Position numbers and translations under genes: made by a program
IMG/VR virus record: IMGVR_UViG_3300021959_006017
Span: 172,752-236,751 of that record
Strand: one strand, 5' to 3'
DNA: 64,000 nucleotides
The notes under the pieces: model-generated
Databases searched by the model: none
Told to the model about the DNA's origin: nothing
The model's input: only the letters and a program-made list of their open reading frames with translations
Shown here: piece by piece, positions 1-64,000 of the stretch
How the letters are laid out: every line of letters begins with the position of its first letter
How positions within the stretch are numbered: position 1 is the stretch's first letter

Positions 1-2
1 TT

Positions 3-1796
3 ATACACAATGCTGAAGCAGATGACTTTACATTTGAAAGCGGATTAGGTATTGCAGAACTAAATGCTGTCGCAGACTTATTATTAAAAGCAGGCAACAG
101 AATAAGGGTAGTAGACACTCCAGTACGCTTTGCTAGATTTACAGATGCAGAAGCAGCATTAGTAGTTGCACAAAACGGTGATGTTATTTACAACACTGAT
201 CAAAATAGATTGCAGATATATCAAAATGATGCATGGATAGATTTACACAAAGGCGAGTTTGACGGTAACGTAACAACAGCAACAGGTGAATCAAACTTTA
301 ATGACGTTGTTATTGCAGGCGACTTAACTGTACAAGGTACAACTACAAGCGTTGAAACAACAAATACAACTATAAGCGACAATGTAATCGTACTTAATAA
401 CGGTGAAACAGGCGCAGGTATTACTAACACAACTGCTGGTATTGAAATAGACAGAGGTTCTGCTGCAAACGTAACTTTCGTATATGATGACAGTATTGAC
501 AAGTGGACACTTGGAACAGAAAGATTAGTAGCAGCAACATTCGAAGGCGATTTGATAGGTAACGTAACCGGTGATGTTACAGGAGATGTTACAGGCGACT
601 TAACAGGTGATGTTACAGGTAACGTAACTGCTAGTTCTGGAACAAGTACATTTACAGATGTTTCAGTTACAGGATCAATCACAGTTGATGGCGCACTTGA
701 AGCAGCAGCATACAAAGGTACTTTTGTAGGTGACGATAGTACAATACTTGTTGACGGTGTTAACAACCAAATAACAGGTGACTTGTACGGCTCTATTAGA
801 GGCTATAACTGGATGTACGGTGGTGATGCTATATTGTCTATTGTACACGGCGGAGCACCAGATGATGGTATTATTAGAGTTCTTGCTACAGGCGATGTGC
901 GTATAACTTCATCAAATAGAAATGTTGACATTGAAGCAACAACTGGTGTTATTAACTTAAACAGCAACGTAAATGCAAAAACAATTACAGGTGACTTAAT
1001 AGGATCAGTCTTTGGTGATGATAGTACTCCTATTATAGATGCTGTTAACGGAACACTAAGTGGTAACTTAACTGGCAACGTAACAGGAAACGTAACTGGT
1101 AACATTGATAATACTACATTAGATATAGGTGTAGACGATGCTACTGCAATCACAATAGGCAACAGCGGAAGTACAACTACAGTAGAAGGTACTATCCAGT
1201 TTACAAATGCATTGATTGCAAACAACTTAAAAGCAGATGATAGTATTAGTATTACTACAAACGGACTTACATCAGGCGAAGCTATTAGTATTGGCCCAGG
1301 AGGCTCAAATACATTTATTAACTTAACTGCAACAAACATTAGATTCTTTGGGAACATAACAAATAATATTAATGCTACAGCAGGTATAACAGGTGATTTA
1401 AAAGGTAGTGTTGTTGCAGATGATAGCACAGTTATTATTGACGGTGTTAGCGGAACAGTATATAAAGCAAATATTGAAGGTGCAACAAACTGGGATACAG
1501 CATACAGTTGGGGCGATCACAGTACAGTTGGTTACTTACAAGACGGTGGATCATTTACAGGTGATGTAAAAGGTAGTGTGTTTGCAGATGACTCAAGTGT
1601 AATGGTTAACGCTGTTGACTTTACAATGACGAGTGACTTGCTTACTCTAACACCGCTGAATGCAGAACCTACAAATCCTGTAAATGGCATGATAGCAGTA
1701 GCAGATGGTACTGGTTGGGATCCGCATACTACAGGTGTAAACACAATGACAGTATACTTAGGCGGCGCTTGGAGACAAATAGCAAGTGCTGTATAA
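3..1796 (+). CDS. Tail fibre/virion structural protein, 5'-partial
   Basis: Frame is open from position 3 through the 210 TTG. Thr/Gly/Asp-rich, with GDVTG/GNVTG and GSVFxDDS repeats; C-terminus shared with 61459..62679. Confidence 0.75.
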   Translation: MHNAEADDFTFESGLGIAELNAVADLLLKAGNRIRVVDTPVRFARFTDAEAALVVAQNGDVIYNTDQNRLQIYQNDAWIDLHKGEFDGNVTTATGESNFNDVVIAGDLTVQGTTTSVETTNTTISDNVIVLNNGETGAGITNTTAGIEIDRGSAANVTFVYDDSIDKWTLGTERLVAATFEGDLIGNVTGDVTGDVTGDLTGDVTGNVTASSGTSTFTDVSVTGSITVDGALEAAAYKGTFVGDDSTILVDGVNNQITGDLYGSIRGYNWMYGGDAILSIVHGGAPDDGIIRVLATGDVRITSSNRNVDIEATTGVINLNSNVNAKTITGDLIGSVFGDDSTPIIDAVNGTLSGNLTGNVTGNVTGNIDNTTLDIGVDDATAITIGNSGSTTTVEGTIQFTNALIANNLKADDSISITTNGLTSGEAISIGPGGSNTFINLTATNIRFFGNITNNINATAGITGDLKGSVVADDSTVIIDGVSGTVYKANIEGATNWDTAYSWGDHSTVGYLQDGGSFTGDVKGSVFADDSSVMVNAVDFTMTSDLLTLTPLNAEPTNPVNGMIAVADGTGWDPHTTGVNTMTVYLGGAWRQIASAV

Positions 1797-1802
1797 TAAA
1801 TA
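1795..1802 (+). promoter_or_regulatory. Late-type promoter (AATAAATA)
   Basis: T4 late-promoter-like octamer overlapping the upstream stop codon, ahead of the subtilisin gene. Confidence 0.5.
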
Positions 1803-1821
1803 TATTAAATAGGAAAAACAA

Positions 1822-3681
1822 ATGAGCGAAAGAGAATATATTGTTACGTTAAAGAAAGGTGTAGACTACACTGCATTTAATGCAGAAATGATTGCTACAA
1901 CTGGCGCAGGTGACATACCAGGTAGAAGTGTTACGGTTGCTAACGCTCGTCCAGCATCACAGCGTAATACACACTATATGCTTACTGATGCAGAAGCAAC
2001 AGCACTTAACAATGATGCAAGAGTAGTTGCATGCGAGTTACGTCCAGATCTAAGAGATGACATTGAACTAGTCCGTTTCGCTCAACAGACTGGTGATTTT
2101 AGTAAGACTGAAGATACACGTGGTGAATATGTTAACTGGGGATTGCGTAGAGTTAACGAAATAAACAATCCTTACTTTGGATATAGCATTTCAGGAGGAT
2201 ACAACTACACACTTGACGGTACAGGTGTAGACATTGTTATCCAAGACAGTGGTTTACAAATAGATCATCCTGAGTTCCAAGATAGTTCAGGTACTACACG
2301 AGTAGTACAACAAGACTGGTATAGCGGATTCAGTGGCGGCGGATCTATGCCAACAGAACACTACACTGATTATGACGGACACGGTACTCACTGTGCAGGG
2401 ATTGCAGCAGGTAAAACATATGGTTGGGCTAAAAATGCACGTATCTATGCTGTAAAAGTTAATGGCTTACAAGGAGCGAGTGATCCTAACAGCGGTATTC
2501 CAATCACAAATGTTTTTGATGTTATTAAAGAATGGCATGCAGCTAAAGCAGTTGACCCTGTTACTGGCGCAAAACGTCCGACTATTGTTAATATGAGTTG
2601 GGGATACACGTCTGCTTTTGCAAACATCACTGGAGGAGAATATAGAGGAACTCCTTGGACAGGCACTGCTAGAGATACTGCTAAAGGTATGGTAGGAAAT
2701 TTAGTTAGCGGACTTTATAGATATCCTACAAGAGTTGCTTCTGTAGATACAGATGTTGAAGAACTAATCGATGCAGGAGTACATGTTTGTATTGCCGCAG
2801 GTAACTACAAACAAAAGATTGATGTAGATGGTGGCGCTGACTATGACAACTACTTTACAAGTAGCCTATACGGAACAAGATACTATCATAGAGGAGGATC
2901 ACCGTATGGCCAAGAAGCATTTATTGTAGGCAATATTGATACTGATCTTGCAAGCAATGGTAGAGAACAAAAAGCAACTAGTTCAGAAACAGGCCCGGGT
3001 GTAAATGCATGGGCTCCGGGGACTAGAATCTTTAGTAGTTTAAGTACAACTACAGCATATACTAGTGGACCATATCCACTAGACAGCGATTTTAATATTG
3101 GTAGCTTAGGTGGTACTTCAATGGCTTCTCCACAAGTAGCAGGTGTACTTGCATTATGGTTGCAAGTAAATCCAGGTGCAACTCCTGCACAAGCTCTTAG
3201 TTATTTTAAAAGTAGCTCTAAAACAGATAGAGTATATCAAACAGCAAACAACGATACAGACTACACAGACAATAGAAGTTTATTAGGTTCTAGTAACAGA
3301 TTTCTTTGGAATAAGTTTAACCGTAAAACTCAACTTTCTATCGGAAGTGTATTTACAGAAGCAGAAACAGATACTAGTATAATAAAAACTTACTCTTTGG
3401 CTTCGAGTGCAGCAAGTGTAAATGAAGGTGATAGTTTTACTATTACTTTAACTACAACAAATGTTCCAGATGATACTGTTATAAACTACGGTATTACTGG
3501 TGTTTCTAGCGGAGATATCGGCGTACCACTAGACGGAACATTTACTGTATCATCTGACTCAGCAACAGCAGATTTTACAGTGTCAGCTGACACAACACTA
3601 GAAGGTGCAGAAACTTTTACTATGACATTAGAAGGCATAAATGTTTCAGTTAGTGTAACTATAAATGATACTAGTACATAA
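1822..3681 (+). CDS. S8 subtilisin-like serine protease with N-terminal prodomain and C-terminal Ig/Calx-beta-like domain
   Basis: Catalytic triad motifs IQDSG, HGTHCAG, GTSMASP; oxyanion AAGN. Confidence 0.9.
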   Translation: MSEREYIVTLKKGVDYTAFNAEMIATTGAGDIPGRSVTVANARPASQRNTHYMLTDAEATALNNDARVVACELRPDLRDDIELVRFAQQTGDFSKTEDTRGEYVNWGLRRVNEINNPYFGYSISGGYNYTLDGTGVDIVIQDSGLQIDHPEFQDSSGTTRVVQQDWYSGFSGGGSMPTEHYTDYDGHGTHCAGIAAGKTYGWAKNARIYAVKVNGLQGASDPNSGIPITNVFDVIKEWHAAKAVDPVTGAKRPTIVNMSWGYTSAFANITGGEYRGTPWTGTARDTAKGMVGNLVSGLYRYPTRVASVDTDVEELIDAGVHVCIAAGNYKQKIDVDGGADYDNYFTSSLYGTRYYHRGGSPYGQEAFIVGNIDTDLASNGREQKATSSETGPGVNAWAPGTRIFSSLSTTTAYTSGPYPLDSDFNIGSLGGTSMASPQVAGVLALWLQVNPGATPAQALSYFKSSSKTDRVYQTANNDTDYTDNRSLLGSSNRFLWNKFNRKTQLSIGSVFTEAETDTSIIKTYSLASSAASVNEGDSFTITLTTTNVPDDTVINYGITGVSSGDIGVPLDGTFTVSSDSATADFTVSADTTLEGAETFTMTLEGINVSVSVTINDTST

Positions 3682-3690
3682 GGATTAATA

Positions 3691-4389
3691 ATGGCAGTAC
3701 AACTAATAAACATAGGTAATGTTGCAAATGATGGTACAGGTGATGATCTAAGAGAAGCATTTATCAAAGTAAACCAAAACTTTGAAGAGCTTGATCTAAG
3801 AGATGACGAAAAAACTACAGGTAGTAATCTTGGGCCAGACGGCGAAGGTCTTTTTGCAAATAGAATCAACTATGATCTACAGTTTAAAAAAATCGTAGGC
3901 GGAGATAACATTACACTTACTGCTACAGATAATAATATTACTATAAGTAGTGAAAGCACACTTACAATAGCAAGTGATTCTGGAGATACTGACTTAGTTG
4001 GATCTACTACTTTGAATATTTTAGGCGGAGACGGAATAAGCACATCTGCTACAGATAATACTCTTACAATCACAAATGATTATAATGCAGAACTAGTAGA
4101 AGATCTTACACCCCAACTAGGTGGCAATCTAGATGCACAAGGGTTCAACCTTACAAATGTTGGAAATATAGATGCAGCACAAGTATCTGGTTCGTTTGTA
4201 GGTAACTTAACAGGACTAGTACACGGTTACGATATGAGAGATTGGGCAAGCTGGAACGAAGGTTGGGACTTTGGTGCTGTTTCAGAAGATTATACTAGTG
4301 CTATACAGTTTATCGTTGCAAACACAGCCGTTGATTTCGGTAGCTTTAGTGCTCCAGCAGTAGGTAATGTAGATTTAGGAAGTATTTGA
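3691..4389 (+). CDS. Baseplate/fibre protein with T4 gp9/gp10-like N-terminus
   Basis: N-terminal INIGNVANDGTGDDLREAFIKVNQNF; PQLGGNLD motif. Confidence 0.75.
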   Translation: MAVQLINIGNVANDGTGDDLREAFIKVNQNFEELDLRDDEKTTGSNLGPDGEGLFANRINYDLQFKKIVGGDNITLTATDNNITISSESTLTIASDSGDTDLVGSTTLNILGGDGISTSATDNTLTITNDYNAELVEDLTPQLGGNLDAQGFNLTNVGNIDAAQVSGSFVGNLTGLVHGYDMRDWASWNEGWDFGAVSEDYTSAIQFIVANTAVDFGSFSAPAVGNVDLGSI

Positions 4390-4393
4390 TTCC

Positions 4394-4401
4394 GATAAAT
4401 A
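4394..4401 (+). promoter_or_regulatory. Late-type promoter GATAAATA
   Basis: Recurring intergenic octamer upstream of a structural gene. Confidence 0.65.
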
Positions 4402-4422
4402 CTACTGTAGAAGGAATCACGT

Positions 4423-7400
4423 ATGGCCAATCCCGATAGTTTATGGAGTATCCAAACAGGTAAAAAGATTGCAACACTGATCGAAAGATCTAATGTTAAT
4501 CTTTTACTCCCGTTAAATGTAAATATCCCAAGTACAGTTAAAATTATAACAGGATCCTTGCCTGCCGGGTTAAGATTATCAGCAGACGGAAAGTTTATTG
4601 AAGGCACAGTTTACGAAGTAGCTTATAATACTACAAGTAAGTTTGTATTAAGGGCAGAATATCAAGGTCAGTTTGAAGATAGAACTGTACAGATAGATGT
4701 AAGCGGACCTGATGACCCTGTATGGCAAACAAACGAAGGGTTATTACCAGTAGGAAGTAATCAATCTTTGTTTATACTTGATAACGAGCAAGTTGACTTT
4801 CAACTACAAGCAACAGATACTGATCTAAGTGCAGGCGATATTTTAGAATATTTTATAGCAGAAGGAGACGGCGAGCTTCCTCCAGGCATTACGCTATCTT
4901 TAGATGGAAAACTTACAGGTATAGTAGAACCTCTATTAAGTTTAGATAAAAGGTATCAAGCAGGAGGCTATGACGGTGCGCCGTATGGAGCACTTCCTGC
5001 AGATTATGGCACAATATCTTCAAATGGTTATGGTAGTTTCTTTTACGATACTGTAGATTTTGATTACAACGAACCAGTTGTTAATCCTAGAAAACTTAAT
5101 AGATTTTATCCTTTTAGAGTAACTGTTACAGACGGCGAAAACTTTGTTAAACGAGAGTTTAAAATATATCTTGTCGGCGATGATTATTTAAAAGCAGATA
5201 ACACTATTATGCAAGCAGGAACAGGAGTGTTTACTGCTGATACAACTAATGTTAGAACTCCAGTTTGGCTTACACCTAGAGACTTAGGATTTAAACGTGC
5301 TAATAACTATACTACAATCAACTTAGATATTATTGATAATCCAAACTTAGAAGGTGTAGTAACATATACATTAGATAGTACAAACGATGACGGTACTCCT
5401 AGCATATTACCTCCAGGGACTTCACTAGATAGTCAAAGCGGAGAAATAGTTGGTCGTATTCCGTACCAACCAGCAATAACAAAAGATTATAAGTTTACTG
5501 TTAGAGCAACAAGAATAACAACAGATTTAGATACTGTTTCTATTAATGCCAACTACTATGAAGATACTTTGTTAGGTAAAGATAACTTTAAAATTTATAA
5601 AATAGATTTAACTGGCGATATCGACGGTATAAACGATTTATTAGAGCTTATTGGTAGAGACATACTTTTAGAAAATAGAACGTATAGAGTAACCAACGTT
5701 GATGCTAGAAATACTGATTATGACATTATTTTCTTAGATAGTACTTTATCTCCTAGCATCAGTTTAATAACTAGCAGAACTGCACTTAAAAATCAAGATG
5801 CTGTTTTTGTTAATAGATTAAACGAATCTCAAAAAGAAAAGTACAGAGGACGTACTATACGTCTTAGTGACAGTGAAGCATATGTTATAAATGATATTGT
5901 TCCTTATATAGAATGGGACATTCAACAAGTAACCCCGGGTAATGATCAAATATATCCGAACGGATCTCCAAGAAGAATGGAAGCAGGAACAAACTATTTC
6001 TTAGGAGATCTTGTCATTTACGGAACAGAAGTAGGTGGCAATGATAGAGTTTACAGGGCAACATTTACTCATAACTTAGAAGCTCAAACTGATCCTGTAA
6101 CAGAAGTTCCAATCACAGTAGATGGTGTTGTACAAGTTGTCTTTAATCCTGCTAACTGGACTGAAGTAGTTGAAAACCCAGATGATCTATCACTGTCTGA
6201 TAGAGTTCTTGCACTTAAACAATCTTTAGAAGCAGCATACGGACACACAGCATATGTAGATGTATTTAATCAGCAAAACTGGAGATTACGCATTCCTAGT
6301 ACAAGTTTAAGTAGAATCGCAAAAAATATTGAGCAGTTCTTCTTACTAGGCGATGATAGTACAAGAATGAAAATCACTACAGTTAGAGATAATGAAGACA
6401 GAATAAAGTTTGATGTAAATCTTTCTACACAATTTAACCAAGGACGAAACATAGGTATTGCACTATTTAGAAATGAAGGATTTGTAGAAAATGTTATTGT
6501 TGCAGCAAATGACGAAGTAGATATTCCAAGCACATCTAAAACTTTTGAGATTAAAGTTATAGGAGAAATAGACAGTAATATATCTTGGATAACAGCAGCA
6601 GATCTTGGAACTATACGTGCAAACTTCAACAGCTACTTAAAAGTAGTAGCAGAAACTACAGTTCCAGATAGTCCTATGATTTATACATTAAAGTCGGGTA
6701 AACTTCCTTTTGGTATGCAACTAAGTTATAACGGAGATATTACCGGTAATCCTAGACAATACCAAACTAGCGAAGGACTTGGTCTTACAATATTTGATAA
6801 TAAGGCAGTAACATTCGATGGCTTTATTCCGGGCGATACTTCCTTTGACAGAAGATATAACTTTACTATTGAAGCTCGTGATAGATTTGGATATACAGCA
6901 ATAGAAAGAGAGTTTACACTTTTAGTTGAAGATTTAGACAATACTGTGTATACAGACATATATGCAAAACCGTTAATCCCTGCAGAACAAAGAACTGCAT
7001 TTAGAAACTTTACTAGTAATCCGGACATATTTCCACCAAATAGCATTTATCGTCCAAACGATCCTTCGTTCGGTGTTAAAACAAGTTTAGAAATGCTAGT
7101 ATATGCAGGTATAGAAGCAAAAACTATTGAAAACTTTGTAGCGGCAGCAGCTAAAAACCATAAAAGAAAAACTTACGCAGTTGGTGAGATAAAAAGTGCT
7201 AAAGCTATTGAACCAGGAACTACCGACACTGTTTATGAAGTTGTATACTTAGAAGTTGTAGATCCTAGTCAGCCTACTACAGGAAAAACAAGAAAAAGTT
7301 TTAGCATAGAAAACAAAAAGAAACTTACTGTTGACAGTATACAGTATGCTCTTAAAGATGACGAAACTAGAACTGGTGCAGGTTATGAACTATTACCAGT

Positions 7401-7953
7401 GTATGGTAGAGCTCAAGTAAGATTTATTTACGCTGAAGACGGAAAGATAATAGTAGAAACTAGAGATAGTGATGTACTACTCGATGTTGACAATGCAGAT
7501 TTTGAACTTGATTTAAGAGTAGGCGAAGATGCAGTTATAAGATTACAACAATCAGATTCAGAACCTTATAGATTCCGTCCAGATACTAATACAATAAAAA
7601 CAGACAGTGATGCAATCAAAGTAAGTCAAAGCAATGATAATGTGAGATATATATCTAACATAGACAATATGCGAGACAATATAAAAGCAATAGGAAAAAA
7701 TGAAAGAAACTATTTACCACTATGGATGCGTACATCACAAGAAGGGTTTCAAGAGCTTGATTATGTAACTGCTATTCCTATTTGTTATGTTAAACCGGGT
7801 GAAGCAGAAAACGTAATAGATAATATAACCAATAGTGGATTTGATTTTAGACAGTTTAATATTGATATTGATCGTTATATTGTTAAAAGAACTGACGATT
7901 ATGAAACTGAACAATACATTCTTTTTGCAAACTATGCATACAATGTAGGATAA
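4423..7953 (+). CDS. Large virion structural protein (baseplate wedge-like, Ig-like repeats)
   Basis: 1176 aa; repeated GxLPxGxxL Ig-like (He_PIG-type) motifs; structural context. Confidence 0.65.
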   Translation: MANPDSLWSIQTGKKIATLIERSNVNLLLPLNVNIPSTVKIITGSLPAGLRLSADGKFIEGTVYEVAYNTTSKFVLRAEYQGQFEDRTVQIDVSGPDDPVWQTNEGLLPVGSNQSLFILDNEQVDFQLQATDTDLSAGDILEYFIAEGDGELPPGITLSLDGKLTGIVEPLLSLDKRYQAGGYDGAPYGALPADYGTISSNGYGSFFYDTVDFDYNEPVVNPRKLNRFYPFRVTVTDGENFVKREFKIYLVGDDYLKADNTIMQAGTGVFTADTTNVRTPVWLTPRDLGFKRANNYTTINLDIIDNPNLEGVVTYTLDSTNDDGTPSILPPGTSLDSQSGEIVGRIPYQPAITKDYKFTVRATRITTDLDTVSINANYYEDTLLGKDNFKIYKIDLTGDIDGINDLLELIGRDILLENRTYRVTNVDARNTDYDIIFLDSTLSPSISLITSRTALKNQDAVFVNRLNESQKEKYRGRTIRLSDSEAYVINDIVPYIEWDIQQVTPGNDQIYPNGSPRRMEAGTNYFLGDLVIYGTEVGGNDRVYRATFTHNLEAQTDPVTEVPITVDGVVQVVFNPANWTEVVENPDDLSLSDRVLALKQSLEAAYGHTAYVDVFNQQNWRLRIPSTSLSRIAKNIEQFFLLGDDSTRMKITTVRDNEDRIKFDVNLSTQFNQGRNIGIALFRNEGFVENVIVAANDEVDIPSTSKTFEIKVIGEIDSNISWITAADLGTIRANFNSYLKVVAETTVPDSPMIYTLKSGKLPFGMQLSYNGDITGNPRQYQTSEGLGLTIFDNKAVTFDGFIPGDTSFDRRYNFTIEARDRFGYTAIEREFTLLVEDLDNTVYTDIYAKPLIPAEQRTAFRNFTSNPDIFPPNSIYRPNDPSFGVKTSLEMLVYAGIEAKTIENFVAAAAKNHKRKTYAVGEIKSAKAIEPGTTDTVYEVVYLEVVDPSQPTTGKTRKSFSIENKKKLTVDSIQYALKDDETRTGAGYELLPVYGRAQVRFIYAEDGKIIVETRDSDVLLDVDNADFELDLRVGEDAVIRLQQSDSEPYRFRPDTNTIKTDSDAIKVSQSNDNVRYISNIDNMRDNIKAIGKNERNYLPLWMRTSQEGFQELDYVTAIPICYVKPGEAENVIDNITNSGFDFRQFNIDIDRYIVKRTDDYETEQYILFANYAYNVG

Positions 7954-7956
7954 ATA
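7949..7956 (+). promoter_or_regulatory. Late-type promoter GATAAATA
   Basis: Octamer overlapping the upstream stop codon. Confidence 0.6.
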
Positions 7957-7979
7957 TGTGTAAGGATATGGAATAAACA

Positions 7980-9491
7980 ATGAGTGGTATATTAGGAACA
8001 CACGATTTAACAGGCGGCGTTACACAGTCAATTTACGCTTGTGACACTGATCAGTTTACAACTGCAAACATTAGTCTTTGTAATAGGCATAATGTTGCTG
8101 TTAAAGTAACACTTGCAATCACAGATGCAGAAAATGCATTTGATGATGCACGTTATATAGAATACGAAACTGAACTAAAACCTAAAGGTGTTTTAGAACG
8201 CACAGCGGTTATTGTTCCAGTTGGAAAGTTTATTACAGTATTAAGTACACACAATGCAGTTTCAGCAGCAGCATGGGGTATAAGAGCAGGTAATACTGTT
8301 TCAGTAAGTGCTATTACAGATGCAACAGATGCAGTAGCACCTACATTTATTGTAAACACAGTGGCATTTTTACCGGGCGCATTAACAAATACCCAACTTG
8401 AAACTAACGAGATAGGTGCAGTAACTTTTGAACTGACAGCAGGAACACTTCCTACAGGACTATCACTTACTTCAGATGGAGTAGTCACAGGAACAACTGA
8501 TGCAGCTGATTACGGAATATACGCTGTTACAATAACAGCGACTGATCAAAGTGGAAATAGCACAGCTAACACTGTTAGTATAGGACCTGGGTTGAAAGGT
8601 GTTGCAACTTCAGGAGATTTATCTCACATCTTTTTAGGATCTGGATCAACTCCTGGTGTAATTTCAGCAGAGCATAATCCTACTCTTTCTGGTTACGGTT
8701 ATGATGATATTACATGGATACCAGATACTAATATTACTTGTGATATTTACTGTTGGGGCGCAGGCGGCGGCGGCACTAGAAGAACTGCTGCTATAACAGG
8801 AGGACCCGGTGGCTTTTCAAGTGGTAGATATACATTTACCAGCGGCACAACTTATAAAATTGTTGTCGGGGGTGCAGGCGAAGCAGGAGACGAAACGCCT
8901 GCTACTAATACTATATATAATGGAGCAGCAACGGGCGGCGGAACAGCAGGCGGAAACTCTAGCGCCGATTCCGACGGCGGTGGTGGTGGAGGATATACAG
9001 GTATATTTGAAACTAGTGTAGCAGTTGGTAATGCTATTATTATTGCAGGAGCCGGAGGCGGCGGAACAGGAGACACCGCCTATGGTGGTGGTGGTGGTGG
9101 CAACACCGGCGGAGATGGTTCTAACGGAGCTAGAGGCGGCGACGGCGGCACCCAAAGTGCTGGTGGTGCGCAAGGTACTGATGGTACAGCGGGCACAGCA
9201 GGCGCGGCACTATTAGGCGGCAATGGCGGATCTGGTGGCGGAACATCAGAAGGTGCTGGCGGTGGCGGTGGCTACTATGGCGGTGGTGGTGGCGGATCGA
9301 CAGGTCCAGGCGCCGGCGGCGGTGGATCTGGATATATCGGCGGTACTGGGCTCACTAATGGTGTAACTACACAATCTGGAACCAACACAACACCTGCACA
9401 GTCAAGCAATGCCTTTTATATAGATGGTGTAGCAGTAGGCGGCAACCAAAACAGAGGCGGCGGCGGTCTTATAGTTCTTGTAGAAGTATAA
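7980..9491 (+). CDS. Virion protein with Ig-like and glycine-rich domains
   Basis: GTLPTGLSL Ig motif; CWGAGGGG and many poly-Gly runs. Confidence 0.7.
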   Translation: MSGILGTHDLTGGVTQSIYACDTDQFTTANISLCNRHNVAVKVTLAITDAENAFDDARYIEYETELKPKGVLERTAVIVPVGKFITVLSTHNAVSAAAWGIRAGNTVSVSAITDATDAVAPTFIVNTVAFLPGALTNTQLETNEIGAVTFELTAGTLPTGLSLTSDGVVTGTTDAADYGIYAVTITATDQSGNSTANTVSIGPGLKGVATSGDLSHIFLGSGSTPGVISAEHNPTLSGYGYDDITWIPDTNITCDIYCWGAGGGGTRRTAAITGGPGGFSSGRYTFTSGTTYKIVVGGAGEAGDETPATNTIYNGAATGGGTAGGNSSADSDGGGGGGYTGIFETSVAVGNAIIIAGAGGGGTGDTAYGGGGGGNTGGDGSNGARGGDGGTQSAGGAQGTDGTAGTAGAALLGGNGGSGGGTSEGAGGGGGYYGGGGGGSTGPGAGGGGSGYIGGTGLTNGVTTQSGTNTTPAQSSNAFYIDGVAVGGNQNRGGGGLIVLVEV

Positions 9492-9521
9492 TTTAACTAA
9501 ATGAAAATGTAAGGATAAAAT

Positions 9522-10130
9522 ATGGCAAGTTCAATAATAAGCACAACATTAGATGCGAACTATCCTGTAGCTGGTGTTGATAATGATACCCAAGGATTTC
9601 GTGATAACTTTCAAATCATTAAAGATGGTTTAACAACAGCAGCAAGTGAAATAACATCGTTGCAGAACAATACTGCAAAACTAAACGAATCAAACGATTT
9701 TAACGGTACAAATATTTCAGATGCTAATCTTGTAACAAATACCGAGCAATATCATAACATCGGTACAGTTATTAGTGACCAAAACATTAGTTTCTTAAAT
9801 GGTCATTATCAAGTAATGACTATTAATCCAGCAGATAATGATATTACATTTACCCTAGCTGATTGGCCTGATAGAGATGGACTTGCAAAAATAACTGTCC
9901 AGATTAGTACACTATCAAAAGACCCAGAGCCAGAAGTAGATCAAACTATTACATGGTTATCAGCAGGCGGCGGCACAATCAAGGCTAGCCAAAATTTTCC
10001 TAGCCCATTTGTTTTAAACACTGCTACAAACGATGTTGATGATGGTGGTCCAGCTATTATTGAGTTTTGGACTTACAATCAAGGAACAACTGTTTTTGCT
10101 AACTATTTAGGTAGATTTAACGCAATCTAA
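9522..10130 (+). CDS. Putative virion structural protein
   Basis: N-terminal YPVAGVDNDTQGFRDNF plus coiled coil; SD AAGGA. Confidence 0.6.
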   Translation: MASSIISTTLDANYPVAGVDNDTQGFRDNFQIIKDGLTTAASEITSLQNNTAKLNESNDFNGTNISDANLVTNTEQYHNIGTVISDQNISFLNGHYQVMTINPADNDITFTLADWPDRDGLAKITVQISTLSKDPEPEVDQTITWLSAGGGTIKASQNFPSPFVLNTATNDVDDGGPAIIEFWTYNQGTTVFANYLGRFNAI

Positions 10131-10366
10131 TGCATCCATTTATAAACAACTTATCAGAACTAAGCGACAACGAAGTAGAAGAAAAAATATTTCTACTTCA
10201 ACGCCGCTTTTTTCAAACTTCTAATCCAGATCTACAAGGGCAAATCCAACTTGCTCTTGACACGTATAAACAAGAAATAAACACAAGAAGAGCTCTAGCA
10301 GCCCAACGTCAAAAAGATCAACAAGACGGTAATAAAGGTCTTGACAATCTTATAAATGTATCGTAA
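10130..10366 (+). CDS. Hypothetical protein
   Basis: TAATG coupling to upstream gene. Confidence 0.6.
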   Translation: MHPFINNLSELSDNEVEEKIFLLQRRFFQTSNPDLQGQIQLALDTYKQEINTRRALAAQRQKDQQDGNKGLDNLINVS

Positions 10367-10369
10367 AAT
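10341..10369 (+). promoter_or_regulatory. Sigma70-type promoter
   Basis: TTGACA-N17-TAAAAT, ending 6 nt before ATG 10376. Confidence 0.6.
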
Positions 10370-10375
10370 ACATTA

Positions 10376-10933
10376 ATGCTTATGAAAACAGACGAACTAG
10401 GTATACCACGATTCTCTAACCGCGATCTTATCGATATGATCTATAGCGGCAATGCTGACAAAGTACACGTTGTACTATGTAGCGAATCTGACGAAATTGA
10501 CAAGTTCAATAGTGCAATGGAAGAACAAGGTATGAATCCATTGCAAAGGTATATTCCACTAGATGTAGATCAAAAGACATTTGACGGTGTATGTCAAGGT
10601 GAATGGTTTATGCCACAAGAGTATAAAGAACTTAATCCTAACAAATGGCTTGAAGCAAAACTAATGGAAAAACTACAAATAGAAGATCCTGTGGCGTTGC
10701 GTGATACACAAGAATGGATCCGTGTAACCGAAGAACTTACAGAATATTCTGCTCGTGGTATGTATCCATTATTACAATATATGATATATTTGGTAGACTT
10801 TATGCGTGAGAACGATATTGTATGGGGTGTAGGACGTGGATCAAGTGTGGCTAGTTATGTGTTATACTTAATAGGTGTACACAAAATAAACTCAATCCAA
10901 TATGGCCTAGATTGGCGTGAGTTCCTTCGATAA
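10376..10933 (+). CDS. DNA polymerase III alpha-like fragment (no catalytic aspartates)
   Basis: GVGRGSSVASYVLYLIGV...YGLDWREFL matches the DnaE GRGS region; only 185 aa. Confidence 0.75.
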   Translation: MLMKTDELGIPRFSNRDLIDMIYSGNADKVHVVLCSESDEIDKFNSAMEEQGMNPLQRYIPLDVDQKTFDGVCQGEWFMPQEYKELNPNKWLEAKLMEKLQIEDPVALRDTQEWIRVTEELTEYSARGMYPLLQYMIYLVDFMRENDIVWGVGRGSSVASYVLYLIGVHKINSIQYGLDWREFLR

Positions 10934-10936
10934 ATA
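10929..10936 (+). promoter_or_regulatory. Late-type promoter GATAAATA
   Basis: Octamer overlapping the stop codon, followed by SD AAGGAG. Confidence 0.6.
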
Positions 10937-10960
10937 AGTACGTAGTTTAAGGAGTCTATA

Positions 10961-11344
10961 ATGGCGAAAAATAACCAAGTTAAAGCACAGCATAGAAGTA
11001 TGCGTGGTAAAATAGTAGATATGGATCTACTAAGAAAAAGAAATGAGCTTACACCAGCAGTAGGTAATGCTCGTGTAAATGCACGTGGTGACGAACTAGG
11101 ACCAGGCGGAAAGATTATCCGCAAAGCAGATGATCGTGTACGCGAACATTATAAAGTAGCGGGTAAAGTTCGTAGCAGTTCGGGTCGTGCAAAAGCAAAA
11201 GCAGACGAAGTTGTTTCAACACCAGAAGAAACTGTTGCTATCACTGAAGAAGTTTCTGTAGAAGAACAAGCAGAACTTGAAGCAATGGATGAAGAATGGG
11301 TTGAAGACAAAGAAGGAAATTTTGTACCTAAGAGCGAGGCATAA
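10961..11344 (+). CDS. Hypothetical protein (basic N-terminus, acidic C-terminus)
   Basis: SD AAGGAG; NARGDELGPGG motif. Confidence 0.65.
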   Translation: MAKNNQVKAQHRSMRGKIVDMDLLRKRNELTPAVGNARVNARGDELGPGGKIIRKADDRVREHYKVAGKVRSSSGRAKAKADEVVSTPEETVAITEEVSVEEQAELEAMDEEWVEDKEGNFVPKSEA

Positions 11345-11755
11345 ATGGCAGTACACTTACAAAAGTTCAAAGGAAATTTAAAAGCAATAGGGGACCGTGT
11401 GTTAGTTACCGATATGTATTTTGGTGAACAAAAAACAGCAAGCGGCCTTATCATTAACAACGATGACGGGACCACACGTGGCATTTACCCACGTTGGGGC
11501 AGAGTATATTCAAAAGGTTCAAGAAACGAAGACATCTATGAAATCGGTGATTGGATCTTAATCGAACACGGTCGTTGGACTCGTGCAATGGCATTAGAAA
11601 CAGATGATGGCGAACTTGAAGTAAGAATGGTAGACAGTGAATGTGTACTAGCATATAGTAAAGAAAAGCCGGATGATGTACAGATTGGTGCAGAGTACAA
11701 CGATGGTGCTCATGCAACTATTGATCCAACTAACTTTATGGGACAACAGCATTAA
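11345..11755 (+). CDS. groES: GroES/gp31-like co-chaperonin
   Basis: LKAIGDRVLV...KTASGLII GroES signature. Confidence 0.75.
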   Translation: MAVHLQKFKGNLKAIGDRVLVTDMYFGEQKTASGLIINNDDGTTRGIYPRWGRVYSKGSRNEDIYEIGDWILIEHGRWTRAMALETDDGELEVRMVDSECVLAYSKEKPDDVQIGAEYNDGAHATIDPTNFMGQQH

Positions 11756-12114
11756 TGACAAATCCATTTAAAGATATTGACACGTTTGGTTCTGCGTGTG
11801 ACCAAGAACCAAGTGAAGCAAACTATAAAATGTATCTTAGTTTGATCAAAGAAGAGTACGAAGAACTACAAGAAGCAGTCGAAGCAAATGACACTGTAGA
11901 ACAACTTGATGCACTTGTTGATATTCTTGTTGTTACTATGGGTGCGATCCGTGCCGCAGGTTGGGACGGAGAAGGTGCTTGGAAAGAAGTAATGGACACA
12001 AACTTTGCTAAGATTGATCCAGACACAGGCAAAGTTCGCAAACGTGAAGACGGCAAAGTGCTAAAGCCGGAAGGCTGGAAGGCTCCAGAACTTGCACAGT
12101 TTATAGGAGATTGA
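11755..12114 (+). CDS. MazG-like / all-alpha NTP pyrophosphohydrolase
   Basis: EEYEEL...DALVDILVV...N..K...REDGKVLKPEGW. Confidence 0.8.
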   Translation: MTNPFKDIDTFGSACDQEPSEANYKMYLSLIKEEYEELQEAVEANDTVEQLDALVDILVVTMGAIRAAGWDGEGAWKEVMDTNFAKIDPDTGKVRKREDGKVLKPEGWKAPELAQFIGD

Positions 12115-12115
12115 T

Positions 12116-12799
12116 ATGAATACAAGAACTATGACAGGTGCAGCATACGATGAATATTTACGGCAGTTTATGCTGGCCCTTTATAACTATACAGCACTAG
12201 GCTTAGGTATTACTGGTGTTGTTGCATACCTTACATATGCAAGTGGATTAATGTTTGCTATGGGTGGGTTAATGTGGGTATTTGTTTTTGCACCTTTGGG
12301 GATGATCCTTTACTGGAGTTTTGCAGGACAAAACTGGTCGTTTGAAAGCACACGGATGTTTTACTTGATCTTTACAGCAGTAATGGGTGTAAGTATGAGT
12401 ACGATATTTGCTGTATATACAGCTATGAGTATTGCACAAGTATTTTTTATTACTGCTGCAACATTTGCAAGTGCTAGTCTGTACGGATACACTACCAAGA
12501 AAGATCTTAGCGGTTGGGGTAGTTTCTTACTAGTAGGATTGATTGGTATTATTATTGCAAGTATTGTAAACATCTTTATGCAAAGTAGTGCAATGATGTT
12601 TACTATTAGTGTATTAGGCGTCTTAATATTTACCGGCCTCACTGCATACGATACACAAAGAGCAAAGACCACTTTTCTTAGTGGAATGCTAGGTACAGAA
12701 GAACTAGCAAAGTTTGCTATTTCAACAGCGTTAAGTTTATATCTAAACTTTGTCAATATGTTCCAAATGCTACTAAGTTTATTAGGCAATCGAGAATAA
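12116..12799 (+). CDS. Bax inhibitor-1/YccA family membrane protein
   Basis: About 7 TM helices; YGYTTKKDLS, LTAYDTQ, ALSLYLNFVNMF. Confidence 0.9.
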   Translation: MNTRTMTGAAYDEYLRQFMLALYNYTALGLGITGVVAYLTYASGLMFAMGGLMWVFVFAPLGMILYWSFAGQNWSFESTRMFYLIFTAVMGVSMSTIFAVYTAMSIAQVFFITAATFASASLYGYTTKKDLSGWGSFLLVGLIGIIIASIVNIFMQSSAMMFTISVLGVLIFTGLTAYDTQRAKTTFLSGMLGTEELAKFAISTALSLYLNFVNMFQMLLSLLGNRE

Positions 12800-12805
12800 A
12801 AACAC

Positions 12806-12853
12806 TTGACTCCTTAGCATTTATACGCTATAATATGTATAAAGCTAAGGAGT
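12806..12853 (+). promoter_or_regulatory. Sigma70 promoter inside an SD-sequestering inverted repeat
   Basis: TTGACT-N17-TATAAT; arms ACTCCTTAGC(A)TTTATAC / GTATAAAGCTAAGGAGT. Confidence 0.7.
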
Positions 12854-12857
12854 TTTC

Positions 12858-13016
12858 ATGAAAATAACAAATCAAACAGCAGGTATTGGTACTACGGGTG
12901 CTACAGGGTTAACACTCATGATACTACATACCACAGGATATCTCACAGGTTGGGCATGGCCTTTACTGTATGTATTCTTAATAATCGCAGGTATTGGACA
13001 AGAGAATAGGAAATAA
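12858..13016 (+). CDS. Small membrane protein (52 aa, not in ORF track)
   Basis: MKITNQTAGIGTTGATGLTLMILHTTGYLTGWAWPLLYVFLIIAGIGQENRK; SD AAGGAG. Confidence 0.65.
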   Translation: MKITNQTAGIGTTGATGLTLMILHTTGYLTGWAWPLLYVFLIIAGIGQENRK

Positions 13017-13017
13017 T

Positions 13018-13557
13018 ATGGCAACTCATGCAATGATCGACTTAGAAACACTAGACACAAAACCTAGTTGTACTATTCTAAGTTTAGGTGCAGTAAAGTT
13101 TGACCCTATGTCAGATTCAGAACCTCATAGTGAACTTTACTTTAAGATTAATATCGACGAACAGAGTCAACTAGGACGTACTGTTAGTGATGACACTATT
13201 AAATGGTGGAGTCAGCAAGATCCTAAAGCACAAGAAGAAGCATTTAGCGAACACGGCCGTGTTGGTGTAGAAACTGTAGCGAACGAACTAACCAAATGGA
13301 TTCATAATACTGATGTTATTTGGGGACATGGATATGGATTTGACATTACAATCTTAGAAGATTATTTCCGTATGTTAAAGCGTCCTATTCCGTGGCAGTT
13401 TTGGCAAGTGCGAGACAGTCGTACATTGTTTAGTGCAATGAAGAACGGAGATCCTCGCAAGGGTATGCAAACAGATCTTCACAATGCGCTTGCGGATGCA
13501 TACTATCAGGCTAAATCAGTACAAATGGCATATAAAGAATTAGGAATAACTCGATGA
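13018..13557 (+). CDS. DEDDh 3'-5' exonuclease
   Basis: MIDLETL, FDITILE, HNALADA motifs; start moved to ATG 13018. Confidence 0.85.
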   Translation: MATHAMIDLETLDTKPSCTILSLGAVKFDPMSDSEPHSELYFKINIDEQSQLGRTVSDDTIKWWSQQDPKAQEEAFSEHGRVGVETVANELTKWIHNTDVIWGHGYGFDITILEDYFRMLKRPIPWQFWQVRDSRTLFSAMKNGDPRKGMQTDLHNALADAYYQAKSVQMAYKELGITR

Positions 13558-14468
13558 AAGAACTATGGGTAGAAAAGTATCGTCCAAAGACAGTAGACGG
13601 TTATGTGTTTCGTGATGATGCACAACGCAATCAGGTAAAGACATGGATAAAAGACAAAACAATCCCGCACTTGCTGTTCTCAGGCAACGCAGGTATAGGA
13701 AAAACTACCCTGGCAAAGCTATTATTCAACGAGTTAGACGTGAACGATCTAGACGTCTTGGAAATCAACGCTAGTCGTACGAACAGTGTAGATGACGTTC
13801 GCGATAAGATTGTAAACTTTGTACAGATGATCCCATTTGGGGACTTCAAGGTGGTACTACTAGATGAGGCTGATTACTTATCTCCAAACGCACAAGCCGC
13901 ACTTCGTGGAGTTATGGAAGAATATCATACTACTGCTCGTTTTATTCTTACCTGTAATTATCCTAACAGGATTATTCCTGCTATTCACAGTCGTTGTCAA
14001 GGCTTCCATATTGCCAAAATCGATCAGACAGAGTTTACAGCAAGGGTTGCAGAGATTCTTATAACAGAAGGTGTTACTCCAGACTTAGATACATTAGACA
14101 CATATGTGAAAGCAACTTATCCAGACTTGCGCAAATGTATCAATATGGTGCAAATGAACAGTACAAACGGACAGTTACTTGCACCAAACGAAGGTGATAC
14201 AGGAGACAGTGACTGGAAACTAGAAATGGTTGAGCTGTTTAAAGCAGGTAAGATCCAAGATGCACGTAAACTACTGTGCGGTGCTATTCGTCCAGAAGAA
14301 ATGGAAGAAGTTTATCGTTGGTTGTATGACAACATTGAACTGTTCGGAACTGAGGAACAACAGGATCAAGCAGTACTAACTATTAAGCAGGGTATGGTTG
14401 ATCATACCCTAGTAGTTGATCCGGAGATTAATCTAGCGGCAACATTGATTAGATTAGCGAGACTTTAA
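13554..14468 (+). CDS. Clamp loader ATPase subunit (gp44/RFC-like)
   Basis: WVEKYRP, GNAGIGKTT, LLDEAD, SRC motif. Confidence 0.92.
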   Translation: MKELWVEKYRPKTVDGYVFRDDAQRNQVKTWIKDKTIPHLLFSGNAGIGKTTLAKLLFNELDVNDLDVLEINASRTNSVDDVRDKIVNFVQMIPFGDFKVVLLDEADYLSPNAQAALRGVMEEYHTTARFILTCNYPNRIIPAIHSRCQGFHIAKIDQTEFTARVAEILITEGVTPDLDTLDTYVKATYPDLRKCINMVQMNSTNGQLLAPNEGDTGDSDWKLEMVELFKAGKIQDARKLLCGAIRPEEMEEVYRWLYDNIELFGTEEQQDQAVLTIKQGMVDHTLVVDPEINLAATLIRLARL

Positions 14469-15361
14469 TGATCAATCCTTTATTATACCTTTATCTTCAT
14501 ATACCTCGAACAGGTGGCACAACATTTCAGTGGAGTGTTGGACATCCGGGCGACAAAGAAAATGATAGACATTTAGCACACTATCTTTATGTAGACAGTT
14601 GGTCAGAAACAGCATACGAAGACTGGCTTGTTCCTACACTTAGCAAAAGAACAAAAGAACAACAGCAAAAACTTAAAATAATGAGTGGTCACAGTGTGTT
14701 TTGTAATAGCCATAGATGGCTTAGAGAAAAACGTGAGCCCAGATATATTACAACTGTAAGACATCCTATTGAAAGACTGTTGAGCGACTTTAACTATAGA
14801 TATGTAAAACAACACTATTGTCAAGATCCAGCACTTTTTAGTAGATGCGCACCAAGAAGTGACGAACACGCTATTAGACAAAAGAAAAACGTAGAAGATT
14901 ATGACACACTTTATGAGTTTTATCAAGACAACAGTTTTCAACACAACATTCAATGTAAATGGATAATTAAAAGTTTTCTAACATACGAAAACGACATATG
15001 GAAGGCACACAAAGATTATATATACGGTCCTGACACAGGTATAGCAAACGACGAAGCAATACCTATGACATGGCCAGACTGGTGCAGATATGAAAGTGGC
15101 ATTGATTGGCACGAGTTTTTACAAAGTTTAATGGATCGTATGTGGTGGATTGGTACAACAGAAACACTAGCAAAAGATATTCCTGCGTTTTGTAAGCATT
15201 CAGGGCTTGAAAACACTTATGAGAAAACAAATGAAAGTAAGTTGCAGTACTGGACTATGGATGATATACGCAAGCAGCCAGACATTGATAAACTTTTAAA
15301 AGCAGAGCGTTATGACATGAAGTTATATGAGTATGCTAAAACAAGAATACGACCGTTTTAA
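14468..15361 (+). CDS. Sulfotransferase-family protein
   Basis: HIPRTGGTT (5'-PSB loop) and RHPIERLLS (3'-PB motif). Confidence 0.8.
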   Translation: MINPLLYLYLHIPRTGGTTFQWSVGHPGDKENDRHLAHYLYVDSWSETAYEDWLVPTLSKRTKEQQQKLKIMSGHSVFCNSHRWLREKREPRYITTVRHPIERLLSDFNYRYVKQHYCQDPALFSRCAPRSDEHAIRQKKNVEDYDTLYEFYQDNSFQHNIQCKWIIKSFLTYENDIWKAHKDYIYGPDTGIANDEAIPMTWPDWCRYESGIDWHEFLQSLMDRMWWIGTTETLAKDIPAFCKHSGLENTYEKTNESKLQYWTMDDIRKQPDIDKLLKAERYDMKLYEYAKTRIRPF

Positions 15362-15942
15362 TGCAAGTAATAGAAACTACACTTGAGCTGACAAAAATAA
15401 TGCACTTTAAGGGTGCATTATCTAGTTCTGATTGTGCTGATATTGTTCAACAGGTAAAAAATGCAAAACTTAAAGGTATGCATAATATACAAGGCGGCAG
15501 TCCTAATACTTGGCGAGCTATAAACGAAAATATTCTTTTAGTAGAATCTGCTAACGCTCTAGCTAATAGTATATACAACTGTGTAGATATATATTTTGAA
15601 AGTTTAGATACTAAAATAGATCTAAACAAATACAATATAAACAGTTGGTTTAATATAAACAGCAAAGATGGGTACAATCTTTTTCATACACATGCTGGTA
15701 GTTTGTTAAGTGGAGTTGTTTATTTCCAAGGCACAGGTACTGGTCCTATACAGTTAAACACACTAAACAATATCTATAAGCTGACACATCCTGATTGGCC
15801 TTTTTCAAGCGGACACTCTATTGATCCAGAAGAAGGAGATATAATACTATTCCCATCTTATCTAGGTCATAGCGTAAATCACAATACTAGCGATAAAAGC
15901 AGAGTAAATCTTGCGTTTAATATTATGGATAGACTACAATGA
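15361..15942 (+). CDS. 2OG-Fe(II) oxygenase-like protein
   Basis: HTH...SGVVY...FPSYLGHSV...RVNLAFN. Confidence 0.8.
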   Translation: MQVIETTLELTKIMHFKGALSSSDCADIVQQVKNAKLKGMHNIQGGSPNTWRAINENILLVESANALANSIYNCVDIYFESLDTKIDLNKYNINSWFNINSKDGYNLFHTHAGSLLSGVVYFQGTGTGPIQLNTLNNIYKLTHPDWPFSSGHSIDPEEGDIILFPSYLGHSVNHNTSDKSRVNLAFNIMDRLQ

Positions 15943-16598
15943 TAACAAACTATAAAAATATGGATATATTGTGGCCTACACTTGTGTTTACATACGAGTA
16001 TGAAAAATACTGGCAAGATAAAAACAGTTTAGTAGAAGAAATATATGCAGAATCTAACAAACAGAATAAAGACATTGATAGTGGTGTTGCCCCCACAATA
16101 AAAAATAACTTGAAAGAAAGCAAGTTTGATTTTTTAAATAGAGATAATCCTGCTACAAAAAAACTTCGACAGTTTTTTGAACAATCTTTAGCACATCTTA
16201 TTACACAGGCTTTGCCCGCAAGTGGTTATTATAACTTGACAGATGATAAGATAGGCTGTAGAATAAAAGAAAGTTGGTATCATATTGCAAACAATAATGC
16301 TAGACACGGTATACATACTCACCCTAACACTAGTTGGGCTGGTATATTTTATGCGCAAACAGGAGATTGCAATATTGAAACACTTAATGGTATAAACACA
16401 ATGTTTAACTTTAATGTAGAACATATTCAAGGAGACCCTGGAGCAGAATGGGCTGGACAACCTAGCCATAGTTTTGTTCCTAAGGAAGGACAACTTTTAT
16501 TGTTTCCTGGTTGGATACCACACGAAGCCACTCCATATATTGGAGACAAAGATAGAATAATAGTGAGTGCAAACTCAAATTTTTATTATGAGAGGTAA
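15939..16598 (+). CDS. 2OG-Fe(II) oxygenase-like protein
   Basis: HTHPN...GIFY...FPGWIPHE...RIIVSAN. Confidence 0.8.
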
Positions 16599-16600
16599 TA

Positions 16601-16948
16601 ATGACATATCTAGTTAATGACAACTGTATTAAATGTAAACACACAGATTGTGTCGAAGTTTGCCCAGTAGACTGTTTCTATGAAGGTGAAAACTTTTTAG
16701 CAATCAATCCTGACGAATGCATCGACTGCGGTGTATGTGAACCTGAATGCCCAGCAAACGCAATCATACCTGACAATGCTATTGAAGGGGCTGAACTTGA
16801 AAAATGGATGGATATCAATACTAAGTACAGTCAAATCTGGCCAAATATTACACAAAAGAAAGACCCATTACCAGATCACGAACAGTGGGACGGTGTACCT
16901 AACAAATATGAAGAACACTTTTCAGAGGAGCCCGGTACAGGTGATTAA
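16601..16948 (+). CDS. fdxA: 7Fe ferredoxin (FdxA type)
   Basis: [21 protein letters not shown]...[12 protein letters not shown]. Confidence 0.93.
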
Positions 16949-17423
16949 AGCAATCTTAGCATGTGATGACACTGGTGGTGTAAGTAAAAAAGGAACACTG
17001 CCTTGGCCTAATAATAGCACAGACTTAAAATGGTTTAAAGACAATACAGCCGGACATATTGTTATTATGGGATCTACTACATGGAATGATCCTCATATGC
17101 CTAGACCGTTACCTAACAGATTGAACTATCTTGTAACAAGTAAACCAGAAAATTATAAAGGTGCTGATCATTATATACAAGGTGATCTTAAAAAAATAAT
17201 AAAAGAAGTTGAATATTCTAACCTTGGTATAATCACATGGATTATTGGCGGACCTAATATTATTGAACAAACATTAGATATTATCGATGAGTTTTATTTA
17301 AGTCGTATTCCAGGAGAATATAACTGTGACACATTTTTAAACTTGGGCGAAATAACAAAAGGTAGAGATTTAATATTTGAAGAAGCTCATCCAGAAGTTA
17401 CATTTCAAATTTGGAGAAAATAA
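16941..17423 (+). CDS. folA: Dihydrofolate reductase
   Basis: GTG start; LPWP, DLKWFK, IMGSTT, PLPNR, IIGG. Confidence 0.9.
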
Positions 17424-18289
17424 TGAAACAATATATAGATGCTCTAAAACATATACTTGAAAATGGTAAAGATCGTAATGACAGAACTGGTGTAGGAACA
17501 CGATGTGTATTTGGATATCAAATGCGTTTTGATTTGCGAAACGAGTTTCCTGCTGTTACAACCAAAAAACTTGCTTGGAAAAGTGTTGTAAGTGAGCTAC
17601 TATGGATGTTAGAAGGATCTAGTGATGAGCGTAGGCTAGCTGAAATACATTATGGTAAGCCTAGAGAAGAACTAGTAGGCAAAACAACTATTTGGACTGC
17701 AAATGCCGATGCTCAAGGTAAAGAACTAGGTTATATAAACGACGATACTACAAAAGATCTAGGACCAGTATATGGCCACCAGTGGCGAAACTGGGACGCA
17801 CAGCTAGGATTTGTTGATCAGATTGCTGAGGTTTTAGAAAATATGTATTACAATCCGGATAGCCGTAGACACATTGTAAGTGCATGGAATGCTGACCGGA
17901 TCAACGTAATGGCTTTACCTCCTTGTCATACTATGTTTCAATTTCACATACATGATGGAGAACTAAGTTGCCAACTATATCAGCGTAGTGCAGATATGTT
18001 CCTTGGCGTACCGTTTAATATTGCATCGTATAGTTTGCTTACACATATGTTTGCACAACTATTAGAACTTAAAGTAGGTGATTTTGTTTGGACAGGTGGC
18101 GATTGCCACATATATAACAACCATTTTGATCAAGTAAAAGAACAGATACAACGTGTTCCAGTAAAAGGTCCTATATTAGAAATGCCTACGTTTGCAGATT
18201 TAGATCAGCTTGTAAAAACAACACCTGAACAATATAAACTATTAAACTATAATCCTATGGACAGTATTAAGGCTCCGATGGCAGTATGA
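17423..18289 (+). CDS. thyA: Thymidylate synthase
   Basis: DRTGVGT, LPPCH, YQRSADMFLGVPFN. Confidence 0.95.
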   Translation: MKQYIDALKHILENGKDRNDRTGVGTRCVFGYQMRFDLRNEFPAVTTKKLAWKSVVSELLWMLEGSSDERRLAEIHYGKPREELVGKTTIWTANADAQGKELGYINDDTTKDLGPVYGHQWRNWDAQLGFVDQIAEVLENMYYNPDSRRHIVSAWNADRINVMALPPCHTMFQFHIHDGELSCQLYQRSADMFLGVPFNIASYSLLTHMFAQLLELKVGDFVWTGGDCHIYNNHFDQVKEQIQRVPVKGPILEMPTFADLDQLVKTTPEQYKLLNYNPMDSIKAPMAV

Positions 18290-18555
18290 AACATATAAGT
18301 GCTATATTAGGATCACCTAAAGAAACTATTACTGAAAAATTTGCTTGGTGGCCTGTACGCAGTACCTGGAGTAAAAAAGTTATTTGGTTGAAAAAGTATA
18401 TGCACATGGAACTTTACTACGATAGCGAAATGTCCCATCCTATACGTTCAAATACATTTACATTCGTTTACACAAAAAACGAATATCTATTATATCTATT
18501 AAGAAAGAAAGAAGGGAGTGTTTCAAGAGATCCACTCCCTAAAGTTAGTTATTAA
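18286..18555 (+). CDS. Hypothetical protein
   Basis: ATGA coupling; FAWWPV motif. Confidence 0.55.
   Translation: MKHISAILGSPKETITEKFAWWPVRSTWSKKVIWLKKYMHMELYYDSEMSHPIRSNTFTFVYTKNEYLLYLLRKKEGSVSRDPLPKVSY
18501..18540 (-). terminator. Rho-independent terminator downstream of phoH
   Basis: AGGGAGTG/CACTCCCT stem followed on the - strand by TCTTTCTT. Confidence 0.6.
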
Positions 18556-19274
18556 GCGTCTCCGTATACCTGGAGTACTTCTTTAACTGCTTCGTGTCTT
18601 TCTATATCTCCTTGTCCAAAGTTGACTATGTCTATATGATTTGCACTTGATTGTTCTAGTAGTTTTGTAAAGTTTATTAGCCCATTATCGTTAAGTCTAT
18701 CTGCTTGCGCAAGATCGCCTGTTACAGCCATCATAGACCCTTCACCTAGACGTGTAAGCAACATTTTCATTTGGTTTTGTGTTGCATTTTGCATCTCATC
18801 TGCTAGAATAAAAGCATTTTTAAAAGTCCGTCCACGCATATATGCTAATGGAGCGATTTCAATAATACCTTCTTCTATCATTCCTTCTATTTCCCGTGCA
18901 TTAAAATACTCACGTAAAACATCAAAAATCGGCCGTGTCCACGGTGCCATTTTTTGTTCTAATGTGCCGGGTAAGAAACCTAGATCTTCGTCAACGCTCA
19001 CTGCTGGGCGTGTAACAATAATCTTGTCTACTGCACCTTCCTTGAACATTTTTACTGCAACTTGTACAGCCAATAAAGTTTTACCAGTACCAGCTGGACC
19101 AATACCGAAAACGATATCTTTGGTATCATCTAGTAACTTTAATACGTAACTTTCTTGGTTTCTATTTCTTGGAAGTATTTGAACTTGTTTCTTTTTTTGG
19201 AATGTATTGAACTTAATAACGTTATCTACGTTTGCGTTTGAATGCTGCCGAGCAGCCTTTCTTTTTGCACCCAT
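18552..19274 (-). CDS. phoH: PhoH-family ATPase
   Basis: GPAGTGKT, LGFLPG, YMRGRTF, DEMQN, GDLAQAD. Confidence 0.95.
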   Translation of the reverse strand: MGAKRKAARQHSNANVDNVIKFNTFQKKKQVQILPRNRNQESYVLKLLDDTKDIVFGIGPAGTGKTLLAVQVAVKMFKEGAVDKIIVTRPAVSVDEDLGFLPGTLEQKMAPWTRPIFDVLREYFNAREIEGMIEEGIIEIAPLAYMRGRTFKNAFILADEMQNATQNQMKMLLTRLGEGSMMAVTGDLAQADRLNDNGLINFTKLLEQSSANHIDIVNFGQGDIERHEAVKEVLQVYGDA

Positions 19275-19302
19275 TAAGTGTCCTCCTTTGGGTTAGATTG
19301 GA

Positions 19303-19351
19303 GTAGGGTAGTATGTTCCGTAGAACACTTTGCCCTACAAAAGTATTTATC
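19303..19351 (-). promoter_or_regulatory. Late promoter plus structured 5' leader of phoH
   Basis: - strand GATAAATA (19351-19344), then hairpin GTAGGG..GTTC-TACG-GAAC..CCCTAC. Confidence 0.6.
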
Positions 19352-19387
19352 ACCAGTTCTCGAATAATAACTTATAAGTTAAATCCT

Positions 19388-19395
19388 GATAAATA
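19388..19395 (+). promoter_or_regulatory. Late-type promoter GATAAATA (divergent from the phoH promoter)
   Basis: Intergenic octamer. Confidence 0.65.
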
Positions 19396-19416
19396 AGTAT
19401 ACAAGGAATAATAAAC

Positions 19417-19950
19417 ATGCGTGACGTAGAAGACATTCTAAAAAATATCGAATCTATTTACGATTCAAACACTTCATTCAATGTTCTGAAAGACTTTGAA
19501 AGAGTTCTAGATTCACTAGATTTATATGTGTACGATAACTGGAGTGATGGCGAACTTTGTGAAGGTCCTAAAATGGAACGTCATTGGGTAACTTGTTGCT
19601 TTATATGGGATAGAGACAATATGCCTGATCCGATGGGAGGCAAGCGTCTACTAGATTATGACTGTAAAGTAAAGTTTGAAAAAACGCACGTTATTGAACC
19701 AAGAAAAATTAAATCACAAGACGATTTCCGTCCTAATACTAAAAAAGGTAAACTAGATCGTAAGCCGGTTTGGGTAGTAGAAATACAAATGCCAAAAAGA
19801 TTAATAGCAGATATTTACAGCGGTTATTACGAAGACGTTTATATCGAGCCAACACAAACACCAGAAACAAATGCAGAACCGCAAGCAGCAGATGAAACAG
19901 CAGCAGCAGCACCTGCACCAGAAGCAGGAGCGGAGGCACCAGCAGTATGA
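19417..19950 (+). CDS. Hypothetical protein
   Basis: SD AAGGA; MPDPMGG motif; Ala/Pro-rich tail. Confidence 0.65.
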   Translation: MRDVEDILKNIESIYDSNTSFNVLKDFERVLDSLDLYVYDNWSDGELCEGPKMERHWVTCCFIWDRDNMPDPMGGKRLLDYDCKVKFEKTHVIEPRKIKSQDDFRPNTKKGKLDRKPVWVVEIQMPKRLIADIYSGYYEDVYIEPTQTPETNAEPQAADETAAAAPAPEAGAEAPAV

Positions 19951-20663
19951 CACTAGAAGCAAACTCACTTAGAAATCTTGTTGACCATATCGTTGAAATA
20001 GATAGTTTCAAAAGCAAAATGGGATCTGATGACAGCATTGTTACTCTTGCATTTAAAGTAAAAACTGAAGAAAGTGCAAAAGATCTAGCAGGATTTATCG
20101 AGCGTGGTTATCCTTTTGTACTAGATGCTGATAAAACAGCAGGTGAACAAGCAGATGGGTTGTATCGCGTGTTTATTGAACTAGAAAGAAATCGTCATGC
20201 TGTTGAACAAATAATGGAACTTGTAGACGGTGTAGGTAAACTTGCACAACTAGAAGATATGAAGTATAGATACTACAAAAACTTCCGCAGTGAGCCTATT
20301 ACACAAGAAGCATTAGAAAATAGTATTCCTAAAAATAGTGATGAATATAATAATCGTGTTACTGAAACACGTATGTCAAACTACAAAAACTTCTTTAGTG
20401 ATAGTTTTGTAGAAGATGTAGATATGACAGGCGATACTCTTACTATTAAGAAAAAGTATGCTGAGCCTGTACACTTTAAGTTTGTAGATTTCGGCGATAC
20501 ACAAGAAACACTAGATGCTATTAAAGAATCCTTTAACCCTTGGGACTTTGCAGAAATAGTATACCTGTCAAAATATATAGGTGACTATAATATCACAAAG
20601 TATGGTGACAAACTTACATTCGAAAATGCCGGAAAGACCCTAGTAGTTGAAAGGATCCAATAA
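19947..20663 (+). CDS. Hypothetical protein
   Basis: ATGA coupling; 238 aa. Confidence 0.65.
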   Translation: MTLEANSLRNLVDHIVEIDSFKSKMGSDDSIVTLAFKVKTEESAKDLAGFIERGYPFVLDADKTAGEQADGLYRVFIELERNRHAVEQIMELVDGVGKLAQLEDMKYRYYKNFRSEPITQEALENSIPKNSDEYNNRVTETRMSNYKNFFSDSFVEDVDMTGDTLTIKKKYAEPVHFKFVDFGDTQETLDAIKESFNPWDFAEIVYLSKYIGDYNITKYGDKLTFENAGKTLVVERIQ

Positions 20664-20704
20664 ATAGCTATAGTCGGGCATGCCCGCAAAGCAGGATTGG
20701 AAAT

Positions 20705-21562
20705 ATGGCAAAAGAACATTTCAAATTTAATTTTGAACCTTGGATGGCTGAAGAGTTAATCCATCGTGACGATTGGGAAGACTGGTACGAAGCAATGTGC
20801 GAGATTCTTCCACTATGGGAAGTAGACACTATTGAACGTGTAGCAATGTTTGTTGCACAGTGTGGTCATGAAAGCGGCGGCTTCCGAGTACTAAGTGAAA
20901 ATCTTAACTATAGTGCAAAAGCTCTAAACACTATCTTCCCTAAGTACTTTAAAAGAGCAGGAAGGGATGCCAATGAGTATCACAGACAGCCTGAAAAAAT
21001 TGCGAACGTTATTTACGCAAATAGAATGGACAATGGCGACACCGATTCCGGTGACGGTTGGATGTTTAGAGGTGGCGGTATTCTACAACTTACCGGACGC
21101 TATAACTACACCAAGTTTGGCGAAGCAGTCGAAATGTCAGCAGAAGAAGCAGTCGACTACGTCAGAACGAAAAAAGGCGCACTAGATAGTGCTTGCTGGT
21201 TCTGGGATAGCAACAATATTAACCGTTGGTGCGATGATATGGATGTTGTTGGTGCAACAAAACGCATTAATGGTGGTACTATTGGTTTAGATGATCGTAA
21301 AAAGCATTACCTACATGCAATGGATGTACTAGGTGGCGATTATGAAGAGCCTGAAGAACAAGAACTTAATCTTAATCAAACTATACGCAAAGGCAGCAGA
21401 GGACCACTAGTTGCAGAAGTACAAGAAAAACTTGATATTTCTCCAGCAGACGGTATCTTTGGTCCAGGCACAGAGCGCATTGTAAAAGAATGGCAAAGTG
21501 CAAACGGATTAACAGCTGATGGCATAGTAGGACCCAAGACATTGGGAAAATTACTGGGGTAG
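20705..21562 (+). CDS. Endolysin: GH19 domain plus C-terminal peptidoglycan-binding domain
   Basis: AQCGHESGG, ENLNYS, FRGGGILQLTGRYNY, RINGG; DGIFGPGT/DGIVGPKT. Confidence 0.92.
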   Translation: MAKEHFKFNFEPWMAEELIHRDDWEDWYEAMCEILPLWEVDTIERVAMFVAQCGHESGGFRVLSENLNYSAKALNTIFPKYFKRAGRDANEYHRQPEKIANVIYANRMDNGDTDSGDGWMFRGGGILQLTGRYNYTKFGEAVEMSAEEAVDYVRTKKGALDSACWFWDSNNINRWCDDMDVVGATKRINGGTIGLDDRKKHYLHAMDVLGGDYEEPEEQELNLNQTIRKGSRGPLVAEVQEKLDISPADGIFGPGTERIVKEWQSANGLTADGIVGPKTLGKLLG

Positions 21563-21567
21563 GTGGT

Positions 21568-22065
21568 ATGGGTGCCAAGTTAGCAATCGTTTTTTTCTTT
21601 TTAATGACTGGAATGGCAGGCGCAGGGTATCTCTATTATCAAGATACTCAGGAGCGTATACAAATTCTTACGGAAAATAATGCTAAGTTGGAGACAGCCG
21701 TACAAACTAACGAAGAAGCTCTAGCAACACAACAGGCTTCATTTAAAGCAATGCAAGCAGAAAACAGTAGATTGCAAACTGAATTCCAAGCAATCAATGA
21801 TCGTAATAGAGCTTTAGAAAATAGATTGTCGCGACACGATATAGGTGCCGCGGCAGTAGCTAAACCAGGGCTAACAGAACGTGTACTAAACGGTGCAACT
21901 AGAAATGCACAACGTTGTTTAGAAATACTAAGTGGGGCAGACCTGACAGAAGCAGAACTGTCAGCAACAAAGCCAAGCGAGATAAATCCAGAGTGCTGGA
22001 GAGATGCAAATCCAAACTTTGATCCAAATATTCAATCAGATGCTTGGAAAAGGAAGAATCTATGA
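21568..22065 (+). CDS. Inner-membrane spanin (Rz-like)
   Basis: N-terminal TM helix plus long coiled coil; directly follows the endolysin. Confidence 0.7.
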   Translation: MGAKLAIVFFFLMTGMAGAGYLYYQDTQERIQILTENNAKLETAVQTNEEALATQQASFKAMQAENSRLQTEFQAINDRNRALENRLSRHDIGAAAVAKPGLTERVLNGATRNAQRCLEILSGADLTEAELSATKPSEINPECWRDANPNFDPNIQSDAWKRKNL

Positions 22066-22517
22066 AGACACTAGTTGTAGCATTGCTCGGACTTACACTG
22101 TTAGTTGGTTGTACTACACAACCTCAACGTATTGAAATAAGTGCAAAACCTATTGACAAACCTCAACTTATATTACCTCCGGTAGAACCGTTGAGACTAA
22201 AAGATGTTGAGTGGGTCATTATTACAGAAGAAAACGCACAAGAAGTTTTCGAACAATTACTAAAAGACAGAAAAGATCCTATGCTCATAGGACTTACAGA
22301 TGATGGGTATGAAATTCTATCACTTAATATGAGTGATATAATGAAACTGATTGCACAACAAAGGCAAATAATTGCTGCCTATCGCAACTACTACGAAGAA
22401 TCTGAGCAAGCACTTGATGATGCAAATGCAAATATAGAAGGTGCTCAAGCAGAAGTAGAAGCACAAAATAATAAACCAACTGAATCTATCCTCGGAAATC
22501 TTAATCCTTTCAAATAA
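22062..22517 (+). CDS. Outer-membrane lipoprotein spanin (Rz1-like)
   Basis: Signal peptide with lipobox LVGC, then a Pro-rich segment. Confidence 0.7.
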   Translation: MKTLVVALLGLTLLVGCTTQPQRIEISAKPIDKPQLILPPVEPLRLKDVEWVIITEENAQEVFEQLLKDRKDPMLIGLTDDGYEILSLNMSDIMKLIAQQRQIIAAYRNYYEESEQALDDANANIEGAQAEVEAQNNKPTESILGNLNPFK

Positions 22518-22544
22518 ATACATATAGTAAAACGGAGGGTTACT

Positions 22545-22841
22545 ATGTGGGAAATGATACAAGAGATGGCAGGAGACCGTCTTTGGATTTATACTAGTAT
22601 TGCTGGTTCGCTATTAGGCGCAGCATTTTTATTCTGGTTTAAAGACACAAGAATGGCAACATGGGGCGTAACTAAATTTGACGCAACACTAGAGTATCTA
22701 GCAATACGCTGGGGTTGGACTTGGTTACAAAATGATCCAAATGCATGGCGTGTAAAGTATCCCAAAATAACTTCCAAAATTGATGAGCTCGAAGCTCGAT
22801 TAGAAAAATTGGAGGCCAAAAATGCCAAGAAAAAAACTTGA
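22545..22841 (+). CDS. Small membrane protein, holin/antiholin candidate
   Basis: N-terminal TM helix; late octamer AATAAATA at 22513; lysis context. Confidence 0.5.
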   Translation: MWEMIQEMAGDRLWIYTSIAGSLLGAAFLFWFKDTRMATWGVTKFDATLEYLAIRWGWTWLQNDPNAWRVKYPKITSKIDELEARLEKLEAKNAKKKT

Positions 22842-23244
22842 AGATTTAGATACTAAACCAGCAGCGAAGCCAGCAGCGGCGCCAGCGCCAACAAGGACAG
22901 AACCTATGAAGTACGAAGAACAAAAATATGAAGCAGAAGTAGTTTCAAGTAGCGATTCAACAACACGTAAAGTAAAACTTGATCTAGAAGTAGATACAAG
23001 TGTTAAAGACTTAGGTCCAAATCCTTATGCTAAAATTATTCATCTAGCAAAAGCAGTAGATGCTTGGAGGATCTTCCCACGTTTGTTCTTAACAGTTTAT
23101 ATTATACTACTTTACAAAACTGTTATATGGTACATGGAACTTCCTGCACCAAGCATGGAACAAAGTGGATTAATTTCAGTTGTAGTAGGTGCGGGTGCAG
23201 CATGGTTTGGCTTGTACACCGGATCTAGCAAAAAGGACAAATAA
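22822..23244 (+). CDS. Two-TM membrane protein, holin candidate
   Basis: DAWRIFPR plus two TM helices and a basic C-terminus. Confidence 0.5.
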   Translation: MPRKKLEDLDTKPAAKPAAAPAPTRTEPMKYEEQKYEAEVVSSSDSTTRKVKLDLEVDTSVKDLGPNPYAKIIHLAKAVDAWRIFPRLFLTVYIILLYKTVIWYMELPAPSMEQSGLISVVVGAGAAWFGLYTGSSKKDK

Positions 23245-23259
23245 TCCGATAAGTACTGT

Positions 23260-24066
23260 ATGGACTTATATACAGTATTGGGCATCCCACGAACAGCATC
23301 TCCAGATGAAATAAAAAAGGCGTATAAGAAACAAGCCATGCGACACCATCCTGACAGAGGTGGTAATCCTGATGAGTTTCGTAAAGTGACTGAAGCATAT
23401 GACGTTCTAAGTAACAGTGATAAAAAGGCAGCATACGACAATCCACAACCAGGATTTAGTTTTAGATCACAGGACTTTGCACAAGGAAATCCTTTCGAAG
23501 GTACACCTTTTGAAAGTATATTTAGGCAAAGGCAAACACCTCGTAATAGAGATGTTCAAATGCCTGTTAATGTTACACTAAGAGATATTGTAACAGGGAA
23601 TCGAGTTGCTATAAACTACCAACTTAGTACAGGTAGAATCGAAACTGTAACTATTGATATTCCACCTGGTGCAAAACACGGTGATCAAATACGTTACGAA
23701 GGATTAGGCGATGAAGGCAATAAAAATTATCCTAGAGGAAACTTAATAGTTCAAATAAGAGTTCGAAAACATCGAGATTGGGCTAGAGATGGAGATAACT
23801 TAACTACAAAAAAATCTGTAAATTTGTTTGACTTTTTAACAGGAGGTGTTATAATAGTTAATACAATAGATGAAAAAAGTGTTAAACTTAACATACCACC
23901 AGGCACTAAACCAGGCACAACATTTAGTATATCAGGATATGGCATTCCTAATATTAACACAAGAAAACCTGGTAACTTATACGTCAAACTTGAAGCAGAA
24001 ATGCCAAAGATAAAAGATGCAAAGTTACTTGAAGAAATAGAAGATTTAAAAAGGAAAATAGGGTAA
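23260..24066 (+). CDS. dnaJ: DnaJ-class co-chaperone (CbpA-like, no Zn finger)
   Basis: J-domain with HPD; C-terminal substrate-binding domain. Confidence 0.9.
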   Translation: MDLYTVLGIPRTASPDEIKKAYKKQAMRHHPDRGGNPDEFRKVTEAYDVLSNSDKKAAYDNPQPGFSFRSQDFAQGNPFEGTPFESIFRQRQTPRNRDVQMPVNVTLRDIVTGNRVAINYQLSTGRIETVTIDIPPGAKHGDQIRYEGLGDEGNKNYPRGNLIVQIRVRKHRDWARDGDNLTTKKSVNLFDFLTGGVIIVNTIDEKSVKLNIPPGTKPGTTFSISGYGIPNINTRKPGNLYVKLEAEMPKIKDAKLLEEIEDLKRKIG

Positions 24067-24070
24067 AATA

Positions 24071-26320
24071 ATGGTAGAACCATCAAAGGATTTACAACTG
24101 GTTTTTGACAAAGCTATCAAAGATGCACAGAAGTTGCGTCACGAATATGTTACACTTGAACATATGATGTTTGCTATGATGTGTGAAGATAACTTTGTTA
24201 AGTTATTAGAAATGTATGGTGCAGATATTGATTATATCAAAGCCAACCTCGAACATCATTTAAAAACAAACAGCGATGATATTATTCTCCCCGAGGATAT
24301 TAAAAAATACAAGCCAAAGAAAACACAGGGTGTAGAACGTGCTTTGAATAGAGCATTTACACAGGTTCTTTTTGCAGGGCGTAGCCATATTGAGTTAAAA
24401 GATCTTTTGCTTAGTATTCTACATGAGAAGAAAAGTATTAGTGCTTACATCTTAGAAAAAGGTGGCGTTGGAAAAGATAAATTCAGTGACTTTGTAAACA
24501 ACGAAGTAGATGAAACACTACTGGAAGATCCTGAACTAACTAACGAAATGCGTAGAGCTATTAAGAGCTTTACAACTAACTTAAACGATCAAGTAAAACG
24601 TGGCAAGGTTGATCCTATTATTGGACGGGCTGACGAACTAGAAAGCCTTTGTTTGGCATTAGGTCGTCGAAGCAAAAATAATGTGCTAATGGTAGGTGAT
24701 CCGGGTGTTGGTAAAACTGCTATTGCAGAAGGACTTGCGTTTAATATCGAACAAGGTAATGTTCCAAGTTTCCTCAAAGAGTATAAAGTCTACAATCTAG
24801 ACATTGGTGCTATGCTTGCTGGTTCAAAATACCGCGGTGACTTTGAAGAACGTTTTAAACTTGTACTAAACGGACTTATCCGTGAAGGCAAGACTATTAT
24901 GTTTATCGACGAAGCACATATGATGAATGGTGCAGGTGCAGGCGGCAGTGGCAACTCAAACGATCTTGCTAATATGCTCAAGCCGGCACTAGCAAAAGGT
25001 GATCTAAAAGTTGTTGCTTCGACTACTTGGGAAGAGTTCCGCAAGTACTTTGAAAAAGATCGTGCGCTGATGCGTCGATTCCAGCGTGTAACTATTGGGG
25101 AACCTTCAAAAGAAACAACATCAGACATTCTAAGAGGTTTACGCAAGTACTATGAAGACTACCATGGAACAACTATTACTGATGACGCTATTGATGCGGC
25201 TATTAAACTAAGCGTTAAGTACCAAAGCGATAAGAAACTGCCAGACAAGGCTATTGACTTGATCGATGTTGCTTGTGCTAGATTTAAAGTTAACGATGAC
25301 GAAAACGAAGAAAAAACTGTAACTGAAGATAGTATCTTTTTTGAGCTTTCAAAAATGCTAAACTTGCCTACAGAACAAGTAGCACAGCGTGAATCAGAAA
25401 ACCTACAACATCTTGAAGACAATCTCAAGAAAGTTGTGTATGGACAAGACGATGCTATTGAAAGTATTGTTGATAAGATTCTTGTTAGCCAAGCAGGACT
25501 TAAACCAGATGATAAACCAGTAGGTGCATTTGTGTTTATGGGTCCAACAGGCACAGGTAAAACTGAAACTGCTAAACAGCTTGCAAATCAACTGGGTGTT
25601 AAACTTGTACGATTTGATATGAGTGAATACATGGAGAAACATAGTGTTGCAAAACTTATTGGCTCACCTCCAGGTTATGTAGGACACGAAGAAAACGCAG
25701 GTCAGTTGATTACTAAACTACAAGAGTCTCCTAACTGTGTACTCCTATTGGATGAGATCGAAAAAGCACACCCTGATGTTGCGCAGATTCTACTACAGAT
25801 TATGGACAACGGCTTGGTTACAGGCTCAAACGGTAAGGAAGCAGATGCACGTAACTGTACACTTATCCTTACAACTAACCTAGGTGCAGCACAAGCTGAA
25901 AAAGGTAGCATTGGTTTTGGTGATGACGAAGACTTTGGTTACGAAGATACAGAGTTTAAAAAGTATTTTGCTCCAGAGTTCCGCAATAGACTTGACGGTG
26001 TTATTACGTTTGCTAAACTTGGCAAAGAAGTAATGATGAAGATTGTTGGCAAGTTCCTTGTTGAACTTAAAGATATGGTCAAAGACAAAGGTATTGCTAT
26101 CGAAGTAACAGATGACGCACTTGACTATTTGGTAGACAAAGGTTTTGATCCTAAAAACGGTGCTCGTCCGCTACAACGTGTGATTGACAAAGACATTAAA
26201 CGTCCTCTTTCAAGACAGATGTTATTTGGTGATCTAAAAAATGGTGGCAAAGTAACAATCGATGTTAAAGATGACGAAGTAGTTCTTTCTGTAGAGGAAC
26301 TTGCAGTTGAAATATTATAA
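24071..26320 (+). CDS. clpA: ClpA AAA+ unfoldase
   Basis: Clp N domain; two AAA modules (GDPGVGKT, GPTGTGKT); IGF loop; no ClpB middle domain. Confidence 0.92.
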   Translation: MVEPSKDLQLVFDKAIKDAQKLRHEYVTLEHMMFAMMCEDNFVKLLEMYGADIDYIKANLEHHLKTNSDDIILPEDIKKYKPKKTQGVERALNRAFTQVLFAGRSHIELKDLLLSILHEKKSISAYILEKGGVGKDKFSDFVNNEVDETLLEDPELTNEMRRAIKSFTTNLNDQVKRGKVDPIIGRADELESLCLALGRRSKNNVLMVGDPGVGKTAIAEGLAFNIEQGNVPSFLKEYKVYNLDIGAMLAGSKYRGDFEERFKLVLNGLIREGKTIMFIDEAHMMNGAGAGGSGNSNDLANMLKPALAKGDLKVVASTTWEEFRKYFEKDRALMRRFQRVTIGEPSKETTSDILRGLRKYYEDYHGTTITDDAIDAAIKLSVKYQSDKKLPDKAIDLIDVACARFKVNDDENEEKTVTEDSIFFELSKMLNLPTEQVAQRESENLQHLEDNLKKVVYGQDDAIESIVDKILVSQAGLKPDDKPVGAFVFMGPTGTGKTETAKQLANQLGVKLVRFDMSEYMEKHSVAKLIGSPPGYVGHEENAGQLITKLQESPNCVLLLDEIEKAHPDVAQILLQIMDNGLVTGSNGKEADARNCTLILTTNLGAAQAEKGSIGFGDDEDFGYEDTEFKKYFAPEFRNRLDGVITFAKLGKEVMMKIVGKFLVELKDMVKDKGIAIEVTDDALDYLVDKGFDPKNGARPLQRVIDKDIKRPLSRQMLFGDLKNGGKVTIDVKDDEVVLSVEELAVEIL

Positions 26321-27005
26321 AACACAAAAACTTTTCTACGGCAAGTACTTGTATAAGGTTTACTTTTACAACGAACTAAATGGCTTCTTTAGAACAGAGT
26401 TCCAGAAAAAAGGAACTCTGAGCTATGCTAGAGAAAAAATAGATCAACTTACAGAATACTATAGACAGGGAATGCCTATGCAAACACCTATCTATAGAAC
26501 ATTTAAACATATTGATGAAGAAACTTATTTAGATGCACGGTTTTTATACGCTACGCTAATACGAAGCAAAGAAGAATACCGTGTTAGAGTTGAAAGTTGC
26601 AACAGAATAAGTATTTTTTCAAACGATGAAAAGTTCATTGACAAGACCGCCAACGGTGTAAGGACTCGATTAGTAGAAGTTCATAAACCTGATGATGTTG
26701 TTAAAGATGAAATACTTGCAAATAAAAACATTATTGTATCACCTAACCCAGTATATTGGCCTATTAAAGTAACACTAGGTAAAAACCGTAGAGATTACAG
26801 TGGTTTGGCTAACTGGATTGAAGCAAATCCAGACAAAGTAAAAATAGGCGAAGTTGCATTAAAATCGTTAAAATCACATGGCTTTGTAAGTGGCTACTAT
26901 TTGTTTGTAAAAACTGACAAAATATTAAATCTTATCAATATAATGATAGGCGATAATATACGCCGTATAGATCAGATTGTTTATAAAGCAGATTTAGATA
27001 AATAG
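26301..27005 (+). CDS. Hypothetical protein
   Basis: 234-aa ORF; start uncertain. Confidence 0.6.
   Translation: MQLKYYKTQKLFYGKYLYKVYFYNELNGFFRTEFQKKGTLSYAREKIDQLTEYYRQGMPMQTPIYRTFKHIDEETYLDARFLYATLIRSKEEYRVRVESCNRISIFSNDEKFIDKTANGVRTRLVEVHKPDDVVKDEILANKNIIVSPNPVYWPIKVTLGKNRRDYSGLANWIEANPDKVKIGEVALKSLKSHGFVSGYYLFVKTDKILNLINIMIGDNIRRIDQIVYKADLDK
26997..27004 (+). promoter_or_regulatory. Late-type promoter GATAAATA, 5 nt before ATG
   Basis: GATAAATA-GTTAT-ATG; heads the 27-35 kb cluster. Confidence 0.6.
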
Positions 27006-27009
27006 TTAT

Positions 27010-27378
27010 ATGCCGAGTAATAGTGAAACAATATTAACACAAAACGTACATCCAGGAGATAGTCAAACAGAAACTATCACAGGAGATGCAGCCAAGGGCG
27101 ATGGATATTATGGACGTTCCGACGGGTTCCATACAGTTCAGTATGATCTAGATAACTTTCTAGGAACTGTTATTGTCCAAGGCACATTGGCAACTACCCC
27201 TACAGCAGATGATTGGTTTGATATAACTGATACCGAACACGTAAGCACATCAAATGACAGTTCAAGTTCAACTAGTGATGGTGGATTTGTTTACAACTTT
27301 ACCGGTAACTACGTATGGGTAAGGGTATATGTTGAGTATACAGACGGCGCAGTAAACTCAGTAAAGCTAAATCACTAA
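27010..27378 (+). CDS. Hypothetical beta-rich (virion?) protein
   Basis: GDGYYGRSDGFHTVQY...NFTGNYVWVR. Confidence 0.6.
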   Translation: MPSNSETILTQNVHPGDSQTETITGDAAKGDGYYGRSDGFHTVQYDLDNFLGTVIVQGTLATTPTADDWFDITDTEHVSTSNDSSSSTSDGGFVYNFTGNYVWVRVYVEYTDGAVNSVKLNH

Positions 27379-27387
27379 GGACACATA

Positions 27388-27957
27388 ATGGAACACTTTG
27401 TAAACATAGTAATGGAAAAGAATGATAACCTAACTGAAAGCCTAGATGAAAGTATCTTTCCAGGCAATATTGTTACAGAATCAGAACAAGGTGCTACTGT
27501 TATTCAAATACCTTTGCCTCGTCATCTAAGCGAACAAGAATCAGATGAATATGCTAACAGACTAGCAAACTATATGTTTGAAAATGGCTATGACGATTTT
27601 GACATTGAAATAAGTTCAGATGAAGAACTTGATGAAATAGAAGAAACATATGACAGTGATGAGTTTTTTGAAAACTATGGTGTTATGTGGTTCAACGAAG
27701 ATGATGAAATGGACGAGGCAGAATATCAAGGACGTAAAGTTAAGCTAGGCAAGCCAATGCGTGGCGATGTTAAAAAGTTTAAAGTATACGTTAAGGATCC
27801 AAAGACTAAGAACGTTAAAAAAGTAAACTTTGGCGATCCTGACATGAAGATTAAAAAATCAAATCCGGCACGTAGACGTTCATTCCGTGCTAGACACAAC
27901 TGTGATAACCCAGGTCCACGTACTAAGGCACGTTACTGGTCATGTAGGAAATGGTAA
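27388..27957 (+). CDS. Acidic leader plus basic C-terminal module (putative internal head protein)
   Basis: Acidic half ends MDE|AEYQGRKVKL...RRSFRARHNC...YWSCRKW. Confidence 0.65.
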   Translation: MEHFVNIVMEKNDNLTESLDESIFPGNIVTESEQGATVIQIPLPRHLSEQESDEYANRLANYMFENGYDDFDIEISSDEELDEIEETYDSDEFFENYGVMWFNEDDEMDEAEYQGRKVKLGKPMRGDVKKFKVYVKDPKTKNVKKVNFGDPDMKIKKSNPARRRSFRARHNCDNPGPRTKARYWSCRKW

Positions 27958-27958
27958 T

Positions 27959-28285
27959 ATGCGTATTGACGAGTTTGCACCACGAGTAGATAATAGCTTA
28001 CCCTATGATGTAGTAGACGATGTAAAATCATATATGATAAACGATAAGGATTTTTATCGTAGATCTCTATATCCAGCAATGTGTAAGTTACAAGATCAAA
28101 TGAAAAGTGGAAAAATGTCACCACTTACACTTGCTCCTGTAATAGATAAAGCATGTGCAGGATATTGTTCAAAGTTTAATATTCCAAAAGAACCTAAAGA
28201 CCTGTTGGATAAGTCAGAAAAAGTAGAACTTATGCAGCGTCTTATAGCAGATGAAAGAGAGAACTTAGAAAAAGGAGAGTTTTGA
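27959..28285 (+). CDS. Hypothetical protein (MRIDEF start)
   Basis: Start reassigned to ATG 27959 after the upstream stop. Confidence 0.6.
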   Translation: MRIDEFAPRVDNSLPYDVVDDVKSYMINDKDFYRRSLYPAMCKLQDQMKSGKMSPLTLAPVIDKACAGYCSKFNIPKEPKDLLDKSEKVELMQRLIADERENLEKGEF

Positions 28286-29271
28286 TGCTCCTTAGACAAC
28301 TCTTCGAAGAAAAAGCTCGTAAAGTAGTAGCAGTTATGCCAGGTGGGTTTCATCCATTTCATCCTGGACATAAAAGTTTATATGATTGGGCAGTCAAAAC
28401 ATTCGGACAAAGCAATGTTTACGTGGCAGCAACTAATGACACTGCTACAAGACCTTTCCCATTTGAAGTTAAGAAGAAACTAGCAGCAATGGCTGGTGTT
28501 CCTGAAAGCAACTTTATGCAAGTTAAATCCCCATTTAATAATAGAGAGTATGCCGGCCTTGTAGATGCAGACACTGCCTTAGTATTTGTACGCAGTCAAA
28601 AAGATAAATCAGAACAACCTTTGCCAGATCAAACTAAGAAGAATGGCGAGCCAGGTTACTTGCGTACTTACACAGGCAAAGACCTAAACACTTCAGATGA
28701 AATGGGCTATATGGCATACGGTCCTACTATTAACTTTGACTTTAGTGGTATGCAGATAAAGAGTGCAAGTGAACTTAGAGCCACTTGGCCTGAAATGTCA
28801 GATGATGATAAACTAAAGGCTGCACAACTAATGTACGGAAATGGTGCAGAAGCAGCAGTACAACTTCTAAACAAAGCATTAGGCGATACAGAAGCACCAG
28901 TAGGCGAAAGTGAAGTAGTACTAGACAAAACTAGTTTACGTGGATATATTCGTGATATGATTATAGATCATATTAACCAAGTCGACGATATTAAAAAACT
29001 GTCAGAAATATTATACAATCTAGTAGGCAAGCAAGTTAAGCACCGCGGACAAAGATTTACTGTTACTGATGAAGATATTACAGAAATACTAGGCTTTGCT
29101 ACTAAACGTCCTAAGCAAGCAACAAAAACAGTAAAGCGTAGACCGCCTGAAGAAGATAGTGTACAAGATAAGTTAGCCAAGCGTAGAAAACTAGCAAGTA
29201 GAGTAGGCGTAGATAAAGCATTTACAAGCAAAAGTGTTGATAAAGATTTAAACAAATATTTTGGAAAGTAA
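28285..29271 (+). CDS. HxGH nucleotidyltransferase domain plus C-terminal modules
   Basis: MLLRQLFEE leader; PGGFHPFHPGH and SASELR motifs. Confidence 0.75.
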   Translation: MLLRQLFEEKARKVVAVMPGGFHPFHPGHKSLYDWAVKTFGQSNVYVAATNDTATRPFPFEVKKKLAAMAGVPESNFMQVKSPFNNREYAGLVDADTALVFVRSQKDKSEQPLPDQTKKNGEPGYLRTYTGKDLNTSDEMGYMAYGPTINFDFSGMQIKSASELRATWPEMSDDDKLKAAQLMYGNGAEAAVQLLNKALGDTEAPVGESEVVLDKTSLRGYIRDMIIDHINQVDDIKKLSEILYNLVGKQVKHRGQRFTVTDEDITEILGFATKRPKQATKTVKRRPPEEDSVQDKLAKRRKLASRVGVDKAFTSKSVDKDLNKYFGK

Positions 29272-29272
29272 A

Positions 29273-29494
29273 ATGGATGAGCTAGAATATATTAAAAAAC
29301 TAGCTGGTGTAAATGAGTTTAAAGGTTACACAGAATATCAAATAGACGAAAACCCTAGCATTACTGCCACAGCAATCAAACAAAAAGAACGAGAAATGGG
29401 AGTTAAGCCAGGCGATCAAGAATGGTTTAAACTTTGGTTCTCTAAACCTTATATGACCGGTGTTCCAAATTTTAGAGGACGCAAGAAAAAATGA
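29273..29494 (+). CDS. Hypothetical protein (KKLAGV motif)
   Basis: MDELEYIKKLAGVNE...PGDQEWFKLWFS. Confidence 0.6.
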   Translation: MDELEYIKKLAGVNEFKGYTEYQIDENPSITATAIKQKEREMGVKPGDQEWFKLWFSKPYMTGVPNFRGRKKK

Positions 29495-30198
29495 AAATAA
29501 CTGACTTGCTGGAAGATGGACGTATTGTTAAAGGTGTTAATACTACAGTTGATGTAGGTGTTAATCAGATTCCTATCGAAGCAAATAAGTTTGGCAACAA
29601 AGTAGACAAAGACGGGCGGCCGCCCACCCTAAGCAAAAAAGTCAAAGGCTCTAGTACAAATGTACTGTTTAATCTAGGACTTGCAGAAGGCTACAAACTA
29701 CAACTAGAGCGTGACAAGCAAATGCTTGTTCTAAATATTAAGAATACAAAAACAGGTCAACGCACAGAAGTCCGTGGTAAACCGGGTTACGAAAGTGGTA
29801 ACTACGATCCAACTGACGATTTACATCAACTATTAGACACACTAGGTAAAAGTGTTGATATTTCACAACTGATGAATGGAGAACCTGTAGGTATACGTCC
29901 TGATCATCCCGATGGAAAGAAAGCAAAAGCAGCTACTCACAGAGCATTTAGTAAAATGGAACTTGCATACATGGAGGGTGGACATAGTCTAGATGATTTA
30001 GACAAGCCTACTCCTAGTGTTGCAGACATCGCTAAAATGCACGATGTTAGTGTAAGTCATATTGTACGTCAACTTGAAAAAGGCATTGAAGCAGAATACG
30101 AACACACATCAGACTTTGATCTTGCAAAAGAAATAGCACTTGATCATCTAGCAGAAGATCCTGACTACTACTTTAAACTTGGGATATTAGAGCTATGA
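29491..30198 (+). CDS. Modular putative internal head protein
   Basis: MKITDLLE leader; C-terminal module GIEAEYEHT...IALDHLAEDPDYY. Confidence 0.65.
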   Translation: MKITDLLEDGRIVKGVNTTVDVGVNQIPIEANKFGNKVDKDGRPPTLSKKVKGSSTNVLFNLGLAEGYKLQLERDKQMLVLNIKNTKTGQRTEVRGKPGYESGNYDPTDDLHQLLDTLGKSVDISQLMNGEPVGIRPDHPDGKKAKAATHRAFSKMELAYMEGGHSLDDLDKPTPSVADIAKMHDVSVSHIVRQLEKGIEAEYEHTSDFDLAKEIALDHLAEDPDYYFKLGILEL

Positions 30199-31463
30199 GA
30201 TGGTCAGAAGTTACAGAAAAGTGGTCACAGAAATACAAGCGTAGTATTAACTGTTCAAATCCAAAAGGATTTAGTCAAAAAGCTCATTGTGCTGGACGCA
30301 AGAAAACAAATGAAGCATTTGTTAAGCCACAGTTTGATGTAGAATGGGACGAAGCGGCTCGCTATCCAGAGTTTCAAAAGATTGGCAAAGAAGCGTGGAT
30401 TGAACTTGCTAAAACTGGTAAGGCTATAACTATTAAAAGTGCTAAGGGTATTGAGAACACAGATGCCGCAGATCCAGATAGTTTTAAAAGTTTAGATCCA
30501 GCAAAGCAGAAAAGAGCGTTAGCACAACTAGAAAAAGGTTCGGTTGAAATGCCTATTGTTGCTGTTTACAGTGACGGATACAAAGAACTTGTAGGCGGTA
30601 ATACAAGACTTACTGCTATGATGGCACAAAACGGCAAAGCAACTGTGTGGGCATTTAAAGTGCCAGACGAAGTTGCCGAACTAGCTGAAAACTTTGCTGA
30701 TGGTAAAAGTAAAGCAAAGCGTAGACAAATGGATGAAAAAACATACCATGAGTCATTAGAAGAAGCACTAGGTGAAATTGCTCCTAATACAGAAATATAT
30801 GTTGATATGGATGGCGTACTTGCTGACTTTTTTGGCGAATGGTCAAAGTCGCAAGGTGTTGATAACTGGAAAGACATCAAAGATCCTGCAAAAGCAATTG
30901 GTGATATTAAAAGCATAGAAGACTTTTGGTTAAACTTACCAATACTACCTAAAGCAAAAGAATTACTAGGACTAATAAAACAAGTTAAAGGCAAGTATAA
31001 GATATGTACAAGTCCATTGGCAGACGATCCACGTAGTGAACCACACAAACGTGAGTGGGTAAAGAAGAATTTATCGTTTTTCCCACCAGAAGAAGTCATT
31101 GTTACACATAACAAGCCGCAGTTTGCAAAACAAAAAGACGGTACTCCTAACATACTAATAGATGACTATGGTGTTAATATAAACGCTTGGGAAGAAGCAG
31201 GCGGCATAGGATTTAAATACAAAGACTATAAGTTTAATAGAACAGCAAAGGCAATAAAAAATAGAATAGAAGATCCTGTAGAAGAAAACTTTGCTGACGG
31301 TAAGAAAAAAGGAAAGAGCCGCCCAGGGCGTGTAAAACGTGCTGGTGCAAGTTGTAATGGCAGTGTAACTGCACTCCGCAAACGAGCAAAAAATAGCTCC
31401 GGAGAAAAAAGGAGGATGTATCATTGGTGCGCAAACATGAAATCGGGAAGGAAGAAAAAATAG
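30195..31463 (+). CDS. Modular polyprotein: basic peptide, ParB/Srx-like domain, 5'(3')-deoxyribonucleotidase-like HAD domain, basic peptide
   Basis: MRWSEVTE leader; PIV...LVGGNTRL; YVDMDGVLADF...ILIDDYGVN; two ENFADGK linkers. Confidence 0.75.
   Translation: MRWSEVTEKWSQKYKRSINCSNPKGFSQKAHCAGRKKTNEAFVKPQFDVEWDEAARYPEFQKIGKEAWIELAKTGKAITIKSAKGIENTDAADPDSFKSLDPAKQKRALAQLEKGSVEMPIVAVYSDGYKELVGGNTRLTAMMAQNGKATVWAFKVPDEVAELAENFADGKSKAKRRQMDEKTYHESLEEALGEIAPNTEIYVDMDGVLADFFGEWSKSQGVDNWKDIKDPAKAIGDIKSIEDFWLNLPILPKAKELLGLIKQVKGKYKICTSPLADDPRSEPHKREWVKKNLSFFPPEEVIVTHNKPQFAKQKDGTPNILIDDYGVNINAWEEAGGIGFKYKDYKFNRTAKAIKNRIEDPVEENFADGKKKGKSRPGRVKRAGASCNGSVTALRKRAKNSSGEKRRMYHWCANMKSGRKKK
30687..31303 (+). 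repeat. 20-bp near-perfect direct repeat flanking the HAD domain
   Basis: GAAAACTTTGCTGATGGTAA (30687) and GAAAACTTTGCTGACGGTAA (31284). Confidence 0.85.
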
Positions 31464-31660
31464 TAGAACTATATCCAGACGGATATAGCAGAAAATGGAG
31501 AGAATATGAAAGTGTTCCTGTAGAACACTATATCGCCAAACACAAAGAACACGAAGCACGAAGAGCAAGTTTTAATGAACGTGCAGAGTACTGGAAAACA
31601 TACAAAAAATATTTAAAAAATACTAATCCCGAAACTGGTTTTAACATGAATGACTTCTAA
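31424..31660 (+). CDS. Hypothetical protein
   Basis: Fills the gap between genes; start uncertain. Confidence 0.45.
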   Translation: MVRKHEIGKEEKIVELYPDGYSRKWREYESVPVEHYIAKHKEHEARRASFNERAEYWKTYKKYLKNTNPETGFNMNDF

Positions 31661-31672
31661 GGTAAATACAAT

Positions 31673-32020
31673 ATGAAGATGAAAGAACTATTAACAGAAG
31701 AAGAGTTTAAGGATGTACATAGTAGTACACTTCCTCATGCAAGTTATTATCCGGAAATGCCTGCAAGTAGTCCTTACTACGCATACCGTTTCGGAATGGG
31801 CATGGCGGATCATACTACTTTTCATCCCAACGGACCATCAAAAAACTCAGCAGTTATAGTTCAGTATTCAAAAGGGGAAGAAGAAATAGTCGCCGCAACA
31901 GAAAAGAAACTAGGAAAGTTTGGTAAAAAGACCTTAGCAGATGGTGGAAGTAACGAACCAGAAGGCACAAACAAAACCAGTCCTGTTGCAAAGAAAAAGA
32001 AAAACAAATACGGTGTATAA
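31673..32020 (+). CDS. Putative internal head protein
   Basis: MKMKELLTEE leader; YYAYRFG; basic KKKKNKYGV end. Confidence 0.6.
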   Translation: MKMKELLTEEEFKDVHSSTLPHASYYPEMPASSPYYAYRFGMGMADHTTFHPNGPSKNSAVIVQYSKGEEEIVAATEKKLGKFGKKTLADGGSNEPEGTNKTSPVAKKKKNKYGV

Positions 32021-32022
32021 CT

Positions 32023-32364
32023 ATGAGATTTCGTGAACTAATAAAAGAAGAAGGATATGACACACAACGTGATGCAGATGCTGTAAGTGGTAAGCCTCGT
32101 AAAACATCTGTAGGTGGTGGCAAAAAGCCTAAAGGTTATAGCAAAGACAAAGCAGAGAAAGCCGCTATGGATAATGTTAAAAAAGCCTTAGCAAAAGAAT
32201 CAGCAACAGGTATGGGTGCAGCAAGTATTGCTACAGCAGTAGGAAATGTAGGCCCAACTATCAGTAGAAACATGTATAACGACGATGGCACTATGAAAAA
32301 CGGCGTTGACTTTGATAATCTAATGGGTGGCAAAAAGAAATCAAAGAAGCGTAAAAAGGCATAA
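32023..32364 (+). CDS. Putative internal head protein
   Basis: MRFRELIKEE leader; LAKE|SATG junction. Confidence 0.6.
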   Translation: MRFRELIKEEGYDTQRDADAVSGKPRKTSVGGGKKPKGYSKDKAEKAAMDNVKKALAKESATGMGAASIATAVGNVGPTISRNMYNDDGTMKNGVDFDNLMGGKKKSKKRKKA

Positions 32365-32367
32365 ATA
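32360..32367 (+). promoter_or_regulatory. Late-type promoter CATAAATA
   Basis: Octamer overlapping the stop codon. Confidence 0.55.
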
Positions 32368-32395
32368 CTATATAATGCGCATTACGGAGTAATCA

Positions 32396-33145
32396 ATGAG
32401 AGAAAAAGATTTAAAAGAAGGTTTAGGCGATCTAGCTCATAAAGCAGAAAAAGACCATGAAGTACAAATGGCTCGTGCTGACCTATACAAACTAGCAAAG
32501 TATGCTATCAAGTTACACGATATGCTCAAGCAAGTACCTGAAGAAGCAGGACTAGAAGGTTGGGTACAATCAAAAATCACAAAAGCAGCTGATTACATTG
32601 GCAGTGTTTATCACCATCTTGATTACGAAGAAGCAACAGGCGAACTAGGTGAAAGCGCAGTAAAAGAAGCAAGTTGCGGATGCGATGAAAATAGCTGTTC
32701 ACACTGCAAAGGTAAGCACACACTAGACGAAGTAGGTCAAAAGTGTGAGTGCTGTGGCAATATGATTAAAGAAGTAACTGCTGAAGGCAAGTTCAAATCA
32801 GATGCACAACGTAAAGCTATTCATGCAGCAAAAGCAAGTGGCAAGCGTAGCAAAAAGAAACTCCGTGACCACAGTGACTTATCAGATAGACTAGCAGCAA
32901 AACTCGAATCAAAAAAAAAGGTAGCTGAACGCAGTCTTTCCAAAGGCGAAGAAAAAGACAAAGAAAAGTACGTCAAAGGCATGAAAAAAGCCAAAGGCGA
33001 CTTTAAAGATCGCTACGGCAAAGATGCAGAAGCAGTTATGTATGCAACTGCTACCAAAATGGCTAAAGAGGCAACTAAGATTACACCAAAACAAATCAAA
33101 GCAGATAAAATAAAATCTCAAAAGATTACAGCAAAGACGGAGTAA
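32396..33145 (+). CDS. Modular putative internal head protein with Cys-rich (Zn?) module
   Basis: MREKDLKE leader; LEGWVQSKITKAADY; CGC..CSHC..CECC. Confidence 0.65.
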   Translation: MREKDLKEGLGDLAHKAEKDHEVQMARADLYKLAKYAIKLHDMLKQVPEEAGLEGWVQSKITKAADYIGSVYHHLDYEEATGELGESAVKEASCGCDENSCSHCKGKHTLDEVGQKCECCGNMIKEVTAEGKFKSDAQRKAIHAAKASGKRSKKKLRDHSDLSDRLAAKLESKKKVAERSLSKGEEKDKEKYVKGMKKAKGDFKDRYGKDAEAVMYATATKMAKEATKITPKQIKADKIKSQKITAKTE

Positions 33146-33148
33146 CAC

Positions 33149-33457
33149 ATGTCAGAGTCATTTAAAGCACTTATGCAAAAGATTGCAGAAATAGAAGAAC
33201 GCAAAGAAGACGACAAAGACGGAGATTTAAAAGGCTTTGACAGTCGTACAATGCGAGCATTAACTCGTATTAAGGCACAGTATCCAAATGCTCCAAACGA
33301 CCTTGCAGCACTTCTACGCCATGTAACTAACGTTGATAAAGACAGTGATACTAATGACGATGAACATATTAGCAGAATCAAAAAACTAGAAGATAAAGTA
33401 GAAGAACTAGAAAAGAAACTTACACTATTGTTAAGGAAAAAAAGTAATGGACTTTAA
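33149..33457 (+). CDS. Hypothetical coiled-coil protein
   Basis: 102-aa ORF within the cluster. Confidence 0.55.
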   Translation: MSESFKALMQKIAEIEERKEDDKDGDLKGFDSRTMRALTRIKAQYPNAPNDLAALLRHVTNVDKDSDTNDDEHISRIKKLEDKVEELEKKLTLLLRKKSNGL

Positions 33458-35003
33458 CGCACTACAACATAAACTTTTTGCACTAGATCCAAGCGATCTT
33501 GCAGCTGACAAACAAGCACTTATAGCACAAGCACAAGGAGCAGTTGTAGATACGCCAAAAGTAGATTATGTAACAGAAAGTACAGAAGTTCCAAAAGGCA
33601 GTATGCCTATTGATTTAGATCTAGCAGGACTTACAGCACTTGCAGGTGTAAGACTAGATGAAAAACAAAAGATGGGTAGTGCAGGACAAGCAAAAGGCAA
33701 AGACCCTATGCCAAAAGCAGAACCTGGACGTACAAAGCATCCATTAAAAGATAAACTTGTAGGCGAAGCAGAAACCTCAACAGGTTTTGAACCTCAAGGA
33801 TTCAAAGCAGCATTTAAAAACTATAATAAAGTTGATCCGTGGTTAGGTACTAGTACTGACGATGATGGTAAAAAGAAAGACGAACCAAAAACTCCACCTA
33901 AAAAAGGTGAAAAGCCAGCACCAGGACCAACACCAGGACCAACTCCAAAACCTACTCCAAGTCCGTGGCCTACAAGTAAAGAAGGTTATACACTAAAAGT
34001 AGGAGACTTAGTCACTTACGCAAACAAAAAAGGACAAACACGAGAAGATGTTCCAGTTGTTAAACTTTTAAAAGGAACAAAAGACGGTAAAGGTCGTCCA
34101 CAGATACAGCTACAACTACGTGGTGCAACTTATGCTATTAGTAGAGAACAAATACAAAAAGTAAATGGTAAAACATTTACACTAGATGATGCTGAAGCAG
34201 GTACAGGTACACTAAAAGACCAACTGTTACAAGCTCTAGAAGCGTACAAGCAAAAGCCACAGATTAAACCACGTGATCCAAATGCACAAGCAATGAATGA
34301 CTTGCGCAGAAGTGGTGCAATGGGTGCGCACAAAGACAAAAAGCGTGATGCTAAGATGGGCAAAGTTAAGCACAAAGGCAAGATAGACGAAAGCAAAATG
34401 TCGTTTAACGACATGATGAAAAACAGAGAGTTTTATTACACATATAAACAATATGTAAGTGGTAACGCTAATGTAGATCAAGTGGCTGAGTTAGTAAGAG
34501 GCCGTGTTGATAAAGAAAAGTTTGCTGACGAAATACATAGAAAAGGTGTTGAGTACGGTGGCGCAAAAGGTAAACGAATCAAAGATCTTGCAGATATTAT
34601 AAGAAAAGATTCTAACGTGCTTGATTTACCAGGAAAAGCATTTAGTAAGATTAAAAAAATGGTAGGTATGGGCGAAGGTATGGACGAATCTTATACTAAA
34701 GTAGATGGTATGGAAGCTGAAGAACTACGCAAACAGTATGCCAAAGACTGGGAAATACGTAAAGGCAAGTATCTTTATAAAAAAGTAGCCTTTGACGACT
34801 ACAACACTGTACTACGTTTCTTAATGGTTATCGAAAAACCACAGATTGAACTAGATCATTTTGCAAATATTAAGTTCTTTTACAATGAAGCAGAGCTTGT
34901 TGTATACACACACGACACAAAAGGTCTTACAACACTTGACTTTAAACTTGCTGTGCAAATAGATCGTGCGTTAGATCGAATGGGAGCGAAAGAGATAGGA
35001 TGA
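33447..35003 (+). CDS. Modular polyprotein ending in a pterin-4a-carbinolamine dehydratase-like domain
   Basis: LAGVRLDE, LVGE, IDE, MDE junctions; Pro/Thr linker; C-terminal W...LDHFANI...YTHDTKGLTTLDFKLA..ID. Confidence 0.7.
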   Translation: MDFNALQHKLFALDPSDLAADKQALIAQAQGAVVDTPKVDYVTESTEVPKGSMPIDLDLAGLTALAGVRLDEKQKMGSAGQAKGKDPMPKAEPGRTKHPLKDKLVGEAETSTGFEPQGFKAAFKNYNKVDPWLGTSTDDDGKKKDEPKTPPKKGEKPAPGPTPGPTPKPTPSPWPTSKEGYTLKVGDLVTYANKKGQTREDVPVVKLLKGTKDGKGRPQIQLQLRGATYAISREQIQKVNGKTFTLDDAEAGTGTLKDQLLQALEAYKQKPQIKPRDPNAQAMNDLRRSGAMGAHKDKKRDAKMGKVKHKGKIDESKMSFNDMMKNREFYYTYKQYVSGNANVDQVAELVRGRVDKEKFADEIHRKGVEYGGAKGKRIKDLADIIRKDSNVLDLPGKAFSKIKKMVGMGEGMDESYTKVDGMEAEELRKQYAKDWEIRKGKYLYKKVAFDDYNTVLRFLMVIEKPQIELDHFANIKFFYNEAELVVYTHDTKGLTTLDFKLAVQIDRALDRMGAKEIG

Positions 35004-35638
35004 GACTTCAGGACTTATATCCTAAGTTCAATCCAGACCCTTACTTACGCAAACCAATAGCACGACATCAAGTAGAAAATCTTCCATTTAAAGACTTTGA
35101 TAAGGACGGATATGAAGTTCCGACTCCTTTAGAGTGGTTACACTACGAAGCAAACAATATTAATCTTAATAGAGAAATACAATACCATATTGCACCTGTA
35201 CAAGAATGGTATACAGACGTAGAACAAAGTGAACACGGGCTTGTGCTAGATCATTGTATGCTATTAACACGTTATGCGTTCGCAGGTGAAGCAAGAGAAC
35301 AAATCATAGAAGTTTCAAAAAACAGACCAATCTTACAAAAACTGTTAAATATCAAACCCAAGTGGGGTATAGACTTTAGTCTTGATTATGTAACACACGA
35401 TATTGTTATGGAAGTGATACATATAGAACAAGACTTTGATGATATTAACGAAGCAGAGCAAGCAAAGGCAAAACTTGAATACATTATTGATTCAACAGAT
35501 TGGTATGATGGAGCAATGCGTTTATGGCAACGCAAAGACGAATGGATCAACCTTTCTTCAGACGATCATTCGGACTATAAAGCACAGTTCTTTGGCTGGC
35601 ATCGTGCTTTTGACAACAAAAAAGTATTTTCTACTTGA
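35000..35638 (+). CDS. Hypothetical protein
   Basis: FDKDGYE, KPKWGIDFSLDY; ATGA coupling. Confidence 0.65.
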   Translation: MRLQDLYPKFNPDPYLRKPIARHQVENLPFKDFDKDGYEVPTPLEWLHYEANNINLNREIQYHIAPVQEWYTDVEQSEHGLVLDHCMLLTRYAFAGEAREQIIEVSKNRPILQKLLNIKPKWGIDFSLDYVTHDIVMEVIHIEQDFDDINEAEQAKAKLEYIIDSTDWYDGAMRLWQRKDEWINLSSDDHSDYKAQFFGWHRAFDNKKVFST

Positions 35639-35663
35639 CAAATACCTAAATATATCATATACT
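35635..35663 (+). promoter_or_regulatory. Sigma70 promoter with nested CTAAATA
   Basis: TTGACA-AATACCTAAATATATCA-TATACT. Confidence 0.75.
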
Positions 35664-35688
35664 TAATGTAACTTAACGGAGGTAATAC

Positions 35689-35949
35689 ATGAGTGACCGT
35701 ACCTATGGTGCTGAAGAAAAAGCAAAACTAGAACGTCTAGTACGTGAAGGTGTAACTGTTATGCAGGAAGTTGAAGATCTGCAAACAGGTCTTAAAGAAA
35801 CTGTAAAAGCAGTTGCCGAAGAGCTTGATATTAAACCAGCACTTATTAACAAAGCGATTAAGATCGCAAAGAATCGTGATTGGGACACACACGCTGACGC
35901 ACACGAAGATTTAGAAACACTTATAGCAACACTAGGCTATGACAAATAA
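35689..35949 (+). CDS. Small dsDNA-binding protein (T4 DsbA/GapR-like)
   Basis: 86-aa helical protein, LKETVKAVAEELDIKPALINKAIKIA; SD GGAGG. Confidence 0.55.
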   Translation: MSDRTYGAEEKAKLERLVREGVTVMQEVEDLQTGLKETVKAVAEELDIKPALINKAIKIAKNRDWDTHADAHEDLETLIATLGYDK

Positions 35950-36230
35950 TGCAAAAAGTAAAAGACTTTTGGGTAAACAGCTATCGTAGTGATAAAACTG
36001 CATTTTGTTTTGAACTAATCAGTTTTATATTTACTGTAGGCGCAAGCATGACTCTTGCTATAAATGCAGATGATCCAAATATGCTTGTTGTTTATCCAGG
36101 ATTCTTTGTAGGAAGTGTAACACAAGTATATGCAAGTTGGCGTAGAGGAGCAGCATGGATTATGCTCCTCACATCATATTTTGCTTGTATAAATGTATTC
36201 GGATTTGGAGTGGCAGCAGGATGGTGGTAA
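35949..36230 (+). CDS. Small membrane protein
   Basis: About 3 TM helices. Confidence 0.6.
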   Translation: MQKVKDFWVNSYRSDKTAFCFELISFIFTVGASMTLAINADDPNMLVVYPGFFVGSVTQVYASWRRGAAWIMLLTSYFACINVFGFGVAAGWW

Positions 36231-36439
36231 AACCCTATCAATGGTTAGCATGGCTTAGTACAGCATGTTTGTTAACAGCGGCCACTTTAGCCGCATTTAA
36301 TGTTTACCCTTTGTACATTTGGGCATTCATTATTAGTAATAGTCTATGGATACTTGTAGGTATTCTGTGGAAAGAAAAAAGTCTTATTGTAATGAATGCT
36401 GGACTAACTGTAATCTATGTAGCAGGGCTGTTATTTTGA
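36221..36439 (+). CDS. Small membrane protein
   Basis: About 3 TM helices; start at ATG 36221. Confidence 0.6.
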   Translation: MVVKPYQWLAWLSTACLLTAATLAAFNVYPLYIWAFIISNSLWILVGILWKEKSLIVMNAGLTVIYVAGLLF

Positions 36440-37011
36440 ATATACTACTTGCTGGCGACAGTTTTGCAGCAAAGTGGCCAGAAGCTGGCGGTTGGCCAGA
36501 ACTTCTCGCACAACAACACACTGTAAAAAACGTAGCCCAAGCAGGTATAAGCGAATACAAAATACTTAGACAAATACAAAATGCTAATCTTGACGATTTT
36601 GATAAGATTATTGTAAGCCACACTAGTCCAACAAGAGTACATACACGTAAACATCCAATACACGAAAGCGGACTACACGCAGACTGTGACTTGATATACA
36701 ATGATATTGTTGATAGAAACAGTTGGTTTAATCCTAGTTTACGTGGTGCTAAAGATTGGTTCAAATATCATTATGACGAAGATTATCAAACAGATATTTA
36801 CTTGCTTATCCGTAAAGAGATAAGAAAAATACTTGGAAAATCTAAATACATTAGCATAATACATCTGCCAATAAGTACAAAGTATGCAATAGAACATAAT
36901 AATATTAGTTTTAGTACTGTTTGGCAACAACACAAAGGCACAGTAAATCATTACACAGAACAAGGCAACCAGATTGTATATAAACAAATACTTGACATTA
37001 TTAACAAATGA
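36436..37011 (+). CDS. SGNH/GDSL hydrolase-like protein
   Basis: AGDSFA nucleophile motif; C-terminal NHY; TTG start overlapping the upstream TGA. Confidence 0.6.
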   Translation: MNILLAGDSFAAKWPEAGGWPELLAQQHTVKNVAQAGISEYKILRQIQNANLDDFDKIIVSHTSPTRVHTRKHPIHESGLHADCDLIYNDIVDRNSWFNPSLRGAKDWFKYHYDEDYQTDIYLLIRKEIRKILGKSKYISIIHLPISTKYAIEHNNISFSTVWQQHKGTVNHYTEQGNQIVYKQILDIINK

Positions 37012-37020
37012 TGTTATATT
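36992..37020 (+). promoter_or_regulatory. Sigma70 promoter for DNA polymerase
   Basis: TTGACA-N17-TATATT. Confidence 0.65.
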
Positions 37021-37083
37021 AATAATAACGCCGCATAGGCATGTAGAAGGTTAAGTTGGCCACAAGCAACGTAGGAGAAACAT

Positions 37084-39753
37084 TTGAGTTACGTAGACGC
37101 ATTCTTTGATCGTGATCAAGATATTATTCGAGTAGTCGAACGCAGAGATGGAAAGCGACATTTCCACGAATACCAAGCAAAATATACGTTTTACTACGAA
37201 GACCCGAGAGGCAAGTACAAAAGTGTGTACGGAGATCCTTTGACTCGTGTCGTATGTAAAAACACAAAAGACTTTCGCAAAGAAGTTGCTATTAACAAAG
37301 GCAAAAACTTGTTTGAAAGCGATATCAATCCAATATTCCAATGTCTAAGTGAAAACTATCTCAATCAAGACGCACCTAAACTAAACATTGCGTTCTTCGA
37401 TATTGAAACAGACTTTGATCCAGAACGTGGATTTGCTGATCCAGCAGATCCCTTTATGCCTATTACAAGTATCTCGGTATACTTGCAATGGATGGAGACA
37501 ATGATTTGTTTAGCAGTTCCACCTAAGACACTTACAATGGACGAAGCTAAAAAAGAACTTGAAGGCATTGAAAATGTAATGCTGTTTGAAAAAGAAAGTG
37601 ACATGATTGACACTTTCTTGACACTGATTGAAGATGCTGATATACTATCAGGTTGGAACAGTGAAGGTTATGATATTCCGTATACTGTAAATAGAACAAG
37701 TCGTGTACTAAGCAAAGATGACACAAGACGTTTTTGTTTGTGGGGACAACTTCCTAAGAAACGTGAATATGAAAAGTATGGCAAATCAGCTGTTACCTTT
37801 GACCTAATAGGCAGAGTGCATTTAGATAGTTTGGAATTATATCGTAAATACACATATGAAGAAAGACATACATATAGACTTGATGCCATTGGCGAAATCG
37901 AAGTTGGGGAGAATAAAGTTCCTTATGAAGGCACTTTGGACCAGTTGTACAACAATGACTTTAGAAAGTTCATCGAATACAACATACAAGATACCGCACT
38001 ACTGGACAAGCTGGACAAAAAACTAAGATTTATTGACCTAAGTAATGAGCTGGCTCATGCAAATACGGTTTTGCTACAGACCACTATGGGTGCTGTTGCT
38101 GTTACAGAGCAAGCTATTATTAACGAAGCACATCATAGAGGACTACAAGTTCCTAATCGTCCAAGACGTGATGACGAAAATACACAAGCCGCAGGTGCTT
38201 ATGTTGCATTTCCGAAAAAAGGCTTACACAAGTATATTGGTTCAATGGACTTGAACTCACTGTATCCGTCGGTGATTCGTGCGCTCAACATGGCTCCAGA
38301 AACTATTGTAGGACAACTTCGTCCTGAGATTTCAGATGCCCGTGTACACGAAGATATGACGCTGAAGAAAAAGAGCTTTGCAGGCAGTTGGGAAGGACGT
38401 TTCAATGTTGAAGAATACGATATGGTTATGGAAAAGCGCAAAGACGTTGCACTAACTATCGACTGGGAAGATGGACGTTCAGATGTACTAAGTGGTGCAG
38501 AGATTCATCAACTTATATTCGACAGTAATATGCCATGGATGCTAAGTGCAAACGGCACAATATTTACAACAGAGTTTGAAGGAGTTATTCCTGGTATTCT
38601 AAAGAGGTGGTATGCAGAACGAAAAGATCTACAGAAGATGCTCAAGAAGGCAAAAGACGCTGGCAATGAAGCGGAGATTGCATTTTGGGACAAACGACAA
38701 CTTGTTAAAAAGATTAATCTTAACTCTCTTTATGGGGCCATTCTTAATCCTGGTTGCAGATTTTTTGACAAACGTATAGGACAGTCAACTACACTTACTG
38801 GTAGACAGATTGTTAAGCATATGAGTGCAGAAGTAAACAAAGTTATCACAGGCGAATATGATCACGTAGGTAAAAGTGTTATCTATGGCGACACTGACTC
38901 TGTGTACTTTAGTGCGTGGCCTGTGCTTAAAGATGATGTAGAAGCAGGACGTCTTGATTGGAACATTGACAAGTGTATTACACTTTATGACCAAGTAGCA
39001 GAACAAGCAAATACAACATTTACAGACTTTATGGCAAAAGCATTTCACTGTCCAAAGAGTCGTTCAGATGTTATTGCGGCAGGTAGAGAGATTGTTGCAC
39101 AGTCAGGTTTGTATATTACTAAGAAGCGTTATGCGGCTCTTGTTATCGACTTAGAAGGCTTTAGAGCAGACACAGATGGCAAGCCAGGCAAAGTAAAAGC
39201 AATGGGCTTGGACTTGCGTAGATCAGACACACCTGTGTTCATGCAAGAGTTTCTAAGTGAACTATTACTTATGGTTCTTACTGACAAGCCTCAAGAACAA
39301 GTATTAGAACGTATTACAGAGTTCCGTAAAGAGTTTGAAGAACGTCCAGGACATGAAAAAGGTTCGCCTAAACGTGCAAACAAGATTGGACACTATCAGC
39401 GTCTTGAGCAGAAACAAGGTAAAGCAAATATGCCTGGACATGTAAGAGCAAGCATTAACTGGAACACACTAAAACGTATGAATGGTGACAAGTACTCGCA
39501 AGAGATTGTAGACGGTATGAAAGTTATTGTTTGCAAGCTCAAGCAGAATCCGCTGGGCTATACAAGTGTTGCATATCCGACAGATGAGTTGCGGTTGCCA
39601 GAGTGGTTTAAAGAACTGCCATTTGACGATGCAGCTATGGCTGAAACTATTATTGATAATAAGTTAGACAACTTAATCGGTGTGCTTGACTATCCATTAG
39701 AGGATACAAAACAACATAATACATTTAACAGTTTGTTTGACTTTGGAGATTAG
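37084..39753 (+). CDS. Family B DNA polymerase (gp43-like)
   Basis: Exo FDIETD; DLNSLYPS, KINLNSLYG, YGDTDS, KKRY; TTG start with SD GGAG. Confidence 0.97.
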   Translation: MSYVDAFFDRDQDIIRVVERRDGKRHFHEYQAKYTFYYEDPRGKYKSVYGDPLTRVVCKNTKDFRKEVAINKGKNLFESDINPIFQCLSENYLNQDAPKLNIAFFDIETDFDPERGFADPADPFMPITSISVYLQWMETMICLAVPPKTLTMDEAKKELEGIENVMLFEKESDMIDTFLTLIEDADILSGWNSEGYDIPYTVNRTSRVLSKDDTRRFCLWGQLPKKREYEKYGKSAVTFDLIGRVHLDSLELYRKYTYEERHTYRLDAIGEIEVGENKVPYEGTLDQLYNNDFRKFIEYNIQDTALLDKLDKKLRFIDLSNELAHANTVLLQTTMGAVAVTEQAIINEAHHRGLQVPNRPRRDDENTQAAGAYVAFPKKGLHKYIGSMDLNSLYPSVIRALNMAPETIVGQLRPEISDARVHEDMTLKKKSFAGSWEGRFNVEEYDMVMEKRKDVALTIDWEDGRSDVLSGAEIHQLIFDSNMPWMLSANGTIFTTEFEGVIPGILKRWYAERKDLQKMLKKAKDAGNEAEIAFWDKRQLVKKINLNSLYGAILNPGCRFFDKRIGQSTTLTGRQIVKHMSAEVNKVITGEYDHVGKSVIYGDTDSVYFSAWPVLKDDVEAGRLDWNIDKCITLYDQVAEQANTTFTDFMAKAFHCPKSRSDVIAAGREIVAQSGLYITKKRYAALVIDLEGFRADTDGKPGKVKAMGLDLRRSDTPVFMQEFLSELLLMVLTDKPQEQVLERITEFRKEFEERPGHEKGSPKRANKIGHYQRLEQKQGKANMPGHVRASINWNTLKRMNGDKYSQEIVDGMKVIVCKLKQNPLGYTSVAYPTDELRLPEWFKELPFDDAAMAETIIDNKLDNLIGVLDYPLEDTKQHNTFNSLFDFGD

Positions 39754-40147
39754 TTATCTTTTTTGAATGTAAACTGATATTAATAAAATCACTAAGAAAC
39801 TCGAAATGGTTTGATAGGTCGTTAAAAAGCTCACCTGTAACTTGGCTGTAAGAGGTTTTACCTATGTTTTGGAAATATGATCTAGGAAGTCCTTTGTTAG
39901 ATCCAAAAGACGGAAACACACCAGAAACAAAAAGGCAAGTATCACCAAGTTCTTTTGCATTTGATCTATTGTTGATTTTTAAATATGCTTCTGCAAAAGA
40001 GTTTTCAGGATGCCAGTTAGGTTTATCTATGTGTACTGCAAGTACCATAACAACATAATGCTCAAGATGCACCGGCAACTCATAGCCCGATGTTTCCTGA
40101 GCTTCTCTAACTATACCAAAGAAGGCATTAGTAAAAGCATCGTTCAT
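39725..40147 (-). CDS. Hypothetical protein, antisense orientation
   Basis: KELGDTCLFVSGVFP; GATAAATA ends 4 nt before ATG 40147. Confidence 0.6.
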   Translation of the reverse strand: MNDAFTNAFFGIVREAQETSGYELPVHLEHYVVMVLAVHIDKPNWHPENSFAEAYLKINNRSNAKELGDTCLFVSGVFPSFGSNKGLPRSYFQNIGKTSYSQVTGELFNDLSNHFEFLSDFINISLHSKKITNLQSQTNC

Positions 40148-40161
40148 AAAGTATTTATCGG

Positions 40162-40190
40162 TTGACAAACTAACCTAAATACTGTATTAT
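40162..40190 (+). promoter_or_regulatory. Sigma70 promoter with nested CTAAATA
   Basis: TTGACA-AACTAACCTAAATACTG-TATTAT. Confidence 0.7.
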
Positions 40191-40209
40191 AATATTAGGA
40201 GTATAGAGA

Positions 40210-40629
40210 ATGAAAGTAGGTTTTACCTGTTCAACATTTGATTTATTGCATGCAGGGCACGTACAAATGTTACGTGAAGCAAAAGAGCAGTGTGAATATT
40301 TGATCTGCGGACTACAAGTAGACCCTAGTCAAGATAGAGCAGAAAAAAACGCTCCTATACAAACTATTGTTGAACGTTATACACAACTAAAAGCAGTAGG
40401 TTATGTAGACGAGATAGTTCCATATGGTACAGAACAGGATCTAGAAGATATTTTAACAATGTATCATATTGATGTTAGAATACTGGGAGAGGAGTATAGA
40501 GATAAAGACTTCACAGGCAAAGATATTTGCCGTAGACGTGATATTGATCTATACTTCAATAAACGAGACCATCGCTTTAGCTCAAGTGGGTTGAGGAAGC
40601 GTGTAGCAGAAAGACAAAATAGTGCTTAA
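40210..40629 (+). CDS. Cytidylyltransferase (TagD/RfaE-like)
   Basis: TFDLLHAGH, RFSSS. Confidence 0.85.
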   Translation: MKVGFTCSTFDLLHAGHVQMLREAKEQCEYLICGLQVDPSQDRAEKNAPIQTIVERYTQLKAVGYVDEIVPYGTEQDLEDILTMYHIDVRILGEEYRDKDFTGKDICRRRDIDLYFNKRDHRFSSSGLRKRVAERQNSA

Positions 40630-40756
40630 CCAAGATCCTACTATTAACGAACTTAGAAGAATCTTTATTGATGCTGGTTTAGAGTTTTACATCAAGAAAG
40701 AAAAAGGCAATGTAGCTAAAGTACACTTTATTATTAAGGAGAAAGAAAATGGCTAG
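40622..40756 (+). CDS. Small hypothetical protein (44 aa)
   Basis: GTG start; overlaps both neighbours; not in ORF track. Confidence 0.4.
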   Translation: MLNQDPTINELRRIFIDAGLEFYIKKEKGNVAKVHFIIKEKENG

Positions 40757-40919
40757 ACCCGAAAGAACAGCAGAAGATCAAAGGTTAATCGACGAATGGT
40801 TAAGCAAGAACAAAGTCACAGTGTTAGCACCAAATGCTCGCACAGACGCAAACGAGATTAGGTCCCTTTGGGGCAAAAAGAAAAAGGCTGGCAGACCAAA
40901 AAAGGAGAGTAATGTATGA
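40749..40919 (+). CDS. Small basic hypothetical protein (56 aa)
   Basis: SD AAGGAG; MARPERTAEDQRLIDEWL... Confidence 0.55.
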   Translation: MARPERTAEDQRLIDEWLSKNKVTVLAPNARTDANEIRSLWGKKKKAGRPKKESNV

Positions 40920-41065
40920 AACTTACATTAACGATAACATTCTTAGCAGGGTTTGTATTAGGTGGTTTACTAGTAACACTTACACACCCTTATGAAGAAT
41001 GTAAGCGTATGTATACAACACCAGAAGATATTTCAGAATGTGTTTGGATCAAGGAGAATCCATAA
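40916..41065 (+). CDS. Small membrane-anchored protein (49 aa)
   Basis: SD AAGGAG; ATGA coupling; N-terminal TM helix. Confidence 0.55.
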   Translation: MKLTLTITFLAGFVLGGLLVTLTHPYEECKRMYTTPEDISECVWIKENP

Positions 41066-41229
41066 TGTGGGCATTATTTGTTATTAGCACAGTTGTTGGA
41101 TTAGAAGAACCTAAAGTAACACGCTATGCAGAGTTTGACACTAAGCATGAGTGTTATGTCGAATGGTATAACCTAACCGAAAAGTTTACGCAAAATGAAA
41201 TTGCGTATTGCAAGGAATCAAATGGATAA
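41065..41229 (+). CDS. Small hypothetical protein
   Basis: TAATG coupling; SD AAGGAG; MWALFVIS... Confidence 0.5.
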   Translation: MWALFVISTVVGLEEPKVTRYAEFDTKHECYVEWYNLTEKFTQNEIAYCKESNG

Positions 41230-41929
41230 CTTTATATTTGATGTAGACGGCACACTAACGCCAAGTAGACAAGAAATAGTTCCTCAGTTTAGAGAGTACT
41301 TTAAACACTTTTGTGACGAACATGCTGTATATCTTGTAACTGGTAGCGACTACGCAAAAACTCTTGAGCAGTTAGGTCCCGAAATATGCAACAAAGTAAA
41401 GCGCATCTATAACTGTTCAGGCAATGATGTTTGGGAAAAAGGTGTAAATGTTCGCACAAATGAATGGACACTGCCAGAAGATGCACACGAATGGTTAAGT
41501 GAACAACTAACTGCAAGTGCATTTCCGTTGCGTACTGGGTTACACTTTGAACATAGGCCCGGATTAGTAAACTTTAGTATAGTAGGACGTAACGCTACAC
41601 TAGGCGAACGTAAGCTATATGTTGAATGGGATACAGAGCATAACGAACGAGAAGTTATTTCACATAACTTTAATAAACTATTTAAAGAACTAGAAGCAAG
41701 GCCTGGTGGCGAAACAGGAATAGATATTGCACCCGAAGGTGCAAATAAAAGTCAAATAATCAATGACTTTACAAAATATGAATGGATAAACTTTTTTGGT
41801 GATAGAATGGATCCAGCTGGAAACGACTATCCTTTAGGAAGTATTATCAAATACGGCATGGCCTATCATGTGAAAGATTGGATGGATACCTGGGAGAGAC
41901 TACGTGCATATACTGATTACGGGAAATAA
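41222..41929 (+). CDS. HAD-IIB phosphomannomutase-like enzyme
   Basis: FDVDGTLT, VTGSD, NFSIVGR, FFGD...GNDY (PMM-type). Confidence 0.85.
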   Translation: MDNFIFDVDGTLTPSRQEIVPQFREYFKHFCDEHAVYLVTGSDYAKTLEQLGPEICNKVKRIYNCSGNDVWEKGVNVRTNEWTLPEDAHEWLSEQLTASAFPLRTGLHFEHRPGLVNFSIVGRNATLGERKLYVEWDTEHNEREVISHNFNKLFKELEARPGGETGIDIAPEGANKSQIINDFTKYEWINFFGDRMDPAGNDYPLGSIIKYGMAYHVKDWMDTWERLRAYTDYGK

Positions 41930-42668
41930 AGGCTTCGTAGGAAGTGCTTTATACGATAGATTGAGTTTACGTAACGATGTACAAGCGGTACACGGTATAG
42001 ACTTAAAAGACGGACAAGATTTACTTACATTTGATCGATGGCGTGAAGTAGATCTTGTTATTCATCTTGCAGGTAAAAGCGGTGTACGTGAAAGCCTAAG
42101 TGATCCTAGTTCTTATTGGTTTAATAATGTAGAAGCAAGTCGTAAACTATTTGAACGTTATGCAGATACACGCATACTATATGCGAGTAGTTCGAGCGCA
42201 TACGAACCCGATCTAAATCCTTATGCGGCTAGTAAGTTTTGTTTGGAAGAACTTGCAGAACGTTATCCAAATACACTGGGTATGCGTTTCCATACAGTGT
42301 ATTCAGAAAAATGTCCCAGAGAAAATATGTTCTTTAACAAACTATTAAATGGTAAACTAGAATATGTAACTAGGCACTATAGAGATTTTATACATCTAAA
42401 CGACATACTAGATGCAATAGAAATACTAATCAACGCTACACATGTCAAGGGTGTAGTTGATATCGGAACAGGCAATCCTGTAAAGATCCAAGACTTGGCG
42501 CCGGACTTACCTGTCCGTCTAAATACCCCAGGAGAGAGAAGTTGGACTTGTGCTAACATAGAAAAAATGAAAGCACTAGGCTTTAAACCTAAATACTCAG
42601 TAGAAAACTTCTTGACAAACAAAGGCAAAGATAATATAATAAACTTATTCAATGGAGAAACAGTATGA
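41904..42668 (+). CDS. NAD-dependent epimerase/dehydratase
   Basis: ITGNKGFVG, HLAG, YASSS, YAASK. Confidence 0.88.
   Translation: MHILITGNKGFVGSALYDRLSLRNDVQAVHGIDLKDGQDLLTFDRWREVDLVIHLAGKSGVRESLSDPSSYWFNNVEASRKLFERYADTRILYASSSSAYEPDLNPYAASKFCLEELAERYPNTLGMRFHTVYSEKCPRENMFFNKLLNGKLEYVTRHYRDFIHLNDILDAIEILINATHVKGVVDIGTGNPVKIQDLAPDLPVRLNTPGERSWTCANIEKMKALGFKPKYSVENFLTNKGKDNIINLFNGETV
42612..42640 (+). promoter_or_regulatory. Sigma70 promoter for the clamp/TGT-like operon
   Basis: TTGACA-N17-TATAAT, perfect consensus. Confidence 0.75.
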
Positions 42669-43405
42669 AAGATATCTTACAAGACGTAGTTGCTCACACA
42701 CACGCACTTGGCTTCCTTAGCTTAGTAAAAGTAAGCAACGACGAAGGCACACAGATTGATGCTATGGCAGAAGATCGTTCAGTTATTTTGAGCGCAACTG
42801 CACATGCACCTGTTGCTGAGTTTAAAGGCACATTTGGTATGCCTAACTTAGACAAGTTAGCGTTACACTTAAAGAATCCGGAGTATCAAAAAGATGCAAA
42901 GATTAATGTAGTTGAAGCAGAGCGTAATGGCGAAACTGTTCCAACACACATTCACTTTGAAAATGATGCTGGTGATTTCCAAAACGACTATCGTTTTATG
43001 AACAAAGCGATTATCGAAGAAAAACTTAAAACAGTTAAGTTTAAAGGTGCAGCATGGAATGTAAAACTGCAACCTAGCATTGGTGCTATTGGACGTTTGA
43101 AGTTGCAAGCGGCAGCACATTCAGAAGAGCCTACATTTAATGTTACTACTGCTGAAACTGGCGGTGTTAACGATCTAGTGTTTAGCTTTGGTGATGCAAG
43201 CACACACGCAGGTAAGTTTGTATTTGAAACAAATGTAGAAGGTACACTTACACATACTTGGAGTTGGCCGGTAGCGCAAGTTCAAGCAATTCTTAACTTG
43301 GACGGTGATGTTACAATGAGTATTTCAGATCAAGGTGCTATGCAGATCACTGTTGATTCAGGACTAGTAAAGTACGACTACATTCTACCAGCACAGAGCA
43401 AGTAA
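42665..43405 (+). CDS. Probable sliding clamp (gp45-like)
   Basis: 246 aa alpha/beta protein ending YDYILPA; clamp loader and PolB also present; no strong motif. Confidence 0.55.
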   Translation: MKDILQDVVAHTHALGFLSLVKVSNDEGTQIDAMAEDRSVILSATAHAPVAEFKGTFGMPNLDKLALHLKNPEYQKDAKINVVEAERNGETVPTHIHFENDAGDFQNDYRFMNKAIIEEKLKTVKFKGAAWNVKLQPSIGAIGRLKLQAAAHSEEPTFNVTTAETGGVNDLVFSFGDASTHAGKFVFETNVEGTLTHTWSWPVAQVQAILNLDGDVTMSISDQGAMQITVDSGLVKYDYILPAQSK

Positions 43406-44955
43406 TGAACAGAGATTTAACTGCAACACAAAATGACTATGCTGTTTTTCTTCCAGCGTTAAGTGGCTTCTATGCCACTTACGTTGGTAAACAGCGTCAT
43501 GATGAATACGTAGACAAAAATCGTATTCCAAGCAACTTTGCTAATGGTGTTGAGAGTTTAAACTATCTTAATGCACAAGAAGGTGCATTTACTTACAAAT
43601 GGACTCTATACTCTGCAGGACACGCTGACTTAGACACAACTAAGTTTGTTCCAAAAGAAGATATGGTGCGTAACAGAGATAGAGAGAACACTTGGCTACT
43701 AGGCGACTCAGGCGGCTTCCAGATTGGTAAAGGCGTTTGGGAAGGTGATTGGAAGGATCTTAACTGTCCAAAAGCACAAAAGAAACGTGATGGTGTGTTA
43801 CGTTGGATGGATGCTTATATGGACTATGGTATGATCCTTGATATTCCAGCATGGGTTGCACGTAGCCCAGAAGGCGCAAAAGCAACAGGCATTTCAACAT
43901 ACCAAGAAGCAGTAGAAGCAACACGTATTAACAATGAATACTTTATGAAACATCGTACTGGTGCTTGTAAGTTCTTAAACGTACTACAAGGCGAAAACCA
44001 TGTGGAAGCAGATGACTGGTACGAGCAGATGAAAGACTTTTGTGATCCAGTTAAGTATCCCGATAATCATTTTAATGGCTGGTCAATGGGTGGACAAAAC
44101 ATGTGTGACCTAGAGCTTGCACTAAGACGTATTGTAACACTACACTACGACGGCTTGCTACAAAAAGGTGTACACGATGTAATGCACTTCTTGGGTACTT
44201 CAAAACTCGAATGGGCATTGTTGTTAACAGACATTCAACGAGCAGTAAGGAAGTATTATAATGAAAACTTCACTATCACTTTTGACTGTGCTAGTCCTTT
44301 CCTTGCAACCGCAAACGGACAGGTATACATACAGAATGAAACTACGGACAGGTCGAAATGGACATATCGAATGGTGCCGTCAGTTGACGATAAAAAATAT
44401 GCTACAGACACCCGTCTGTTTAGAGATGCTACTGTATCAGATGGGGTATTTAAAAACTTTGAAGACAGTCCCATCACTGCCGAACTCAAAGTATCAGACG
44501 TTTGTACATATGCTCCCGGAGATCTAAATAAAATAGGTAAAGAAGGAAAAACATCATGGGATAGTTTTTCATATGCGATCCAAATGGGTCATAACGTGTG
44601 GAGTCACATTAATGCAGTTCAAGAAGCGAACAGACAATACGACAATGGAGTTATTCCGAAAATGCTTGTACAAGAGCGATTTGACAGGGTTCTATTTAGA
44701 GATGTTGTGGAAGAAATATTCTCAAAGACTACGCTAGAAGATTCACTTGCAGTTATTAAAGAACACGAAAAGTTCTTTATGAGTATCAGAGGCACACGCG
44801 GTTATACTGGCAAAAAGATTGTTAGTGCTAGACCTAAGTTTGCTGAACTATTTGATGTAGAAGAAGTAGAAGTAGATTCGGAAGAGTTTACTGAAGCACA
44901 AATACAAAAACTTGAGGAACTAGAAGATGAGCAACTTCACGGAGAAACACAATAA
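43405..44955 (+). CDS. dpdA: TGT/DpdA-like guanine transglycosylase
   Basis: DSGGFQ, ILDIP, VLQG, HFLG, TFDCASP; clustered with queD/folE/queE. Confidence 0.75.
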   Translation: MNRDLTATQNDYAVFLPALSGFYATYVGKQRHDEYVDKNRIPSNFANGVESLNYLNAQEGAFTYKWTLYSAGHADLDTTKFVPKEDMVRNRDRENTWLLGDSGGFQIGKGVWEGDWKDLNCPKAQKKRDGVLRWMDAYMDYGMILDIPAWVARSPEGAKATGISTYQEAVEATRINNEYFMKHRTGACKFLNVLQGENHVEADDWYEQMKDFCDPVKYPDNHFNGWSMGGQNMCDLELALRRIVTLHYDGLLQKGVHDVMHFLGTSKLEWALLLTDIQRAVRKYYNENFTITFDCASPFLATANGQVYIQNETTDRSKWTYRMVPSVDDKKYATDTRLFRDATVSDGVFKNFEDSPITAELKVSDVCTYAPGDLNKIGKEGKTSWDSFSYAIQMGHNVWSHINAVQEANRQYDNGVIPKMLVQERFDRVLFRDVVEEIFSKTTLEDSLAVIKEHEKFFMSIRGTRGYTGKKIVSARPKFAELFDVEEVEVDSEEFTEAQIQKLEELEDEQLHGETQ

Positions 44956-45130
44956 ACTTGCTACACACCTGCAAGAACTTTATCGCAAGCACAGAGCACT
45001 TGACGAAGAAGTAAAAGACATGTATACTAAGTTTGCAGATGACGGTGCTATTAACCGTAAGAAAACTCAAAAGCTATGGCTCAAAGATGAAATACACAGA
45101 TTAGAAACAGAACTAAAGGCACTAGGATGA
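44927..45130 (+). CDS. Small coiled-coil protein (DUF465/YdcH-like)
   Basis: KHRALDEEV...KTQKLWLKDEI. Confidence 0.6.
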   Translation: MSNFTEKHNKLATHLQELYRKHRALDEEVKDMYTKFADDGAINRKKTQKLWLKDEIHRLETELKALG

Positions 45131-45729
45131 CATTAAATGTAGTTAAACTAAACAAAGCAATCGAAGTCGGAACTGTGATTCCTCTAAAAGAATGCGGTGG
45201 TAATATCGGCCGATGGGTTGAAGATCAGCTTGAAGATAACGGATACTCTGTTAACAGAGGCAAAGGTATTGATTTGCAAAAGTTAGGTATTGAAGTCAAA
45301 ACTCGTAAAGTTGATAGCGGAAGCGGACATACAGTAGGTGCAATGTTACCACAAGACATTGTTCAAGAAGATTGGCAAGCTGGTAATAATATGTTTGACA
45401 AAGTACAACGTCAGTACAGAGTTAAACATAAAGTAAACGAACTTACAGGCGATAACATTGTTGTAAGTGCGAAAGTACATGACTTTACTGACGATACAAT
45501 CCAAACGAAACTTAAAGAAGCATGGAGCCATTGTCGAAATGTTCTTGTGCAGAACTCCGGACATGACTTTTCTTATATTAGAGGAGAAGGTATGTGGGCT
45601 TATTTAGAACTACAAGAAAATGGTTCCTATCAGTTCCGTATTACTGACAAGTATATGAATGAAATGGAAAACATTGCAAACCTTAATCGAACAAAAATGT
45701 TTTTTGTAGAGGCACAGTATGAAGCGTGA
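45127..45729 (+). CDS. PD-(D/E)xK restriction-endonuclease-like protein
   Basis: GNIGRWVE...GIDL...IEVKT. Confidence 0.55.
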   Translation: MTLNVVKLNKAIEVGTVIPLKECGGNIGRWVEDQLEDNGYSVNRGKGIDLQKLGIEVKTRKVDSGSGHTVGAMLPQDIVQEDWQAGNNMFDKVQRQYRVKHKVNELTGDNIVVSAKVHDFTDDTIQTKLKEAWSHCRNVLVQNSGHDFSYIRGEGMWAYLELQENGSYQFRITDKYMNEMENIANLNRTKMFFVEAQYEA

Positions 45730-46252
45730 TTATGAAACTGGTGTAGCAGATGATGCAGTTTTCTTCATAGGCGTAGAAGTAGAAAAGACTCCTGCATTTG
45801 GATTAAAAACATTATTTGTTACAGGTGTACAACCTTGTGATGTTATTCAAAAACATTACGATGAAGAACAATGCGAACATATCTTCTTTGGTGCTAATCA
45901 TAGTTTTAATCCAGGTGTAAACTTTCCAGAAGATAATGATCAATGGGATCCTTGGGACAATATGATCAAAGCATTTTTAACAGCAGGCAAACTGTGTAGT
46001 TTAGATATTCCCATTTCACTTGCAGAAGCATTTTTAGAATCACCATTGATCGAATACGACAACTTTATCCCACAACTACGCATTCCATTGCCTTATGCAA
46101 AACTGTGGAACTACAACACAATGTTGAAGATTGATGATAAAGACTTTAAGGCAACTAATCCTGGTGTTTGGTGTCATAGTTTACACGATCTAATGGACAG
46201 AGAAAAGTTTACAGATTGGGGCAAATATGGGCTTGACAAAGTTATTGAATGA
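45719..46252 (+). CDS. Hypothetical protein in the modification locus
   Basis: GVEVEKTP, HIFFGANHSF, KIDDKDFKATNPGVW. Confidence 0.65.
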   Translation: MKRDYETGVADDAVFFIGVEVEKTPAFGLKTLFVTGVQPCDVIQKHYDEEQCEHIFFGANHSFNPGVNFPEDNDQWDPWDNMIKAFLTAGKLCSLDIPISLAEAFLESPLIEYDNFIPQLRIPLPYAKLWNYNTMLKIDDKDFKATNPGVWCHSLHDLMDREKFTDWGKYGLDKVIE

Positions 46253-46261
46253 AAGTATACT
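46233..46261 (+). promoter_or_regulatory. Sigma70 promoter
   Basis: TTGACA-N17-TATACT. Confidence 0.7.
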
Positions 46262-46270
46262 ATAAAAACA

Positions 46271-46741
46271 ATGGAACAAGAACGTTACGAAACTTATATG
46301 AAACGTAGAATGAAAGAAGAAGATTTTAAAATGGCTCAAGACAATGTAATGAGTAAAGCAGATCGTAGTATTTGGGTAACCTTCCGCAAAGAAGGTGTGC
46401 ATATGTATCCAGGTGCTGACAAAGATCCTAAACTAGCAACAGGCGATTGGGATGATGTATCATTCCTTGGCATTCCACATCGTCATATCTTTCACTTCAA
46501 AGTACGTATTCAGGTATTTCATAATGATCGTGACATTGAGTTTATTCAGTTTAAACGTTGGATGGAGCGTCTTTATGATGTAGAAGGTGTACTAGAACTT
46601 AATCATAAATCATGTGAGATGATCGCAGATGATCTCTATGAAGCTATTTCTGCAAAGTATCCCGGCCGCTTTGTTGAAATTGATGTAGCCGAAGATGGCG
46701 AAAATGGCTGTTCAATCTTTTATCCTAAACCGCAACTTTAA
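46271..46741 (+). CDS. queD: QueD-like 6-carboxytetrahydropterin synthase
   Basis: T-fold metal motif HRHIFH, SCEMIA, final strand VAEDGEN. Confidence 0.7.
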   Translation: MEQERYETYMKRRMKEEDFKMAQDNVMSKADRSIWVTFRKEGVHMYPGADKDPKLATGDWDDVSFLGIPHRHIFHFKVRIQVFHNDRDIEFIQFKRWMERLYDVEGVLELNHKSCEMIADDLYEAISAKYPGRFVEIDVAEDGENGCSIFYPKPQL

Positions 46742-46757
46742 TGCAGAGGAACCTAAA

Positions 46758-46970
46758 ATGGCAATCGAGTTTAATCGAGAAGCATATAATAAAGTCTTTA
46801 ACGACTTGGATAAGTACCGCGACTACTGTCGCTTTGAAGGTAAGGTCTTTGATGAAGCAGACCTTTTTAAAAAGGATTCGCCAAGATGGCAAGCCTATCA
46901 AAAGTACCAAGGTTGGCTACGAGCAAAAGCTCGAACTGCCGGAAGGAAATTTAACAATCGGAGAAACTAA
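46758..46970 (+). CDS. Hypothetical protein
   Basis: SD GAGGA; MAIEFNREAY... Confidence 0.6.
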   Translation: MAIEFNREAYNKVFNDLDKYRDYCRFEGKVFDEADLFKKDSPRWQAYQKYQGWLRAKARTAGRKFNNRRN

Positions 46971-48029
46971 ATGACTATCTATATCGTAGACATCGAAGCA
47001 GTTGATACACGTTACACTAAACAATGGAAGGACTATCTTCCAAAGCAACTGCAACGGGCTACGAATAAAGAAGTTGTAGTTATTAGTGGAGGAGAAACGC
47101 CTCAGGCTACTACGCCTGGGGCTTTTCTTAACTTCGGTGGTACAAATGTTTATAAGTCAAAACAACTAGAACAGATTGGAGAAATGTTCTGCAATGGTGA
47201 AGTTAAGAACGGCGATTATTTTTTGTATACCGATGCCTGGAATCCTACAGTTATACAACTACGCTACATGGCAGAGTTACTTGGTGTTAATGTTAGCATT
47301 GGTGGCCTCTGGCATGCTGGTAGTTATGACCCACAAGATTTCTTGGGCAGACTAATAGGTAGCAAACCTTGGGTCAGACATGCTGAGATGTCAATGTTTG
47401 AATGTTACGATGACAACTTCTTTGCAAGTGATTTCCATATTGATATGTTTACAGATGTATTTGACGAAGATTATGCAGTTGACTGGAATAGAATACATCG
47501 TGTAGGTTGGCCCATGGAGTATCTAAAGAACAGTTTAGATAGCTATAAAGGTATGGAAAAACGAGATCTTATTCTCTTTCCGCATCGTGTTGCTCCTGAA
47601 AAACAAGTTGATATTTTCCGTGATCTAGCAGAGCAACTTCCTGAGTACGAGTTTGTTATCTGTCAAGAACGTGAACTTACTAAAAATGAATACCATAACT
47701 TGTTAGGTGAAGCAAAACTTGTGTTTAGTGCTAACCTACAAGAGACACTGGGCATTAGTTGGTATGAAGGTGCTCTTGTAAATGCTATTCCTATGGTTCC
47801 TGATAGATTAAGTTATTCAGAGATGGCACTACCCGAGTTTAAGTATCCAAGTGTGTGGACTGAAGACTTTACAAGTTACAGACAGCATAGAAATAAAGTA
47901 GTTGCACAAATACGTGAGTACATGGAAAACTATGACGATTTCTTAGTAAGCCTTGAGAAGCAACGTACTAAACTAAACAAAGAATTTTTTTCAGGAGCAG
48001 CATTGTATGACGCAATCAAAGAAAGATGA
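46971..48029 (+). CDS. GT-B glycosyltransferase
   Basis: FPHRVAPEKQ, QETLGISWYEG (EX7E), PDRLSYSEM. Confidence 0.8.
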   Translation: MTIYIVDIEAVDTRYTKQWKDYLPKQLQRATNKEVVVISGGETPQATTPGAFLNFGGTNVYKSKQLEQIGEMFCNGEVKNGDYFLYTDAWNPTVIQLRYMAELLGVNVSIGGLWHAGSYDPQDFLGRLIGSKPWVRHAEMSMFECYDDNFFASDFHIDMFTDVFDEDYAVDWNRIHRVGWPMEYLKNSLDSYKGMEKRDLILFPHRVAPEKQVDIFRDLAEQLPEYEFVICQERELTKNEYHNLLGEAKLVFSANLQETLGISWYEGALVNAIPMVPDRLSYSEMALPEFKYPSVWTEDFTSYRQHRNKVVAQIREYMENYDDFLVSLEKQRTKLNKEFFSGAALYDAIKER

Positions 48030-48387
48030 TACCTTTACTATTAGTGTTGGTGATACTATTTGGCATTCTAATGAATCCCCTAATATTACATTCGACACTA
48101 TGATAACAACAGCAGATACATTTACTATCAGTGATCCTGCAGATACAGTTACTATTGACATAAACGATTATGTAAGTGATGATACTTTTGATATCAGTAA
48201 CATTACATTTGGTAGTGTTCCATTTGTAGATACTATGCCTAGTTTAGATCGTGTTAATAATATGTGCGAAGAATATCCTGCACTTGCAAAGGCATACGAA
48301 AACTTCAAAACAATATACAAAATGACTGAACAAGACTACAAAGGCAAACTAAAAGAAAGAGGCTTAGACGATGACATTCCGTTCTAA
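48007..48387 (+). CDS. Hypothetical protein
   Basis: Thr/Asp-rich N-terminus; YPALAKAYENFK. Confidence 0.55.
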   Translation: MTQSKKDDTFTISVGDTIWHSNESPNITFDTMITTADTFTISDPADTVTIDINDYVSDDTFDISNITFGSVPFVDTMPSLDRVNNMCEEYPALAKAYENFKTIYKMTEQDYKGKLKERGLDDDIPF

Positions 48388-48808
48388 ATTTTTATCCTGG
48401 TTAGACAAGCTAGGACGCAAGCGAGTAATTATGGACCGTTATGAAAACGAGCCGTACTTAACTCGCTATTATCTTTTCTTAAAAAACCGTAAATGGTTTC
48501 CGTTTAACGTGTTTCTACACAATTTTCACAAAGGAGATTTAGATGATTTACACGATCACCCTTGGCCTTATCTTACTATCATTTTGCGTGGCGGGTATTG
48601 GGAGCATACTCCCCGAGGACGCTTTTGGAGAGCACCGGGACACATCAGAATTAGTACTCCAAGTAGTTTGCATCGGATTGAGCTTGAGCCTGGTGTTGAT
48701 GCTTGGACACTCTTTATACCAGGTCCTAAAATAAGAGAATGGGGATTCATTCGCAAAGGCGAGTGGGTTCAAAATGAACAATATCTAAAAGAGAAATATG
48801 AACAATGA
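48371..48808 (+). CDS. Cupin-fold protein
   Basis: LHDHPW...GGYWE...HRIEL. Confidence 0.7.
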   Translation: MTFRSKFLSWLDKLGRKRVIMDRYENEPYLTRYYLFLKNRKWFPFNVFLHNFHKGDLDDLHDHPWPYLTIILRGGYWEHTPRGRFWRAPGHIRISTPSSLHRIELEPGVDAWTLFIPGPKIREWGFIRKGEWVQNEQYLKEKYEQ

Positions 48809-49365
48809 TTAAGAAACATTATTATTCGTGGCAAGACATTGAACGTGCTTGCCTAAACATTGCATTGCAAATGTATAAAGATAACTGGCGTCCTGACTAC
48901 ATTGTAGGTATTACACGTGGCGGCAATGTACCAGCTACTATCCTTAGCAATATGTTAGGTGTACGTGGCGATGCCCTTAAAGTAAGTTTAAGGGACAATC
49001 AAGGCGGTGAAAGTGAATCTAACTGTTGGATGAGCGAAGATGCATTTGGTTATGTTGACGAAGAACAACGAGACTTGTTTAAAACTCGTTGGGATATTAG
49101 TAAACGTAAAAACATTCTCGTTGTAGATGACATTAACGACACTGGTGCTACATTTAACTGGATCAAAGAAGATTGGCGCAGTACATGCTTGCCAAATGAA
49201 GATAAGGCTTGGGAAAGTGTTTGGCATCGTAACGTTCGGTTTGCTACTATTACAGATAACTTGTCAAGCGAGTTTAACGGTAAAGTAGACTACACTACAC
49301 ACGAAGTAAACAAAGCAGAAGAAGATGTATGGTTAGTTTACCCATGGGAGAATGTAGGACAATGA
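48805..49365 (+). CDS. Purine phosphoribosyltransferase (xanthine-guanine type)
   Basis: GITRGG, LVVDDINDTGAT, WLVYPWE. Confidence 0.85.
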   Translation: MIKKHYYSWQDIERACLNIALQMYKDNWRPDYIVGITRGGNVPATILSNMLGVRGDALKVSLRDNQGGESESNCWMSEDAFGYVDEEQRDLFKTRWDISKRKNILVVDDINDTGATFNWIKEDWRSTCLPNEDKAWESVWHRNVRFATITDNLSSEFNGKVDYTTHEVNKAEEDVWLVYPWENVGQ

Positions 49366-49541
49366 ACAAAGAATATATTGAAGCTTTAGAAAAAACTATA
49401 GCTCGTAAAAAAGCTGAACTTGAGCAAATGTATAAAGACGGAGTAAAGATGCAAGCATGTATTAACTTTCGAGAAGAAATCACAAGAAAGCAAAAAACAC
49501 TTGCAAGAGCTAAAAAAGAAATGCAAGGCAAAAGAAAATGA
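49362..49541 (+). CDS. Small coiled-coil protein
   Basis: ATGA coupling at both ends. Confidence 0.5.
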   Translation: MNKEYIEALEKTIARKKAELEQMYKDGVKMQACINFREEITRKQKTLARAKKEMQGKRK

Positions 49542-49924
49542 CATTTAATGAAATACCTTGGAAGGACGTTTTAGTTGATACAAGAGAATATACAGTTTTT
49601 AAAGATGGTTTTCCAGTTACCGAAGGCCATGTTCTTTTTGTGCCTAAGGTGGAAGATTGGGATCACTTGGCTAAATGCTATAAAGCAGCTTATGCTTGGG
49701 GCTATGACTGGGTTCAAAAGGGTTATTGTGATAGTTACAACATCGGACAAAATGTAGGCGAAGAAGCAGGACAAACTGTTATGTGGCCTCATGTACATTT
49801 GATTCCACGCCGTAAAGGTGATATGGATGATCCTCGTGGCGGGGTGCGTCACGTTATACCAGAGAAAGGAAACTATAGACTATGGCATGTGGATGCGGAA
49901 GATCGCCAACCGGAAAATGCATAG
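49538..49924 (+). CDS. HIT-family nucleotide hydrolase
   Basis: FPVTEGH, AGQTV.WPHVHLIPR. Confidence 0.88.
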   Translation: MTFNEIPWKDVLVDTREYTVFKDGFPVTEGHVLFVPKVEDWDHLAKCYKAAYAWGYDWVQKGYCDSYNIGQNVGEEAGQTVMWPHVHLIPRRKGDMDDPRGGVRHVIPEKGNYRLWHVDAEDRQPENA

Positions 49925-50019
49925 GTTGGCATAAACTAAGTGAAGACGAGTATCGTCAAAAACTTGCAGAATACGAAGAAAAACAACTACAAAAAAGATT
50001 AAAGGAGTCAAAAGAATGA
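49882..50019 (+). CDS. Small CDGSH-like Fe-S/metal-binding protein (45 aa, not in ORF track)
   Basis: MACGCGRSPTGKCIGWHKLSEDEY...; stop coupled to ATG 50016. Confidence 0.55.
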   Translation: MACGCGRSPTGKCIGWHKLSEDEYRQKLAEYEEKQLQKRLKESKE

Positions 50020-50219
50020 AAGAACAACTAGTCAAAGCAGCACGTATGCACGCCGAAGGTGAACTAGAACGTGCAAAAACAAACATCCTAGTTTATATGA
50101 ATCAAAGTGTAGGTATTGGTGAACACAGCGATATTGTTGAAGCTATTCAAGAAGAACTTGATAAAATGGCTTCTGCAACAGATCGTATTGAGATGCTAGA
50201 TAAGTATTTCTCAGCATAA
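50016..50219 (+). CDS. Hypothetical protein
   Basis: VGIGEHSDI motif; SD AAGGAG. Confidence 0.65.
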   Translation: MKEQLVKAARMHAEGELERAKTNILVYMNQSVGIGEHSDIVEAIQEELDKMASATDRIEMLDKYFSA

Positions 50220-51034
50220 TGTCTATTACACTTTTTTTAGGCGACAGTCACAGTGCAGGGTATACCATTAACAAAGAAGGTATACCTCTATACTGGACTG
50301 AAAATAACTATGCAGAAATATACGCTGAAAAAAATAGTACACCAAGTGTTATTTACGCACAAGCGGGAGGCTGTAATAGAAAGTTTCCTATATGGCTAAG
50401 TTGTATGCTAGATAGGTATGATATTTCAAAAATATTTATACAAAGCACACACTGGAATAGATATCTTGTTGCGAATGATCCTAGTTTAGACTTAGGCGAA
50501 AGTTACAAAAACGATACTTTTTTAGAAAGAAGTGAAGATAGTAAAAACGGTTTAGTCCATAGATATACTGATAAAAAATATGCAGGTAATAGATTTGAAA
50601 ATCTAATGGGACAGTATGAAGAATACTGGGACAAGTTTAAAGGTTTTAAAGGAAGTTTAGACAATCCAAAAGGAGAGTTTGAAATATTAGAAAACCAATA
50701 CCGCTATACAAAACTTTGGCACGAAGCACTAACGTATCTACAACTACGTGAATACCTTATGGATTTTACTGTAATAGATCATATGGTAAGAAAAACAAAT
50801 ATTCCTGTTTATGTTTGGACTATTAATAATAGAATACATTTGCCTAAGAATACAAACTTATACAAAGATTTTGACAATGTTAGGTTTGTATATACTTCTG
50901 CCGAAGATTTCTTGTTTGAAAGACATCGAATGAAGATATCTAAAATGGTCGTAGTAGACAAAGAACATTATACATATGATGTACATAGTGCAATAGCAGA
51001 ACACTACTTGCCGTATATTGAAAAAAACTATTGA
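50219..51034 (+). CDS. SGNH hydrolase-like protein
   Basis: FLGDSHS; C-terminal DKEHY. Confidence 0.55.
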   Translation: MSITLFLGDSHSAGYTINKEGIPLYWTENNYAEIYAEKNSTPSVIYAQAGGCNRKFPIWLSCMLDRYDISKIFIQSTHWNRYLVANDPSLDLGESYKNDTFLERSEDSKNGLVHRYTDKKYAGNRFENLMGQYEEYWDKFKGFKGSLDNPKGEFEILENQYRYTKLWHEALTYLQLREYLMDFTVIDHMVRKTNIPVYVWTINNRIHLPKNTNLYKDFDNVRFVYTSAEDFLFERHRMKISKMVVVDKEHYTYDVHSAIAEHYLPYIEKNY

Positions 51035-51059
51035 CAAAAACCTAAATATATCATATAAT
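51031..51059 (+). promoter_or_regulatory. Sigma70 promoter with nested CTAAATA
   Basis: TTGACA-AAAACCTAAATATATCA-TATAAT. Confidence 0.75.
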
Positions 51060-51101
51060 AAAACAATAAGACATCCTCGTCTTTAACTCGGAGTATAAAA
51101 A

Positions 51102-51791
51102 TTGATGAGCAAAGCAGAACAAATAAAAGCAAAACTAGAAGATGCTGGCATCCGCTATTGGGCAGGTGACAACATCTCAGAAGTCCTACAAGCAGGTGAC
51201 AAAGAAGCACTTATTGAAGATGCCACACTAGCATTTAATCAAGTACTAGATGCACTAGTTATTGATCGCTATAACGATCCTAACTCGCAAGGTACAGCAA
51301 GACGTCTTGCAAAAATGTACTTTAATGAGATTATGGCAGGACGCTATGATCCTAAACCCGACGCAACAGCATTTCCAAATGATAGCGATGACCGTTATGA
51401 AGGTATGCTAGTTGTACGTTCAGAACTAAAAAGTATATGTTCACATCATCACCAGCCAGTTACTGGTGTAGCGTACATTGGTATTATTGCCGCAGACAAA
51501 CTTATCGGACTTAGCAAGTACACACGTATTGCACAATGGTGTGCTAGACGTGGTACACTGCAAGAAGAACTTGCAAACGATATTGCACGTGAGATTAAGG
51601 CTGCAACTGGTGCTCAAAACTTAGGTGTATACATTCAAGCAACACACGGTTGCTGTGAAAATCGTGGCATTATGGCACATAGTTCACTTACACAGACAAC
51701 TGTACTTGAAGGTAGTTTTAAACACGATCCAGGTGCAAAGAAAGAGTTCTTTGACAACATTAAACTACAACAGGAGTTTGCACCACGATGA
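51102..51791 (+). CDS. folE: GTP cyclohydrolase I
   Basis: CSHHH, GLSKYTR, LQEEL, HGCCENRG. Confidence 0.93.
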   Translation: MMSKAEQIKAKLEDAGIRYWAGDNISEVLQAGDKEALIEDATLAFNQVLDALVIDRYNDPNSQGTARRLAKMYFNEIMAGRYDPKPDATAFPNDSDDRYEGMLVVRSELKSICSHHHQPVTGVAYIGIIAADKLIGLSKYTRIAQWCARRGTLQEELANDIAREIKAATGAQNLGVYIQATHGCCENRGIMAHSSLTQTTVLEGSFKHDPGAKKEFFDNIKLQQEFAPR

Positions 51792-52681
51792 AGTTAAGAT
51801 ATTCAGAAGCATTTTATAGTGTACAGGGCGAAGGCAAGTTTGTTGGAGTCCCTAGTGTGTTCTTAAGAACATTTGGTTGTAACTTTCGTTGCATGAACTT
51901 TGGCACAGGCGAAACAAAAGATCGATGGACACTGCACAAAGAAGGTAAGAAGTATAACGATGAAGTTAAAGCTCTTATCGATGCTGGTGTTCATAAGACT
52001 ACAAAAGAGTTTAATGACTTGCCTATCATTCACACAGGCTGTGACACATATGCAAGTATCTATCCAGAGTTTAAAGACTTCAACAAACTAGCAGAAGTTG
52101 ATGAAGTAGTTGAACATTTGCTGTCACTTACTCCAGAAGGTAAGTGGACACAGGACAATGGTCAAGACATTCATTTGATTATGACCGGTGGAGAGCCTTT
52201 GTTAGCGTGGCAAAAGCTCTACATTGATTTGTTCGAACATCCACGTATGCAGGATTTAAAAAATGTCACATTTGAAACAAACACTACACAACATTTACAC
52301 GACGATTTCTTCAACTATCTCACAGACCAAGACAGATTTGCGGTCACGTGGTCTTGTTCCCCAAAACTTAGTGTTAGCGGAGAACCTTGGGATACTGCTA
52401 TACTGCCTGCTGTCGCTCGCGAGTATAGCCTTGTTGACGGCAGTGACATGTATCTCAAGTTTGTTGTCGCTACTGCTGACGATTTCGAAGAAGTTACAAG
52501 AGCTGTCGAAGAGTATCGTAGCGCCGGGGTCGAGTGTCCGGTATATCTTATGCCGCTTGGAGGACGTAGCGAAGAATACAACCTCAATGTTAAAGAAGTC
52601 GCCGAAGCATGTATGGAGCGAGGTTGGAGGTTCAGCCCCCGACTACACATCAGCCTATTCGGAAATGCATGGGGGACCTAA
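51788..52681 (+). CDS. queE: 7-carboxy-7-deazaguanine synthase (radical SAM)
   Basis: FYSVQGEG, FLRTFGCNFRC...CDT, TGGEP, ETN, SPKL, SPRLH. Confidence 0.9.
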   Translation: MKLRYSEAFYSVQGEGKFVGVPSVFLRTFGCNFRCMNFGTGETKDRWTLHKEGKKYNDEVKALIDAGVHKTTKEFNDLPIIHTGCDTYASIYPEFKDFNKLAEVDEVVEHLLSLTPEGKWTQDNGQDIHLIMTGGEPLLAWQKLYIDLFEHPRMQDLKNVTFETNTTQHLHDDFFNYLTDQDRFAVTWSCSPKLSVSGEPWDTAILPAVAREYSLVDGSDMYLKFVVATADDFEEVTRAVEEYRSAGVECPVYLMPLGGRSEEYNLNVKEVAEACMERGWRFSPRLHISLFGNAWGT

Positions 52682-52826
52682 GACATTGGAAAAAGCAAAG
52701 AAACACGAACAAGCATTTGAAGCACCGGTATTCGAAAAAGGTTATCCTTCTTACGATGCAGTAAATCGTAAAGAAAAAGAATATGATGTAGATTTAGAAA
52801 AACGTGCTAGGGAGGCAGGACTATGA
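52665..52826 (+). CDS. Possible small hypothetical protein
   Basis: 3' part of ORF 52263..52826 fills the gap; ATGA coupling to 52823. Confidence 0.35.
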   Translation: MHGGPKTLEKAKKHEQAFEAPVFEKGYPSYDAVNRKEKEYDVDLEKRAREAGL

Positions 52827-53023
52827 AAGATCCAAAAGTAACAAAACTTGTTAATGAGTTTAAAAAGCAGTTGAAAGACTTAAACACTCTTTGGGCTACA
52901 TTGCAAAAGGAAGGTATGTATATTGATCTAAGAGCAGAAGGTACACATACCTATAACGATCCTAAGTACTTTTCAATAACACGTATGACACAAAGCGTGG
53001 AATACTTAAAGGATGAAAAATAA
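52823..53023 (+). CDS. Hypothetical protein
   Basis: SD GGAGG. Confidence 0.55.
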   Translation: MKDPKVTKLVNEFKKQLKDLNTLWATLQKEGMYIDLRAEGTHTYNDPKYFSITRMTQSVEYLKDEK

Positions 53024-53409
53024 TGGGTTGGTGGAACAAACTCGTAAGAGACAAAAAGAAAGAGCAGGCTACAGAAGAAGTAAAGACTTCTGAAGAACTA
53101 CGTCGTGAAGCACTAGAAGCAGAAAAAGAAGCGGCTACTGCAAAAGGCGAACCTTGGGTTGCTGTACTAGATACCCAAGTTAATCCTGAAAACATTCGTA
53201 ATGGTTTCTTTGAACTAGATTGGAATAATGAGTTTATTGAACAACTGCTTGATGCAGGTTATAAAGGTGAAACAAACGAACAGATTGTTGATGCTTGGTT
53301 TAAAACTATTGTTATTCAAATGCTTGAAGAAGACGGTCAGTCAACTGACCGAGGTATGGGACACATTAATGTTGTTCCGATTGATAAAGGCCGCTCGGAG
53401 GTATCATAA
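53023..53409 (+). CDS. Hypothetical protein
   Basis: NGFFELDWN motif; TAATG coupling. Confidence 0.65.
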   Translation: MGWWNKLVRDKKKEQATEEVKTSEELRREALEAEKEAATAKGEPWVAVLDTQVNPENIRNGFFELDWNNEFIEQLLDAGYKGETNEQIVDAWFKTIVIQMLEEDGQSTDRGMGHINVVPIDKGRSEVS

Positions 53410-53654
53410 TGTCTTTTAGTTGGGATAGAATGTATAAGCACGAAGAAAATATAGAAAGAGATGTTATCGATCGTGTAGAAGAATATGTATGTGAGTTTTA
53501 CGAAGTAAGTGAAGTTGAGTTGTTATCTCCTTCACAGTTTGAAGAACTTGAAATGTTTTACAGAGAAATGAACGAATATAGTGTTATGTACTGTGGATTT
53601 ACAAATGTAATAAATCGTTGGCTAGATAACCAAGAGTTTGATCATGATGCGTGA
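53409..53654 (+). CDS. Acidic hypothetical protein
   Basis: SD GGAGG; TAATG coupling. Confidence 0.55.
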   Translation: MSFSWDRMYKHEENIERDVIDRVEEYVCEFYEVSEVELLSPSQFEELEMFYREMNEYSVMYCGFTNVINRWLDNQEFDHDA

Positions 53655-54054
53655 TGATTTAATGGTACAACAGCAAGTGTCTACTGTGTGGCAACACATG
53701 GTAGGTGTTATTTGTTTGAATCAAACAAACCGTAAACAAGTAAAGCGTGTTCTTCCTATGCTGTTAGGCATTTGTCCTACACCTGTACACTTAATAAATA
53801 CTGCTCCAGACACAATCAAAATGATTATACAACCTTTGGGCATGTTAAATGTCCGAGAGAAGCGTCTTCGCCAAATGTCAAAAGATTACTTGACATGGGA
53901 CGGAAATGATGCTACAATGTTATATGGCATTGGGAAGTACGGTAGTGATAGCTATAGACTTTTCTATAAGAATGAGATTCCCGACAACATCGGTGATCAT
54001 GAACTGAAACGATATGTGGAAGAAGAACTAAATGGCAACTTATATACTAGTTGA
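53644..54054 (+). CDS. HhH DNA glycosylase-like protein (MBD4/EndoIII-like)
   Basis: ICLNQT, PLG, LYGIGKYGSDSYRLF, DHEL. Confidence 0.75.
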   Translation: MMRDDLMVQQQVSTVWQHMVGVICLNQTNRKQVKRVLPMLLGICPTPVHLINTAPDTIKMIIQPLGMLNVREKRLRQMSKDYLTWDGNDATMLYGIGKYGSDSYRLFYKNEIPDNIGDHELKRYVEEELNGNLYTS

Positions 54055-55015
54055 TACAGCAAACACTTTCTTTAGAGCTCGGCACGTTGTACGTGGTGAC
54101 TTAGATACAAAAGTAGGCATGGCCCTACATATTACACTTAGTGGCGTTAAGAAAGCATGGCGTGACTTCGATGCAGATCATGTTGTGTTCTGCCTAGAAG
54201 GTCGTAGCTGGCGCAAGGATTATTACGAACCTTACAAGCGTAATAGGCAAGAAACTCGTGATGCGATGACTCCTGCACAGCAAGAAGAAGATACTGTGTT
54301 TTGGGAAATCTTTGACGAGTTTAAAGACTTTGTAAGTACAAAGACTAACTGTACTGTTATGCGTCATTCGCAACTAGAAGCAGATGATTTGATTGCAGGC
54401 TGGGTACAATCACACCCTAATGACAATCATGTTATTATTAGCACTGACGGTGATTTTGCACAACTGATTGCACCTAATGTACGTCAATACAACGGTATAC
54501 AAAACGTTACTATTACACACGAAGGTTACTTTGACGATAAAGGTGCGCCTGTAGTAGATAAGAAAACTAAAGAAGCAAAGCCTGCGCCTGAGCCTGACTT
54601 TATGCTGTTTGAAAAGTGTATGCGTGGCGATACTAGTGATAATGTGTTTAGTGCTTATCCTGGTGTACGCAAGAAAGGCACAAAGAACAAAGTCGGACTT
54701 ATTGAAGCATTTGCAGACAAGACTACAAAAGGCTATAACTGGAATAACATGATGCTACAACGTTGGGTAGATCATGAAGGTGTTGAACATCGTGTGCTAG
54801 ATGACTACAATCGCAATGTTACACTTTGTGACTTAACTGCACAGCCAGCTGACATAAAAGAGATAATTAATAATACCATTGCAGAAGTAGAACCTAAAGA
54901 CATTACACAAGTTGGTATGCGTCTTATGAAGTTCTGTGCTAAGTGGGATATGCAACGTATTGCAGATCAAGCAGCATCTTTTGCAGAACCATTACAAGCG
55001 AGGTATCCTAAATGA
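54032..55015 (+). CDS. 5'-3' exonuclease / T4 RNase H-like protein
   Basis: LVDTAN, YKRNR, EADDLIA, STDGDFAQL, GDTSDNV. Confidence 0.9.
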   Translation: MATYILVDTANTFFRARHVVRGDLDTKVGMALHITLSGVKKAWRDFDADHVVFCLEGRSWRKDYYEPYKRNRQETRDAMTPAQQEEDTVFWEIFDEFKDFVSTKTNCTVMRHSQLEADDLIAGWVQSHPNDNHVIISTDGDFAQLIAPNVRQYNGIQNVTITHEGYFDDKGAPVVDKKTKEAKPAPEPDFMLFEKCMRGDTSDNVFSAYPGVRKKGTKNKVGLIEAFADKTTKGYNWNNMMLQRWVDHEGVEHRVLDDYNRNVTLCDLTAQPADIKEIINNTIAEVEPKDITQVGMRLMKFCAKWDMQRIADQAASFAEPLQARYPK

Positions 55016-55494
55016 CATTAAAAGCTAAACCTGTTTTAAAAGATAAGTTCTGGATTGTAGAACAAAATGGCGAACGTGTAGGAACTATGTCATATAACGA
55101 AGAACAGCGTTATATGTTTAGTAGTGCTGCCGAAACATGCTTCTTTGATAATACAAGACAAATGAAACGTAAGTTTGGCATTGATATCGAATGGGGTGAT
55201 GCAACAACAAATATCGAATCTGTTACACCTGATAAAGAAGTTCACGGATTTCCTACTAGTGTTTGTCCGTACAATAGTATGTATGATGTTAAACATAAGT
55301 TACCGTTGTTTACTAAAAGTGAAAAATCTAAAAGCCTTTATTGTGCAGGTTATTATATCATTCATTTCGACAAAGGATGGGTTAAAAGTTTTTGTCCTAA
55401 ACTAATCACAATCGAACGTTATGAAAGCCAAGGTCCATTTAAAACTGATATAGAAATGAAACAAGCATTGAGTAAAGCAAATGGATCCTCTTAA
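55012..55494 (+). CDS. Hypothetical protein
   Basis: YCAGYY...FCPKLITI. Confidence 0.65.
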   Translation: MTLKAKPVLKDKFWIVEQNGERVGTMSYNEEQRYMFSSAAETCFFDNTRQMKRKFGIDIEWGDATTNIESVTPDKEVHGFPTSVCPYNSMYDVKHKLPLFTKSEKSKSLYCAGYYIIHFDKGWVKSFCPKLITIERYESQGPFKTDIEMKQALSKANGSS

Positions 55495-55711
55495 CACAAG
55501 TGAAATAGAACGCTTTATATCAGCAGTAAAAAATGCTGAAAACAGTCGTGCAAAAGAACTTCGTATTGATATACAAAATGCAAAGAACCTTGCGTACACA
55601 CTAGGTATTGTAATGAGTCGTCTACACGGAGACTTAGAAAAACTAGTAGTATCACAAGAAGATAATCAAACAATCGAAATAAAACTCGATCAAGGATCTG
55701 GCTGGGGTTAA
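55481..55711 (+). CDS. Hypothetical protein
   Basis: Overlapping in-operon ORF. Confidence 0.55.
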   Translation: MDPLNTSEIERFISAVKNAENSRAKELRIDIQNAKNLAYTLGIVMSRLHGDLEKLVVSQEDNQTIEIKLDQGSGWG

Positions 55712-55726
55712 ATAGTCTGTTAAAGA

Positions 55727-55734
55727 GATAAATA
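55727..55734 (+). promoter_or_regulatory. Late-type promoter GATAAATA
   Basis: Intergenic octamer. Confidence 0.6.
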
Positions 55735-55763
55735 TATACGTAGTTAATAAGGATTACGTATAT

Positions 55764-56057
55764 ATGAGTAGACCAAAGCCCAATGTACTTTTAGAGTATG
55801 TAGATAATAAAACCTATCGGTCTGAACAAGTTCTTGAAGCAGATGCCATATGGGCAGTGTTTCATCAGAACAAGCCGTTTAACTTAAAAAGCTCAAACGC
55901 ACTTACAAACTACCCCGGACCTAAATATAAAAAGACTTCCTTTTCCAATCCAGGTCATGCTTTTAATCTTGCAGAAAAACTAAACAAGATGTTTAACTCA
56001 CAGGATTTTACTGTGGTAAAACTAACTGAGGGCGAGTTAGTTGTTGAAGAAGAATGA
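55764..56057 (+). CDS. Hypothetical protein
   Basis: MSRPKP...YKKTSFSNPGHA. Confidence 0.65.
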   Translation: MSRPKPNVLLEYVDNKTYRSEQVLEADAIWAVFHQNKPFNLKSSNALTNYPGPKYKKTSFSNPGHAFNLAEKLNKMFNSQDFTVVKLTEGELVVEEE

Positions 56058-56437
56058 ACTGGAAAGAAACATATACTAAGGTATTTTTAAAAGAACTTGG
56101 CAAAAGTACAACAGATGCCAATGTAAAAGAGTATATGCCATTATGGTGGCAAAACACTAGAAACAAAGAAACAGGCGGTCTTCGACTTACAGATCGGGGA
56201 TACGAAGTGCTACAGCAAATAGAACTTGCTACATATGATATCCCTTACCCAAAGGATATGCCACTTACAACACAAGTTATAATATTTTTAGATCAGTTTA
56301 TTGATTGTCCATACTATCTTACAAACAGAAGTATTACAGTAACTAATGAAAGGAAAGCAGTTGAGCTTACTCTTTTTAGCGGTGATTTACGTAAATATGG
56401 GCTAACAAAAGCAATGAGCAGATCTAAAAAAGGTTGA
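56054..56437 (+). CDS. Hypothetical protein
   Basis: GGLRLTDRG; ATGA coupling. Confidence 0.65.
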   Translation: MNWKETYTKVFLKELGKSTTDANVKEYMPLWWQNTRNKETGGLRLTDRGYEVLQQIELATYDIPYPKDMPLTTQVIIFLDQFIDCPYYLTNRSITVTNERKAVELTLFSGDLRKYGLTKAMSRSKKG

Positions 56438-56472
56438 CTTATACCGTAGTTGTGTTATACTATATGTATAGT
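56434..56472 (+). promoter_or_regulatory. Sigma70 promoter with palindrome ACTATATGTATAGT
   Basis: TTGACT-N16-TATACT with TG extension. Confidence 0.7.
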
Positions 56473-56496
56473 TGAAAATGCAAGAGGGAATCAAAA

Positions 56497-57363
56497 ATGT
56501 ATACAACCATCCTAACAAGAGCAGAAGCTCTATTAGAGAAACGCGGTATTACCGGACATACAGCCGCGGATCGGTTTGTAAAAGACTTCAAAGCATATCT
56601 TGTCTATTATGATGCAACTGGTTTAGGTAATGCAGAAAACACTATTGATCTTTTAGAAGATGATAGCAATCTTACAGATAGTTCCATACTTAATAAAAAC
56701 TTTCGTTGTACATTAGACGACCTTATATCTCCAGCACTACGAAACGATAAAGTTTTTATGGAACTTTTTACTGTGTTAATGGATAACAACGGTAAAGGTG
56801 TAGGTGCTGGTGAACTTGCTCTTCCTTTGATTTTAGCAAACTATCGGTTTTCAAATGATTCAGACGGTGTATTTGATAGCGACAAAAAAGTTGAAATCAA
56901 AAAAGATGGTGCAAGTTTAAAGCCTGTTAAGACCGGACTTACTAAAAAGGGATTGGTAGACACTTTAAACAAAAAGTATTGGAGCGGTACAGTACCTGGT
57001 AAAAAGTCAAAGAAGCTATTTGGAGAGCACCAGAGCGCAGTTCACAATCCAGAACTATACGAAGATTACTTCAAAGAGTTATATGTAGATTGTGATATAA
57101 AAGAACTAGCAAAAGAAGTTATTAGCGGCGCATATAAAGATCCAGTAAAGTTTAATACAGCAGTTGGCAAGTTTGCGCTTCGCGAATACCAAAAAGTTGA
57201 TGGCTGGAATAACATTATTTACATTAACCAAGAAAATCGTAAAGTTGTAAACATTGCAGATCCGTCAAATATAGACGATTTAAACTTAAAATTTAGTCCT
57301 GTAATGCGTCGCGGTAACGATACACAAGCGATTGCAGATGGATATGTAAATGTTAGCATTTAG
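56497..57363 (+). CDS. Putative PD-(D/E)xK nuclease
   Basis: GVGAGEL...SDG...KVEIKK. Confidence 0.45.
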   Translation: MYTTILTRAEALLEKRGITGHTAADRFVKDFKAYLVYYDATGLGNAENTIDLLEDDSNLTDSSILNKNFRCTLDDLISPALRNDKVFMELFTVLMDNNGKGVGAGELALPLILANYRFSNDSDGVFDSDKKVEIKKDGASLKPVKTGLTKKGLVDTLNKKYWSGTVPGKKSKKLFGEHQSAVHNPELYEDYFKELYVDCDIKELAKEVISGAYKDPVKFNTAVGKFALREYQKVDGWNNIIYINQENRKVVNIADPSNIDDLNLKFSPVMRRGNDTQAIADGYVNVSI

Positions 57364-57366
57364 GGG

Positions 57367-57405
57367 TTGACAAACAATCTAATGATGCTATACTATATGT
57401 ATAGT
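57367..57405 (+). promoter_or_regulatory. Sigma70 promoter with the same palindrome ACTATATGTATAGT
   Basis: TTGACA-N16-TATACT with TG extension. Confidence 0.7.
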
Positions 57406-57442
57406 TAGAAATAAGCACTGATGACTAAGAAGGGTAATACAA

Positions 57443-58528
57443 ATGGAAAACTCAGCACTACGCACTGTAACGCCTAACAAGGCTAAGAAATCAATCCAAC
57501 GAGCTTTTGCTAAAAAGCGTCCTATCTTCCTTTGGGGACCTCCAGGCATTGGCAAATCAGATATTATTCACCAGATTGGTGATTATATGGATGCTCACGT
57601 TATTGACATTCGTTTGTCACTTTGGGAGCCAACAGATATTAAGGGTATTCCTTATTATGCGGCTAACGATAACAAAATGGTGTGGGCAGCTCCGTCAGAA
57701 CTGCCAGACGCAGAACTGGCTGCAAAACACAAATACGTTATTTTGTTCTTAGACGAAATGAACTCGGCAGCGCCAGCAGTACAAGCGGCAGCATACCAGT
57801 TGATTTTGAATCGTAAAGTAGGACAATATGTACTGCCAGACAATGTTCTTATTGTTGCGGCAGGTAACCGCGAAGCAGATAAAGGTGTTACATATCGTAT
57901 GCCTGCTCCGTTGGCAAACCGTTTTGTTCACTTGGAAATGGCAGTTGACTTTGACGACTGGTTCCAGTGGGCTGTTAACAACGATATTCACAAGGATGTT
58001 GTTGGTTACTTGACGTTTGCTAAGAAGGACTTGTATGACTTTGATCCTAAGTCACCGAGCCGTTCTTTTGCAACACCTCGTTCTTGGTCGTTTGTATCAG
58101 ACTTACTTGACGACGAAGGCGATGAAGAAACAACAACAGATCTTGTATCAGGTTCAGTTGGTGAAGGTTTGGCTGTCAAGTTCATGGCGCACCGTAAAGT
58201 TGCGTCAAAGATGCCCAACCCAACTGATATTTTGGCAGGTAAGGTCAAAGAGCTACAGAACAAAGAAATCAGTGCTATGTATTCCCTTACTGTTTCTCTT
58301 TGCTATGAGTTGAAAGAAGCATCAGACAAAAATGACAAAAAGTTTGATGACAAAGTCAACAACTTCCTGCGCTTTGCAATGGATAACTTTGATACTGAGT
58401 TAGTTGTTATGGGTATTAAACTCGCACTAACACAGTATGCATTGCCCATTGATCCAGACGAAGTGGAATGCTTTGATGAGTTCCACGATCGTTTTGGCAA
58501 ATACATTAAGGCTGCTCAATCAGTATAA
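57443..58528 (+). CDS. MoxR-like AAA+ ATPase
   Basis: GPPGIGKS, LFLDE, AAGN, LANRF, TPRSW. Confidence 0.88.
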   Translation: MENSALRTVTPNKAKKSIQRAFAKKRPIFLWGPPGIGKSDIIHQIGDYMDAHVIDIRLSLWEPTDIKGIPYYAANDNKMVWAAPSELPDAELAAKHKYVILFLDEMNSAAPAVQAAAYQLILNRKVGQYVLPDNVLIVAAGNREADKGVTYRMPAPLANRFVHLEMAVDFDDWFQWAVNNDIHKDVVGYLTFAKKDLYDFDPKSPSRSFATPRSWSFVSDLLDDEGDEETTTDLVSGSVGEGLAVKFMAHRKVASKMPNPTDILAGKVKELQNKEISAMYSLTVSLCYELKEASDKNDKKFDDKVNNFLRFAMDNFDTELVVMGIKLALTQYALPIDPDEVECFDEFHDRFGKYIKAAQSV

Positions 58529-58533
58529 TGTAC

Positions 58534-58570
58534 AAAAGAGTGGGTTCTTTTGAGCCCACTCTTTTTTTTT
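58534..58570 (+). terminator. Rho-independent (bidirectional-type) terminator
   Basis: AAAAGAGTGGGTTC-TTTT-GAGCCCACTCTTTTTTTTT. Confidence 0.9.
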
Positions 58571-58574
58571 ATGG

Positions 58575-58602
58575 TTGACAAATCCTGTAAATAATGTATA
58601 AT
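58575..58602 (+). promoter_or_regulatory. Sigma70 promoter
   Basis: TTGACA-N16-TATAAT; TAAATA in the spacer. Confidence 0.7.
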
Positions 58603-58635
58603 ATAAGTATAAAGTAAGATAGAGGACATAGCACA

Positions 58636-59937
58636 ATGAGCGATATGAGTAAAACAAGTTGGACTCCAGACCCCAACATTACTCCTGAACAACTTGACGA
58701 AATGCGTGTAGAAGTACTTGACCGCATTATTGTTGCACGAGTAGGTTTGCTACTACGTCATCCTTTCTTCGGTAACATGGCAACACGACTGCGTATTTTA
58801 TCTGCAGACGACTGGTGCCCTACTGCCGCTGTAGACGGACGTAACCTTTATTTCAACACACAGTTTTTTAATGCAATGTCAAACAAAGAAATCGAGTTTG
58901 TTATTGCACACGAAATCCTGCACTGCGTATTTGACCACTTAGATCGTAGAGAAGACCGTGATCCTATGATCTTCAACATTAGTGCAGACTATATTGTAAA
59001 CAACACACTAGTACGTGATCGTATTGGCGAAATGCCCAAACTAGTAAATTGTTTCCAAGACTTTAAATACGAAGGTTGGACTTCAGAAGAAGTTTACGAT
59101 GACATCTTTAAAAAATATGATGAAGAACAACTTAAACAACTAGGCGAACTGCTTGATGAGCATCTTGACTGGGGTGATGATGGTGATGGTAACGAAGGCG
59201 GTAGCGAAGGCCAAGAAGGCGAAGATTCAAACGGTAACAAAACTAGCAAGAAGCGTCCTAGTTATTCTAAAGAAGATTTACGCAAGATTCGCGATGAAGT
59301 AAAAGAAAGTATGCTTAGTGCCGCACAATCGGCAGGCGCAGGTAACGTTCCTGCAGGTGTTGAGCGCATGATTAAAGAGCTTACAGAACCTAAAATGAAC
59401 TGGCGTGAAATACTACGTCAACAAATCCAATCAACAATCCGTAACGACTTTACATTTAGTCGTCCATCACGCAAAGGCTGGCACACTGGTGCTATTTTGC
59501 CTGGTATGAACTTTGACACAACTATTGATATTTGTGTTGCACTTGATATGAGTGGTAGTATTGGTAACCCGCAGGCTGCTGACTTCTTAGGTGAAATCAA
59601 AGGCATTATGGACGAGTTTAAAGACTACAATATCAAGATTTGGTGTTTTGATACTAAAGTTTATAACGAGCAAGACTTTAGTGCAGACGGCGGTGAAGAT
59701 CTTATGGACTACGAAATCATGGGCGGTGGCGGCACCGACTTTATGGCTAACTGGCACTACATGAAAGAAAACGATATTGTTCCTAAAAAGTTCATTATGT
59801 TCACAGACGGCTATGCTTGGGATAGTTGGGGTGAAGATGATTACTGTGAAACAATCTTTGTTATTCACTCACACCATGACAAAAATGTACAGGCACCATT
59901 TGGTATAACTGCACACTACGAAGAAAATGTTGCATAA
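58636..59937 (+). CDS. HExxH metallopeptidase-like plus VWA domain protein (DUF2201-like)
   Basis: AHEILH; DMSGS MIDAS motif; GGGGTDF; FTDG. Confidence 0.85.
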   Translation: MSDMSKTSWTPDPNITPEQLDEMRVEVLDRIIVARVGLLLRHPFFGNMATRLRILSADDWCPTAAVDGRNLYFNTQFFNAMSNKEIEFVIAHEILHCVFDHLDRREDRDPMIFNISADYIVNNTLVRDRIGEMPKLVNCFQDFKYEGWTSEEVYDDIFKKYDEEQLKQLGELLDEHLDWGDDGDGNEGGSEGQEGEDSNGNKTSKKRPSYSKEDLRKIRDEVKESMLSAAQSAGAGNVPAGVERMIKELTEPKMNWREILRQQIQSTIRNDFTFSRPSRKGWHTGAILPGMNFDTTIDICVALDMSGSIGNPQAADFLGEIKGIMDEFKDYNIKIWCFDTKVYNEQDFSADGGEDLMDYEIMGGGGTDFMANWHYMKENDIVPKKFIMFTDGYAWDSWGEDDYCETIFVIHSHHDKNVQAPFGITAHYEENVA

Positions 59938-60208
59938 GAAAGAACCAAATCCTTTAAATGTATTCAAAGTGAGGCAAGTAAAGTCTGCTCCGCCTCACTT
60001 TGACTATATAAACCTACCACAAAAATACAACTTAGAAGAAAGTCTAGCTAAATGGATTAAAAAGAACTGCAAACACAGATTCTATTTAGGTAAAAATATT
60101 GTATTAGACAATGAAAGAAAGATGGTAAATGTTCTTACTGTAGGGTTTGAACAAAACAAAGACATGAGTTATTTCATGTTGGCTTGTCCACATTTGAAAT
60201 ATAATTAA
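59927..60208 (+). CDS. Hypothetical protein
   Basis: VGFE...YFML. Confidence 0.6.
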   Translation: MLHKKEPNPLNVFKVRQVKSAPPHFDYINLPQKYNLEESLAKWIKKNCKHRFYLGKNIVLDNERKMVNVLTVGFEQNKDMSYFMLACPHLKYN

Positions 60209-60245
60209 ATAAAGTACGCATATATATTAGTAAGGAGTTAAAAAT

Positions 60246-60494
60246 ATGAGCGACGAAAAGAAAGTTTCTGAAACAACTGCGCCAGAAGCGGCAACAGAAG
60301 CACCTGCGGTACCGCAACAACAAGGTCCAGATTTAACTGTACAAGATTTGCAAAATCTTAAAAGTATTATCGATGTTGCAAGTCAGCGCGGCGCATTTAA
60401 GCCAAATGAAATGATGACAGTTGGTCAGACATATTCAAAACTAGAAATGTTCTTAGAAGCAGTATCTAAGGCACAACCACAACAAGGAGCATAA
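60246..60494 (+). CDS. Hypothetical protein
   Basis: SD AAGGAG; IIDVASQRGAFK. Confidence 0.65.
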   Translation: MSDEKKVSETTAPEAATEAPAVPQQQGPDLTVQDLQNLKSIIDVASQRGAFKPNEMMTVGQTYSKLEMFLEAVSKAQPQQGA

Positions 60495-60495
60495 A

Positions 60496-61110
60496 ATGGC
60501 ATTTAAACATGTAGGCAGAATTGCCTCAAACAGAAGAAAGGTTGTTGTAGCATACAGAGTAGTTCCGGATGAACCAGAAAACTGTGTTGTTGTACAAACA
60601 GAAAACCTTTCTGCAGACGAGCATGATGCACTTATTAAAGCAGTCGAATCAGCTGCTGGACAAGAAGCAGAAGAGTTTGCGGTAGCAATGGCTCGTGCAT
60701 ATCTTCCAGACGGGCGTAATATGCTTGCTGGATTCCATACTACAGGAAAGATGCGCAAAGTACCGTCAGCAGACATTGAAATGACACCAAACGGTAACAC
60801 TACAATTAATCTTGCAGAGCTTAACAAGATGATTGCAGAGCAAAAAGGTGTCACGGTAGGCGATCTTGCAATGCGTACAACACCAGCAACTGATACTCCT
60901 GTAGAAACAGAAGTAGATCCTGTTGCACAGTATACAACAGAGGCTACACCAGCACCTGCTACAGATGGCGTACTTACTGACGAACAACTAGCGGCACAAT
61001 ATCGGTCACAAGCTGATGCTTTATTTAAAGAAGCAAAGGCTCTAAGAGAACAAGCAGAAGAACTCGTTCCTACTAAGAGAAAAAAGAAGACCGAAGAAAG
61101 TGTCCAGTAA
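60496..61110 (+). CDS. Hypothetical protein
   Basis: SD AAGGAG; MAFKHVGR. Confidence 0.65.
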   Translation: MAFKHVGRIASNRRKVVVAYRVVPDEPENCVVVQTENLSADEHDALIKAVESAAGQEAEEFAVAMARAYLPDGRNMLAGFHTTGKMRKVPSADIEMTPNGNTTINLAELNKMIAEQKGVTVGDLAMRTTPATDTPVETEVDPVAQYTTEATPAPATDGVLTDEQLAAQYRSQADALFKEAKALREQAEELVPTKRKKKTEESVQ

Positions 61111-61411
61111 TGGTAAACTACCTCCCGACGTAGTAAGACACTGGCCTGAAATATTTAGTGATGTTGAAATACAGACTATTCCTGTACAATATCTAGTGTC
61201 TATACGTGTGGAATTTAATGACGGTAAAATATGGGAAATAGATTTAGATCGCACTAAGTTAACAGGCGATGAAACTGTAGAAGACAGTTTAACATCGTTT
61301 TTTGACGAATATAGCGAGTCTATTTCCAATATTGACTTTCGCTTGGACACCCAAAAAGTCATCAAAGATGTTAAAGAACGTACTAGACTATTTATGAAAA
61401 AACGTAAATAG
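61100..61411 (+). CDS. Hypothetical protein
   Basis: GTG start; HWPEIF. Confidence 0.6.
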   Translation: MSSNGKLPPDVVRHWPEIFSDVEIQTIPVQYLVSIRVEFNDGKIWEIDLDRTKLTGDETVEDSLTSFFDEYSESISNIDFRLDTQKVIKDVKERTRLFMKKRK

Positions 61412-61420
61412 TCAATATGA

Positions 61421-61428
61421 GATAAATA
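61421..61428 (+). promoter_or_regulatory. Late-type promoter GATAAATA
   Basis: Intergenic octamer before the fibre gene. Confidence 0.65.
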
Positions 61429-61458
61429 TATATAAGAGAATATTCTAGGAGTATTATA

Positions 61459-62679
61459 ATGGCTTTACGTCTAAGACGCGGTACAGACGCACAACGACAA
61501 CTTATAACGCCGAGCGAGGGCGAGTTAATCTATGTTACAGACACCACAGAACTATATGTAGGTGATGGAACCACATTAGGTGGTATTAGAATATCAGGAG
61601 AAGTTGTTGATACACTTAATCAACTAGATGACGTTGATGCCGCATTACCGCAAGACGGTGACGTTCTAGTTTACGATAGTGCAACAGGCGATTGGGTAGC
61701 AGGTGAGCTTCCATTAGGTGATTTATCAGACGTAGAAGTTAGCGGAGTACTAGACGGACAAGTTCTTGCATTTGATGCAGCAACTACTTCTTGGGTTCCT
61801 GCAAACAATGTAGGAGGTGGAGATACTACCTTTAGCGGTGATTTAGTAGGTAGTGTATTTGCAGACGATTCTACTATAATGGTAGATGCAGTATCTGCTC
61901 GATTCTTCGGAAGACTCGAAGGCACTACAGTCGGACAACATATTGGTAATGTAGACGGAGATCTTTCAGGTAATGTTAATGGTACAGTATTTGGAGAACT
62001 TTCGGGGTCTGTATTCGGCGATGATTCAAGTTTAATCGTAGATGGACCAACAGGATTTATAAATTCTCGTAAAATAGATGCAGGAGCATCTAGATTACAC
62101 CTACAAGGTGATACTTTGGGTATTGTTGCAAATGACGGAAATACTGTACAGATTGGCGGAACAGACTACGACGGAACATTCAAAAATAATACTTTAAGCA
62201 TAGCTAGAAATGGAACTAGTGGCATTGCTTTTAGTATAGAAACATATCACGAAAGTGATAATGTTGCTGATTTTAGAAGTGTTAAATATAGAGGAACAAC
62301 TAGTGCTCCTGCAACATATCAAAACGGTGACAGATTACTAGAGTTTGTAGCTTCAGGCTACGATGGTTCAACCATTTCAGACGGCGGATTTATTAAATTT
62401 ATTGCAGATGGTTCAGCAGCAAATAGTTTAATACCAGCTAAAGTTCAACTTCAAGTTCCAAACGCCACAGCAACTGCCGGTATTACATATGAAGGTAACA
62501 AATACGGCACATGGTCTGCTTCACAGTTAATGTTAACTCCTTTAGATGCAGAACCAACAGACGTTGCAGAAGGAATGATTGCTGTTGCTGATAGAGCAAC
62601 TTGGGATCCTGCTGCAAAAGGTTCGGGCGGAAGTTATGTTGTTTATTACGACGGTTCAGCTTGGAACGCAATGTCCTAA
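61459..62679 (+). CDS. Tail fibre-like virion protein
   Basis: MALRLRRGT...GELIYVTDT N-terminus; LSDV repeats; GSVFxDDS repeats; shared C-terminal domain. Confidence 0.75.
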   Translation: MALRLRRGTDAQRQLITPSEGELIYVTDTTELYVGDGTTLGGIRISGEVVDTLNQLDDVDAALPQDGDVLVYDSATGDWVAGELPLGDLSDVEVSGVLDGQVLAFDAATTSWVPANNVGGGDTTFSGDLVGSVFADDSTIMVDAVSARFFGRLEGTTVGQHIGNVDGDLSGNVNGTVFGELSGSVFGDDSSLIVDGPTGFINSRKIDAGASRLHLQGDTLGIVANDGNTVQIGGTDYDGTFKNNTLSIARNGTSGIAFSIETYHESDNVADFRSVKYRGTTSAPATYQNGDRLLEFVASGYDGSTISDGGFIKFIADGSAANSLIPAKVQLQVPNATATAGITYEGNKYGTWSASQLMLTPLDAEPTDVAEGMIAVADRATWDPAAKGSGGSYVVYYDGSAWNAMS

Positions 62680-62698
62680 TACTTAAATAAGTATTTTA

Positions 62699-63652
62699 AT
62701 GAAATATGTAAATCTTCCAGAACACATATGGTGGTCTGTTAATAATGTTCCATATGCAAACTTTAAGAGTTTTTTAGATAAATCAGAAAAACTAGAAAAG
62801 TTTGATTATCAAATATTAAATAATATTTCTATTGAATCTAAATCCTTTAGAGAAGAATGCATCAGTGCTGCATCTCTTCTTCCAGATCTACATCTAGCAA
62901 TACCTGTAAGCGGAAGTGATAGTGAAATAGTAGCACGTTCTGCTCATGCTAACGGAAAAAAGGCTACTATATATTACGAAGACTATCCTTGGGCTGATTC
63001 TAGTTATAAAGAAAAAAGTATGAAACTAGCATATGATCTTGGTTATGATTGGATTGGGTTCGAAGCCGACTACGACGAATGCTTAGAACGAATGAAATAT
63101 TACAGTGTAAAACTAGGTAATATGAGTAGAGGGTTCCTTATTAGCATGGGTATGTTTGATAAGATTCCAAATGAGCAGTTTATTGTAGGAGGACTAGGCG
63201 AACTTGAAAAAGATGGCTGGATATATCGTAAAACTATAGAAAACTGTATAGGTGAAGACTGGGACAAAGAAGTAGTTATACCGTGTCCTCCTACAGAAAT
63301 GATTTGGTGGTTATACGGTGAAGAAACAGGAAAACAAGGTATGTGGACTTTTTTTAATAGCACCCTACCTTTAATAAAAAGTCAAGCAACACACCCTTTG
63401 CTAAGTTATGGTAAACAAAACAAAGGAGTGTGTAATACTATTGCTTTAAAAAACAGCGAATGGCCTGAACTTATATTCAAATCAAAAACAGATCATTTTC
63501 ATCCATCAGATGATTTTTATTTAGAAATTTATTATAAAATGGAGGAAAATATGTATAAACATTATCCTCGAGAGTTGTTTAGTTTAGTTAAGAATGGATT
63601 TTGTGGATTTGTTAATTACACAAAAATATTTGACACTTCCTCAGTTTTATAG
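62699..63652 (+). CDS. Hypothetical protein, possible degenerate PP-loop fold
   Basis: IPVSGSDSEIV resembles SGGxDS. Confidence 0.5.
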   Translation: MKYVNLPEHIWWSVNNVPYANFKSFLDKSEKLEKFDYQILNNISIESKSFREECISAASLLPDLHLAIPVSGSDSEIVARSAHANGKKATIYYEDYPWADSSYKEKSMKLAYDLGYDWIGFEADYDECLERMKYYSVKLGNMSRGFLISMGMFDKIPNEQFIVGGLGELEKDGWIYRKTIENCIGEDWDKEVVIPCPPTEMIWWLYGEETGKQGMWTFFNSTLPLIKSQATHPLLSYGKQNKGVCNTIALKNSEWPELIFKSKTDHFHPSDDFYLEIYYKMEENMYKHYPRELFSLVKNGFCGFVNYTKIFDTSSVL

Positions 63653-63658
63653 TATAAT
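63630..63658 (+). promoter_or_regulatory. Sigma70 promoter, 6 nt before ATG
   Basis: TTGACA-N17-TATAAT-AGTAAT-ATG. Confidence 0.75.
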
Positions 63659-63664
63659 AGTAAT

Positions 63665-64000
63665 ATGTTAGAAGTTCTACTTATTATTGTTCTAGGAGTA
63701 TTATGGGGATTGGTTTTTGGTGTGATTCCAACAGCAGGTCCTACCACAGCACTTCTAACATCATATGCTTTCTTTCCATTGTTCTATGACAATCCTTATC
63801 TAGGTGTTGCATTTTATACAGCAATGATAGCAGCCTGTACCACAGGTGATACATGGAGTAGTATCTTACTCGGCATACCTGGGTCAAGTTCAAGCGCCGC
63901 AACTATTGTGGACGGATATCCTTTGGCACAAAAAGGCAAAGCTACAATGGCTCTGAGTGCAGCTTTTACCAGCAGTACATTTAGTGGCTTGTTGTTTGGT
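63665..64000 (+). CDS. tctA: TctA tripartite tricarboxylate transporter permease, 3'-partial
   Basis: Manual translation: GLVFGVIPTAG...SILLGIPGSSSSAATIVDGYPLAQKGKA. Confidence 0.85.
   Translation, partial: MLEVLLIIVLGVLWGLVFGVIPTAGPTTALLTSYAFFPLFYDNPYLGVAFYTAMIAACTTGDTWSSILLGIPGSSSSAATIVDGYPLAQKGKATMALSAAFTSSTFSGLLFG

What the first reader, a model, noticed from the sequence alone, without database searches (positions are those of the whole stretch)
30687..31303. Nucleotidase module bracketed by a duplicated cleavage-site linker (ENFADGK twice)
Seen: a 20-nt repeat with one mismatch, encoding E|NFADGK, flanks the HAD 5'-nucleotidase-like domain. The first copy is followed by a short decayed tail (KSKAKRRQ), the second by the full basic peptide. 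Inference: the enzyme was inserted in frame by duplication or recombination at a linker, a mechanism by which cargo could be added to or removed from the polyproteins.
Basis: partly seen in the sequence, partly recalled or inferred. Interest (0 to 1): 0.7.

Follow-up and report, generated by a model that had tools for sequence, protein, structure and literature searches.

The report
Shuffled phage cargo protein with junction motif
The two ENFADGK copies are real, but they are two instances of a junction motif shared by over a thousand modular proteins of uncultured marine and estuarine giant phages; this gene was built by recombination at that junction, and the motif looks like a cutting site for a phage head protease.

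Summary
A 20-nt repeat with one synonymous mismatch (30687-30706 and 31284-31303) encodes ENFADGK twice in one 422-aa ORF (30195-31463, +) and brackets an NT5C deoxyribonucleotidase domain.

Homologues that lack the nucleotidase and carry a single ENFADGK exist (P0121-P0126, and the syntenic locus L076). The same genomic slot holds many different module orders in related phages.

The repeat is not a duplication made by an insertion. ENFADGK is a junction found across the family, and each copy came in with its own upstream module.

The "decayed tail" KSKAKRRQ is not a remnant of the basic tail. Its DNA is 100% identical to the start of a different basic segment that precedes the nucleotidase in the closest relative (L083). 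The crossover lies at GGTAA, the Gly-Lys codons.

ENFADGK plus the basic tail is nearly invariant at the C-terminus of at least 1,100 otherwise unrelated protein clusters. The third residue before the cut point is V/I/L/M in 83% of contexts, and the residue just before it is always Glu. This matches the T4-type prohead-protease rule. Most tagged proteins also start with a leader resembling the T4 capsid targeting sequence.

Cleavage and packaging are inferred, not shown. The head gene module is missing from this 67%-complete genome.

The parts
30195..31463 (+). ORF of 422 aa (P0001), a modular protein: leader, A, B, J1, K stub, C, J2, T
   Evidence: The identical protein is found on 8 contigs from at least 4 metagenomes.
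30195..30218 (+). N-terminal leader MRWSEVTE, resembling the T4 capsid targeting sequence, with V-T-E just before module A
   Evidence: The T4 sequence MKTYQEFIAE is given in PMC8442874.
30219..30314 (+). Module A: basic two-cysteine peptide (WSQKYKRSINCSNPKGFSQKAHCAGRKK), shared with cyanomyoviruses
   Evidence: Contig depth peaks here.
30315..30686 (+). Module B: domain with a ParB/sulfiredoxin-like fold and an invariant GGNTR motif
   Evidence: pLDDT 85-97. AFDB cluster match E 5.9e-7; PDB matches to PadC, Noc, ParB and Srx. Invariant columns.
30687..30707 (+). Junction J1: ENFADGK, preceded by L-A-E. First copy of the repeat.
   Evidence: Lies in a linker with pLDDT below 50 (residues 166-193).
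30702..30732 (+). K stub (GKSKAKRRQM), the truncated head of a different basic segment. It contains the recombination joint at GGTAA and lies next to a 27-nt in-frame indel flanked by AAATGG.
   Evidence: 100% DNA identity to L083 1486-1516. Protein context in P0009.
30732..31280 (+). Module C: NT5C / HAD 5'(3')-deoxyribonucleotidase domain. Motifs DMDGV, CTSP, NKPQ and IDDYG are intact.
   Evidence: Pfam PF06941. PHROG 2643. Foldseek match to 1q92 and related structures at E 4e-5.
31284..31304 (+). Junction J2: ENFADGK, preceded by V-E-E. Second copy of the repeat.
   Evidence: Lies in a linker with pLDDT below 50 (residues 345-375).
31305..31460 (+). Module T: near-invariant basic C-terminal tail (KKGKSRPGRVKR, ASC, MYHWCANMK and so on), predicted as a disordered basic run followed by a helical hairpin
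   Evidence: Found in 1,593 representative clusters.
29491..30198 (+). Upstream gene (module D, DUF5661). In relatives it is fused in frame to C-T, or followed by ENFADGK where this gene has its stop codon.

Best explanation
The ORF is a mosaic, beads-on-a-string cargo protein of an uncultured estuarine/marine myovirus of about 350 kb. The two ENFADGK copies are two instances of a junction motif found across the family: V/I/L/M, any residue, Glu, then NFADGK. This motif separates modules in well over a thousand distinct proteins.

Shown: the gene joins the A-B-junction part of an A-B-tail type gene to the K-NT5C-junction-tail part of a P0009-type gene. The crossover is at GGTAA, the Gly-Lys codons that end the first ENFADGK. 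A 27-nt in-frame deletion lies just downstream. Each ENFADGK was therefore inherited with its own upstream module and was not created by the insertion.

Inferred: the junction is a processing site for a protease that cuts after Glu, of the T4 gp21 / S77 prohead-protease type. The N-terminal leader MRWSEVTE would act like the T4 capsid targeting sequence. The precursor would then enter the prohead and be cut into a basic A peptide, a ParB/Srx-like domain, a deoxyribonucleotidase and a basic tail peptide, which would be packaged and ejected with the DNA. Because the junction peptide is conserved, its DNA also gives short homology. Together with the long homology of the tail, this lets cargo modules be swapped in frame.
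For: Mosaic origin. A-B-tail genes (L084, L085) align to window 30229-30718 and again from 31283. L083 aligns at 90.6% to 30727-31461, plus a 31-nt block of 100% identity at 30702-30732. Module C is 96-98% identical in protein to relatives whose flanking genes are only 64-84% identical.

Family-wide junction. There are 22 distinct internal contexts followed by different modules. All seven codons vary synonymously among 57 terminal and 10 internal copies.

The rule. The third residue before the cut point is V/I/L/M in 184 of 223 unique contexts, against a 20% background. The second, fourth and fifth residues are not enriched. The residue just before the cut point is always Glu. The same rule holds before module A in 37 of 39 contexts.

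Linkers. Both junctions lie in segments with pLDDT below 50 between confident domains.

Leader. 86 of 141 tail-tagged representatives have an N-terminal leader of the form M, K/R, two residues, E/D, hydrophobic, two residues, E. Only 41 of 328 genes in this genome do (Fisher p = 6e-26). Five consecutive genes in the window carry it (p = 1.5e-5).

T4 precedent. The capsid targeting sequence is MKTYQEFIAE, its residues 8 and 10 govern processing, and cleavage follows Glu (PMC8442874, PMC9026906, PMC5694885).

Cyanophage S-SM2, which has an S77 protease, has a gene between gp16 and gp17 that starts MKTLKQFLKE and ends with module A.

Gene ends and junctions are interchangeable. The upstream gene stops where P0095 has ...FIE followed by NFADGK.

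The cargo set resembles known ejected proteins: SLT, GH19, LysM, lysozyme, ParB_N, GNAT, Pol-beta nucleotidyltransferase, ART-PolyVal and sigma-70 region 4.

PA5oct, the nearest cultured relative by terminase, encodes an S77 protease.
Against: No prohead protease, major capsid protein or T4-type portal was found in this genome or in five related partial genomes. The records are only 30-67% complete, and tblastn with the PA5oct head-module proteins (portal, protease, major capsid protein and neighbours) found nothing in this genome. The protease is therefore unassessed, not shown.

There is no proteomic or expression evidence. The tail and module B are absent from all cultured phages.

The gene cluster lies next to replication and chaperone genes, not head genes.

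The contexts counted are not phylogenetically independent, and the homologue sets were seeded with this protein.

The strict conservation of NFADGK after the cut point is more than T4-type proteases are known to need, so the motif may have another or an additional role.

The site after module A in this protein (T-N-E) does not fit the rule.
Confidence: 0.55

Rival explanations
1. The HAD domain was inserted into a single linker, duplicating ENFADGK in the manner of a target-site or tandem duplication. The first copy keeps a short decayed remnant of the basic tail.
For: The two 20-nt copies differ at one synonymous site. A-B-tail forms with one copy exist.
Against: The stub after copy 1 is 100% identical in DNA to a different module of L083, not to the tail. 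C-junction-tail and B-junction-tail are both common adjacencies on their own in other genomes, so one crossover between two parents explains both copies. Copy 1 differs from the A-B-tail relatives only at GAT/GAC and at the Lys codon, which matches L083.
Confidence: 0.08
2. ENFADGK is only a conserved flexible linker or the start of the tail tag, and it is never cut. The multidomain protein works intact. The basic tail tethers the enzymes to nucleic acid or to another common partner in the infected cell.
For: The junction and tail are near-invariant as one unit at the C-terminus of more than 1,100 clusters. The conservation after the cut point exceeds what a Glu-specific protease needs. No protease was identified. 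The cluster sits among early or replication-type genes.
Against: The junction also occurs without the tail, before unrelated modules and directly after N-terminal leaders. The aliphatic preference three residues before the cut point, with variable neighbours, is a protease-type signature, not a linker property. Gene boundaries and junctions are interchangeable.
Confidence: 0.27
3. The leader and the junction-tail are conserved mainly as DNA-level recombination sites for cassette exchange, analogous to the mobile regulatory cassettes of T4-type hyperplastic regions. The peptides themselves would have no function.
For: Extensive in-frame shuffling occurs at these borders. Assembly graphs branch at A and at the junction-tail, where contig depth is about tenfold higher.
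Against: All third codon positions of ENFADGK vary while the peptide stays invariant. Tail DNA identity is 73-90% while the protein is 78-97% identical. The aliphatic-residue rule lies outside the repeated DNA and is a protein-level constraint.
Confidence: 0.07
4. ENFADGK mimics part of an ssrA-type degradation tag (compare ...DENYALAA). It would route these proteins to the phage's own ClpA/ClpP or to host adaptors for timed destruction.
For: The phage encodes a ClpA-like unfoldase (window 24071-26320) and a canonical ClpP (G000 146055-146630, E 1.6e-61). From my own knowledge, ENFA resembles ENYA in the ssrA tag.
Against: From my own knowledge, the resemblance misses the residues known to bind SspB or ClpX. 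The motif is internal, not C-terminal. The genome has no tmRNA. Nothing links the Clp genes to the cluster beyond proximity.
Confidence: 0.03

Closest known systems
T4 internal proteins (IPI-III, Alt) with a capsid targeting sequence, processed by the gp21 (Peptidase S77) prohead protease
   Same: Both have a roughly 8-10 residue N-terminal leader of the same pattern (M, K/R, ..., E, F/V, ..., E), with an aliphatic-x-Glu triplet at its end. Both have highly basic products. Passenger enzymes can ride along. Cleavage follows Glu (PMC8442874, PMC9026906, PMC5694885).
   Different: Here the sites are also internal and are followed by an invariant NFADGK. One precursor holds several modules. There is a near-invariant C-terminal basic tail with no T4 counterpart. 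The cargo set is vastly more diverse. Neither packaging nor cleavage has been shown, and the protease has not been found.
Polyvalent proteins of phages and conjugative elements (Iyer et al. 2017, PMC5512222)
   Same: Disparate enzymatic domains sit in one polypeptide. The domain repertoire overlaps: ParB/Srx-like, GNAT, Pol-beta nucleotidyltransferase, ART-PolyVal, lysozyme and peptidoglycan-binding domains. In both cases the protein is proposed to be injected with the DNA and processed into units.
   Different: There is no embedded MPTase or other peptidase domain. The proteins are much smaller, with 2-5 modules. They have a defined junction motif, a common leader and a common tail, none of which is described for polyvalent proteins.
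Phage 5'(3')-deoxyribonucleotidases (NT5C, PHROG 2643)
   Same: Module C is a member: it has the Pfam and PHROG matches, the HAD motifs and a dNT-1/dNT-2-like predicted fold.
   Different: Typical phage NT5C genes are stand-alone (Melnitz, phiM5 and others). Here the domain is one bead in a shuffled precursor with a leader, junctions and a tail.

Membership tests
NT5C / HAD deoxyribonucleotidase (PF06941) | Profile match above the curated cut-off | tested here: met
   31.5 bits against 24.8, residues 201-342. PHROG 2643 at E 2.4e-21.
NT5C / HAD deoxyribonucleotidase (PF06941) | HAD catalytic motifs (DxDx[TV], S/T, K, DD) and the dNT fold | tested here: met
   DMDGV, CTSP, NKPQ and IDDYG are present. 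Foldseek matches 1q92, 2jao and 2i7d at E 4e-5 to 6e-4. Enzyme activity was not tested.
ParB/sulfiredoxin superfamily (module B) | ParB N-domain fold with a conserved Arg in the GxxR pocket | tested here: inconclusive
   AFDB cluster 'ParB/Sulfiredoxin' at E 5.9e-7, TM 0.66 by hit. PDB matches to PadC, Noc, ParB and Srx are only E 0.01-0.3. GGNTR is invariant. There is no Pfam match. In P0235 a true ParB_N domain occupies the same slot.
T4-type capsid-targeted internal proteins | N-terminal leader of about 10 residues ending in aliphatic-x-Glu | tested here: met
   The leader is MRWSEVTE. The family consensus is M, K/R, two residues, E/D, hydrophobic, two residues, E in 86 of 141 representatives. 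This is a pattern match only.
T4-type capsid-targeted internal proteins | A cognate S77 (gp21-type) prohead protease in the same genome | tested here: inconclusive
   PF03420 was not found in G000-G005. Positive controls worked in P-TIM68, S-SM2, Melnitz and PA5oct. G000 lacks the whole head module and is 67% complete.
T4-type capsid-targeted internal proteins | Presence in virions and cleavage after Glu | not testable with these tools
   There is no cultured representative and no proteome.
Polyvalent proteins (PMC5512222) | Two or more biochemically disparate domains in one polypeptide of a phage | tested here: met
   A ParB/Srx-like domain and NT5C, plus two basic peptides.
Polyvalent proteins (PMC5512222) | An embedded processing peptidase (MPTase or assemblin-like). 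This is common in the class (about 36% of members have MPTase) but not universal. | tested here: not met
   No peptidase domain was found in this protein or among 143 tail-tagged representatives.

The most novel reading that the evidence does not exclude
Uncultured marine and estuarine myoviruses of about 350 kb carry a previously undescribed, very large system of capsid-targeted polyprotein cargo. More than 1,000 different enzyme or peptide bodies share a leader resembling the T4 capsid targeting sequence, a fixed protease junction (V/I/L-x-E followed by NFADGK) and a near-invariant basic tail. New cargo is plugged in or removed in frame by recombination at the junction. The window's gene would be one freshly assembled example.
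Probability: 0.35. Interest if true: 0.8.

Novelty: new variant of a known kind. Interest (0 to 1): 0.62.

Why it matters
If the junction is a processing site and the leader targets the capsid, these phages deliver a large, rapidly reshuffled set of enzymes into the host along with their DNA. The set includes nucleotidases, ParB-like domains, acetyltransferases, superoxide dismutase, cell-wall hydrolases and sigma-factor fragments.

That would extend the T4 internal-protein idea and the polyvalent-protein idea to an abundant, uncultured ocean lineage. It would also give a simple sequence grammar (leader, junction, tail) for finding injected effectors in metagenomes.

Even without cleavage, this is a clear natural example of in-frame domain shuffling at a defined linker, with both parental forms and the crossover point visible in DNA.

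Tried and rejected
1. "Decayed tail" after copy 1. Rejected: the DNA is identical to another module of L083. That segment is reminiscent of DUF3008, but Pfam does not confirm this, so I do not claim it.

2. Other ENFADGK, tail or A copies elsewhere in the genome. None found, so this phage has no paralogous polyprotein set using this motif.

3. Prohead protease, major capsid protein and portal. Pfam S77, Gp23, Portal_T4 and S78, and the PA5oct proteins, all gave nothing in G000-G005. This is uninformative because the head module is missing. The 343-kb metagenome contig holding the same gene could not be searched.

4. ClpP. A canonical ClpP is present. A second ClpP-like "head maturation protease" occurs in relative G001, but in a non-structural context. 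No link to the junction was found.

5. Excision variants. Only assembler contigs were available. No precise joint between copy 1 and copy 2 was seen, and the two-copy form assembled without differences in runs from 2018 and 2023. Rare variants cannot be excluded.

6. Cultured phages carrying the tail or module B. None found.

7. Literature. Searches for ENFADGK and for DUF5661 returned no papers.

8. ssrA-tag mimicry. Considered and rated unlikely. The genome has no tmRNA.

Full report
**1. The observation**

The window is the last 64 kb of a single-contig IMG/VR virus record of 236,751 bp with 39% G+C, estimated 67% complete. The finding lies in one ORF, 30195-31463 (+), of 422 aa.

The two 20-mers GAAAACTTTGCTGATGGTAA (30687-30706) and GAAAACTTTGCTGACGGTAA (31284-31303) are present, in frame, and both encode ENFADGK. 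A degenerate back-translation of ENFADGK finds exactly these two sites, against 0.00 expected by chance. The rest of the genome has no further copy.

Between the copies lies an NT5C deoxyribonucleotidase domain:
- Pfam PF06941 scores above its cut-off, and PHROG 2643 matches.
- The HAD motifs are intact.
- The predicted fold matches human and mouse dNT-1/dNT-2.

**2. Anatomy of the protein**

The order of parts is:
- Leader MRWSEVTE, residues 1-8.
- A, residues 9-40: a basic peptide with two cysteines.
- B, residues 41-164.
- J1, ENFADGK, residues 165-171.
- A short basic stub, GKSKAKRRQM, residues 170-179.
- C, NT5C, residues 180-362.
- J2, ENFADGK, residues 364-370.
- T, residues 371-422: a very basic tail with conserved ASC...MYHWCANMK.

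AlphaFold2 with a curated alignment gives confident domains for B (pLDDT 85-94), C and the helical part of T. Segments 166-193 and 345-375, which hold the two junctions, have pLDDT below 50. A second model of an A-B-T homologue shows the same pattern.

That second model identifies B as a ParB/sulfiredoxin-like fold. The AFDB cluster match has E 5.9e-7. All top PDB matches are ParB, Noc, PadC or Srx, though weak. The motif GGNTR is invariant.

**3. Relatives: the modules are shuffled**

More than 5,000 metagenomic proteins match the ORF. Mapping the four modules onto 240 of them shows almost every order: C-A-B-T, B-C-A, B-C-T, C-B-T, A-C-T, C-T alone (249-260 aa), B-T and A-B-T. Other domains also appear, including Pterin_4a, Cu/Zn superoxide dismutase, GNAT and sigma-70 region 4.

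P0121-P0126 (217-239 aa, 76-87% identical) are A-B-T proteins with one ENFADGK and no nucleotidase.

The locus is syntenic in dozens of viral contigs, in the order g27388, g27959, g28282, g29261, g29491, variable gene, g32396, g33447.

**4. How this particular gene was built**

DNA comparisons give the breakpoints.
- A-B-T genes (L084, L085) align with window 30229-30718, and again from 31283 onward.
- The gene for P0009 (L083; architecture D-K-C-J-T, with C 98% identical in protein) aligns at 90.6% with 30727-31461.
- L083 also aligns separately at 100% over 31 nt with 30702-30732.

The multiple alignment shows that the window follows the A-B-T type up to GCTGAT. From GGTAA onward it follows L083 exactly.

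In L083 this block begins a different basic segment, GKSKAKRRQMAVAAKLSKM, which precedes the nucleotidase. The window lacks 27 nt of that segment, an in-frame indel flanked by AAATGG repeats.

The left crossover sits at the Gly-Lys codons, where the start of the tail (GKKKGK) and the other segment (GKSKAK) resemble each other. One crossover between an A-B-J-T gene and a ...K-C-J-T gene explains the whole structure. Each ENFADGK came with its own upstream module.

Module C is 96-98% identical to relatives whose flanking genes are only 64-84% identical. This indicates recent lateral exchange of the module.

The two-copy form is stable. The identical protein occurs on 8 contigs from at least 4 metagenomes. 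Contigs from runs of 2018 and 2023 cover both junctions without a single difference.

No precise excision joint was seen. Only assembler contigs were available, and these drop rare variants. Contig depth rises about tenfold over A and over J-T, because many other phages in the samples share these modules.

**5. What ENFADGK is**

It is a junction used across the family, not a local duplication.
- In the 240 homologues it occurs internally in 22 distinct contexts. It is followed by quite different modules (B, C, T or unknown ones). It also occurs directly after N-terminal leaders, as in MRASEFVTE followed by NFADGK.
- All seven codons vary at synonymous positions among 57 terminal and 10 internal copies from the viral loci, while the peptide does not change. 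Selection therefore acts on the peptide.
- phmmer with J-T (65 aa) against 1.84 billion representatives of 50%-identity clusters finds 1,593 clusters at E ≤ 1e-3 and 1,148 at E ≤ 1e-10. The tail is 78-97% identical, almost always at the extreme C-terminus, on proteins of 83-1,405 aa that are otherwise unrelated.
- Pfam domains among 143 of these include NT5C, DUF6934, Pterin_4a, ParB_N, GNAT, Sod_Cu, sigma-70 region 4, cytidylyltransferase, poly(A) polymerase, SLT, LysM, GH19, dCMP deaminase and Pol-beta nucleotidyltransferase.
- The Atlas search adds NUDIX and ART-PolyVal.

**6. The cleavage-site reading**

The residues upstream of NFADGK follow a sharp rule. The residue just before the cut point is Glu in every case. 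The third residue before it is V/I/L/M in 184 of 223 unique contexts (83%), against 20% background. The second, fourth and fifth residues are not enriched. Other Glu residues in the same proteins show only the background value.

The same rule holds before module A: 37 of 39 contexts read aliphatic, any residue, E, one residue, then WSxKYK.

This is the recognition pattern of T4 gp21 and its relatives in giant phages, which all cut after Glu at a short motif (PMC5694885, PMC9026906).

In addition, 86 of 141 tail-tagged representatives begin with a leader of the form M, K/R, two residues, E/D, hydrophobic, two residues, E. Only 41 of 328 genes in this genome do (p = 6e-26). Five consecutive genes in the window (29491-33145) carry the strict form (p = 1.5e-5).

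The T4 capsid targeting sequence is MKTYQEFIAE. Its residues 8 and 10 control processing (PMC8442874, PMC9026906).

In cyanophage S-SM2, a true T4-like phage with an S77 protease, a gene between gp16 and gp17 begins MKTLKQFLKE and ends with module A. In P-TIM68, module A lies in a gene directly downstream of the major head gene.

Gene ends and junctions are interchangeable. The upstream DUF5661 gene stops at ...FKLGILEL, where a homologue continues ...NLKFIE followed by NFADGK. In several relatives the same module is fused in frame to C-T.

Together these points make proteolytic processing of a capsid-targeted precursor the best-supported mechanism.

**7. What is missing**

Neither an S77 protease nor a major capsid protein nor a T4-type portal is detectable in this record or in five related partial genomes.

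The searches work on controls, including PA5oct, the nearest cultured relative by terminase at 53% identity. Local tblastn with the PA5oct head-module proteins (portal, protease, major capsid protein and neighbours) finds nothing in this genome. The head module therefore appears to lie in the missing third of the genome, and the negative result is uninformative.

The tail and module B do not occur in any cultured phage, so no virion proteome can be consulted. The invariance of NFADGK after the cut point exceeds what such proteases are known to require and is unexplained. The motif may also bind something.

**8. Comparison with known systems**

The closest mechanisms are two:
- The T4 internal-protein system, with its capsid targeting sequence and gp21 processing.
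- The polyvalent proteins of Iyer et al. (PMC5512222).

The second shares the domain repertoire and the idea of injected, processed multidomain effectors. It usually relies on embedded peptidases, which are absent here.

Literature searches for the motif and for DUF5661 returned nothing. I rate this as a new variant of a known kind.

**9. Verdict**

- The recombination-at-a-linker idea is supported, and the crossover is now mapped.
- The duplication and "decayed tail" details are wrong.
- The cleavage-site idea is plausible and strengthened, but unproven.

My confidence in the mosaic origin is about 0.85. My confidence in processing at the junction is about 0.45, and in capsid packaging about 0.35.

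Noticed in passing
window 27959-33145: A run of small genes whose products start with leaders resembling the T4 capsid targeting sequence (MRIDEF, MKITDLLED, MRWSEVTE, MKMKELLTE, MRFRELIKE, MREKDLKE). Many also end in very basic tails (RGRKKK, KKKKNKYGV, KKSKKRKKA). A second such group lies at about 96.8-101.5 kb in the genome.
   Followed up: partly
window 23260-26320; G000:C1:146055-146630: The phage encodes a DnaJ-like protein (268 aa) and a ClpA-like double-AAA+ unfoldase (749 aa, with an IGF-type loop) directly upstream of the cluster. A canonical ClpP lies elsewhere in the genome (E 1.6e-61). Together these could form a phage-borne ClpAP system.
   Followed up: partly
window 27388-27957: The C-terminus carries another conserved basic two-cysteine peptide (...RRSFRARHNCDNPGPRTKARYWSCRKW). 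It is of the same general style as modules A and T, and a similar ending is seen in cyanophage S-SCSM2R gene 176.
   Followed up: no
window 30726-30732 versus L083 1510-1543: A 27-nt in-frame indel (AVAAKLSKM) flanked by direct AAATGG repeats, just downstream of the recombination joint. It looks like a microhomology-mediated deletion.
   Followed up: yes
window 33447-35003 and 28285-29271: Neighbouring cluster genes carry a Pterin_4a domain at the end of a 518-aa protein with a Pro-rich low-complexity middle, and a cytidylyltransferase-like domain. Both domain types also occur among tail-tagged proteins elsewhere.
   Followed up: partly
L085 3148-5001: In one relative, the gene just upstream of the A-B-T gene is a 617-aa protein combining NT5C with LysM and a phage lysozyme domain.
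   Followed up: no
P0018 (724 aa) compared with window 30195-31463: A second protein has the same A-B-ENFADGK-NT5C-ENFADGK-T order, but its NT5C module is only 39% identical and its linker differs. This suggests the ParB-like plus nucleotidase pairing was assembled more than once.
   Followed up: no
G000:C1:74151-74401 and 148599-150119: There are 11 tRNA genes in two clusters and no tmRNA.
   Followed up: yes

What the first reader, a model, noticed from the sequence alone, without database searches (positions are those of the whole stretch)
40210..52681. 7-deazaguanine modification locus without QueC but with a glycosyltransferase and NDP-sugar genes
Seen: a TGT/DpdA-like gene coupled (TAATG) to the probable sliding clamp, then QueD-like, a GT-B glycosyltransferase, cupin, PRTase, HIT, FolE and QueE. 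Cytidylyltransferase, phosphomannomutase-like and epimerase genes lie just upstream. No QueC/QueF/Gat-QueC is visible in the window. Known: FolE-QueD-QueE convert GTP to 7-carboxy-7-deazaguanine (CDG), QueC makes preQ0, and DpdA proteins swap such bases into phage DNA to resist restriction. Inference: the phage may insert CDG or a derivative and then glycosylate it, giving a sugar-decorated deazaguanine in DNA that I do not recognise as described; orphan 45719..46252 and the cupin are candidate tailoring enzymes.
Basis: partly seen in the sequence, partly recalled or inferred. Interest (0 to 1): 0.85.

Follow-up and report, generated by a model that had tools for sequence, protein, structure and literature searches.

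The report
Deazaguanine DNA-modification locus with conserved glycosyltransferase
A marine jumbo phage carries the genes to replace guanine in its DNA with 7-deazaguanine, always together with a glycosyltransferase and sugar-activating genes, which hints at a sugar-decorated purine in DNA that nobody has yet described chemically.

Summary
One name is wrong. The 'QueD-like' gene (46271-46741) carries the DpdL signature LxxxHRHxF and is 53% identical to Acidovorax phage ACP17 DpdL. DpdL is the proposed 7-carboxy-7-deazaguanine decarboxylase. The missing QueC therefore fits the known 2'-deoxy-7-deazaguanine (dDG) route, but a true QueD is also absent from the window.

- **DpdA-like protein (516 aa):** it matches no Pfam, PHROG, NCBIfam or PADLOC model. 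Its model (pLDDT 90.6) hits only tRNA-guanine transglycosylases, and its profile aligns to ACP17 DpdA (hhalign 96.6%).
- **Glycosyltransferase:** it is GT4-like, with an EX7E motif.
- **Linkage:** the glycosyltransferase lies beside DpdL, and usually beside DpdA, in five phage lineages: this marine clade, Pseudomonas PA5oct, Sinorhizobium Phosso, ACP17 and Xanthomonas X1/Burkholderia BCSR5. In related viral contigs it accompanies DpdA in 47/47 loci, and DpdL accompanies it in 41/41.
- **Experimental hint:** PA5oct DNA is reported to carry a modified G of unknown structure.

Deazaguanine replacement of G is well supported. Glycosylation of that base is plausible, untested, and not described in the papers I could search. 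I rate it a new variant of a known kind.

The parts
40210..40629 (+). Small nucleotidyltransferase of the cytidylyltransferase-like family, the candidate enzyme that activates a sugar-1-phosphate to an NDP-sugar
   Evidence: Pfam PF01467 1.5e-13. Best NCBIfam hits are RfaE domain II (heptose-1-P adenylyltransferase, 6.9e-18) and TagD (5e-17), both far below the equivalog cut-offs. Present in 16 of 22 close loci with enough flank.
41195..41929 (+). Phosphomannomutase-like HAD-IIB enzyme (sugar-6-P to sugar-1-P, or a sugar phosphatase)
   Evidence: Pfam PMM 6.1e-23. NCBIfam HAD-IIB 1.8e-12.
41904..42668 (+). Short NAD-dependent SDR epimerase/dehydratase acting on an NDP-sugar
   Evidence: Pfam Epimerase 1.9e-20. 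Best NCBIfam hit is ADP-glyceromanno-heptose 6-epimerase at 6.2e-15, then GalE; all are below the cut-offs.
42665..43405 (+). Conserved 246-aa replication-module protein (putative sliding clamp, unverified). It is translationally coupled to the DpdA-like gene.
   Evidence: phrog_12062 5e-31. 38% identical to PA5oct EST35_0314 and 30% to the Phosso protein annotated as sliding clamp. TAATG overlap. No PDB match.
43405..44955 (+). DpdA-like DNA guanine transglycosylase, a very divergent TGT-fold enzyme
   Evidence: AF2 pLDDT 90.6. Foldseek top 17 PDB hits are all TGT, E 1e-6, probability 1.0. A profile search of the PDB gives only TGT at the top and aligns DSGGFQ to the TGT DSGGYQ motif. hhalign to ACP17 DpdA 96.6%, E 5e-10. 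Invariant D101, S102, G104, D146, H261, G264, D294 in 51 diverse homologues. No Pfam, PHROG, NCBIfam or PADLOC hit.
44927..45130 (+). Small DUF465 protein that follows the DpdA-like gene in close relatives
   Evidence: Pfam DUF465 2.9e-10. Found in 76 of 81 loci.
45127..45729 (+). MutH/Sau3AI-like endonuclease. It is a variable insert, not core, and may cut unmodified DNA.
   Evidence: 41% identity over 56 aa to E. coli MutH, including D-x6-E-x-K. Present in only 4 of 81 related loci.
45719..46252 (+). orf177, a conserved protein of unknown fold and function. It is a candidate tailoring or helper enzyme of the pathway.
   Evidence: Found in 76 of 81 loci. 27% identical to ACP17 gp122, E 1e-8. 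AF2 pLDDT 90.4. No PDB fold match, best E 0.025. The only BFVD match is ACP17 gp122, E 1.3e-5.
46271..46741 (+). DpdL, a QueD paralogue proposed to decarboxylate CDG to 7-deazaguanine.
   Evidence: The motif LGIPHRHIF equals the LxxxHRHxF signature of PMC10516641 section 16. Identity is 53% to ACP17 gp125, 61% to PA5oct 0318, 64% to the Phosso homologue and 49% to the X1 homologue. A QueD HMM gives only E 0.022.
46741..46974 (+). Small ORF (77 aa) between DpdL and the glycosyltransferase, function unknown
   Evidence: Found in 44 of 81 loci. No family hit.
46971..48029 (+). GT-B glycosyltransferase, GT4-like and probably retaining
   Evidence: Invariant R206-x4-K211 and E258-x7-E266. A profile search of the PDB hits the GT4 enzyme WlaC at 1.3e-3. 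Atlas feature scores are 0.96-0.99 to clusters carrying GT4-clan Pfam families (PF00534, PF13692, PF13439), and TM is 0.75-0.83 to GT4 models. Identity is 45% to PA5oct 0317, 48% to the Phosso homologue and 38% to ACP17 gp124.
48007..48387 (+). Acidic 126-aa ORF, function unknown
   Evidence: Found in 35 of 81 loci at about 42% identity. No family hit.
48371..48808 (+). Cupin metalloprotein, an accessory gene that could be a sugar isomerase/epimerase or an oxygenase
   Evidence: phrog_4786 1.2e-38. A profile search of the PDB hits Cupin_2 at E 0.03. Invariant H61, H63, E78, H101. Weak homologue in X1.
48805..49365 (+). Xanthine/guanine-type phosphoribosyltransferase
   Evidence: Pfam Pribosyltran 5.5e-13. 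Best NCBIfam hit is xanthine PRTase at 3.8e-12. Present in 22 of 22 close loci and 17 of 29 diverse loci.
49538..49924 (+). HIT-family nucleotide hydrolase/transferase
   Evidence: Pfam HIT 2e-10. HinT-like at 4.6e-9.
50219..51034 (+). 271-aa ORF of unknown function, a variable insert
   Evidence: Present in only 6 of 81 loci. No family hit.
51102..51791 (+). GTP cyclohydrolase I (FolE), the first step from GTP
   Evidence: Pfam 1.9e-37. NCBIfam FolE 2.5e-38.
51788..52681 (+). QueE (CDG synthase, radical SAM), a variant with a roughly 49-residue insert before the third cluster cysteine
   Evidence: The top three PDB hits are all QueE: 1.3e-5, 6e-4 and 0.024. TIGR QueE models reach 1e-12 but stay below their cut-offs. 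31% identical to X1 QueE, E 1e-47. Cysteine pattern shown.
53638..54054 (+). Short HhH-GPD superfamily (DNA glycosylase-like) protein just downstream. Whether it belongs to the system is uncertain.
   Evidence: Pfam PF00730 2.9e-6, 28 bits, above the 26.2 cut-off. Found in 15 of 81 loci.

Best explanation
This locus makes a 7-deazaguanine-type base and puts it into the phage's own DNA in place of guanine. It very probably decorates that base, or its precursor, further with a sugar.

Proposed steps:
1. FolE converts GTP to dihydroneopterin triphosphate.
2. A QueD converts that to CPH4. QueD is not encoded in the window. It must come from elsewhere in the roughly 340-kb genome or from the host.
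3. QueE makes 7-carboxy-7-deazaguanine (CDG).
4. DpdL, a QueD paralogue without the catalytic cysteine, removes the carboxyl to give 7-deazaguanine. This is why no QueC is needed.
5. The divergent TGT-fold DpdA-like enzyme exchanges guanine in replicated phage DNA for this base.
6. The xanthine/guanine-type PRTase probably recycles the released guanine to GMP, which feeds FolE again.
7. A GT4-type glycosyltransferase, with orf177 as a possible helper, modifies the deazapurine. The sugar donor is made by the PMM-like, nucleotidyltransferase and epimerase genes, which look manno-hexose- or heptose-like.

What is shown: gene identities, folds, motifs and gene linkage. What is taken from published relatives: dDG in phage phiST, which has DpdL, and a modified G in PA5oct. 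What is inferred only: the glycosylation step, its acceptor atom and the guanine-salvage loop.

My sub-confidences are about 0.85 for deazaguanine replacement of G in DNA, and about 0.4 for the glycosyltransferase acting on that base.
For: - FolE and QueE are identified.
- DpdL is identified by its signature motif and by 49-64% identity to the DpdL of ACP17, PA5oct, Phosso and X1.
- The DpdA-like protein has a TGT fold. TGT is the only top hit of its profile in the PDB. hhalign to ACP17 DpdA gives 96.6%. Its conserved Asp residues lie in the DSGG, LD.P and FDC motifs.
- The glycosyltransferase keeps its donor-binding R/K residues and its EX7E motif and resembles GT4 enzymes.
- Linkage in close relatives: glycosyltransferase 47/47, DpdL 59/59, QueE 31/31 and FolE 30/31 of DpdA-anchored loci with enough flank.
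- Linkage in glycosyltransferase-anchored loci (38-88% identity): DpdL 41/41, a DpdA 45/47 and FolE 29/29.
- The glycosyltransferase lies next to DpdL, and except in Phosso next to DpdA, with different gene orders in PA5oct, ACP17, X1, Phosso and BCSR5.
- Literature: dDG fully replaces G in phiST, which has DpdL and no QueC. Expressing ACP17 DpdA plus DpdL in E. coli gave no dDG, and the authors suggested that other enzymes may be needed (PMC10516641). [quoted passage not shown]
- ThyA is canonical (46% identical to E. coli ThyA) and sits next to DHFR, so the window shows no hydroxymethyl-pyrimidine acceptor for the glycosyltransferase.
Against: - No chemistry exists for this phage or for any relative that carries the glycosyltransferase.
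- 7-Deazaguanine offers only a C-H at C7, so O-glycosylation is impossible. A C- or N-glycoside, or action on CDG or another intermediate, has to be assumed.
- DpdL's decarboxylase activity has never been shown in vitro.
- QueD is missing from the window and from 31/31 close loci, so the pathway as encoded here is incomplete.
- Eleven DpdL-bearing phage records have no detectable homologue of this glycosyltransferase: five records of the Cellulophaga phiST group, plus RHph_I1_18, Ahp1, Bakedbeans, BUCT-ZZ01, D479 and MA9V-3. The glycosyltransferase is therefore not needed for dDG.
- The sugar genes are present in only 16-19 of 22 close loci and 9-11 of 29 diverse loci.
- The related loci share ancestry, so the high counts are not independent events. 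The independent evidence is the five lineages.
Confidence: 0.5

Rival explanations
1. The phage DNA carries plain 2'-deoxy-7-deazaguanine, as in phiST and Vibrio phage VP1. The glycosyltransferase and the sugar genes serve another target, such as a virion or host protein, a cell-envelope precursor or a small molecule. They merely travel with the replication and modification module.
For: dDG is made without any such glycosyltransferase in phiST. VP1 has full dDG substitution (preprint 10.1101/2025.10.29.685425). DG has no obvious sugar-accepting group. JGI labels some homologues 'glycosyltransferase involved in cell wall biosynthesis'. The sugar genes are not universal.
Against: The glycosyltransferase lies directly beside DpdL, and usually beside DpdA, in five lineages with rearranged gene orders. 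It was never found without DpdL in loci with enough flank: 41/41. It sits inside an early replication-type module, not among structural or lysis genes.
Confidence: 0.3
2. DpdL is not a simple decarboxylase in the phages that carry the glycosyltransferase. The base that ends up in DNA is a different CDG derivative, for example a CDG sugar ester or a product made jointly by DpdL, orf177 and the glycosyltransferase, and it may be built on the free base before DpdA inserts it.
For: ACP17 DpdA plus DpdL gave no dDG in E. coli. orf177/gp122 is a fold-novel partner restricted to these loci. The DpdA-like enzyme is about 250 residues longer than phiST DpdA3 and only weakly related to it, which would fit a bulkier substrate.
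Against: DpdL here shares the full signature with phiST DpdL (33% identity, E 8e-8), and that phage makes dDG. There is no direct evidence for any alternative product.
Confidence: 0.1
3. The deazapurine enters DNA at the nucleotide level. The PRTase converts the deazapurine base with PRPP into a nucleotide, as in toyocamycin and tubercidin biosynthesis. HIT and host enzymes process it, and the polymerase incorporates it. The TGT-like protein would have another role.
For: A PRTase and a HIT protein lie in the locus, and the PRTase is present in 22/22 close loci. From my own knowledge, deazapurine antibiotic pathways combine FolE, QueD and QueE with a PRTase.
Against: Every phage known to carry deazaguanine encodes a DpdA, and insertion is considered post-replicative (PMC10516641). 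The PRTase is closest to xanthine/guanine PRTases, and a guanine-salvage role explains it. ACP17, X1 and Phosso show no clear PRTase in their loci.
Confidence: 0.06
4. The system modifies tRNA rather than DNA, giving a queuosine-like, possibly glycosylated, wobble base.
For: The closest solved folds are tRNA-guanine transglycosylases. The glycosyltransferase fold resembles, among many GT4 enzymes, the tRNA-queuosine mannosyltransferase family, TM 0.78.
Against: - The profile aligns to a phage DpdA.
- PA5oct DNA itself is modified at G.
- There is no tRNA gene in the window.
- The glycosyltransferase has no QTMAN_N domain hit.
- No QueA, QueG or QueF genes that would build a queuosine side chain were found.
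Confidence: 0.04

Closest known systems
dDG system of Cellulophaga phage phiST (DpdA3, DpdL, FolE, QueD, QueE; Cui et al. 2023, PMC10516641)
   Same: It has FolE and QueE, a DpdL with the LxxxHRHxF signature, no QueC, and a TGT-superfamily transglycosylase. G is replaced post-replicatively by 7-deazaguanine.
   Different: phiST encodes QueD, and it has no homologue of this glycosyltransferase or of orf177. Its DpdA3 is 259 aa and only marginally related to the 516-aa protein here (hhalign 59%). It has no NDP-sugar, PRTase, HIT or cupin genes.
Homologous loci of Pseudomonas jumbo phage PA5oct (EST35_0316-0322), Acidovorax phage ACP17 (gp119-126), Sinorhizobium phage Phosso, Xanthomonas phage X1 and Burkholderia phage BCSR5
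   Same: They share the same glycosyltransferase (25-48% identity), the same DpdL (42-64%), QueE and a DpdA-type enzyme. PA5oct also shares the same DpdA-like family (37%) and the polymerase-clamp-DpdA-...-RNaseH synteny.
   Different: None of them has the PMM, nucleotidyltransferase and epimerase trio at this position. ACP17 and X1 use a DpdA2-like enzyme. ACP17 encodes QueD, and X1 has a PP-loop protein that may be QueC-like. The chemistry is undetermined in all of them. Only PA5oct has restriction-resistance evidence for a modified G (PMC12191111).
Glucosyl-hydroxymethylcytosine of T-even phages (alpha- and beta-glucosyltransferases)
   Same: It works alike: a GT-B enzyme adds a sugar from an NDP-sugar to an already modified base in phage DNA, so that the DNA escapes restriction.
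   Different: The acceptor there is a hydroxymethyl group on a pyrimidine made at the nucleotide level. This glycosyltransferase shows no sequence match to the solved T4 enzymes in the PDB searches. No hydroxymethylase is seen in the window; ThyA is canonical.
Mannosyl- and galactosyl-queuosine in animal tRNA (QTMAN/GTDC1, QTGAL)
   Same: This is the only known case of a sugar attached to a 7-deazaguanine derivative. QTMAN is a GT4-like GT-B enzyme, and its family is among the structural neighbours of this glycosyltransferase (TM 0.78).
   Different: There the sugar goes onto the cyclopentenediol of queuosine in RNA. Nothing here can build that side chain. No QTMAN_N domain was found. Other GT4 families score as well or better (TM 0.79-0.83).
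Deazapurine nucleoside antibiotic pathways (toyocamycin, tubercidin), recalled from my own knowledge
   Same: They combine FolE, QueD and QueE chemistry with a phosphoribosyltransferase.
   Different: Those pathways make free nucleosides and have no transglycosylase. The PRTase here is closest to xanthine/guanine salvage enzymes.

Membership tests
Phage 7-deazaguanine DNA-modification systems (DpdA plus preQ0/CDG pathway) | A TGT-superfamily DNA transglycosylase (DpdA) with the TGT fold and conserved catalytic aspartates | tested here: met
   Foldseek: the top 17 PDB hits are TGT, E 1e-6. hhalign to ACP17 DpdA 96.6%. Invariant D101, D146 and D294. D101 and D146 align to the TGT DSGGYQ and FDE motifs.
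Phage 7-deazaguanine DNA-modification systems (DpdA plus preQ0/CDG pathway) | The transglycosylase is recognised by the curated DpdA or TGT sequence models (Pfam PF23859 or PF01702, PADLOC Dpd models) | tested here: not met
   No hit for the window protein or for any of 51 diverse family members. It is a separate, very divergent clade with 981 clusters at 50% identity.
Phage 7-deazaguanine DNA-modification systems (DpdA plus preQ0/CDG pathway) | FolE and QueE are encoded | tested here: met
   FolE 1.9e-37. QueE: the three best PDB hits are QueE, and it is homologous to the annotated QueE of X1 and PA5oct.
Phage 7-deazaguanine DNA-modification systems (DpdA plus preQ0/CDG pathway) | QueD (CPH4 synthase with the catalytic cysteine, CxxxHG[HY]) is encoded | tested here: not met
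   No such motif, and no QueD HMM hit better than E 0.022 in the six-frame translation of the window. Absent from 31/31 close loci, but present between FolE and QueE in sister lineages. The rest of the genome could not be read.
Phage 7-deazaguanine DNA-modification systems (DpdA plus preQ0/CDG pathway) | A 7-deazaguanine derivative is present in virion DNA | not testable with these tools
   Only indirect evidence exists: the related phage PA5oct has restriction-resistant DNA with a modified G (PMC12191111).
preQ0, ADG or G+ branch (QueC, Gat-QueC, QueF, ArcS) | A QueC-family PP-loop enzyme is encoded | tested here: not met
   No SGGxDS motif and no phmmer --max hit with E. coli QueC better than E 0.02.
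dDG branch (DpdL) | A QueD paralogue with LxxxHRHxF replacing CxxxHGH | tested here: met
   LGIPHRHIF at residues 67-75 of the annotated 156-aa protein (found in the six-frame scan). 53% identical to ACP17 DpdL and 33% to phiST DpdL.
dDG branch (DpdL) | The partner transglycosylase belongs to subfamily DpdA3 | tested here: inconclusive
   hhalign to phiST DpdA3 gives 59% probability, E 9e-5, over 83 columns. It is closer to the DpdA2-like enzyme of ACP17. It probably forms a subfamily of its own.
GT-B glycosyltransferases of the GT4 type | Donor-binding R/K residues and an EX7E motif in the C-terminal Rossmann domain | tested here: met
   R206, K211, E258 and E266 are invariant across six lineages. 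The profile hits the GT4 enzyme WlaC at 1.3e-3 over the R..K region.
GT-B glycosyltransferases of the GT4 type | Passes the Pfam Glycos_transf_1 (PF00534) model, or has a GT-B fold | tested here: inconclusive
   The protein itself has no Pfam hit. The Atlas model of its own cluster representative superposes on GT4 families at TM 0.75-0.83. I did not model the protein itself.
T4-type DNA glucosyltransferases (AGT, BGT) | Sequence relationship to the solved T4 enzymes | tested here: not met
   Neither the single sequence nor the profile finds them in the PDB.
tRNA-queuosine mannosyltransferase (QTMAN) | The QTMAN_N domain (PF12038) | tested here: not met
   No Pfam hit. The structural similarity is no better than to other GT4 families.
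MutH/Sau3AI endonucleases (for 45127-45729) | The D-x6-E-x-K catalytic motif in register with MutH | tested here: met
   BLASTP to E. coli MutH: 41% over 56 aa, E 4e-4, with IDLQKLGIEVK aligned to QDFAALGVELK. No family-model hit.

The most novel reading that the evidence does not exclude
These phages replace guanine with a glycosylated 7-deazaguanine. Because 7-deazaguanine has no heteroatom at C7, the sugar would be attached as a C-glycoside on the electron-rich pyrrole carbon, or as an N-glycoside. This would be the first sugar-decorated purine in any DNA. It would be made by a DpdA-like/DpdL/GT4/orf177 module that is widespread in marine jumbo phages and is also present in cultured phages of Pseudomonas, Acidovorax, Xanthomonas, Burkholderia and Sinorhizobium.
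Probability: 0.35. Interest if true: 0.9.

Novelty: new variant of a known kind. Interest (0 to 1): 0.72.

Why it matters
Deazaguanine DNA modifications protect phages from restriction enzymes and are themselves the target of newly found defences, such as END nucleases and Dag glycosylases.

- **Possible new chemistry.** A glycosylated deazapurine would be a new class of DNA base, and possibly a new enzymatic chemistry if the sugar is joined as a C-glycoside to a nucleobase in DNA.
- **It may explain two published puzzles.** ACP17 DpdA plus DpdL did not reconstitute dDG, and PA5oct behaves as a 'hypermodified G' phage.
- **The family is large.** The DpdA-like query found more than 7,700 clusters at 90% identity and 981 at 50% identity, and no current family model detects it. 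Surveys of phage DNA modification therefore miss it.
- **It is testable now.** Five cultured phages carry the module, so mass spectrometry and gene knockouts can settle the question directly.

Tried and rejected
- Megablast of the locus against 50,697 phage records found no match.
- Pfam, PHROG, NCBIfam and PADLOC gave nothing for the DpdA-like protein, DpdL, the glycosyltransferase, orf177, the 126-aa ORF or the 271-aa ORF, apart from unnamed PHROGs.
- Single-sequence PDB searches for the DpdA-like protein, the glycosyltransferase and the 200-aa nuclease found nothing useful.
- The reading of 46271-46741 as QueD is rejected on motif and homology.
- I looked for QueD and QueC in the whole window by regular expressions and by HMM or phmmer with filters off. 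Neither is there.
- I tried to find a QueD elsewhere in genomes of this clade, using a sister-lineage QueD as query. The 80 best loci, out of 507 confirmed matches, all belong to other lineages, so this is inconclusive.
- orf177 as a macro domain was an Atlas lead at 0.80-0.81, which is chance level. The fold search did not support it: a macrodomain ranks 47th at E 0.57.
- Relating orf177 to X1 h143, BCSR5 QRE00064, the Phosso 'glycosylase' or PA5oct 0320 by hhalign was not significant. The same held for phiST CGPG_00066.
- The sliding-clamp label for 42665-43405 has no PDB support.
- A hydroxymethyl-pyrimidine acceptor for the glycosyltransferase is disfavoured, because ThyA is canonical and sits next to DHFR.
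- tRNA as the target is disfavoured; there are no tRNA genes in the window.
- Literature searches for a glycosylated deazaguanine in DNA, for DpdL follow-ups and for PA5oct chemistry found no description.

Full report
**What is there.** The region 40210-52681 is a run of co-oriented, tightly packed + strand genes. It lies between a family-B DNA polymerase (37084-39753) and an RNase H/FEN gene (54032-55015).

Standard family models recognise these genes:
- a cytidylyltransferase-like nucleotidyltransferase (40210-40629);
- a PMM-like HAD-IIB enzyme (41195-41929);
- an SDR epimerase (41904-42668);
- a type-I PRTase (48805-49365);
- a HIT protein (49538-49924);
- FolE (51102-51791).

QueE (51788-52681) scores below the curated cut-offs. 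Its three best PDB matches are nonetheless the three solved QueE enzymes, with collinear N-terminal, GGEP and C-terminal motifs. The TAATG overlap between 42665-43405 and 43405-44955 is real. The window has no megablast match among 50,697 phage records.

**What phage this is.** The polymerase is closest (43-50%) to jumbo phages Phosso, Atu_ph07, Vibrio 2.275.O and the 121Q/Rak2 group. The exact glycosyltransferase protein occurs on contigs of up to 343 kb. This is an uncultured jumbo phage.

**The transglycosylase.** The 516-aa product of 43405-44955 matches nothing in Pfam, PHROGs, NCBIfam or PADLOC. None of 51 diverse homologues matches TGT or DpdA models either. Three kinds of evidence still place it in the TGT/DpdA superfamily:
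- A profile of the family finds only bacterial TGT at the top of the PDB (E about 0.3). Its DSGGFQ aligns to the TGT DSGGYQ motif and its LD.P to FDE.
- An AlphaFold2 model with mean pLDDT 90.6 retrieves TGTs of bacteria, archaea and human as its 17 best PDB matches (E 1e-6, probability 1.0).
- hhalign against the DpdA of phage ACP17 gives 96.6% probability over 181 columns that include all conserved motifs.

D101, D146 and D294 are invariant. From my knowledge of TGT, they correspond to the two substrate-binding aspartates and the nucleophile. The relation to phiST DpdA3 is only marginal (59%). The family is very large: more than 7,700 clusters at 90% identity scored below E 0.001, and 981 clusters at 50% identity. 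I conclude it is a DpdA-like enzyme of a distinct, so far unmodelled subfamily.

**The 'QueD-like' gene is DpdL.** The product of 46271-46741 carries LGIPHRHIF. Cui et al. 2023 (PMC10516641, section 16) define DpdL by the change of the QueD signature CxxxHGH to LxxxHRHxF. They propose DpdL as the decarboxylase that turns CDG into 7-deazaguanine in phages that have DpdA, FolE, QueD and QueE but no QueC.

The window protein is 53% identical (E 4e-45) to ACP17 gp125. It is 61%, 64% and 49% identical to the PA5oct, Phosso and X1 homologues, and 33% to phiST DpdL. Against ACP17 QueD, or a QueD HMM, it scores only marginally.

The absence of QueC was confirmed by motif and by phmmer with filters off. 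It is therefore explained by a described pathway. The same searches show that a true QueD is also absent from the 64 kb. In sister lineages a QueD with the catalytic cysteine sits between FolE and QueE. In 31/31 close relatives with enough flank it does not. Whether it lies elsewhere in the genome or is supplied by the host could not be settled.

**The glycosyltransferase and its linkage.** The 352-aa product of 46971-48029 has no Pfam hit. Three results show what it is:
- An alignment across six lineages keeps R206-x4-K211 and E258-x7-E266, the donor-binding and EX7E features of GT4 enzymes.
- Its profile hits the GT4 enzyme WlaC in the PDB (1.3e-3).
- The Atlas places it with viral and bacterial clusters carrying GT4-clan Pfam families (feature scores 0.96-0.99). 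The model of its own cluster superposes on GT4 families at TM 0.75-0.83. The tRNA-queuosine mannosyltransferase family is one of these, at 0.78, no better than the others.

The important result is genetic. Homologues lie directly next to DpdL and/or DpdA in these phages:

| Phage | Gene order |
|---|---|
| PA5oct | DpdA-like, glycosyltransferase, DpdL |
| ACP17 | orf177-like gp122, DpdA, glycosyltransferase, DpdL, QueE |
| Xanthomonas X1 | glycosyltransferase, DpdA, DpdL, QueE |
| Burkholderia BCSR5 | DpdL ... glycosyltransferase, DpdA ... QueE |
| Phosso | clamp, unknown gene, DpdL, glycosyltransferase, unknown gene, FolE ... QueE (DpdA-like elsewhere) |

Counts in viral contigs, restricted to loci with enough flank:
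- DpdA-anchored loci: the glycosyltransferase is present in 47/47.
- Glycosyltransferase-anchored loci (38-88% identity): DpdL in 41/41, a DpdA in 45/47 and FolE in 29/29.

These contigs are related by descent, so the counts are not independent. The independent evidence is the recurrence in five lineages with different gene orders and even different DpdA subfamilies.

The converse does not hold. Among 28 DpdL-bearing phage records, 11 have no detectable homologue of this glycosyltransferase: five of the phiST group plus RHph_I1_18, Ahp1, Bakedbeans, BUCT-ZZ01, D479 and MA9V-3.

**Other members.**
- **orf177 (45719-46252)** is conserved in 76 of 81 close loci and is homologous to ACP17 gp122 (BLAST 1e-8; Foldseek 1.3e-5). 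It folds confidently (pLDDT 90.4) into something with no significant PDB match. It is a genuine unknown tied to this module.
- **The cupin (48371-48808)** has an HxH...E...H site and is accessory.
- **The PRTase** is closest to xanthine/guanine PRTases and is present in 22/22 close loci. I infer that it recycles the guanine released by each base exchange.
- **The three sugar genes** are most similar to the RfaE-II nucleotidyltransferase, a PMM-type mutase and ADP-heptose 6-epimerase or GalE. All scores are far below the equivalog cut-offs. They suggest a phage-made NDP-manno-hexose or heptose, but they are present in only 16-19 of 22 close loci.

**Mechanism.** The best-supported reading runs as follows:
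1. GTP is converted by FolE, then by an external QueD, then by QueE to CDG.
2. DpdL converts CDG to 7-deazaguanine.
3. The DpdA-like enzyme exchanges it for G in phage DNA.
4. A GT4-catalysed sugar transfer follows, and the PRTase salvages the released guanine.

Published support comes from relatives. phiST, which has DpdL and no QueC, has all G replaced by dDG. The authors could not obtain dDG from ACP17 DpdA plus DpdL and suggested that other enzymes are needed. PA5oct DNA resists five G-containing restriction enzymes and is targeted by nucleases that sense modified G, but its base was not identified (PMC12191111).

The weak point is chemical. 7-Deazaguanine has no heteroatom substituent at C7. 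A sugar would have to be attached as a C-glycoside or N-glycoside, or the glycosyltransferase acts on CDG or on another acceptor. No hydroxymethyl-pyrimidine route is visible: ThyA is 46% identical to E. coli ThyA and sits next to DHFR.

**Comparison and novelty.** The locus works like the phiST-type dDG system and shares its DpdL. It differs in five ways:
- a distinct DpdA subfamily;
- no QueD in the locus;
- an obligatory GT4 partner;
- orf177;
- sugar-nucleotide, PRTase, HIT and cupin genes.

Iyer et al. 2021 noted a 'deazaguanine synthesis/incorporation system' in PA5oct. Full-text searches found no paper that describes a glycosylated deazaguanine in DNA or assigns a role to this glycosyltransferase. 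I therefore rate it a new variant of a known kind, with about a one-in-three chance that it encodes a chemically new DNA base.

Noticed in passing
window 53638-54054 (+): A short (138 aa) HhH-GPD superfamily protein, of the EndoIII/Ogg type of DNA glycosylase fold, lies 1 kb downstream of QueE. Pfam gives 2.9e-6, just above the gathering score. This is intriguing because host END nucleases use an inactive EndoIII domain to sense hypermodified bases. It could be a glycosylase, a decoy or a repair factor.
   Followed up: partly
window 45127-45729 (+): A MutH/Sau3AI-like endonuclease is inserted between the DpdA-like gene and orf177. It is 41% identical to E. coli MutH over 56 aa, including D-x6-E-x-K. 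It is present in only a few relatives. It might cut unmodified (host) DNA while the phage's own DNA is protected.
   Followed up: partly
window 33447-35003 (+): A 518-aa, largely low-complexity (Pro/Lys-rich) protein ends in a pterin-4a-carbinolamine-dehydratase-like domain (Pfam 2.3e-14). The usual HHP motif reads DHF. In some relatives the domain is a separate ORF. A link to the pterin intermediates of the deazaguanine pathway is conceivable but untested.
   Followed up: partly
window 51788-52681; L001, L084, L082, L085: The QueE of this phage, of PA5oct and of X1 has CX3C followed by an insert of tens of residues (about 49 in this phage) before the third cluster cysteine (GCD[TS]). ACP17 and Phosso QueE keep the classical CX3CX2C.
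   Followed up: partly
L129:10337-10852, L130:10903-11514, L161:10713-11216 and others: Sister lineages of the same phage group carry a true QueD (with the catalytic Cys) between FolE and QueE. The window's clade has lost it from this position: 0 of 31 loci.
   Followed up: partly
window 44927-45130 (+): A 67-aa DUF465 protein follows the DpdA-like gene in 76 of 81 close relatives. Its role is unknown.
   Followed up: no
window 23260-26320 (+): The phage encodes a DnaJ (J domain plus C-terminal domain) and a ClpB/Hsp104-type double-AAA chaperone side by side.
   Followed up: no
window 15361-18289 (+): Two adjacent 2OG-Fe(II) oxygenases (PF13759) are followed by DHFR and a canonical thymidylate synthase that is 46% identical to E. 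coli ThyA.
   Followed up: partly
window 12116-12799 (+): A Bax1-inhibitor family membrane protein (Pfam 1.5e-53) in a phage genome.
   Followed up: no
window 57443-59937 and 61459-62679 (+): A MoxR-type AAA ATPase lies next to a DUF2201 metallopeptidase/VWA protein. Further downstream is a protein with a major-tropism-determinant N-terminal domain (Mtd_N, 1.5e-10).
   Followed up: no
L086 (Rhizobium phage RHph_I1_18), 6408-7232: In this phage, which lacks the glycosyltransferase, a macro-domain ('Appr-1-p processing') gene sits directly after DpdL. It may be another kind of partner for DpdL.
   Followed up: no
L084 (Xanthomonas phage X1), 5332-5865: A small PP-loop 'PAPS reductase family' protein lies between FolE and the glycosyltransferase in X1. 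It could be a QueC-like amidotransferase or nitrile synthase, which would mean that not all loci with this glycosyltransferase stop at CDG or DG.
   Followed up: no

What the first reader, a model, noticed from the sequence alone, without database searches (positions are those of the whole stretch)
45127..45729. Restriction-like nuclease inside the modification locus
Seen: a PD-(D/E)xK pattern (G.IG..VE...ID....IEVKT) two genes downstream of the DpdA-like gene, overlapping both neighbours. Known: T4 pairs base modification with nucleases that destroy unmodified DNA. Inference: a phage-borne restriction/modification pair that degrades host or competitor DNA lacking deazaguanine; a free-standing homing endonuclease is the alternative.
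Basis: inference. Interest (0 to 1): 0.6.

Follow-up and report, generated by a model that had tools for sequence, protein, structure and literature searches.

The report
Mobile MutH-like nuclease cassette in phage
The 200-residue gene is a real, intact MutH/Sau3AI-type DNA-cutting enzyme in a marine jumbo phage. It is an optional, horizontally moving cassette dropped into the phage's deazaguanine DNA-modification operon, not a fixed partner of that pathway.

Summary
The ORF at 45127-45729 (+) is real. It overlaps both neighbours and lies two genes after a TGT-fold, DpdA-like gene. Pfam, PHROGs, NCBIfam and PADLOC do not recognise it. An AlphaFold model (pLDDT 88.8) matches MutH (Z 14.6, 178 residues) and Sau3AI (Z 11.6). 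All five MutH catalytic residues align to residues that are invariant in 29 homologues: E32, D49, E56, K58, K92. Within allele types dN/dS is 0.10-0.32, so the nuclease call is confirmed.

The restriction/modification-pair reading is only partly supported. Of 74 related viral contigs with a 75-92% identical DpdA-like gene, 69 lack the nuclease. In 48 of the 74, DUF465 and the next gene simply abut. The DpdA-like tree needs at least 7-8 gains or losses. Nuclease alleles are incongruent with their flanks. Homologues also sit in unrelated contexts: beside HNH genes, after a five-gene adenine-methylase array, and between AAA and VWA genes.

GATC and every other 4-bp palindrome are not consistently avoided by carriers. 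My best reading is a mobile, accessory, short-site nuclease (probably a nickase) whose carriers are protected by their own DNA modification and which attacks unmodified host or rival-phage DNA. Classical homing is the main rival. Specificity and modification sensitivity are untested.

The parts
45127..45729 (+). MutH/Sau3AI-fold PD-(D/E)xK endonuclease gene (200 aa): the mobile cassette
   Evidence: ORF. 30 metagenomic homologues. Model pLDDT 88.8. MutH 2aoq Z 14.6 over 178 aa at rmsd 3.2; Sau3AI Z 11.6. ESM Atlas neighbours are MutH/Sau3AI clusters. dN/dS 0.10-0.32.
45220..45402 (+). Active-site codons: E32 (45220-45222), D49 (45271-45273), E56 (45292-45294), K58 (45298-45300), K92 (45400-45402)
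   Evidence: All five are invariant in alignment A1. They align to MutH E56, D70, E77, K79 and K116. The role of K116 is taken from bioRxiv 10.64898/2026.04.21.719898.
44927..45130 (+). DUF465 gene (67 aa). Its stop overlaps the nuclease start (ATGA). This is the 5' boundary of the insertion site.
   Evidence: Pfam PF04325, E 2.9e-10. In relatives without the nuclease the same ATGA overlap joins DUF465 directly to the 177-aa gene.
45719..46252 (+). Conserved 177-aa gene of unknown function. This is the 3' boundary of the insertion site.
   Evidence: Present in all clade loci at 60-93% identity. It abuts DUF465 (10 bp or less) in 48 of 74 loci.
43405..44955 (+). DpdA-like DNA-guanine transglycosylase candidate (TGT fold, divergent subfamily)
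   Evidence: No Pfam TGT hit. Model pLDDT 76.9, and all top PDB hits are TGT. Atlas TGT-like clusters. 37% identical homologue in PA5oct, which is reported to carry a modified G. More than 598 IMG/VR contigs.
46971..48029 (+). Conserved 352-aa gene that travels with the DpdA-like gene. Function unknown.
   Evidence: 69-86% identical across the clade (72% in L035); 43% identical and directly adjacent to the DpdA-like gene in G003. A 353-aa ORF follows the homologue in PA5oct.
51102..52681 (+). GTP cyclohydrolase I (51102-51791) and a radical-SAM, QueE-like gene (51788-52681): deazaguanine precursor genes
   Evidence: Pfam PF01227, E 1.9e-37; a weak PF04055 hit. Conserved in relatives.
40210..42668 (+). 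Sugar-nucleotide genes upstream in the same gene string: cytidylyltransferase-like, phosphomannomutase, NAD epimerase
   Evidence: Pfam PF01467, PF03332 and PF01370. Syntenic in relatives.

Best explanation
SHOWN. The gene encodes an intact single-domain nuclease of the MutH/Sau3AI branch of the PD-(D/E)xK superfamily, with the full MutH catalytic set. It is under purifying selection. It is an accessory cassette inserted precisely at the DUF465|177-aa-gene junction of a 7-deazaguanine-type modification operon in a marine jumbo phage. Within this phage clade it is sporadic and is exchanged horizontally as distinct allele types.

INFERRED. Like MutH, Sau3AI and BcnI, it acts as a monomer on a short recognition site, nicking or cutting 5' of the site by two-metal (Mg2+) catalysis. 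K92 positions the attacking water. Carriers keep normal numbers of GATC and of every other 4-bp palindrome, so their own DNA is most likely protected by base modification. Candidates are the 7-deazaguanine derivative put in by the DpdA-like enzyme, Dam-type adenine methylation in this genome, and a battery of adenine methylases in one distant carrier. The enzyme would then damage DNA that lacks that mark, either host DNA or the DNA of co-infecting relatives. That would give the carrier, and the cassette itself, an advantage. It is an optional weapon that rides in modification loci, not a component of the modification pathway.
For: Fold and active site.

Purifying selection.

Accessory and mobile:
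- 69 of 74 closest relatives lack the gene, and the flanking genes abut in 48.
- At least 8 presence/absence changes on the DpdA-like tree, 7 of them forced by starred branches. The window sits in a starred clade with five nuclease-less relatives.
- The insertion boundaries are clean.
- Allele identity exceeds flank identity in some pairs: window vs L119 is 87% against 81% (DpdA-like) and 68% (177-aa gene); L013 vs L015 is 93% against 76%. In other pairs it is far lower: window vs L013 is 62% against 84% (DpdA-like) and 88% (177-aa gene).
- A 70%-identical allele sits in a non-syntenic context.

Short-site, modification-protected reading:
- Single domain, with no extra DNA-binding module, whereas phage homing endonucleases usually carry one (PMC10448857).
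- GATC observed/expected is about 1.0-1.1 in all carriers, and no 4-bp palindrome is consistently purged.
- The gene is translationally coupled into the DpdA-like operon.
- The L034 homologue directly follows five N6-adenine methylase genes.
- The window genome has a Dam-family methylase that the complete nuclease-less relative G008 lacks.
- PA5oct, which has a homologous DpdA-like gene, is reported to carry a modified G in GA/GG contexts, and GATC contains GA.
Against: No biochemical data exist. Recognition sequence, nicking versus double-strand cutting, and modification sensitivity are all unknown. The residues that read GATC and sense methylation in MutH could not be mapped with confidence at 14% identity. 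Several homologues lie in contexts with no visible modification gene, although those contigs are short or fragmentary. The Dam link rests on one carrier genome and one non-carrier genome and could not be tested elsewhere. The same junction also carries unrelated non-nuclease cargo, so position in the operon may reflect a recombination hot spot rather than function.
Confidence: 0.5

Rival explanations
1. Classical free-standing homing endonuclease. It cuts a specific, longer target in or near the empty DUF465|177-aa-gene junction of related phages during co-infection, and is copied in by recombinational repair. DNA modification is irrelevant.
For: Sporadic presence at one identical intergenic site, with at least 7-8 gains or losses. 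Allele and flank trees disagree. Precise cassette boundaries. Other insertion sites exist, namely between AAA and DUF2201 genes in G003, and homologues are often adjacent to HNH or T5orf172 genes. This resembles known phage HEG behaviour (PMC10448857).
Against: The whole protein is one MutH-like domain with no added DNA-binding domain. Its structural relatives read 4-5 bp sites. The same junction holds unrelated non-nuclease cargo in about 21 loci, so the site is a general hot spot. No k-mer clearly marks empty alleles against filled ones. Catalytic residues are kept across deep divergence.
Confidence: 0.25
2. One reading: an obligate restriction partner of the deazaguanine modification system, that is, a fixed R-M-like pair.
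For: Operon position and translational coupling. The gene co-occurs with the DpdA-like gene in the G000 clade and, 19 kb apart, in G003.
Against: About 93% of the closest DpdA-like operons lack it. The complete 357-kb relative G008 has the operon but no nuclease. Homologues occur beside other kinds of genes.
Confidence: 0.07
3. A phage MutH orthologue used with the phage's Dam methylase and host MutS/MutL for methyl-directed mismatch repair or recombination of phage DNA.
For: MutH is the best structural match, and all its catalytic residues are kept. The same genome has a Dam-family methylase.
Against: Only 14% identity to MutH and no Pfam MutH hit. The distribution is sporadic and horizontally mobile, and alleles diverge fast, which is unlike a repair gene. 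Dam lies 78 kb away in an unrelated island.
Confidence: 0.05
4. A nuclease with another phage role, such as processing replication or packaging intermediates, or anti-defence, and with no self/non-self discrimination.
For: The function is untested. Other cargo at the same junction looks like miscellaneous accessory genes.
Against: Core DNA-processing roles are not expected for a gene missing from most close relatives. There is no match to known defence or anti-defence models.
Confidence: 0.1

Closest known systems
E. coli/H. influenzae MutH (PDB 2aoq, 2azo)
   Same: Best structural match: Z 14.6, 178 of 200 residues, rmsd 3.2. The same size class and single domain. E, D, ExK and the extra Lys all align, including the identical D-x6-E-x-K spacing and the local motifs G-x-I-G-x-x-x-E and D-[FL]-x-x-L-G-[IV]-E-[LV]-K-T.
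   Different: About 14% identity and no PF02976 hit. Encoded by a phage as a mobile accessory cassette. No evidence of MutL dependence or of GATC/hemimethylation sensing. The C-terminal recognition arm is shorter and could not be mapped.
Sau3AI (PDB 4pxg, 7xm0) and related GATC type II enzymes
   Same: Second-best fold match (Z 11.6 and 10.5). A restriction enzyme of the same fold that cuts unmodified DNA.
   Different: Sau3AI is a two-domain protein of about 490 aa that needs a second site for activation. The phage protein is one domain. There is no adjacent cognate methylase in the window.
Monomeric type II enzymes BcnI/MvaI
   Same: The same fold class (BcnI Z 7.6, MvaI Z 4.7). An Atlas neighbour cluster partly carries PF15515. 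These are monomers that cut both strands in turn.
   Different: A much weaker match than to MutH. Their specificities (CCSGG, CCWGG) are unrelated to anything testable here.
Free-standing phage homing endonucleases (T4 Seg/Mob; ICP1 T5orf172 and HNH HEGs)
   Same: Sporadic intergenic insertion next to conserved genes, horizontal spread, and frequent neighbourhood with other HEGs.
   Different: A different nuclease fold. No separate DNA-binding domain. Homing has not been shown.
T4 DenA/DenB: nucleases that destroy unmodified cytosine DNA
   Same: Conceptual analogue only: a phage nuclease spared from self-damage by the phage's base modification (established T4 biology, from my own knowledge).
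   Different: Unrelated folds. Those are core genes in T4, whereas this gene is optional and mobile. The modification here is on guanine and/or adenine.

Membership tests
MutH/Sau3AI endonuclease family (PD-(D/E)xK superfamily) | MutH-type alpha/beta restriction-endonuclease fold covering the whole domain | tested here: met
   2aoq_A Z 14.6, 178 aa aligned, rmsd 3.2. Sau3AI Z 11.6 and 10.5. The next, unrelated REases score 7.6 or less. Foldseek E 1.2e-7. Atlas structural match TM 0.75 to a PF02976 cluster.
MutH/Sau3AI endonuclease family (PD-(D/E)xK superfamily) | Catalytic residues E56, D70, E77, K79 and K116 (MutH numbering) | tested here: met
   The hhalign alignment places invariant E32, D49, E56, K58 and K92 on them. 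The alignment statistic itself is weak (E 0.007-0.01), but it agrees with the structural match.
MutH/Sau3AI endonuclease family (PD-(D/E)xK superfamily) | Sequence-profile membership (Pfam PF02976 above the gathering score) | tested here: not met
   The window protein gets no hit even at E 10 or less. The L034 homologue scores 14.6 bits against a cut-off of 23. This is therefore a structural or superfamily-level relative, not a Pfam-level member.
MutH/Sau3AI endonuclease family (PD-(D/E)xK superfamily) | GATC recognition and a methyl-sensing residue (MutH Tyr212) | tested here: inconclusive
   The global alignment puts invariant R171 opposite MutH R184, but the C-terminal arm is shorter and the Tyr212 equivalent is ambiguous. 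GATC is not avoided in carriers, which neither proves nor excludes GATC specificity.
MutH (mismatch-repair orthologue) | Activation by MutL and action on hemimethylated GATC | not testable with these tools
   Needs biochemistry.
Free-standing homing endonuclease gene | Sporadic presence among close relatives at a fixed site between conserved genes | tested here: met
   5 of 74 loci carry it. There are at least 7-8 changes on the DpdA-like tree. The boundaries are clean.
Free-standing homing endonuclease gene | Nuclease domain joined to a DNA-binding module that reads a long target | tested here: not met
   One compact domain fills residues 3-187. Compare PMC10448857.
Free-standing homing endonuclease gene | Cleavage of the empty allele near the insertion site | not testable with these tools
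   A k-mer comparison of empty and filled junction flanks gave nothing clear.
Type II restriction-modification system | A cognate DNA methyltransferase gene adjacent to the nuclease | tested here: not met
   The window neighbours are DUF465 and an unknown 177-aa gene. The only methylase found (Dam family) is 78 kb away. A distant homologue (L034) does follow five N6-adenine methylase genes.
DpdA / TGT superfamily (for the neighbouring gene 43405-44955) | TGT TIM-barrel fold, the DSGGFQ-type motif, and linkage to 7-deazaguanine biosynthesis genes | tested here: met
   All top 50 Foldseek hits are TGT. The DSGGFQ residues (D101-Q106) are invariant in the 14-sequence alignment A4. FolE and a QueE-like gene lie in the window. 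QueE, QueF, QueC and FolE lie beside the homologues. Pfam TGT itself does not hit.

The most novel reading that the evidence does not exclude
These MutH-like genes are a previously undescribed class of mobile, modification-keyed restriction cassettes of phages. There are several deeply diverged allele types, perhaps with different specificities. They hop between hot spots in phage genomes and preferentially sit beside DNA-modification genes (deazaguanine transglycosylase, adenine-methylase arrays). Each uses the carrier's modification as self-immunity and cuts host DNA or the DNA of co-infecting relatives. This would be phage-versus-phage restriction that also drives the cassette's own spread.
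Probability: 0.25. Interest if true: 0.75.

Novelty: new variant of a known kind. Interest (0 to 1): 0.5.

Why it matters
MutH/Sau3AI-type nucleases are known from bacterial mismatch repair and restriction. They are essentially undescribed in phages. tblastn of E. coli MutH against about 50,000 phage records found only two unannotated metagenomic records, plus a Salmonella enterica draft-genome contig in that collection carrying the bacterial mutH gene. The family studied here matches no PHROG.

A small, intact, mobile member that repeatedly lands in DNA-modification loci of abundant marine jumbo phages would have several uses. It gives a concrete candidate for a phage nuclease whose self-immunity depends on hypermodified DNA. 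It could become a reagent that discriminates 7-deazaguanine-modified or methylated DNA. It is also a clean case for studying how accessory nuclease cassettes spread between phage genomes.

If it proves to be an ordinary homing-type element, the interest is mainly that it adds a new fold to free-standing phage homing endonucleases.

Tried and rejected
- **Sequence-family scans.** Pfam, PHROGs, NCBIfam and PADLOC gave nothing for the ORF. An HMM search against PDB sequences returned only noise. tblastn against cultured-phage records found no match.
- **AATT specificity.** AATT is strongly depleted in this genome (265 seen, 1200-1983 expected). I rejected AATT as the recognition site. The 87%-identical allele's contig has near-normal AATT (64 of 88 expected). 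Other carriers are normal. A nuclease-less relative (L066) has zero AATT.
- **Any consistently avoided 4-bp palindrome in carriers.** None was found, and GATC is at expectation everywhere.
- **A target site marking empty junctions.** The k-mer contrast between empty and filled flanks was not interpretable.
- **Dam-nuclease co-occurrence.** Only one informative pair exists (G000 has both, G008 has neither). The G004 contig ends just short of the Dam position. The Dam island carries no other recognisable R-M gene.
- **Cellular genomes.** The only match was one 5.5-kb contig in a Crocinitomicaceae MAG, probably phage DNA.
- **Residue-level mapping of MutH's DNA-reading residues.** The C-terminal alignment is unreliable.
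- **Not used.** The large representative-protein search was skipped because the fold had already settled the family. No reads tools were used. No alternative genetic code was used.

Full report
**Setting.** The window is bases 172752-236751 of a 236,751-bp IMG/VR viral contig (CheckV completeness 67%). It comes from a jumbo phage with about 39% GC and almost all genes on the + strand. A complete relative of 357,559 bp exists (G008). No cultured phage resembles the region at the DNA level.

**Observation.** The ORF at 45127-45729 (+) encodes 200 aa. Its ATG overlaps the stop of a 67-aa DUF465 gene (an ATGA overlap). Its last 11 nt overlap the start of a conserved 177-aa gene. A word-based protein search found 30 homologues, all from metagenomes or viral contigs and mostly unnamed (a few 'hypothetical protein'), at 38-92% identity. 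In the alignment of the 28 near full-length homologues with the window protein, E32, D49, E56, K58, R60, S64, S66, H68, K92 and R171 are among the invariant positions.

**What the protein is.** Pfam, PHROGs, NCBIfam and PADLOC give nothing, and a profile search of PDB sequences gives only noise.
- The AlphaFold2 model built on the alignment is confident (mean pLDDT 88.8, pTM 0.84).
- Foldseek puts MutH first (E 1.2e-7), followed by Sau3AI.
- The exhaustive structural search gives MutH 2aoq Z 14.6 (178 residues, rmsd 3.2), Sau3AI N-domain Z 11.6 and Sau3AI C-domain Z 10.5. After that comes a drop to generic restriction enzymes at Z 7.6 or less.
- The ESM Atlas independently places the protein next to viral and bacterial clusters named MutH/Sau3AI family endonuclease.
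- Profile alignment to E. coli MutH is statistically weak but chemically exact. E32, D49, E56, K58 and K92 fall on MutH E56, D70, E77, K79 and K116, with the same D-x6-E-x-K spacing and similar flanking motifs. A recent cryo-EM preprint assigns K116 the role of positioning the attacking water.
- Within allele types dN/dS is 0.10-0.32.

I conclude with high confidence that this is an active-looking, single-domain MutH/Sau3AI-superfamily endonuclease. It is too divergent to meet the Pfam MutH model.

**The locus.** The 'modification locus' label holds.
- The 516-aa protein misses Pfam TGT, but it contains a DSGGFQ motif, and its model's top 50 PDB matches are all tRNA-guanine transglycosylases.
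- GTP cyclohydrolase I and a radical-SAM, QueE-like gene lie 6-7 kb downstream.
- Its homologue in Pseudomonas phage PA5oct (37% identity) sits near an annotated 7-carboxy-7-deazaguanine synthase. Its homologue in Vibrio phage 2.275.O sits beside QueF, a YhhQ-type transporter, QueC and FolE.
- PA5oct DNA is reported to resist enzymes in a way that points to a modified G in GA and/or GG contexts (PMC12191111).
- QueC was not found in the available 67% of this genome.

**Is the nuclease part of that system?** It is not an integral part.
- A scan of IMG/VR with the DpdA-like protein found more than 598 contigs. I examined the best 80, at 75-92% identity.
- Of the 74 with enough downstream sequence, 69 have no MutH-like ORF. 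In 48 of the 74, DUF465 and the 177-aa gene abut within 10 bp. The other 26 carry inserts of 120-1293 bp.
- Five of those inserts are MutH-like genes. One of the five (L059) is a very divergent variant with hhalign probability 82%.
- The remaining inserts are unrelated cargo: a membrane protein, a GCV_T-like protein, a GNAT-like protein and small ORFs.
- On a DpdA-like tree of 92 rows, presence/absence needs at least 8 changes, 7 of them forced by well-supported branches. The window sits in a 100%-supported clade whose other five members all lack the gene.
- DNA alignment shows a clean cassette. In empty alleles the DUF465 stop overlaps the ATG of the 177-aa gene. In the window the same ATGA instead starts the nuclease, and the ATG of the 177-aa gene reappears 11 nt before the nuclease stop.
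- The complete relative G008 has the whole operon but no nuclease.

**Mobility.** The nuclease is usually the least conserved gene of the block, at 49-61% identity against 63-90% for its neighbours. Yet some pairs of phages share nuclease alleles that are more similar than their flanks:

| Pair | Nuclease | DpdA-like gene | 177-aa gene |
|---|---|---|---|
| window vs L119 | 87% | 81% | 68% |
| L013 vs L015 | 93% | 76% | 76% |
| L021 vs L023 | 82% | 69% | not available |
| window vs L013 | 62% | 84% | 88% |

The locus therefore holds several deep allele types that move independently of the genome backbone. Homologues also occupy other sites:
- between an AAA ATPase and a DUF2201/VWA gene, next to an HNH gene, in G003, where the DpdA-like gene is 19 kb away;
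- after an AAA ATPase in a cyanophage-like contig;
- after a DUF6551 protein plus small HNH or T5orf172 genes;
- a 70%-identical allele, closer to the window's than most syntenic alleles, after radical-SAM and MazE-like genes and before an HNH gene in a different kind of phage;
- in one phage, a clear homologue (hhalign probability 100%) directly after five tandem N6-adenine DNA-methylase paralogues and before a Vsr-like nuclease.

Cellular genomes yielded only one short contig in a Crocinitomicaceae MAG.

**How it probably works.** What is shown is an intact MutH-type active site in a one-domain protein that is mobile and accessory. What follows is inferred. Structural relatives of this size (MutH, BcnI, MvaI) are monomers that read 4-5 bp and nick or cut. 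There is no extra DNA-binding module of the kind typical for phage homing endonucleases. A short-site nuclease would meet hundreds of sites in a genome of about 350 kb. Yet carriers do not avoid GATC (883 seen, 843 expected in this genome) or any other 4-bp palindrome in a consistent way.

The simplest reconciliation is self-protection by DNA modification. That would also explain why the cassette is so often found beside modification genes. This genome additionally encodes a Dam-family methylase, which the complete nuclease-less relative lacks. With one genome on each side this is only a hint. GATC contains the GA context reported as modified in PA5oct, so either mark could shield GATC-like sites.

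I therefore favour a mobile, modification-shielded restriction-like nuclease acting on host or rival-phage DNA, at about 0.5. Classical homing is the main rival at about 0.25. The two are not exclusive, because cutting unprotected relatives during co-infection would also spread the cassette. A true mismatch-repair MutH is unlikely given the mobility and divergence.

**Limits.** Recognition sequence, strand behaviour and modification sensitivity are untested. The MutH residues that read GATC and sense methylation could not be mapped. Many carrier contigs are fragments, so absence of modification genes on them says little. The sample of nuclease-positive loci was enriched by searching for them. 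The unbiased figure is 5 of 74.

Noticed in passing
whole genome G000 (window included); loci L038, L051, L054, L058, L060, L063, L064, L066, L067: Close relatives in this phage clade have each purged a different 4-bp palindrome almost completely. AGCT is 0 of 20-31 expected in L051, L058 and L064, and 2 of 32 in L038. CATG is 0 of 31-40 in L054, L060 and L063. AATT is 0 of 62 in L066. In this genome AATT is 265 against 1200-1983 expected. GATC is never depleted. This looks like lineage-specific escape from different host 4-cutter restriction systems at sites the G modification does not cover. It is independent of the MutH-like gene.
   Followed up: partly
window 43405-44955 (+) and 46971-48029 (+): The DpdA-like protein belongs to a TGT-fold subfamily that Pfam TGT does not detect. 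It is present on more than 598 IMG/VR contigs and in PA5oct-like, Vibrio 2.275.O and Sinorhizobium Phosso jumbo phages. It travels with a conserved gene of about 352 aa of unknown function, which is adjacent to it in G003 and probably in PA5oct. Its relation to the published DpdA1-4 subfamilies was not determined.
   Followed up: partly
window 40210-42668 (+): A cytidylyltransferase-like gene, a phosphomannomutase and an NAD-dependent sugar epimerase sit in the same gene string just upstream of the DpdA-like gene and are syntenic across the clade. A sugar-bearing hypermodification is conceivable.
   Followed up: no
window 45130/45719 junction; loci L040-L116: The DUF465|177-aa-gene junction is a cargo hot spot. 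26 of 74 relatives carry inserts there: a 135-aa membrane protein, a GCV_T-like 189-aa protein, a GNAT-like 140-aa protein, several ORFs of 50-96 aa, and MutH-like genes of at least three deeply diverged types (window type, L035 at 35%, L059 variant).
   Followed up: partly
L034 2944-9982: Five tandem paralogous Eco57I/N6_Mtase-type adenine methylase genes (378-396 aa) have near-identical N-terminal halves and diverged C-terminal halves. A 183-aa methylase fragment follows, then the MutH-like homologue, then a 523-aa Vsr/MTES_1575-like nuclease.
   Followed up: partly
G000:C1:140129-141034 (outside the window; L142 10129-11034): A Dam-family (D12 class) N6-adenine DNA methylase lies in a genome-specific island. 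It is absent from the complete relative G008. Neighbours include a 2OG-Fe(II) oxygenase-like gene and a DUF6552 gene.
   Followed up: partly
window 53638-54054 (+): A small HhH-GPD (EndoIII/Ogg-like) protein, just upstream of and overlapping the 5'-3' exonuclease gene, is accessory. It is absent from G003, G004, G005 and G008 but present near the MutH-like gene in L030-L032 and L036. HhH-GPD-type domains have been reported as sensors of hypermodified bases.
   Followed up: no
L006 6339-7535, L008 3320-4531, L032 8048-9184: A protein of about 380-400 aa (weak DUF6551 hit, with a QHRT motif reminiscent of ParB/DndB-like proteins) recurs immediately upstream of distant MutH-like homologues in otherwise different contexts. 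It may be a functional partner.
   Followed up: no
L003-L005 256-2421; L157 1-3834: The family-B DNA polymerase just upstream of the locus carries an intein in some relatives. In PA5oct it is split by an annotated Hef-like homing endonuclease. A DUF723 (HEG-associated) gene lies next to it in L003. This neighbourhood is rich in mobile nuclease elements.
   Followed up: no
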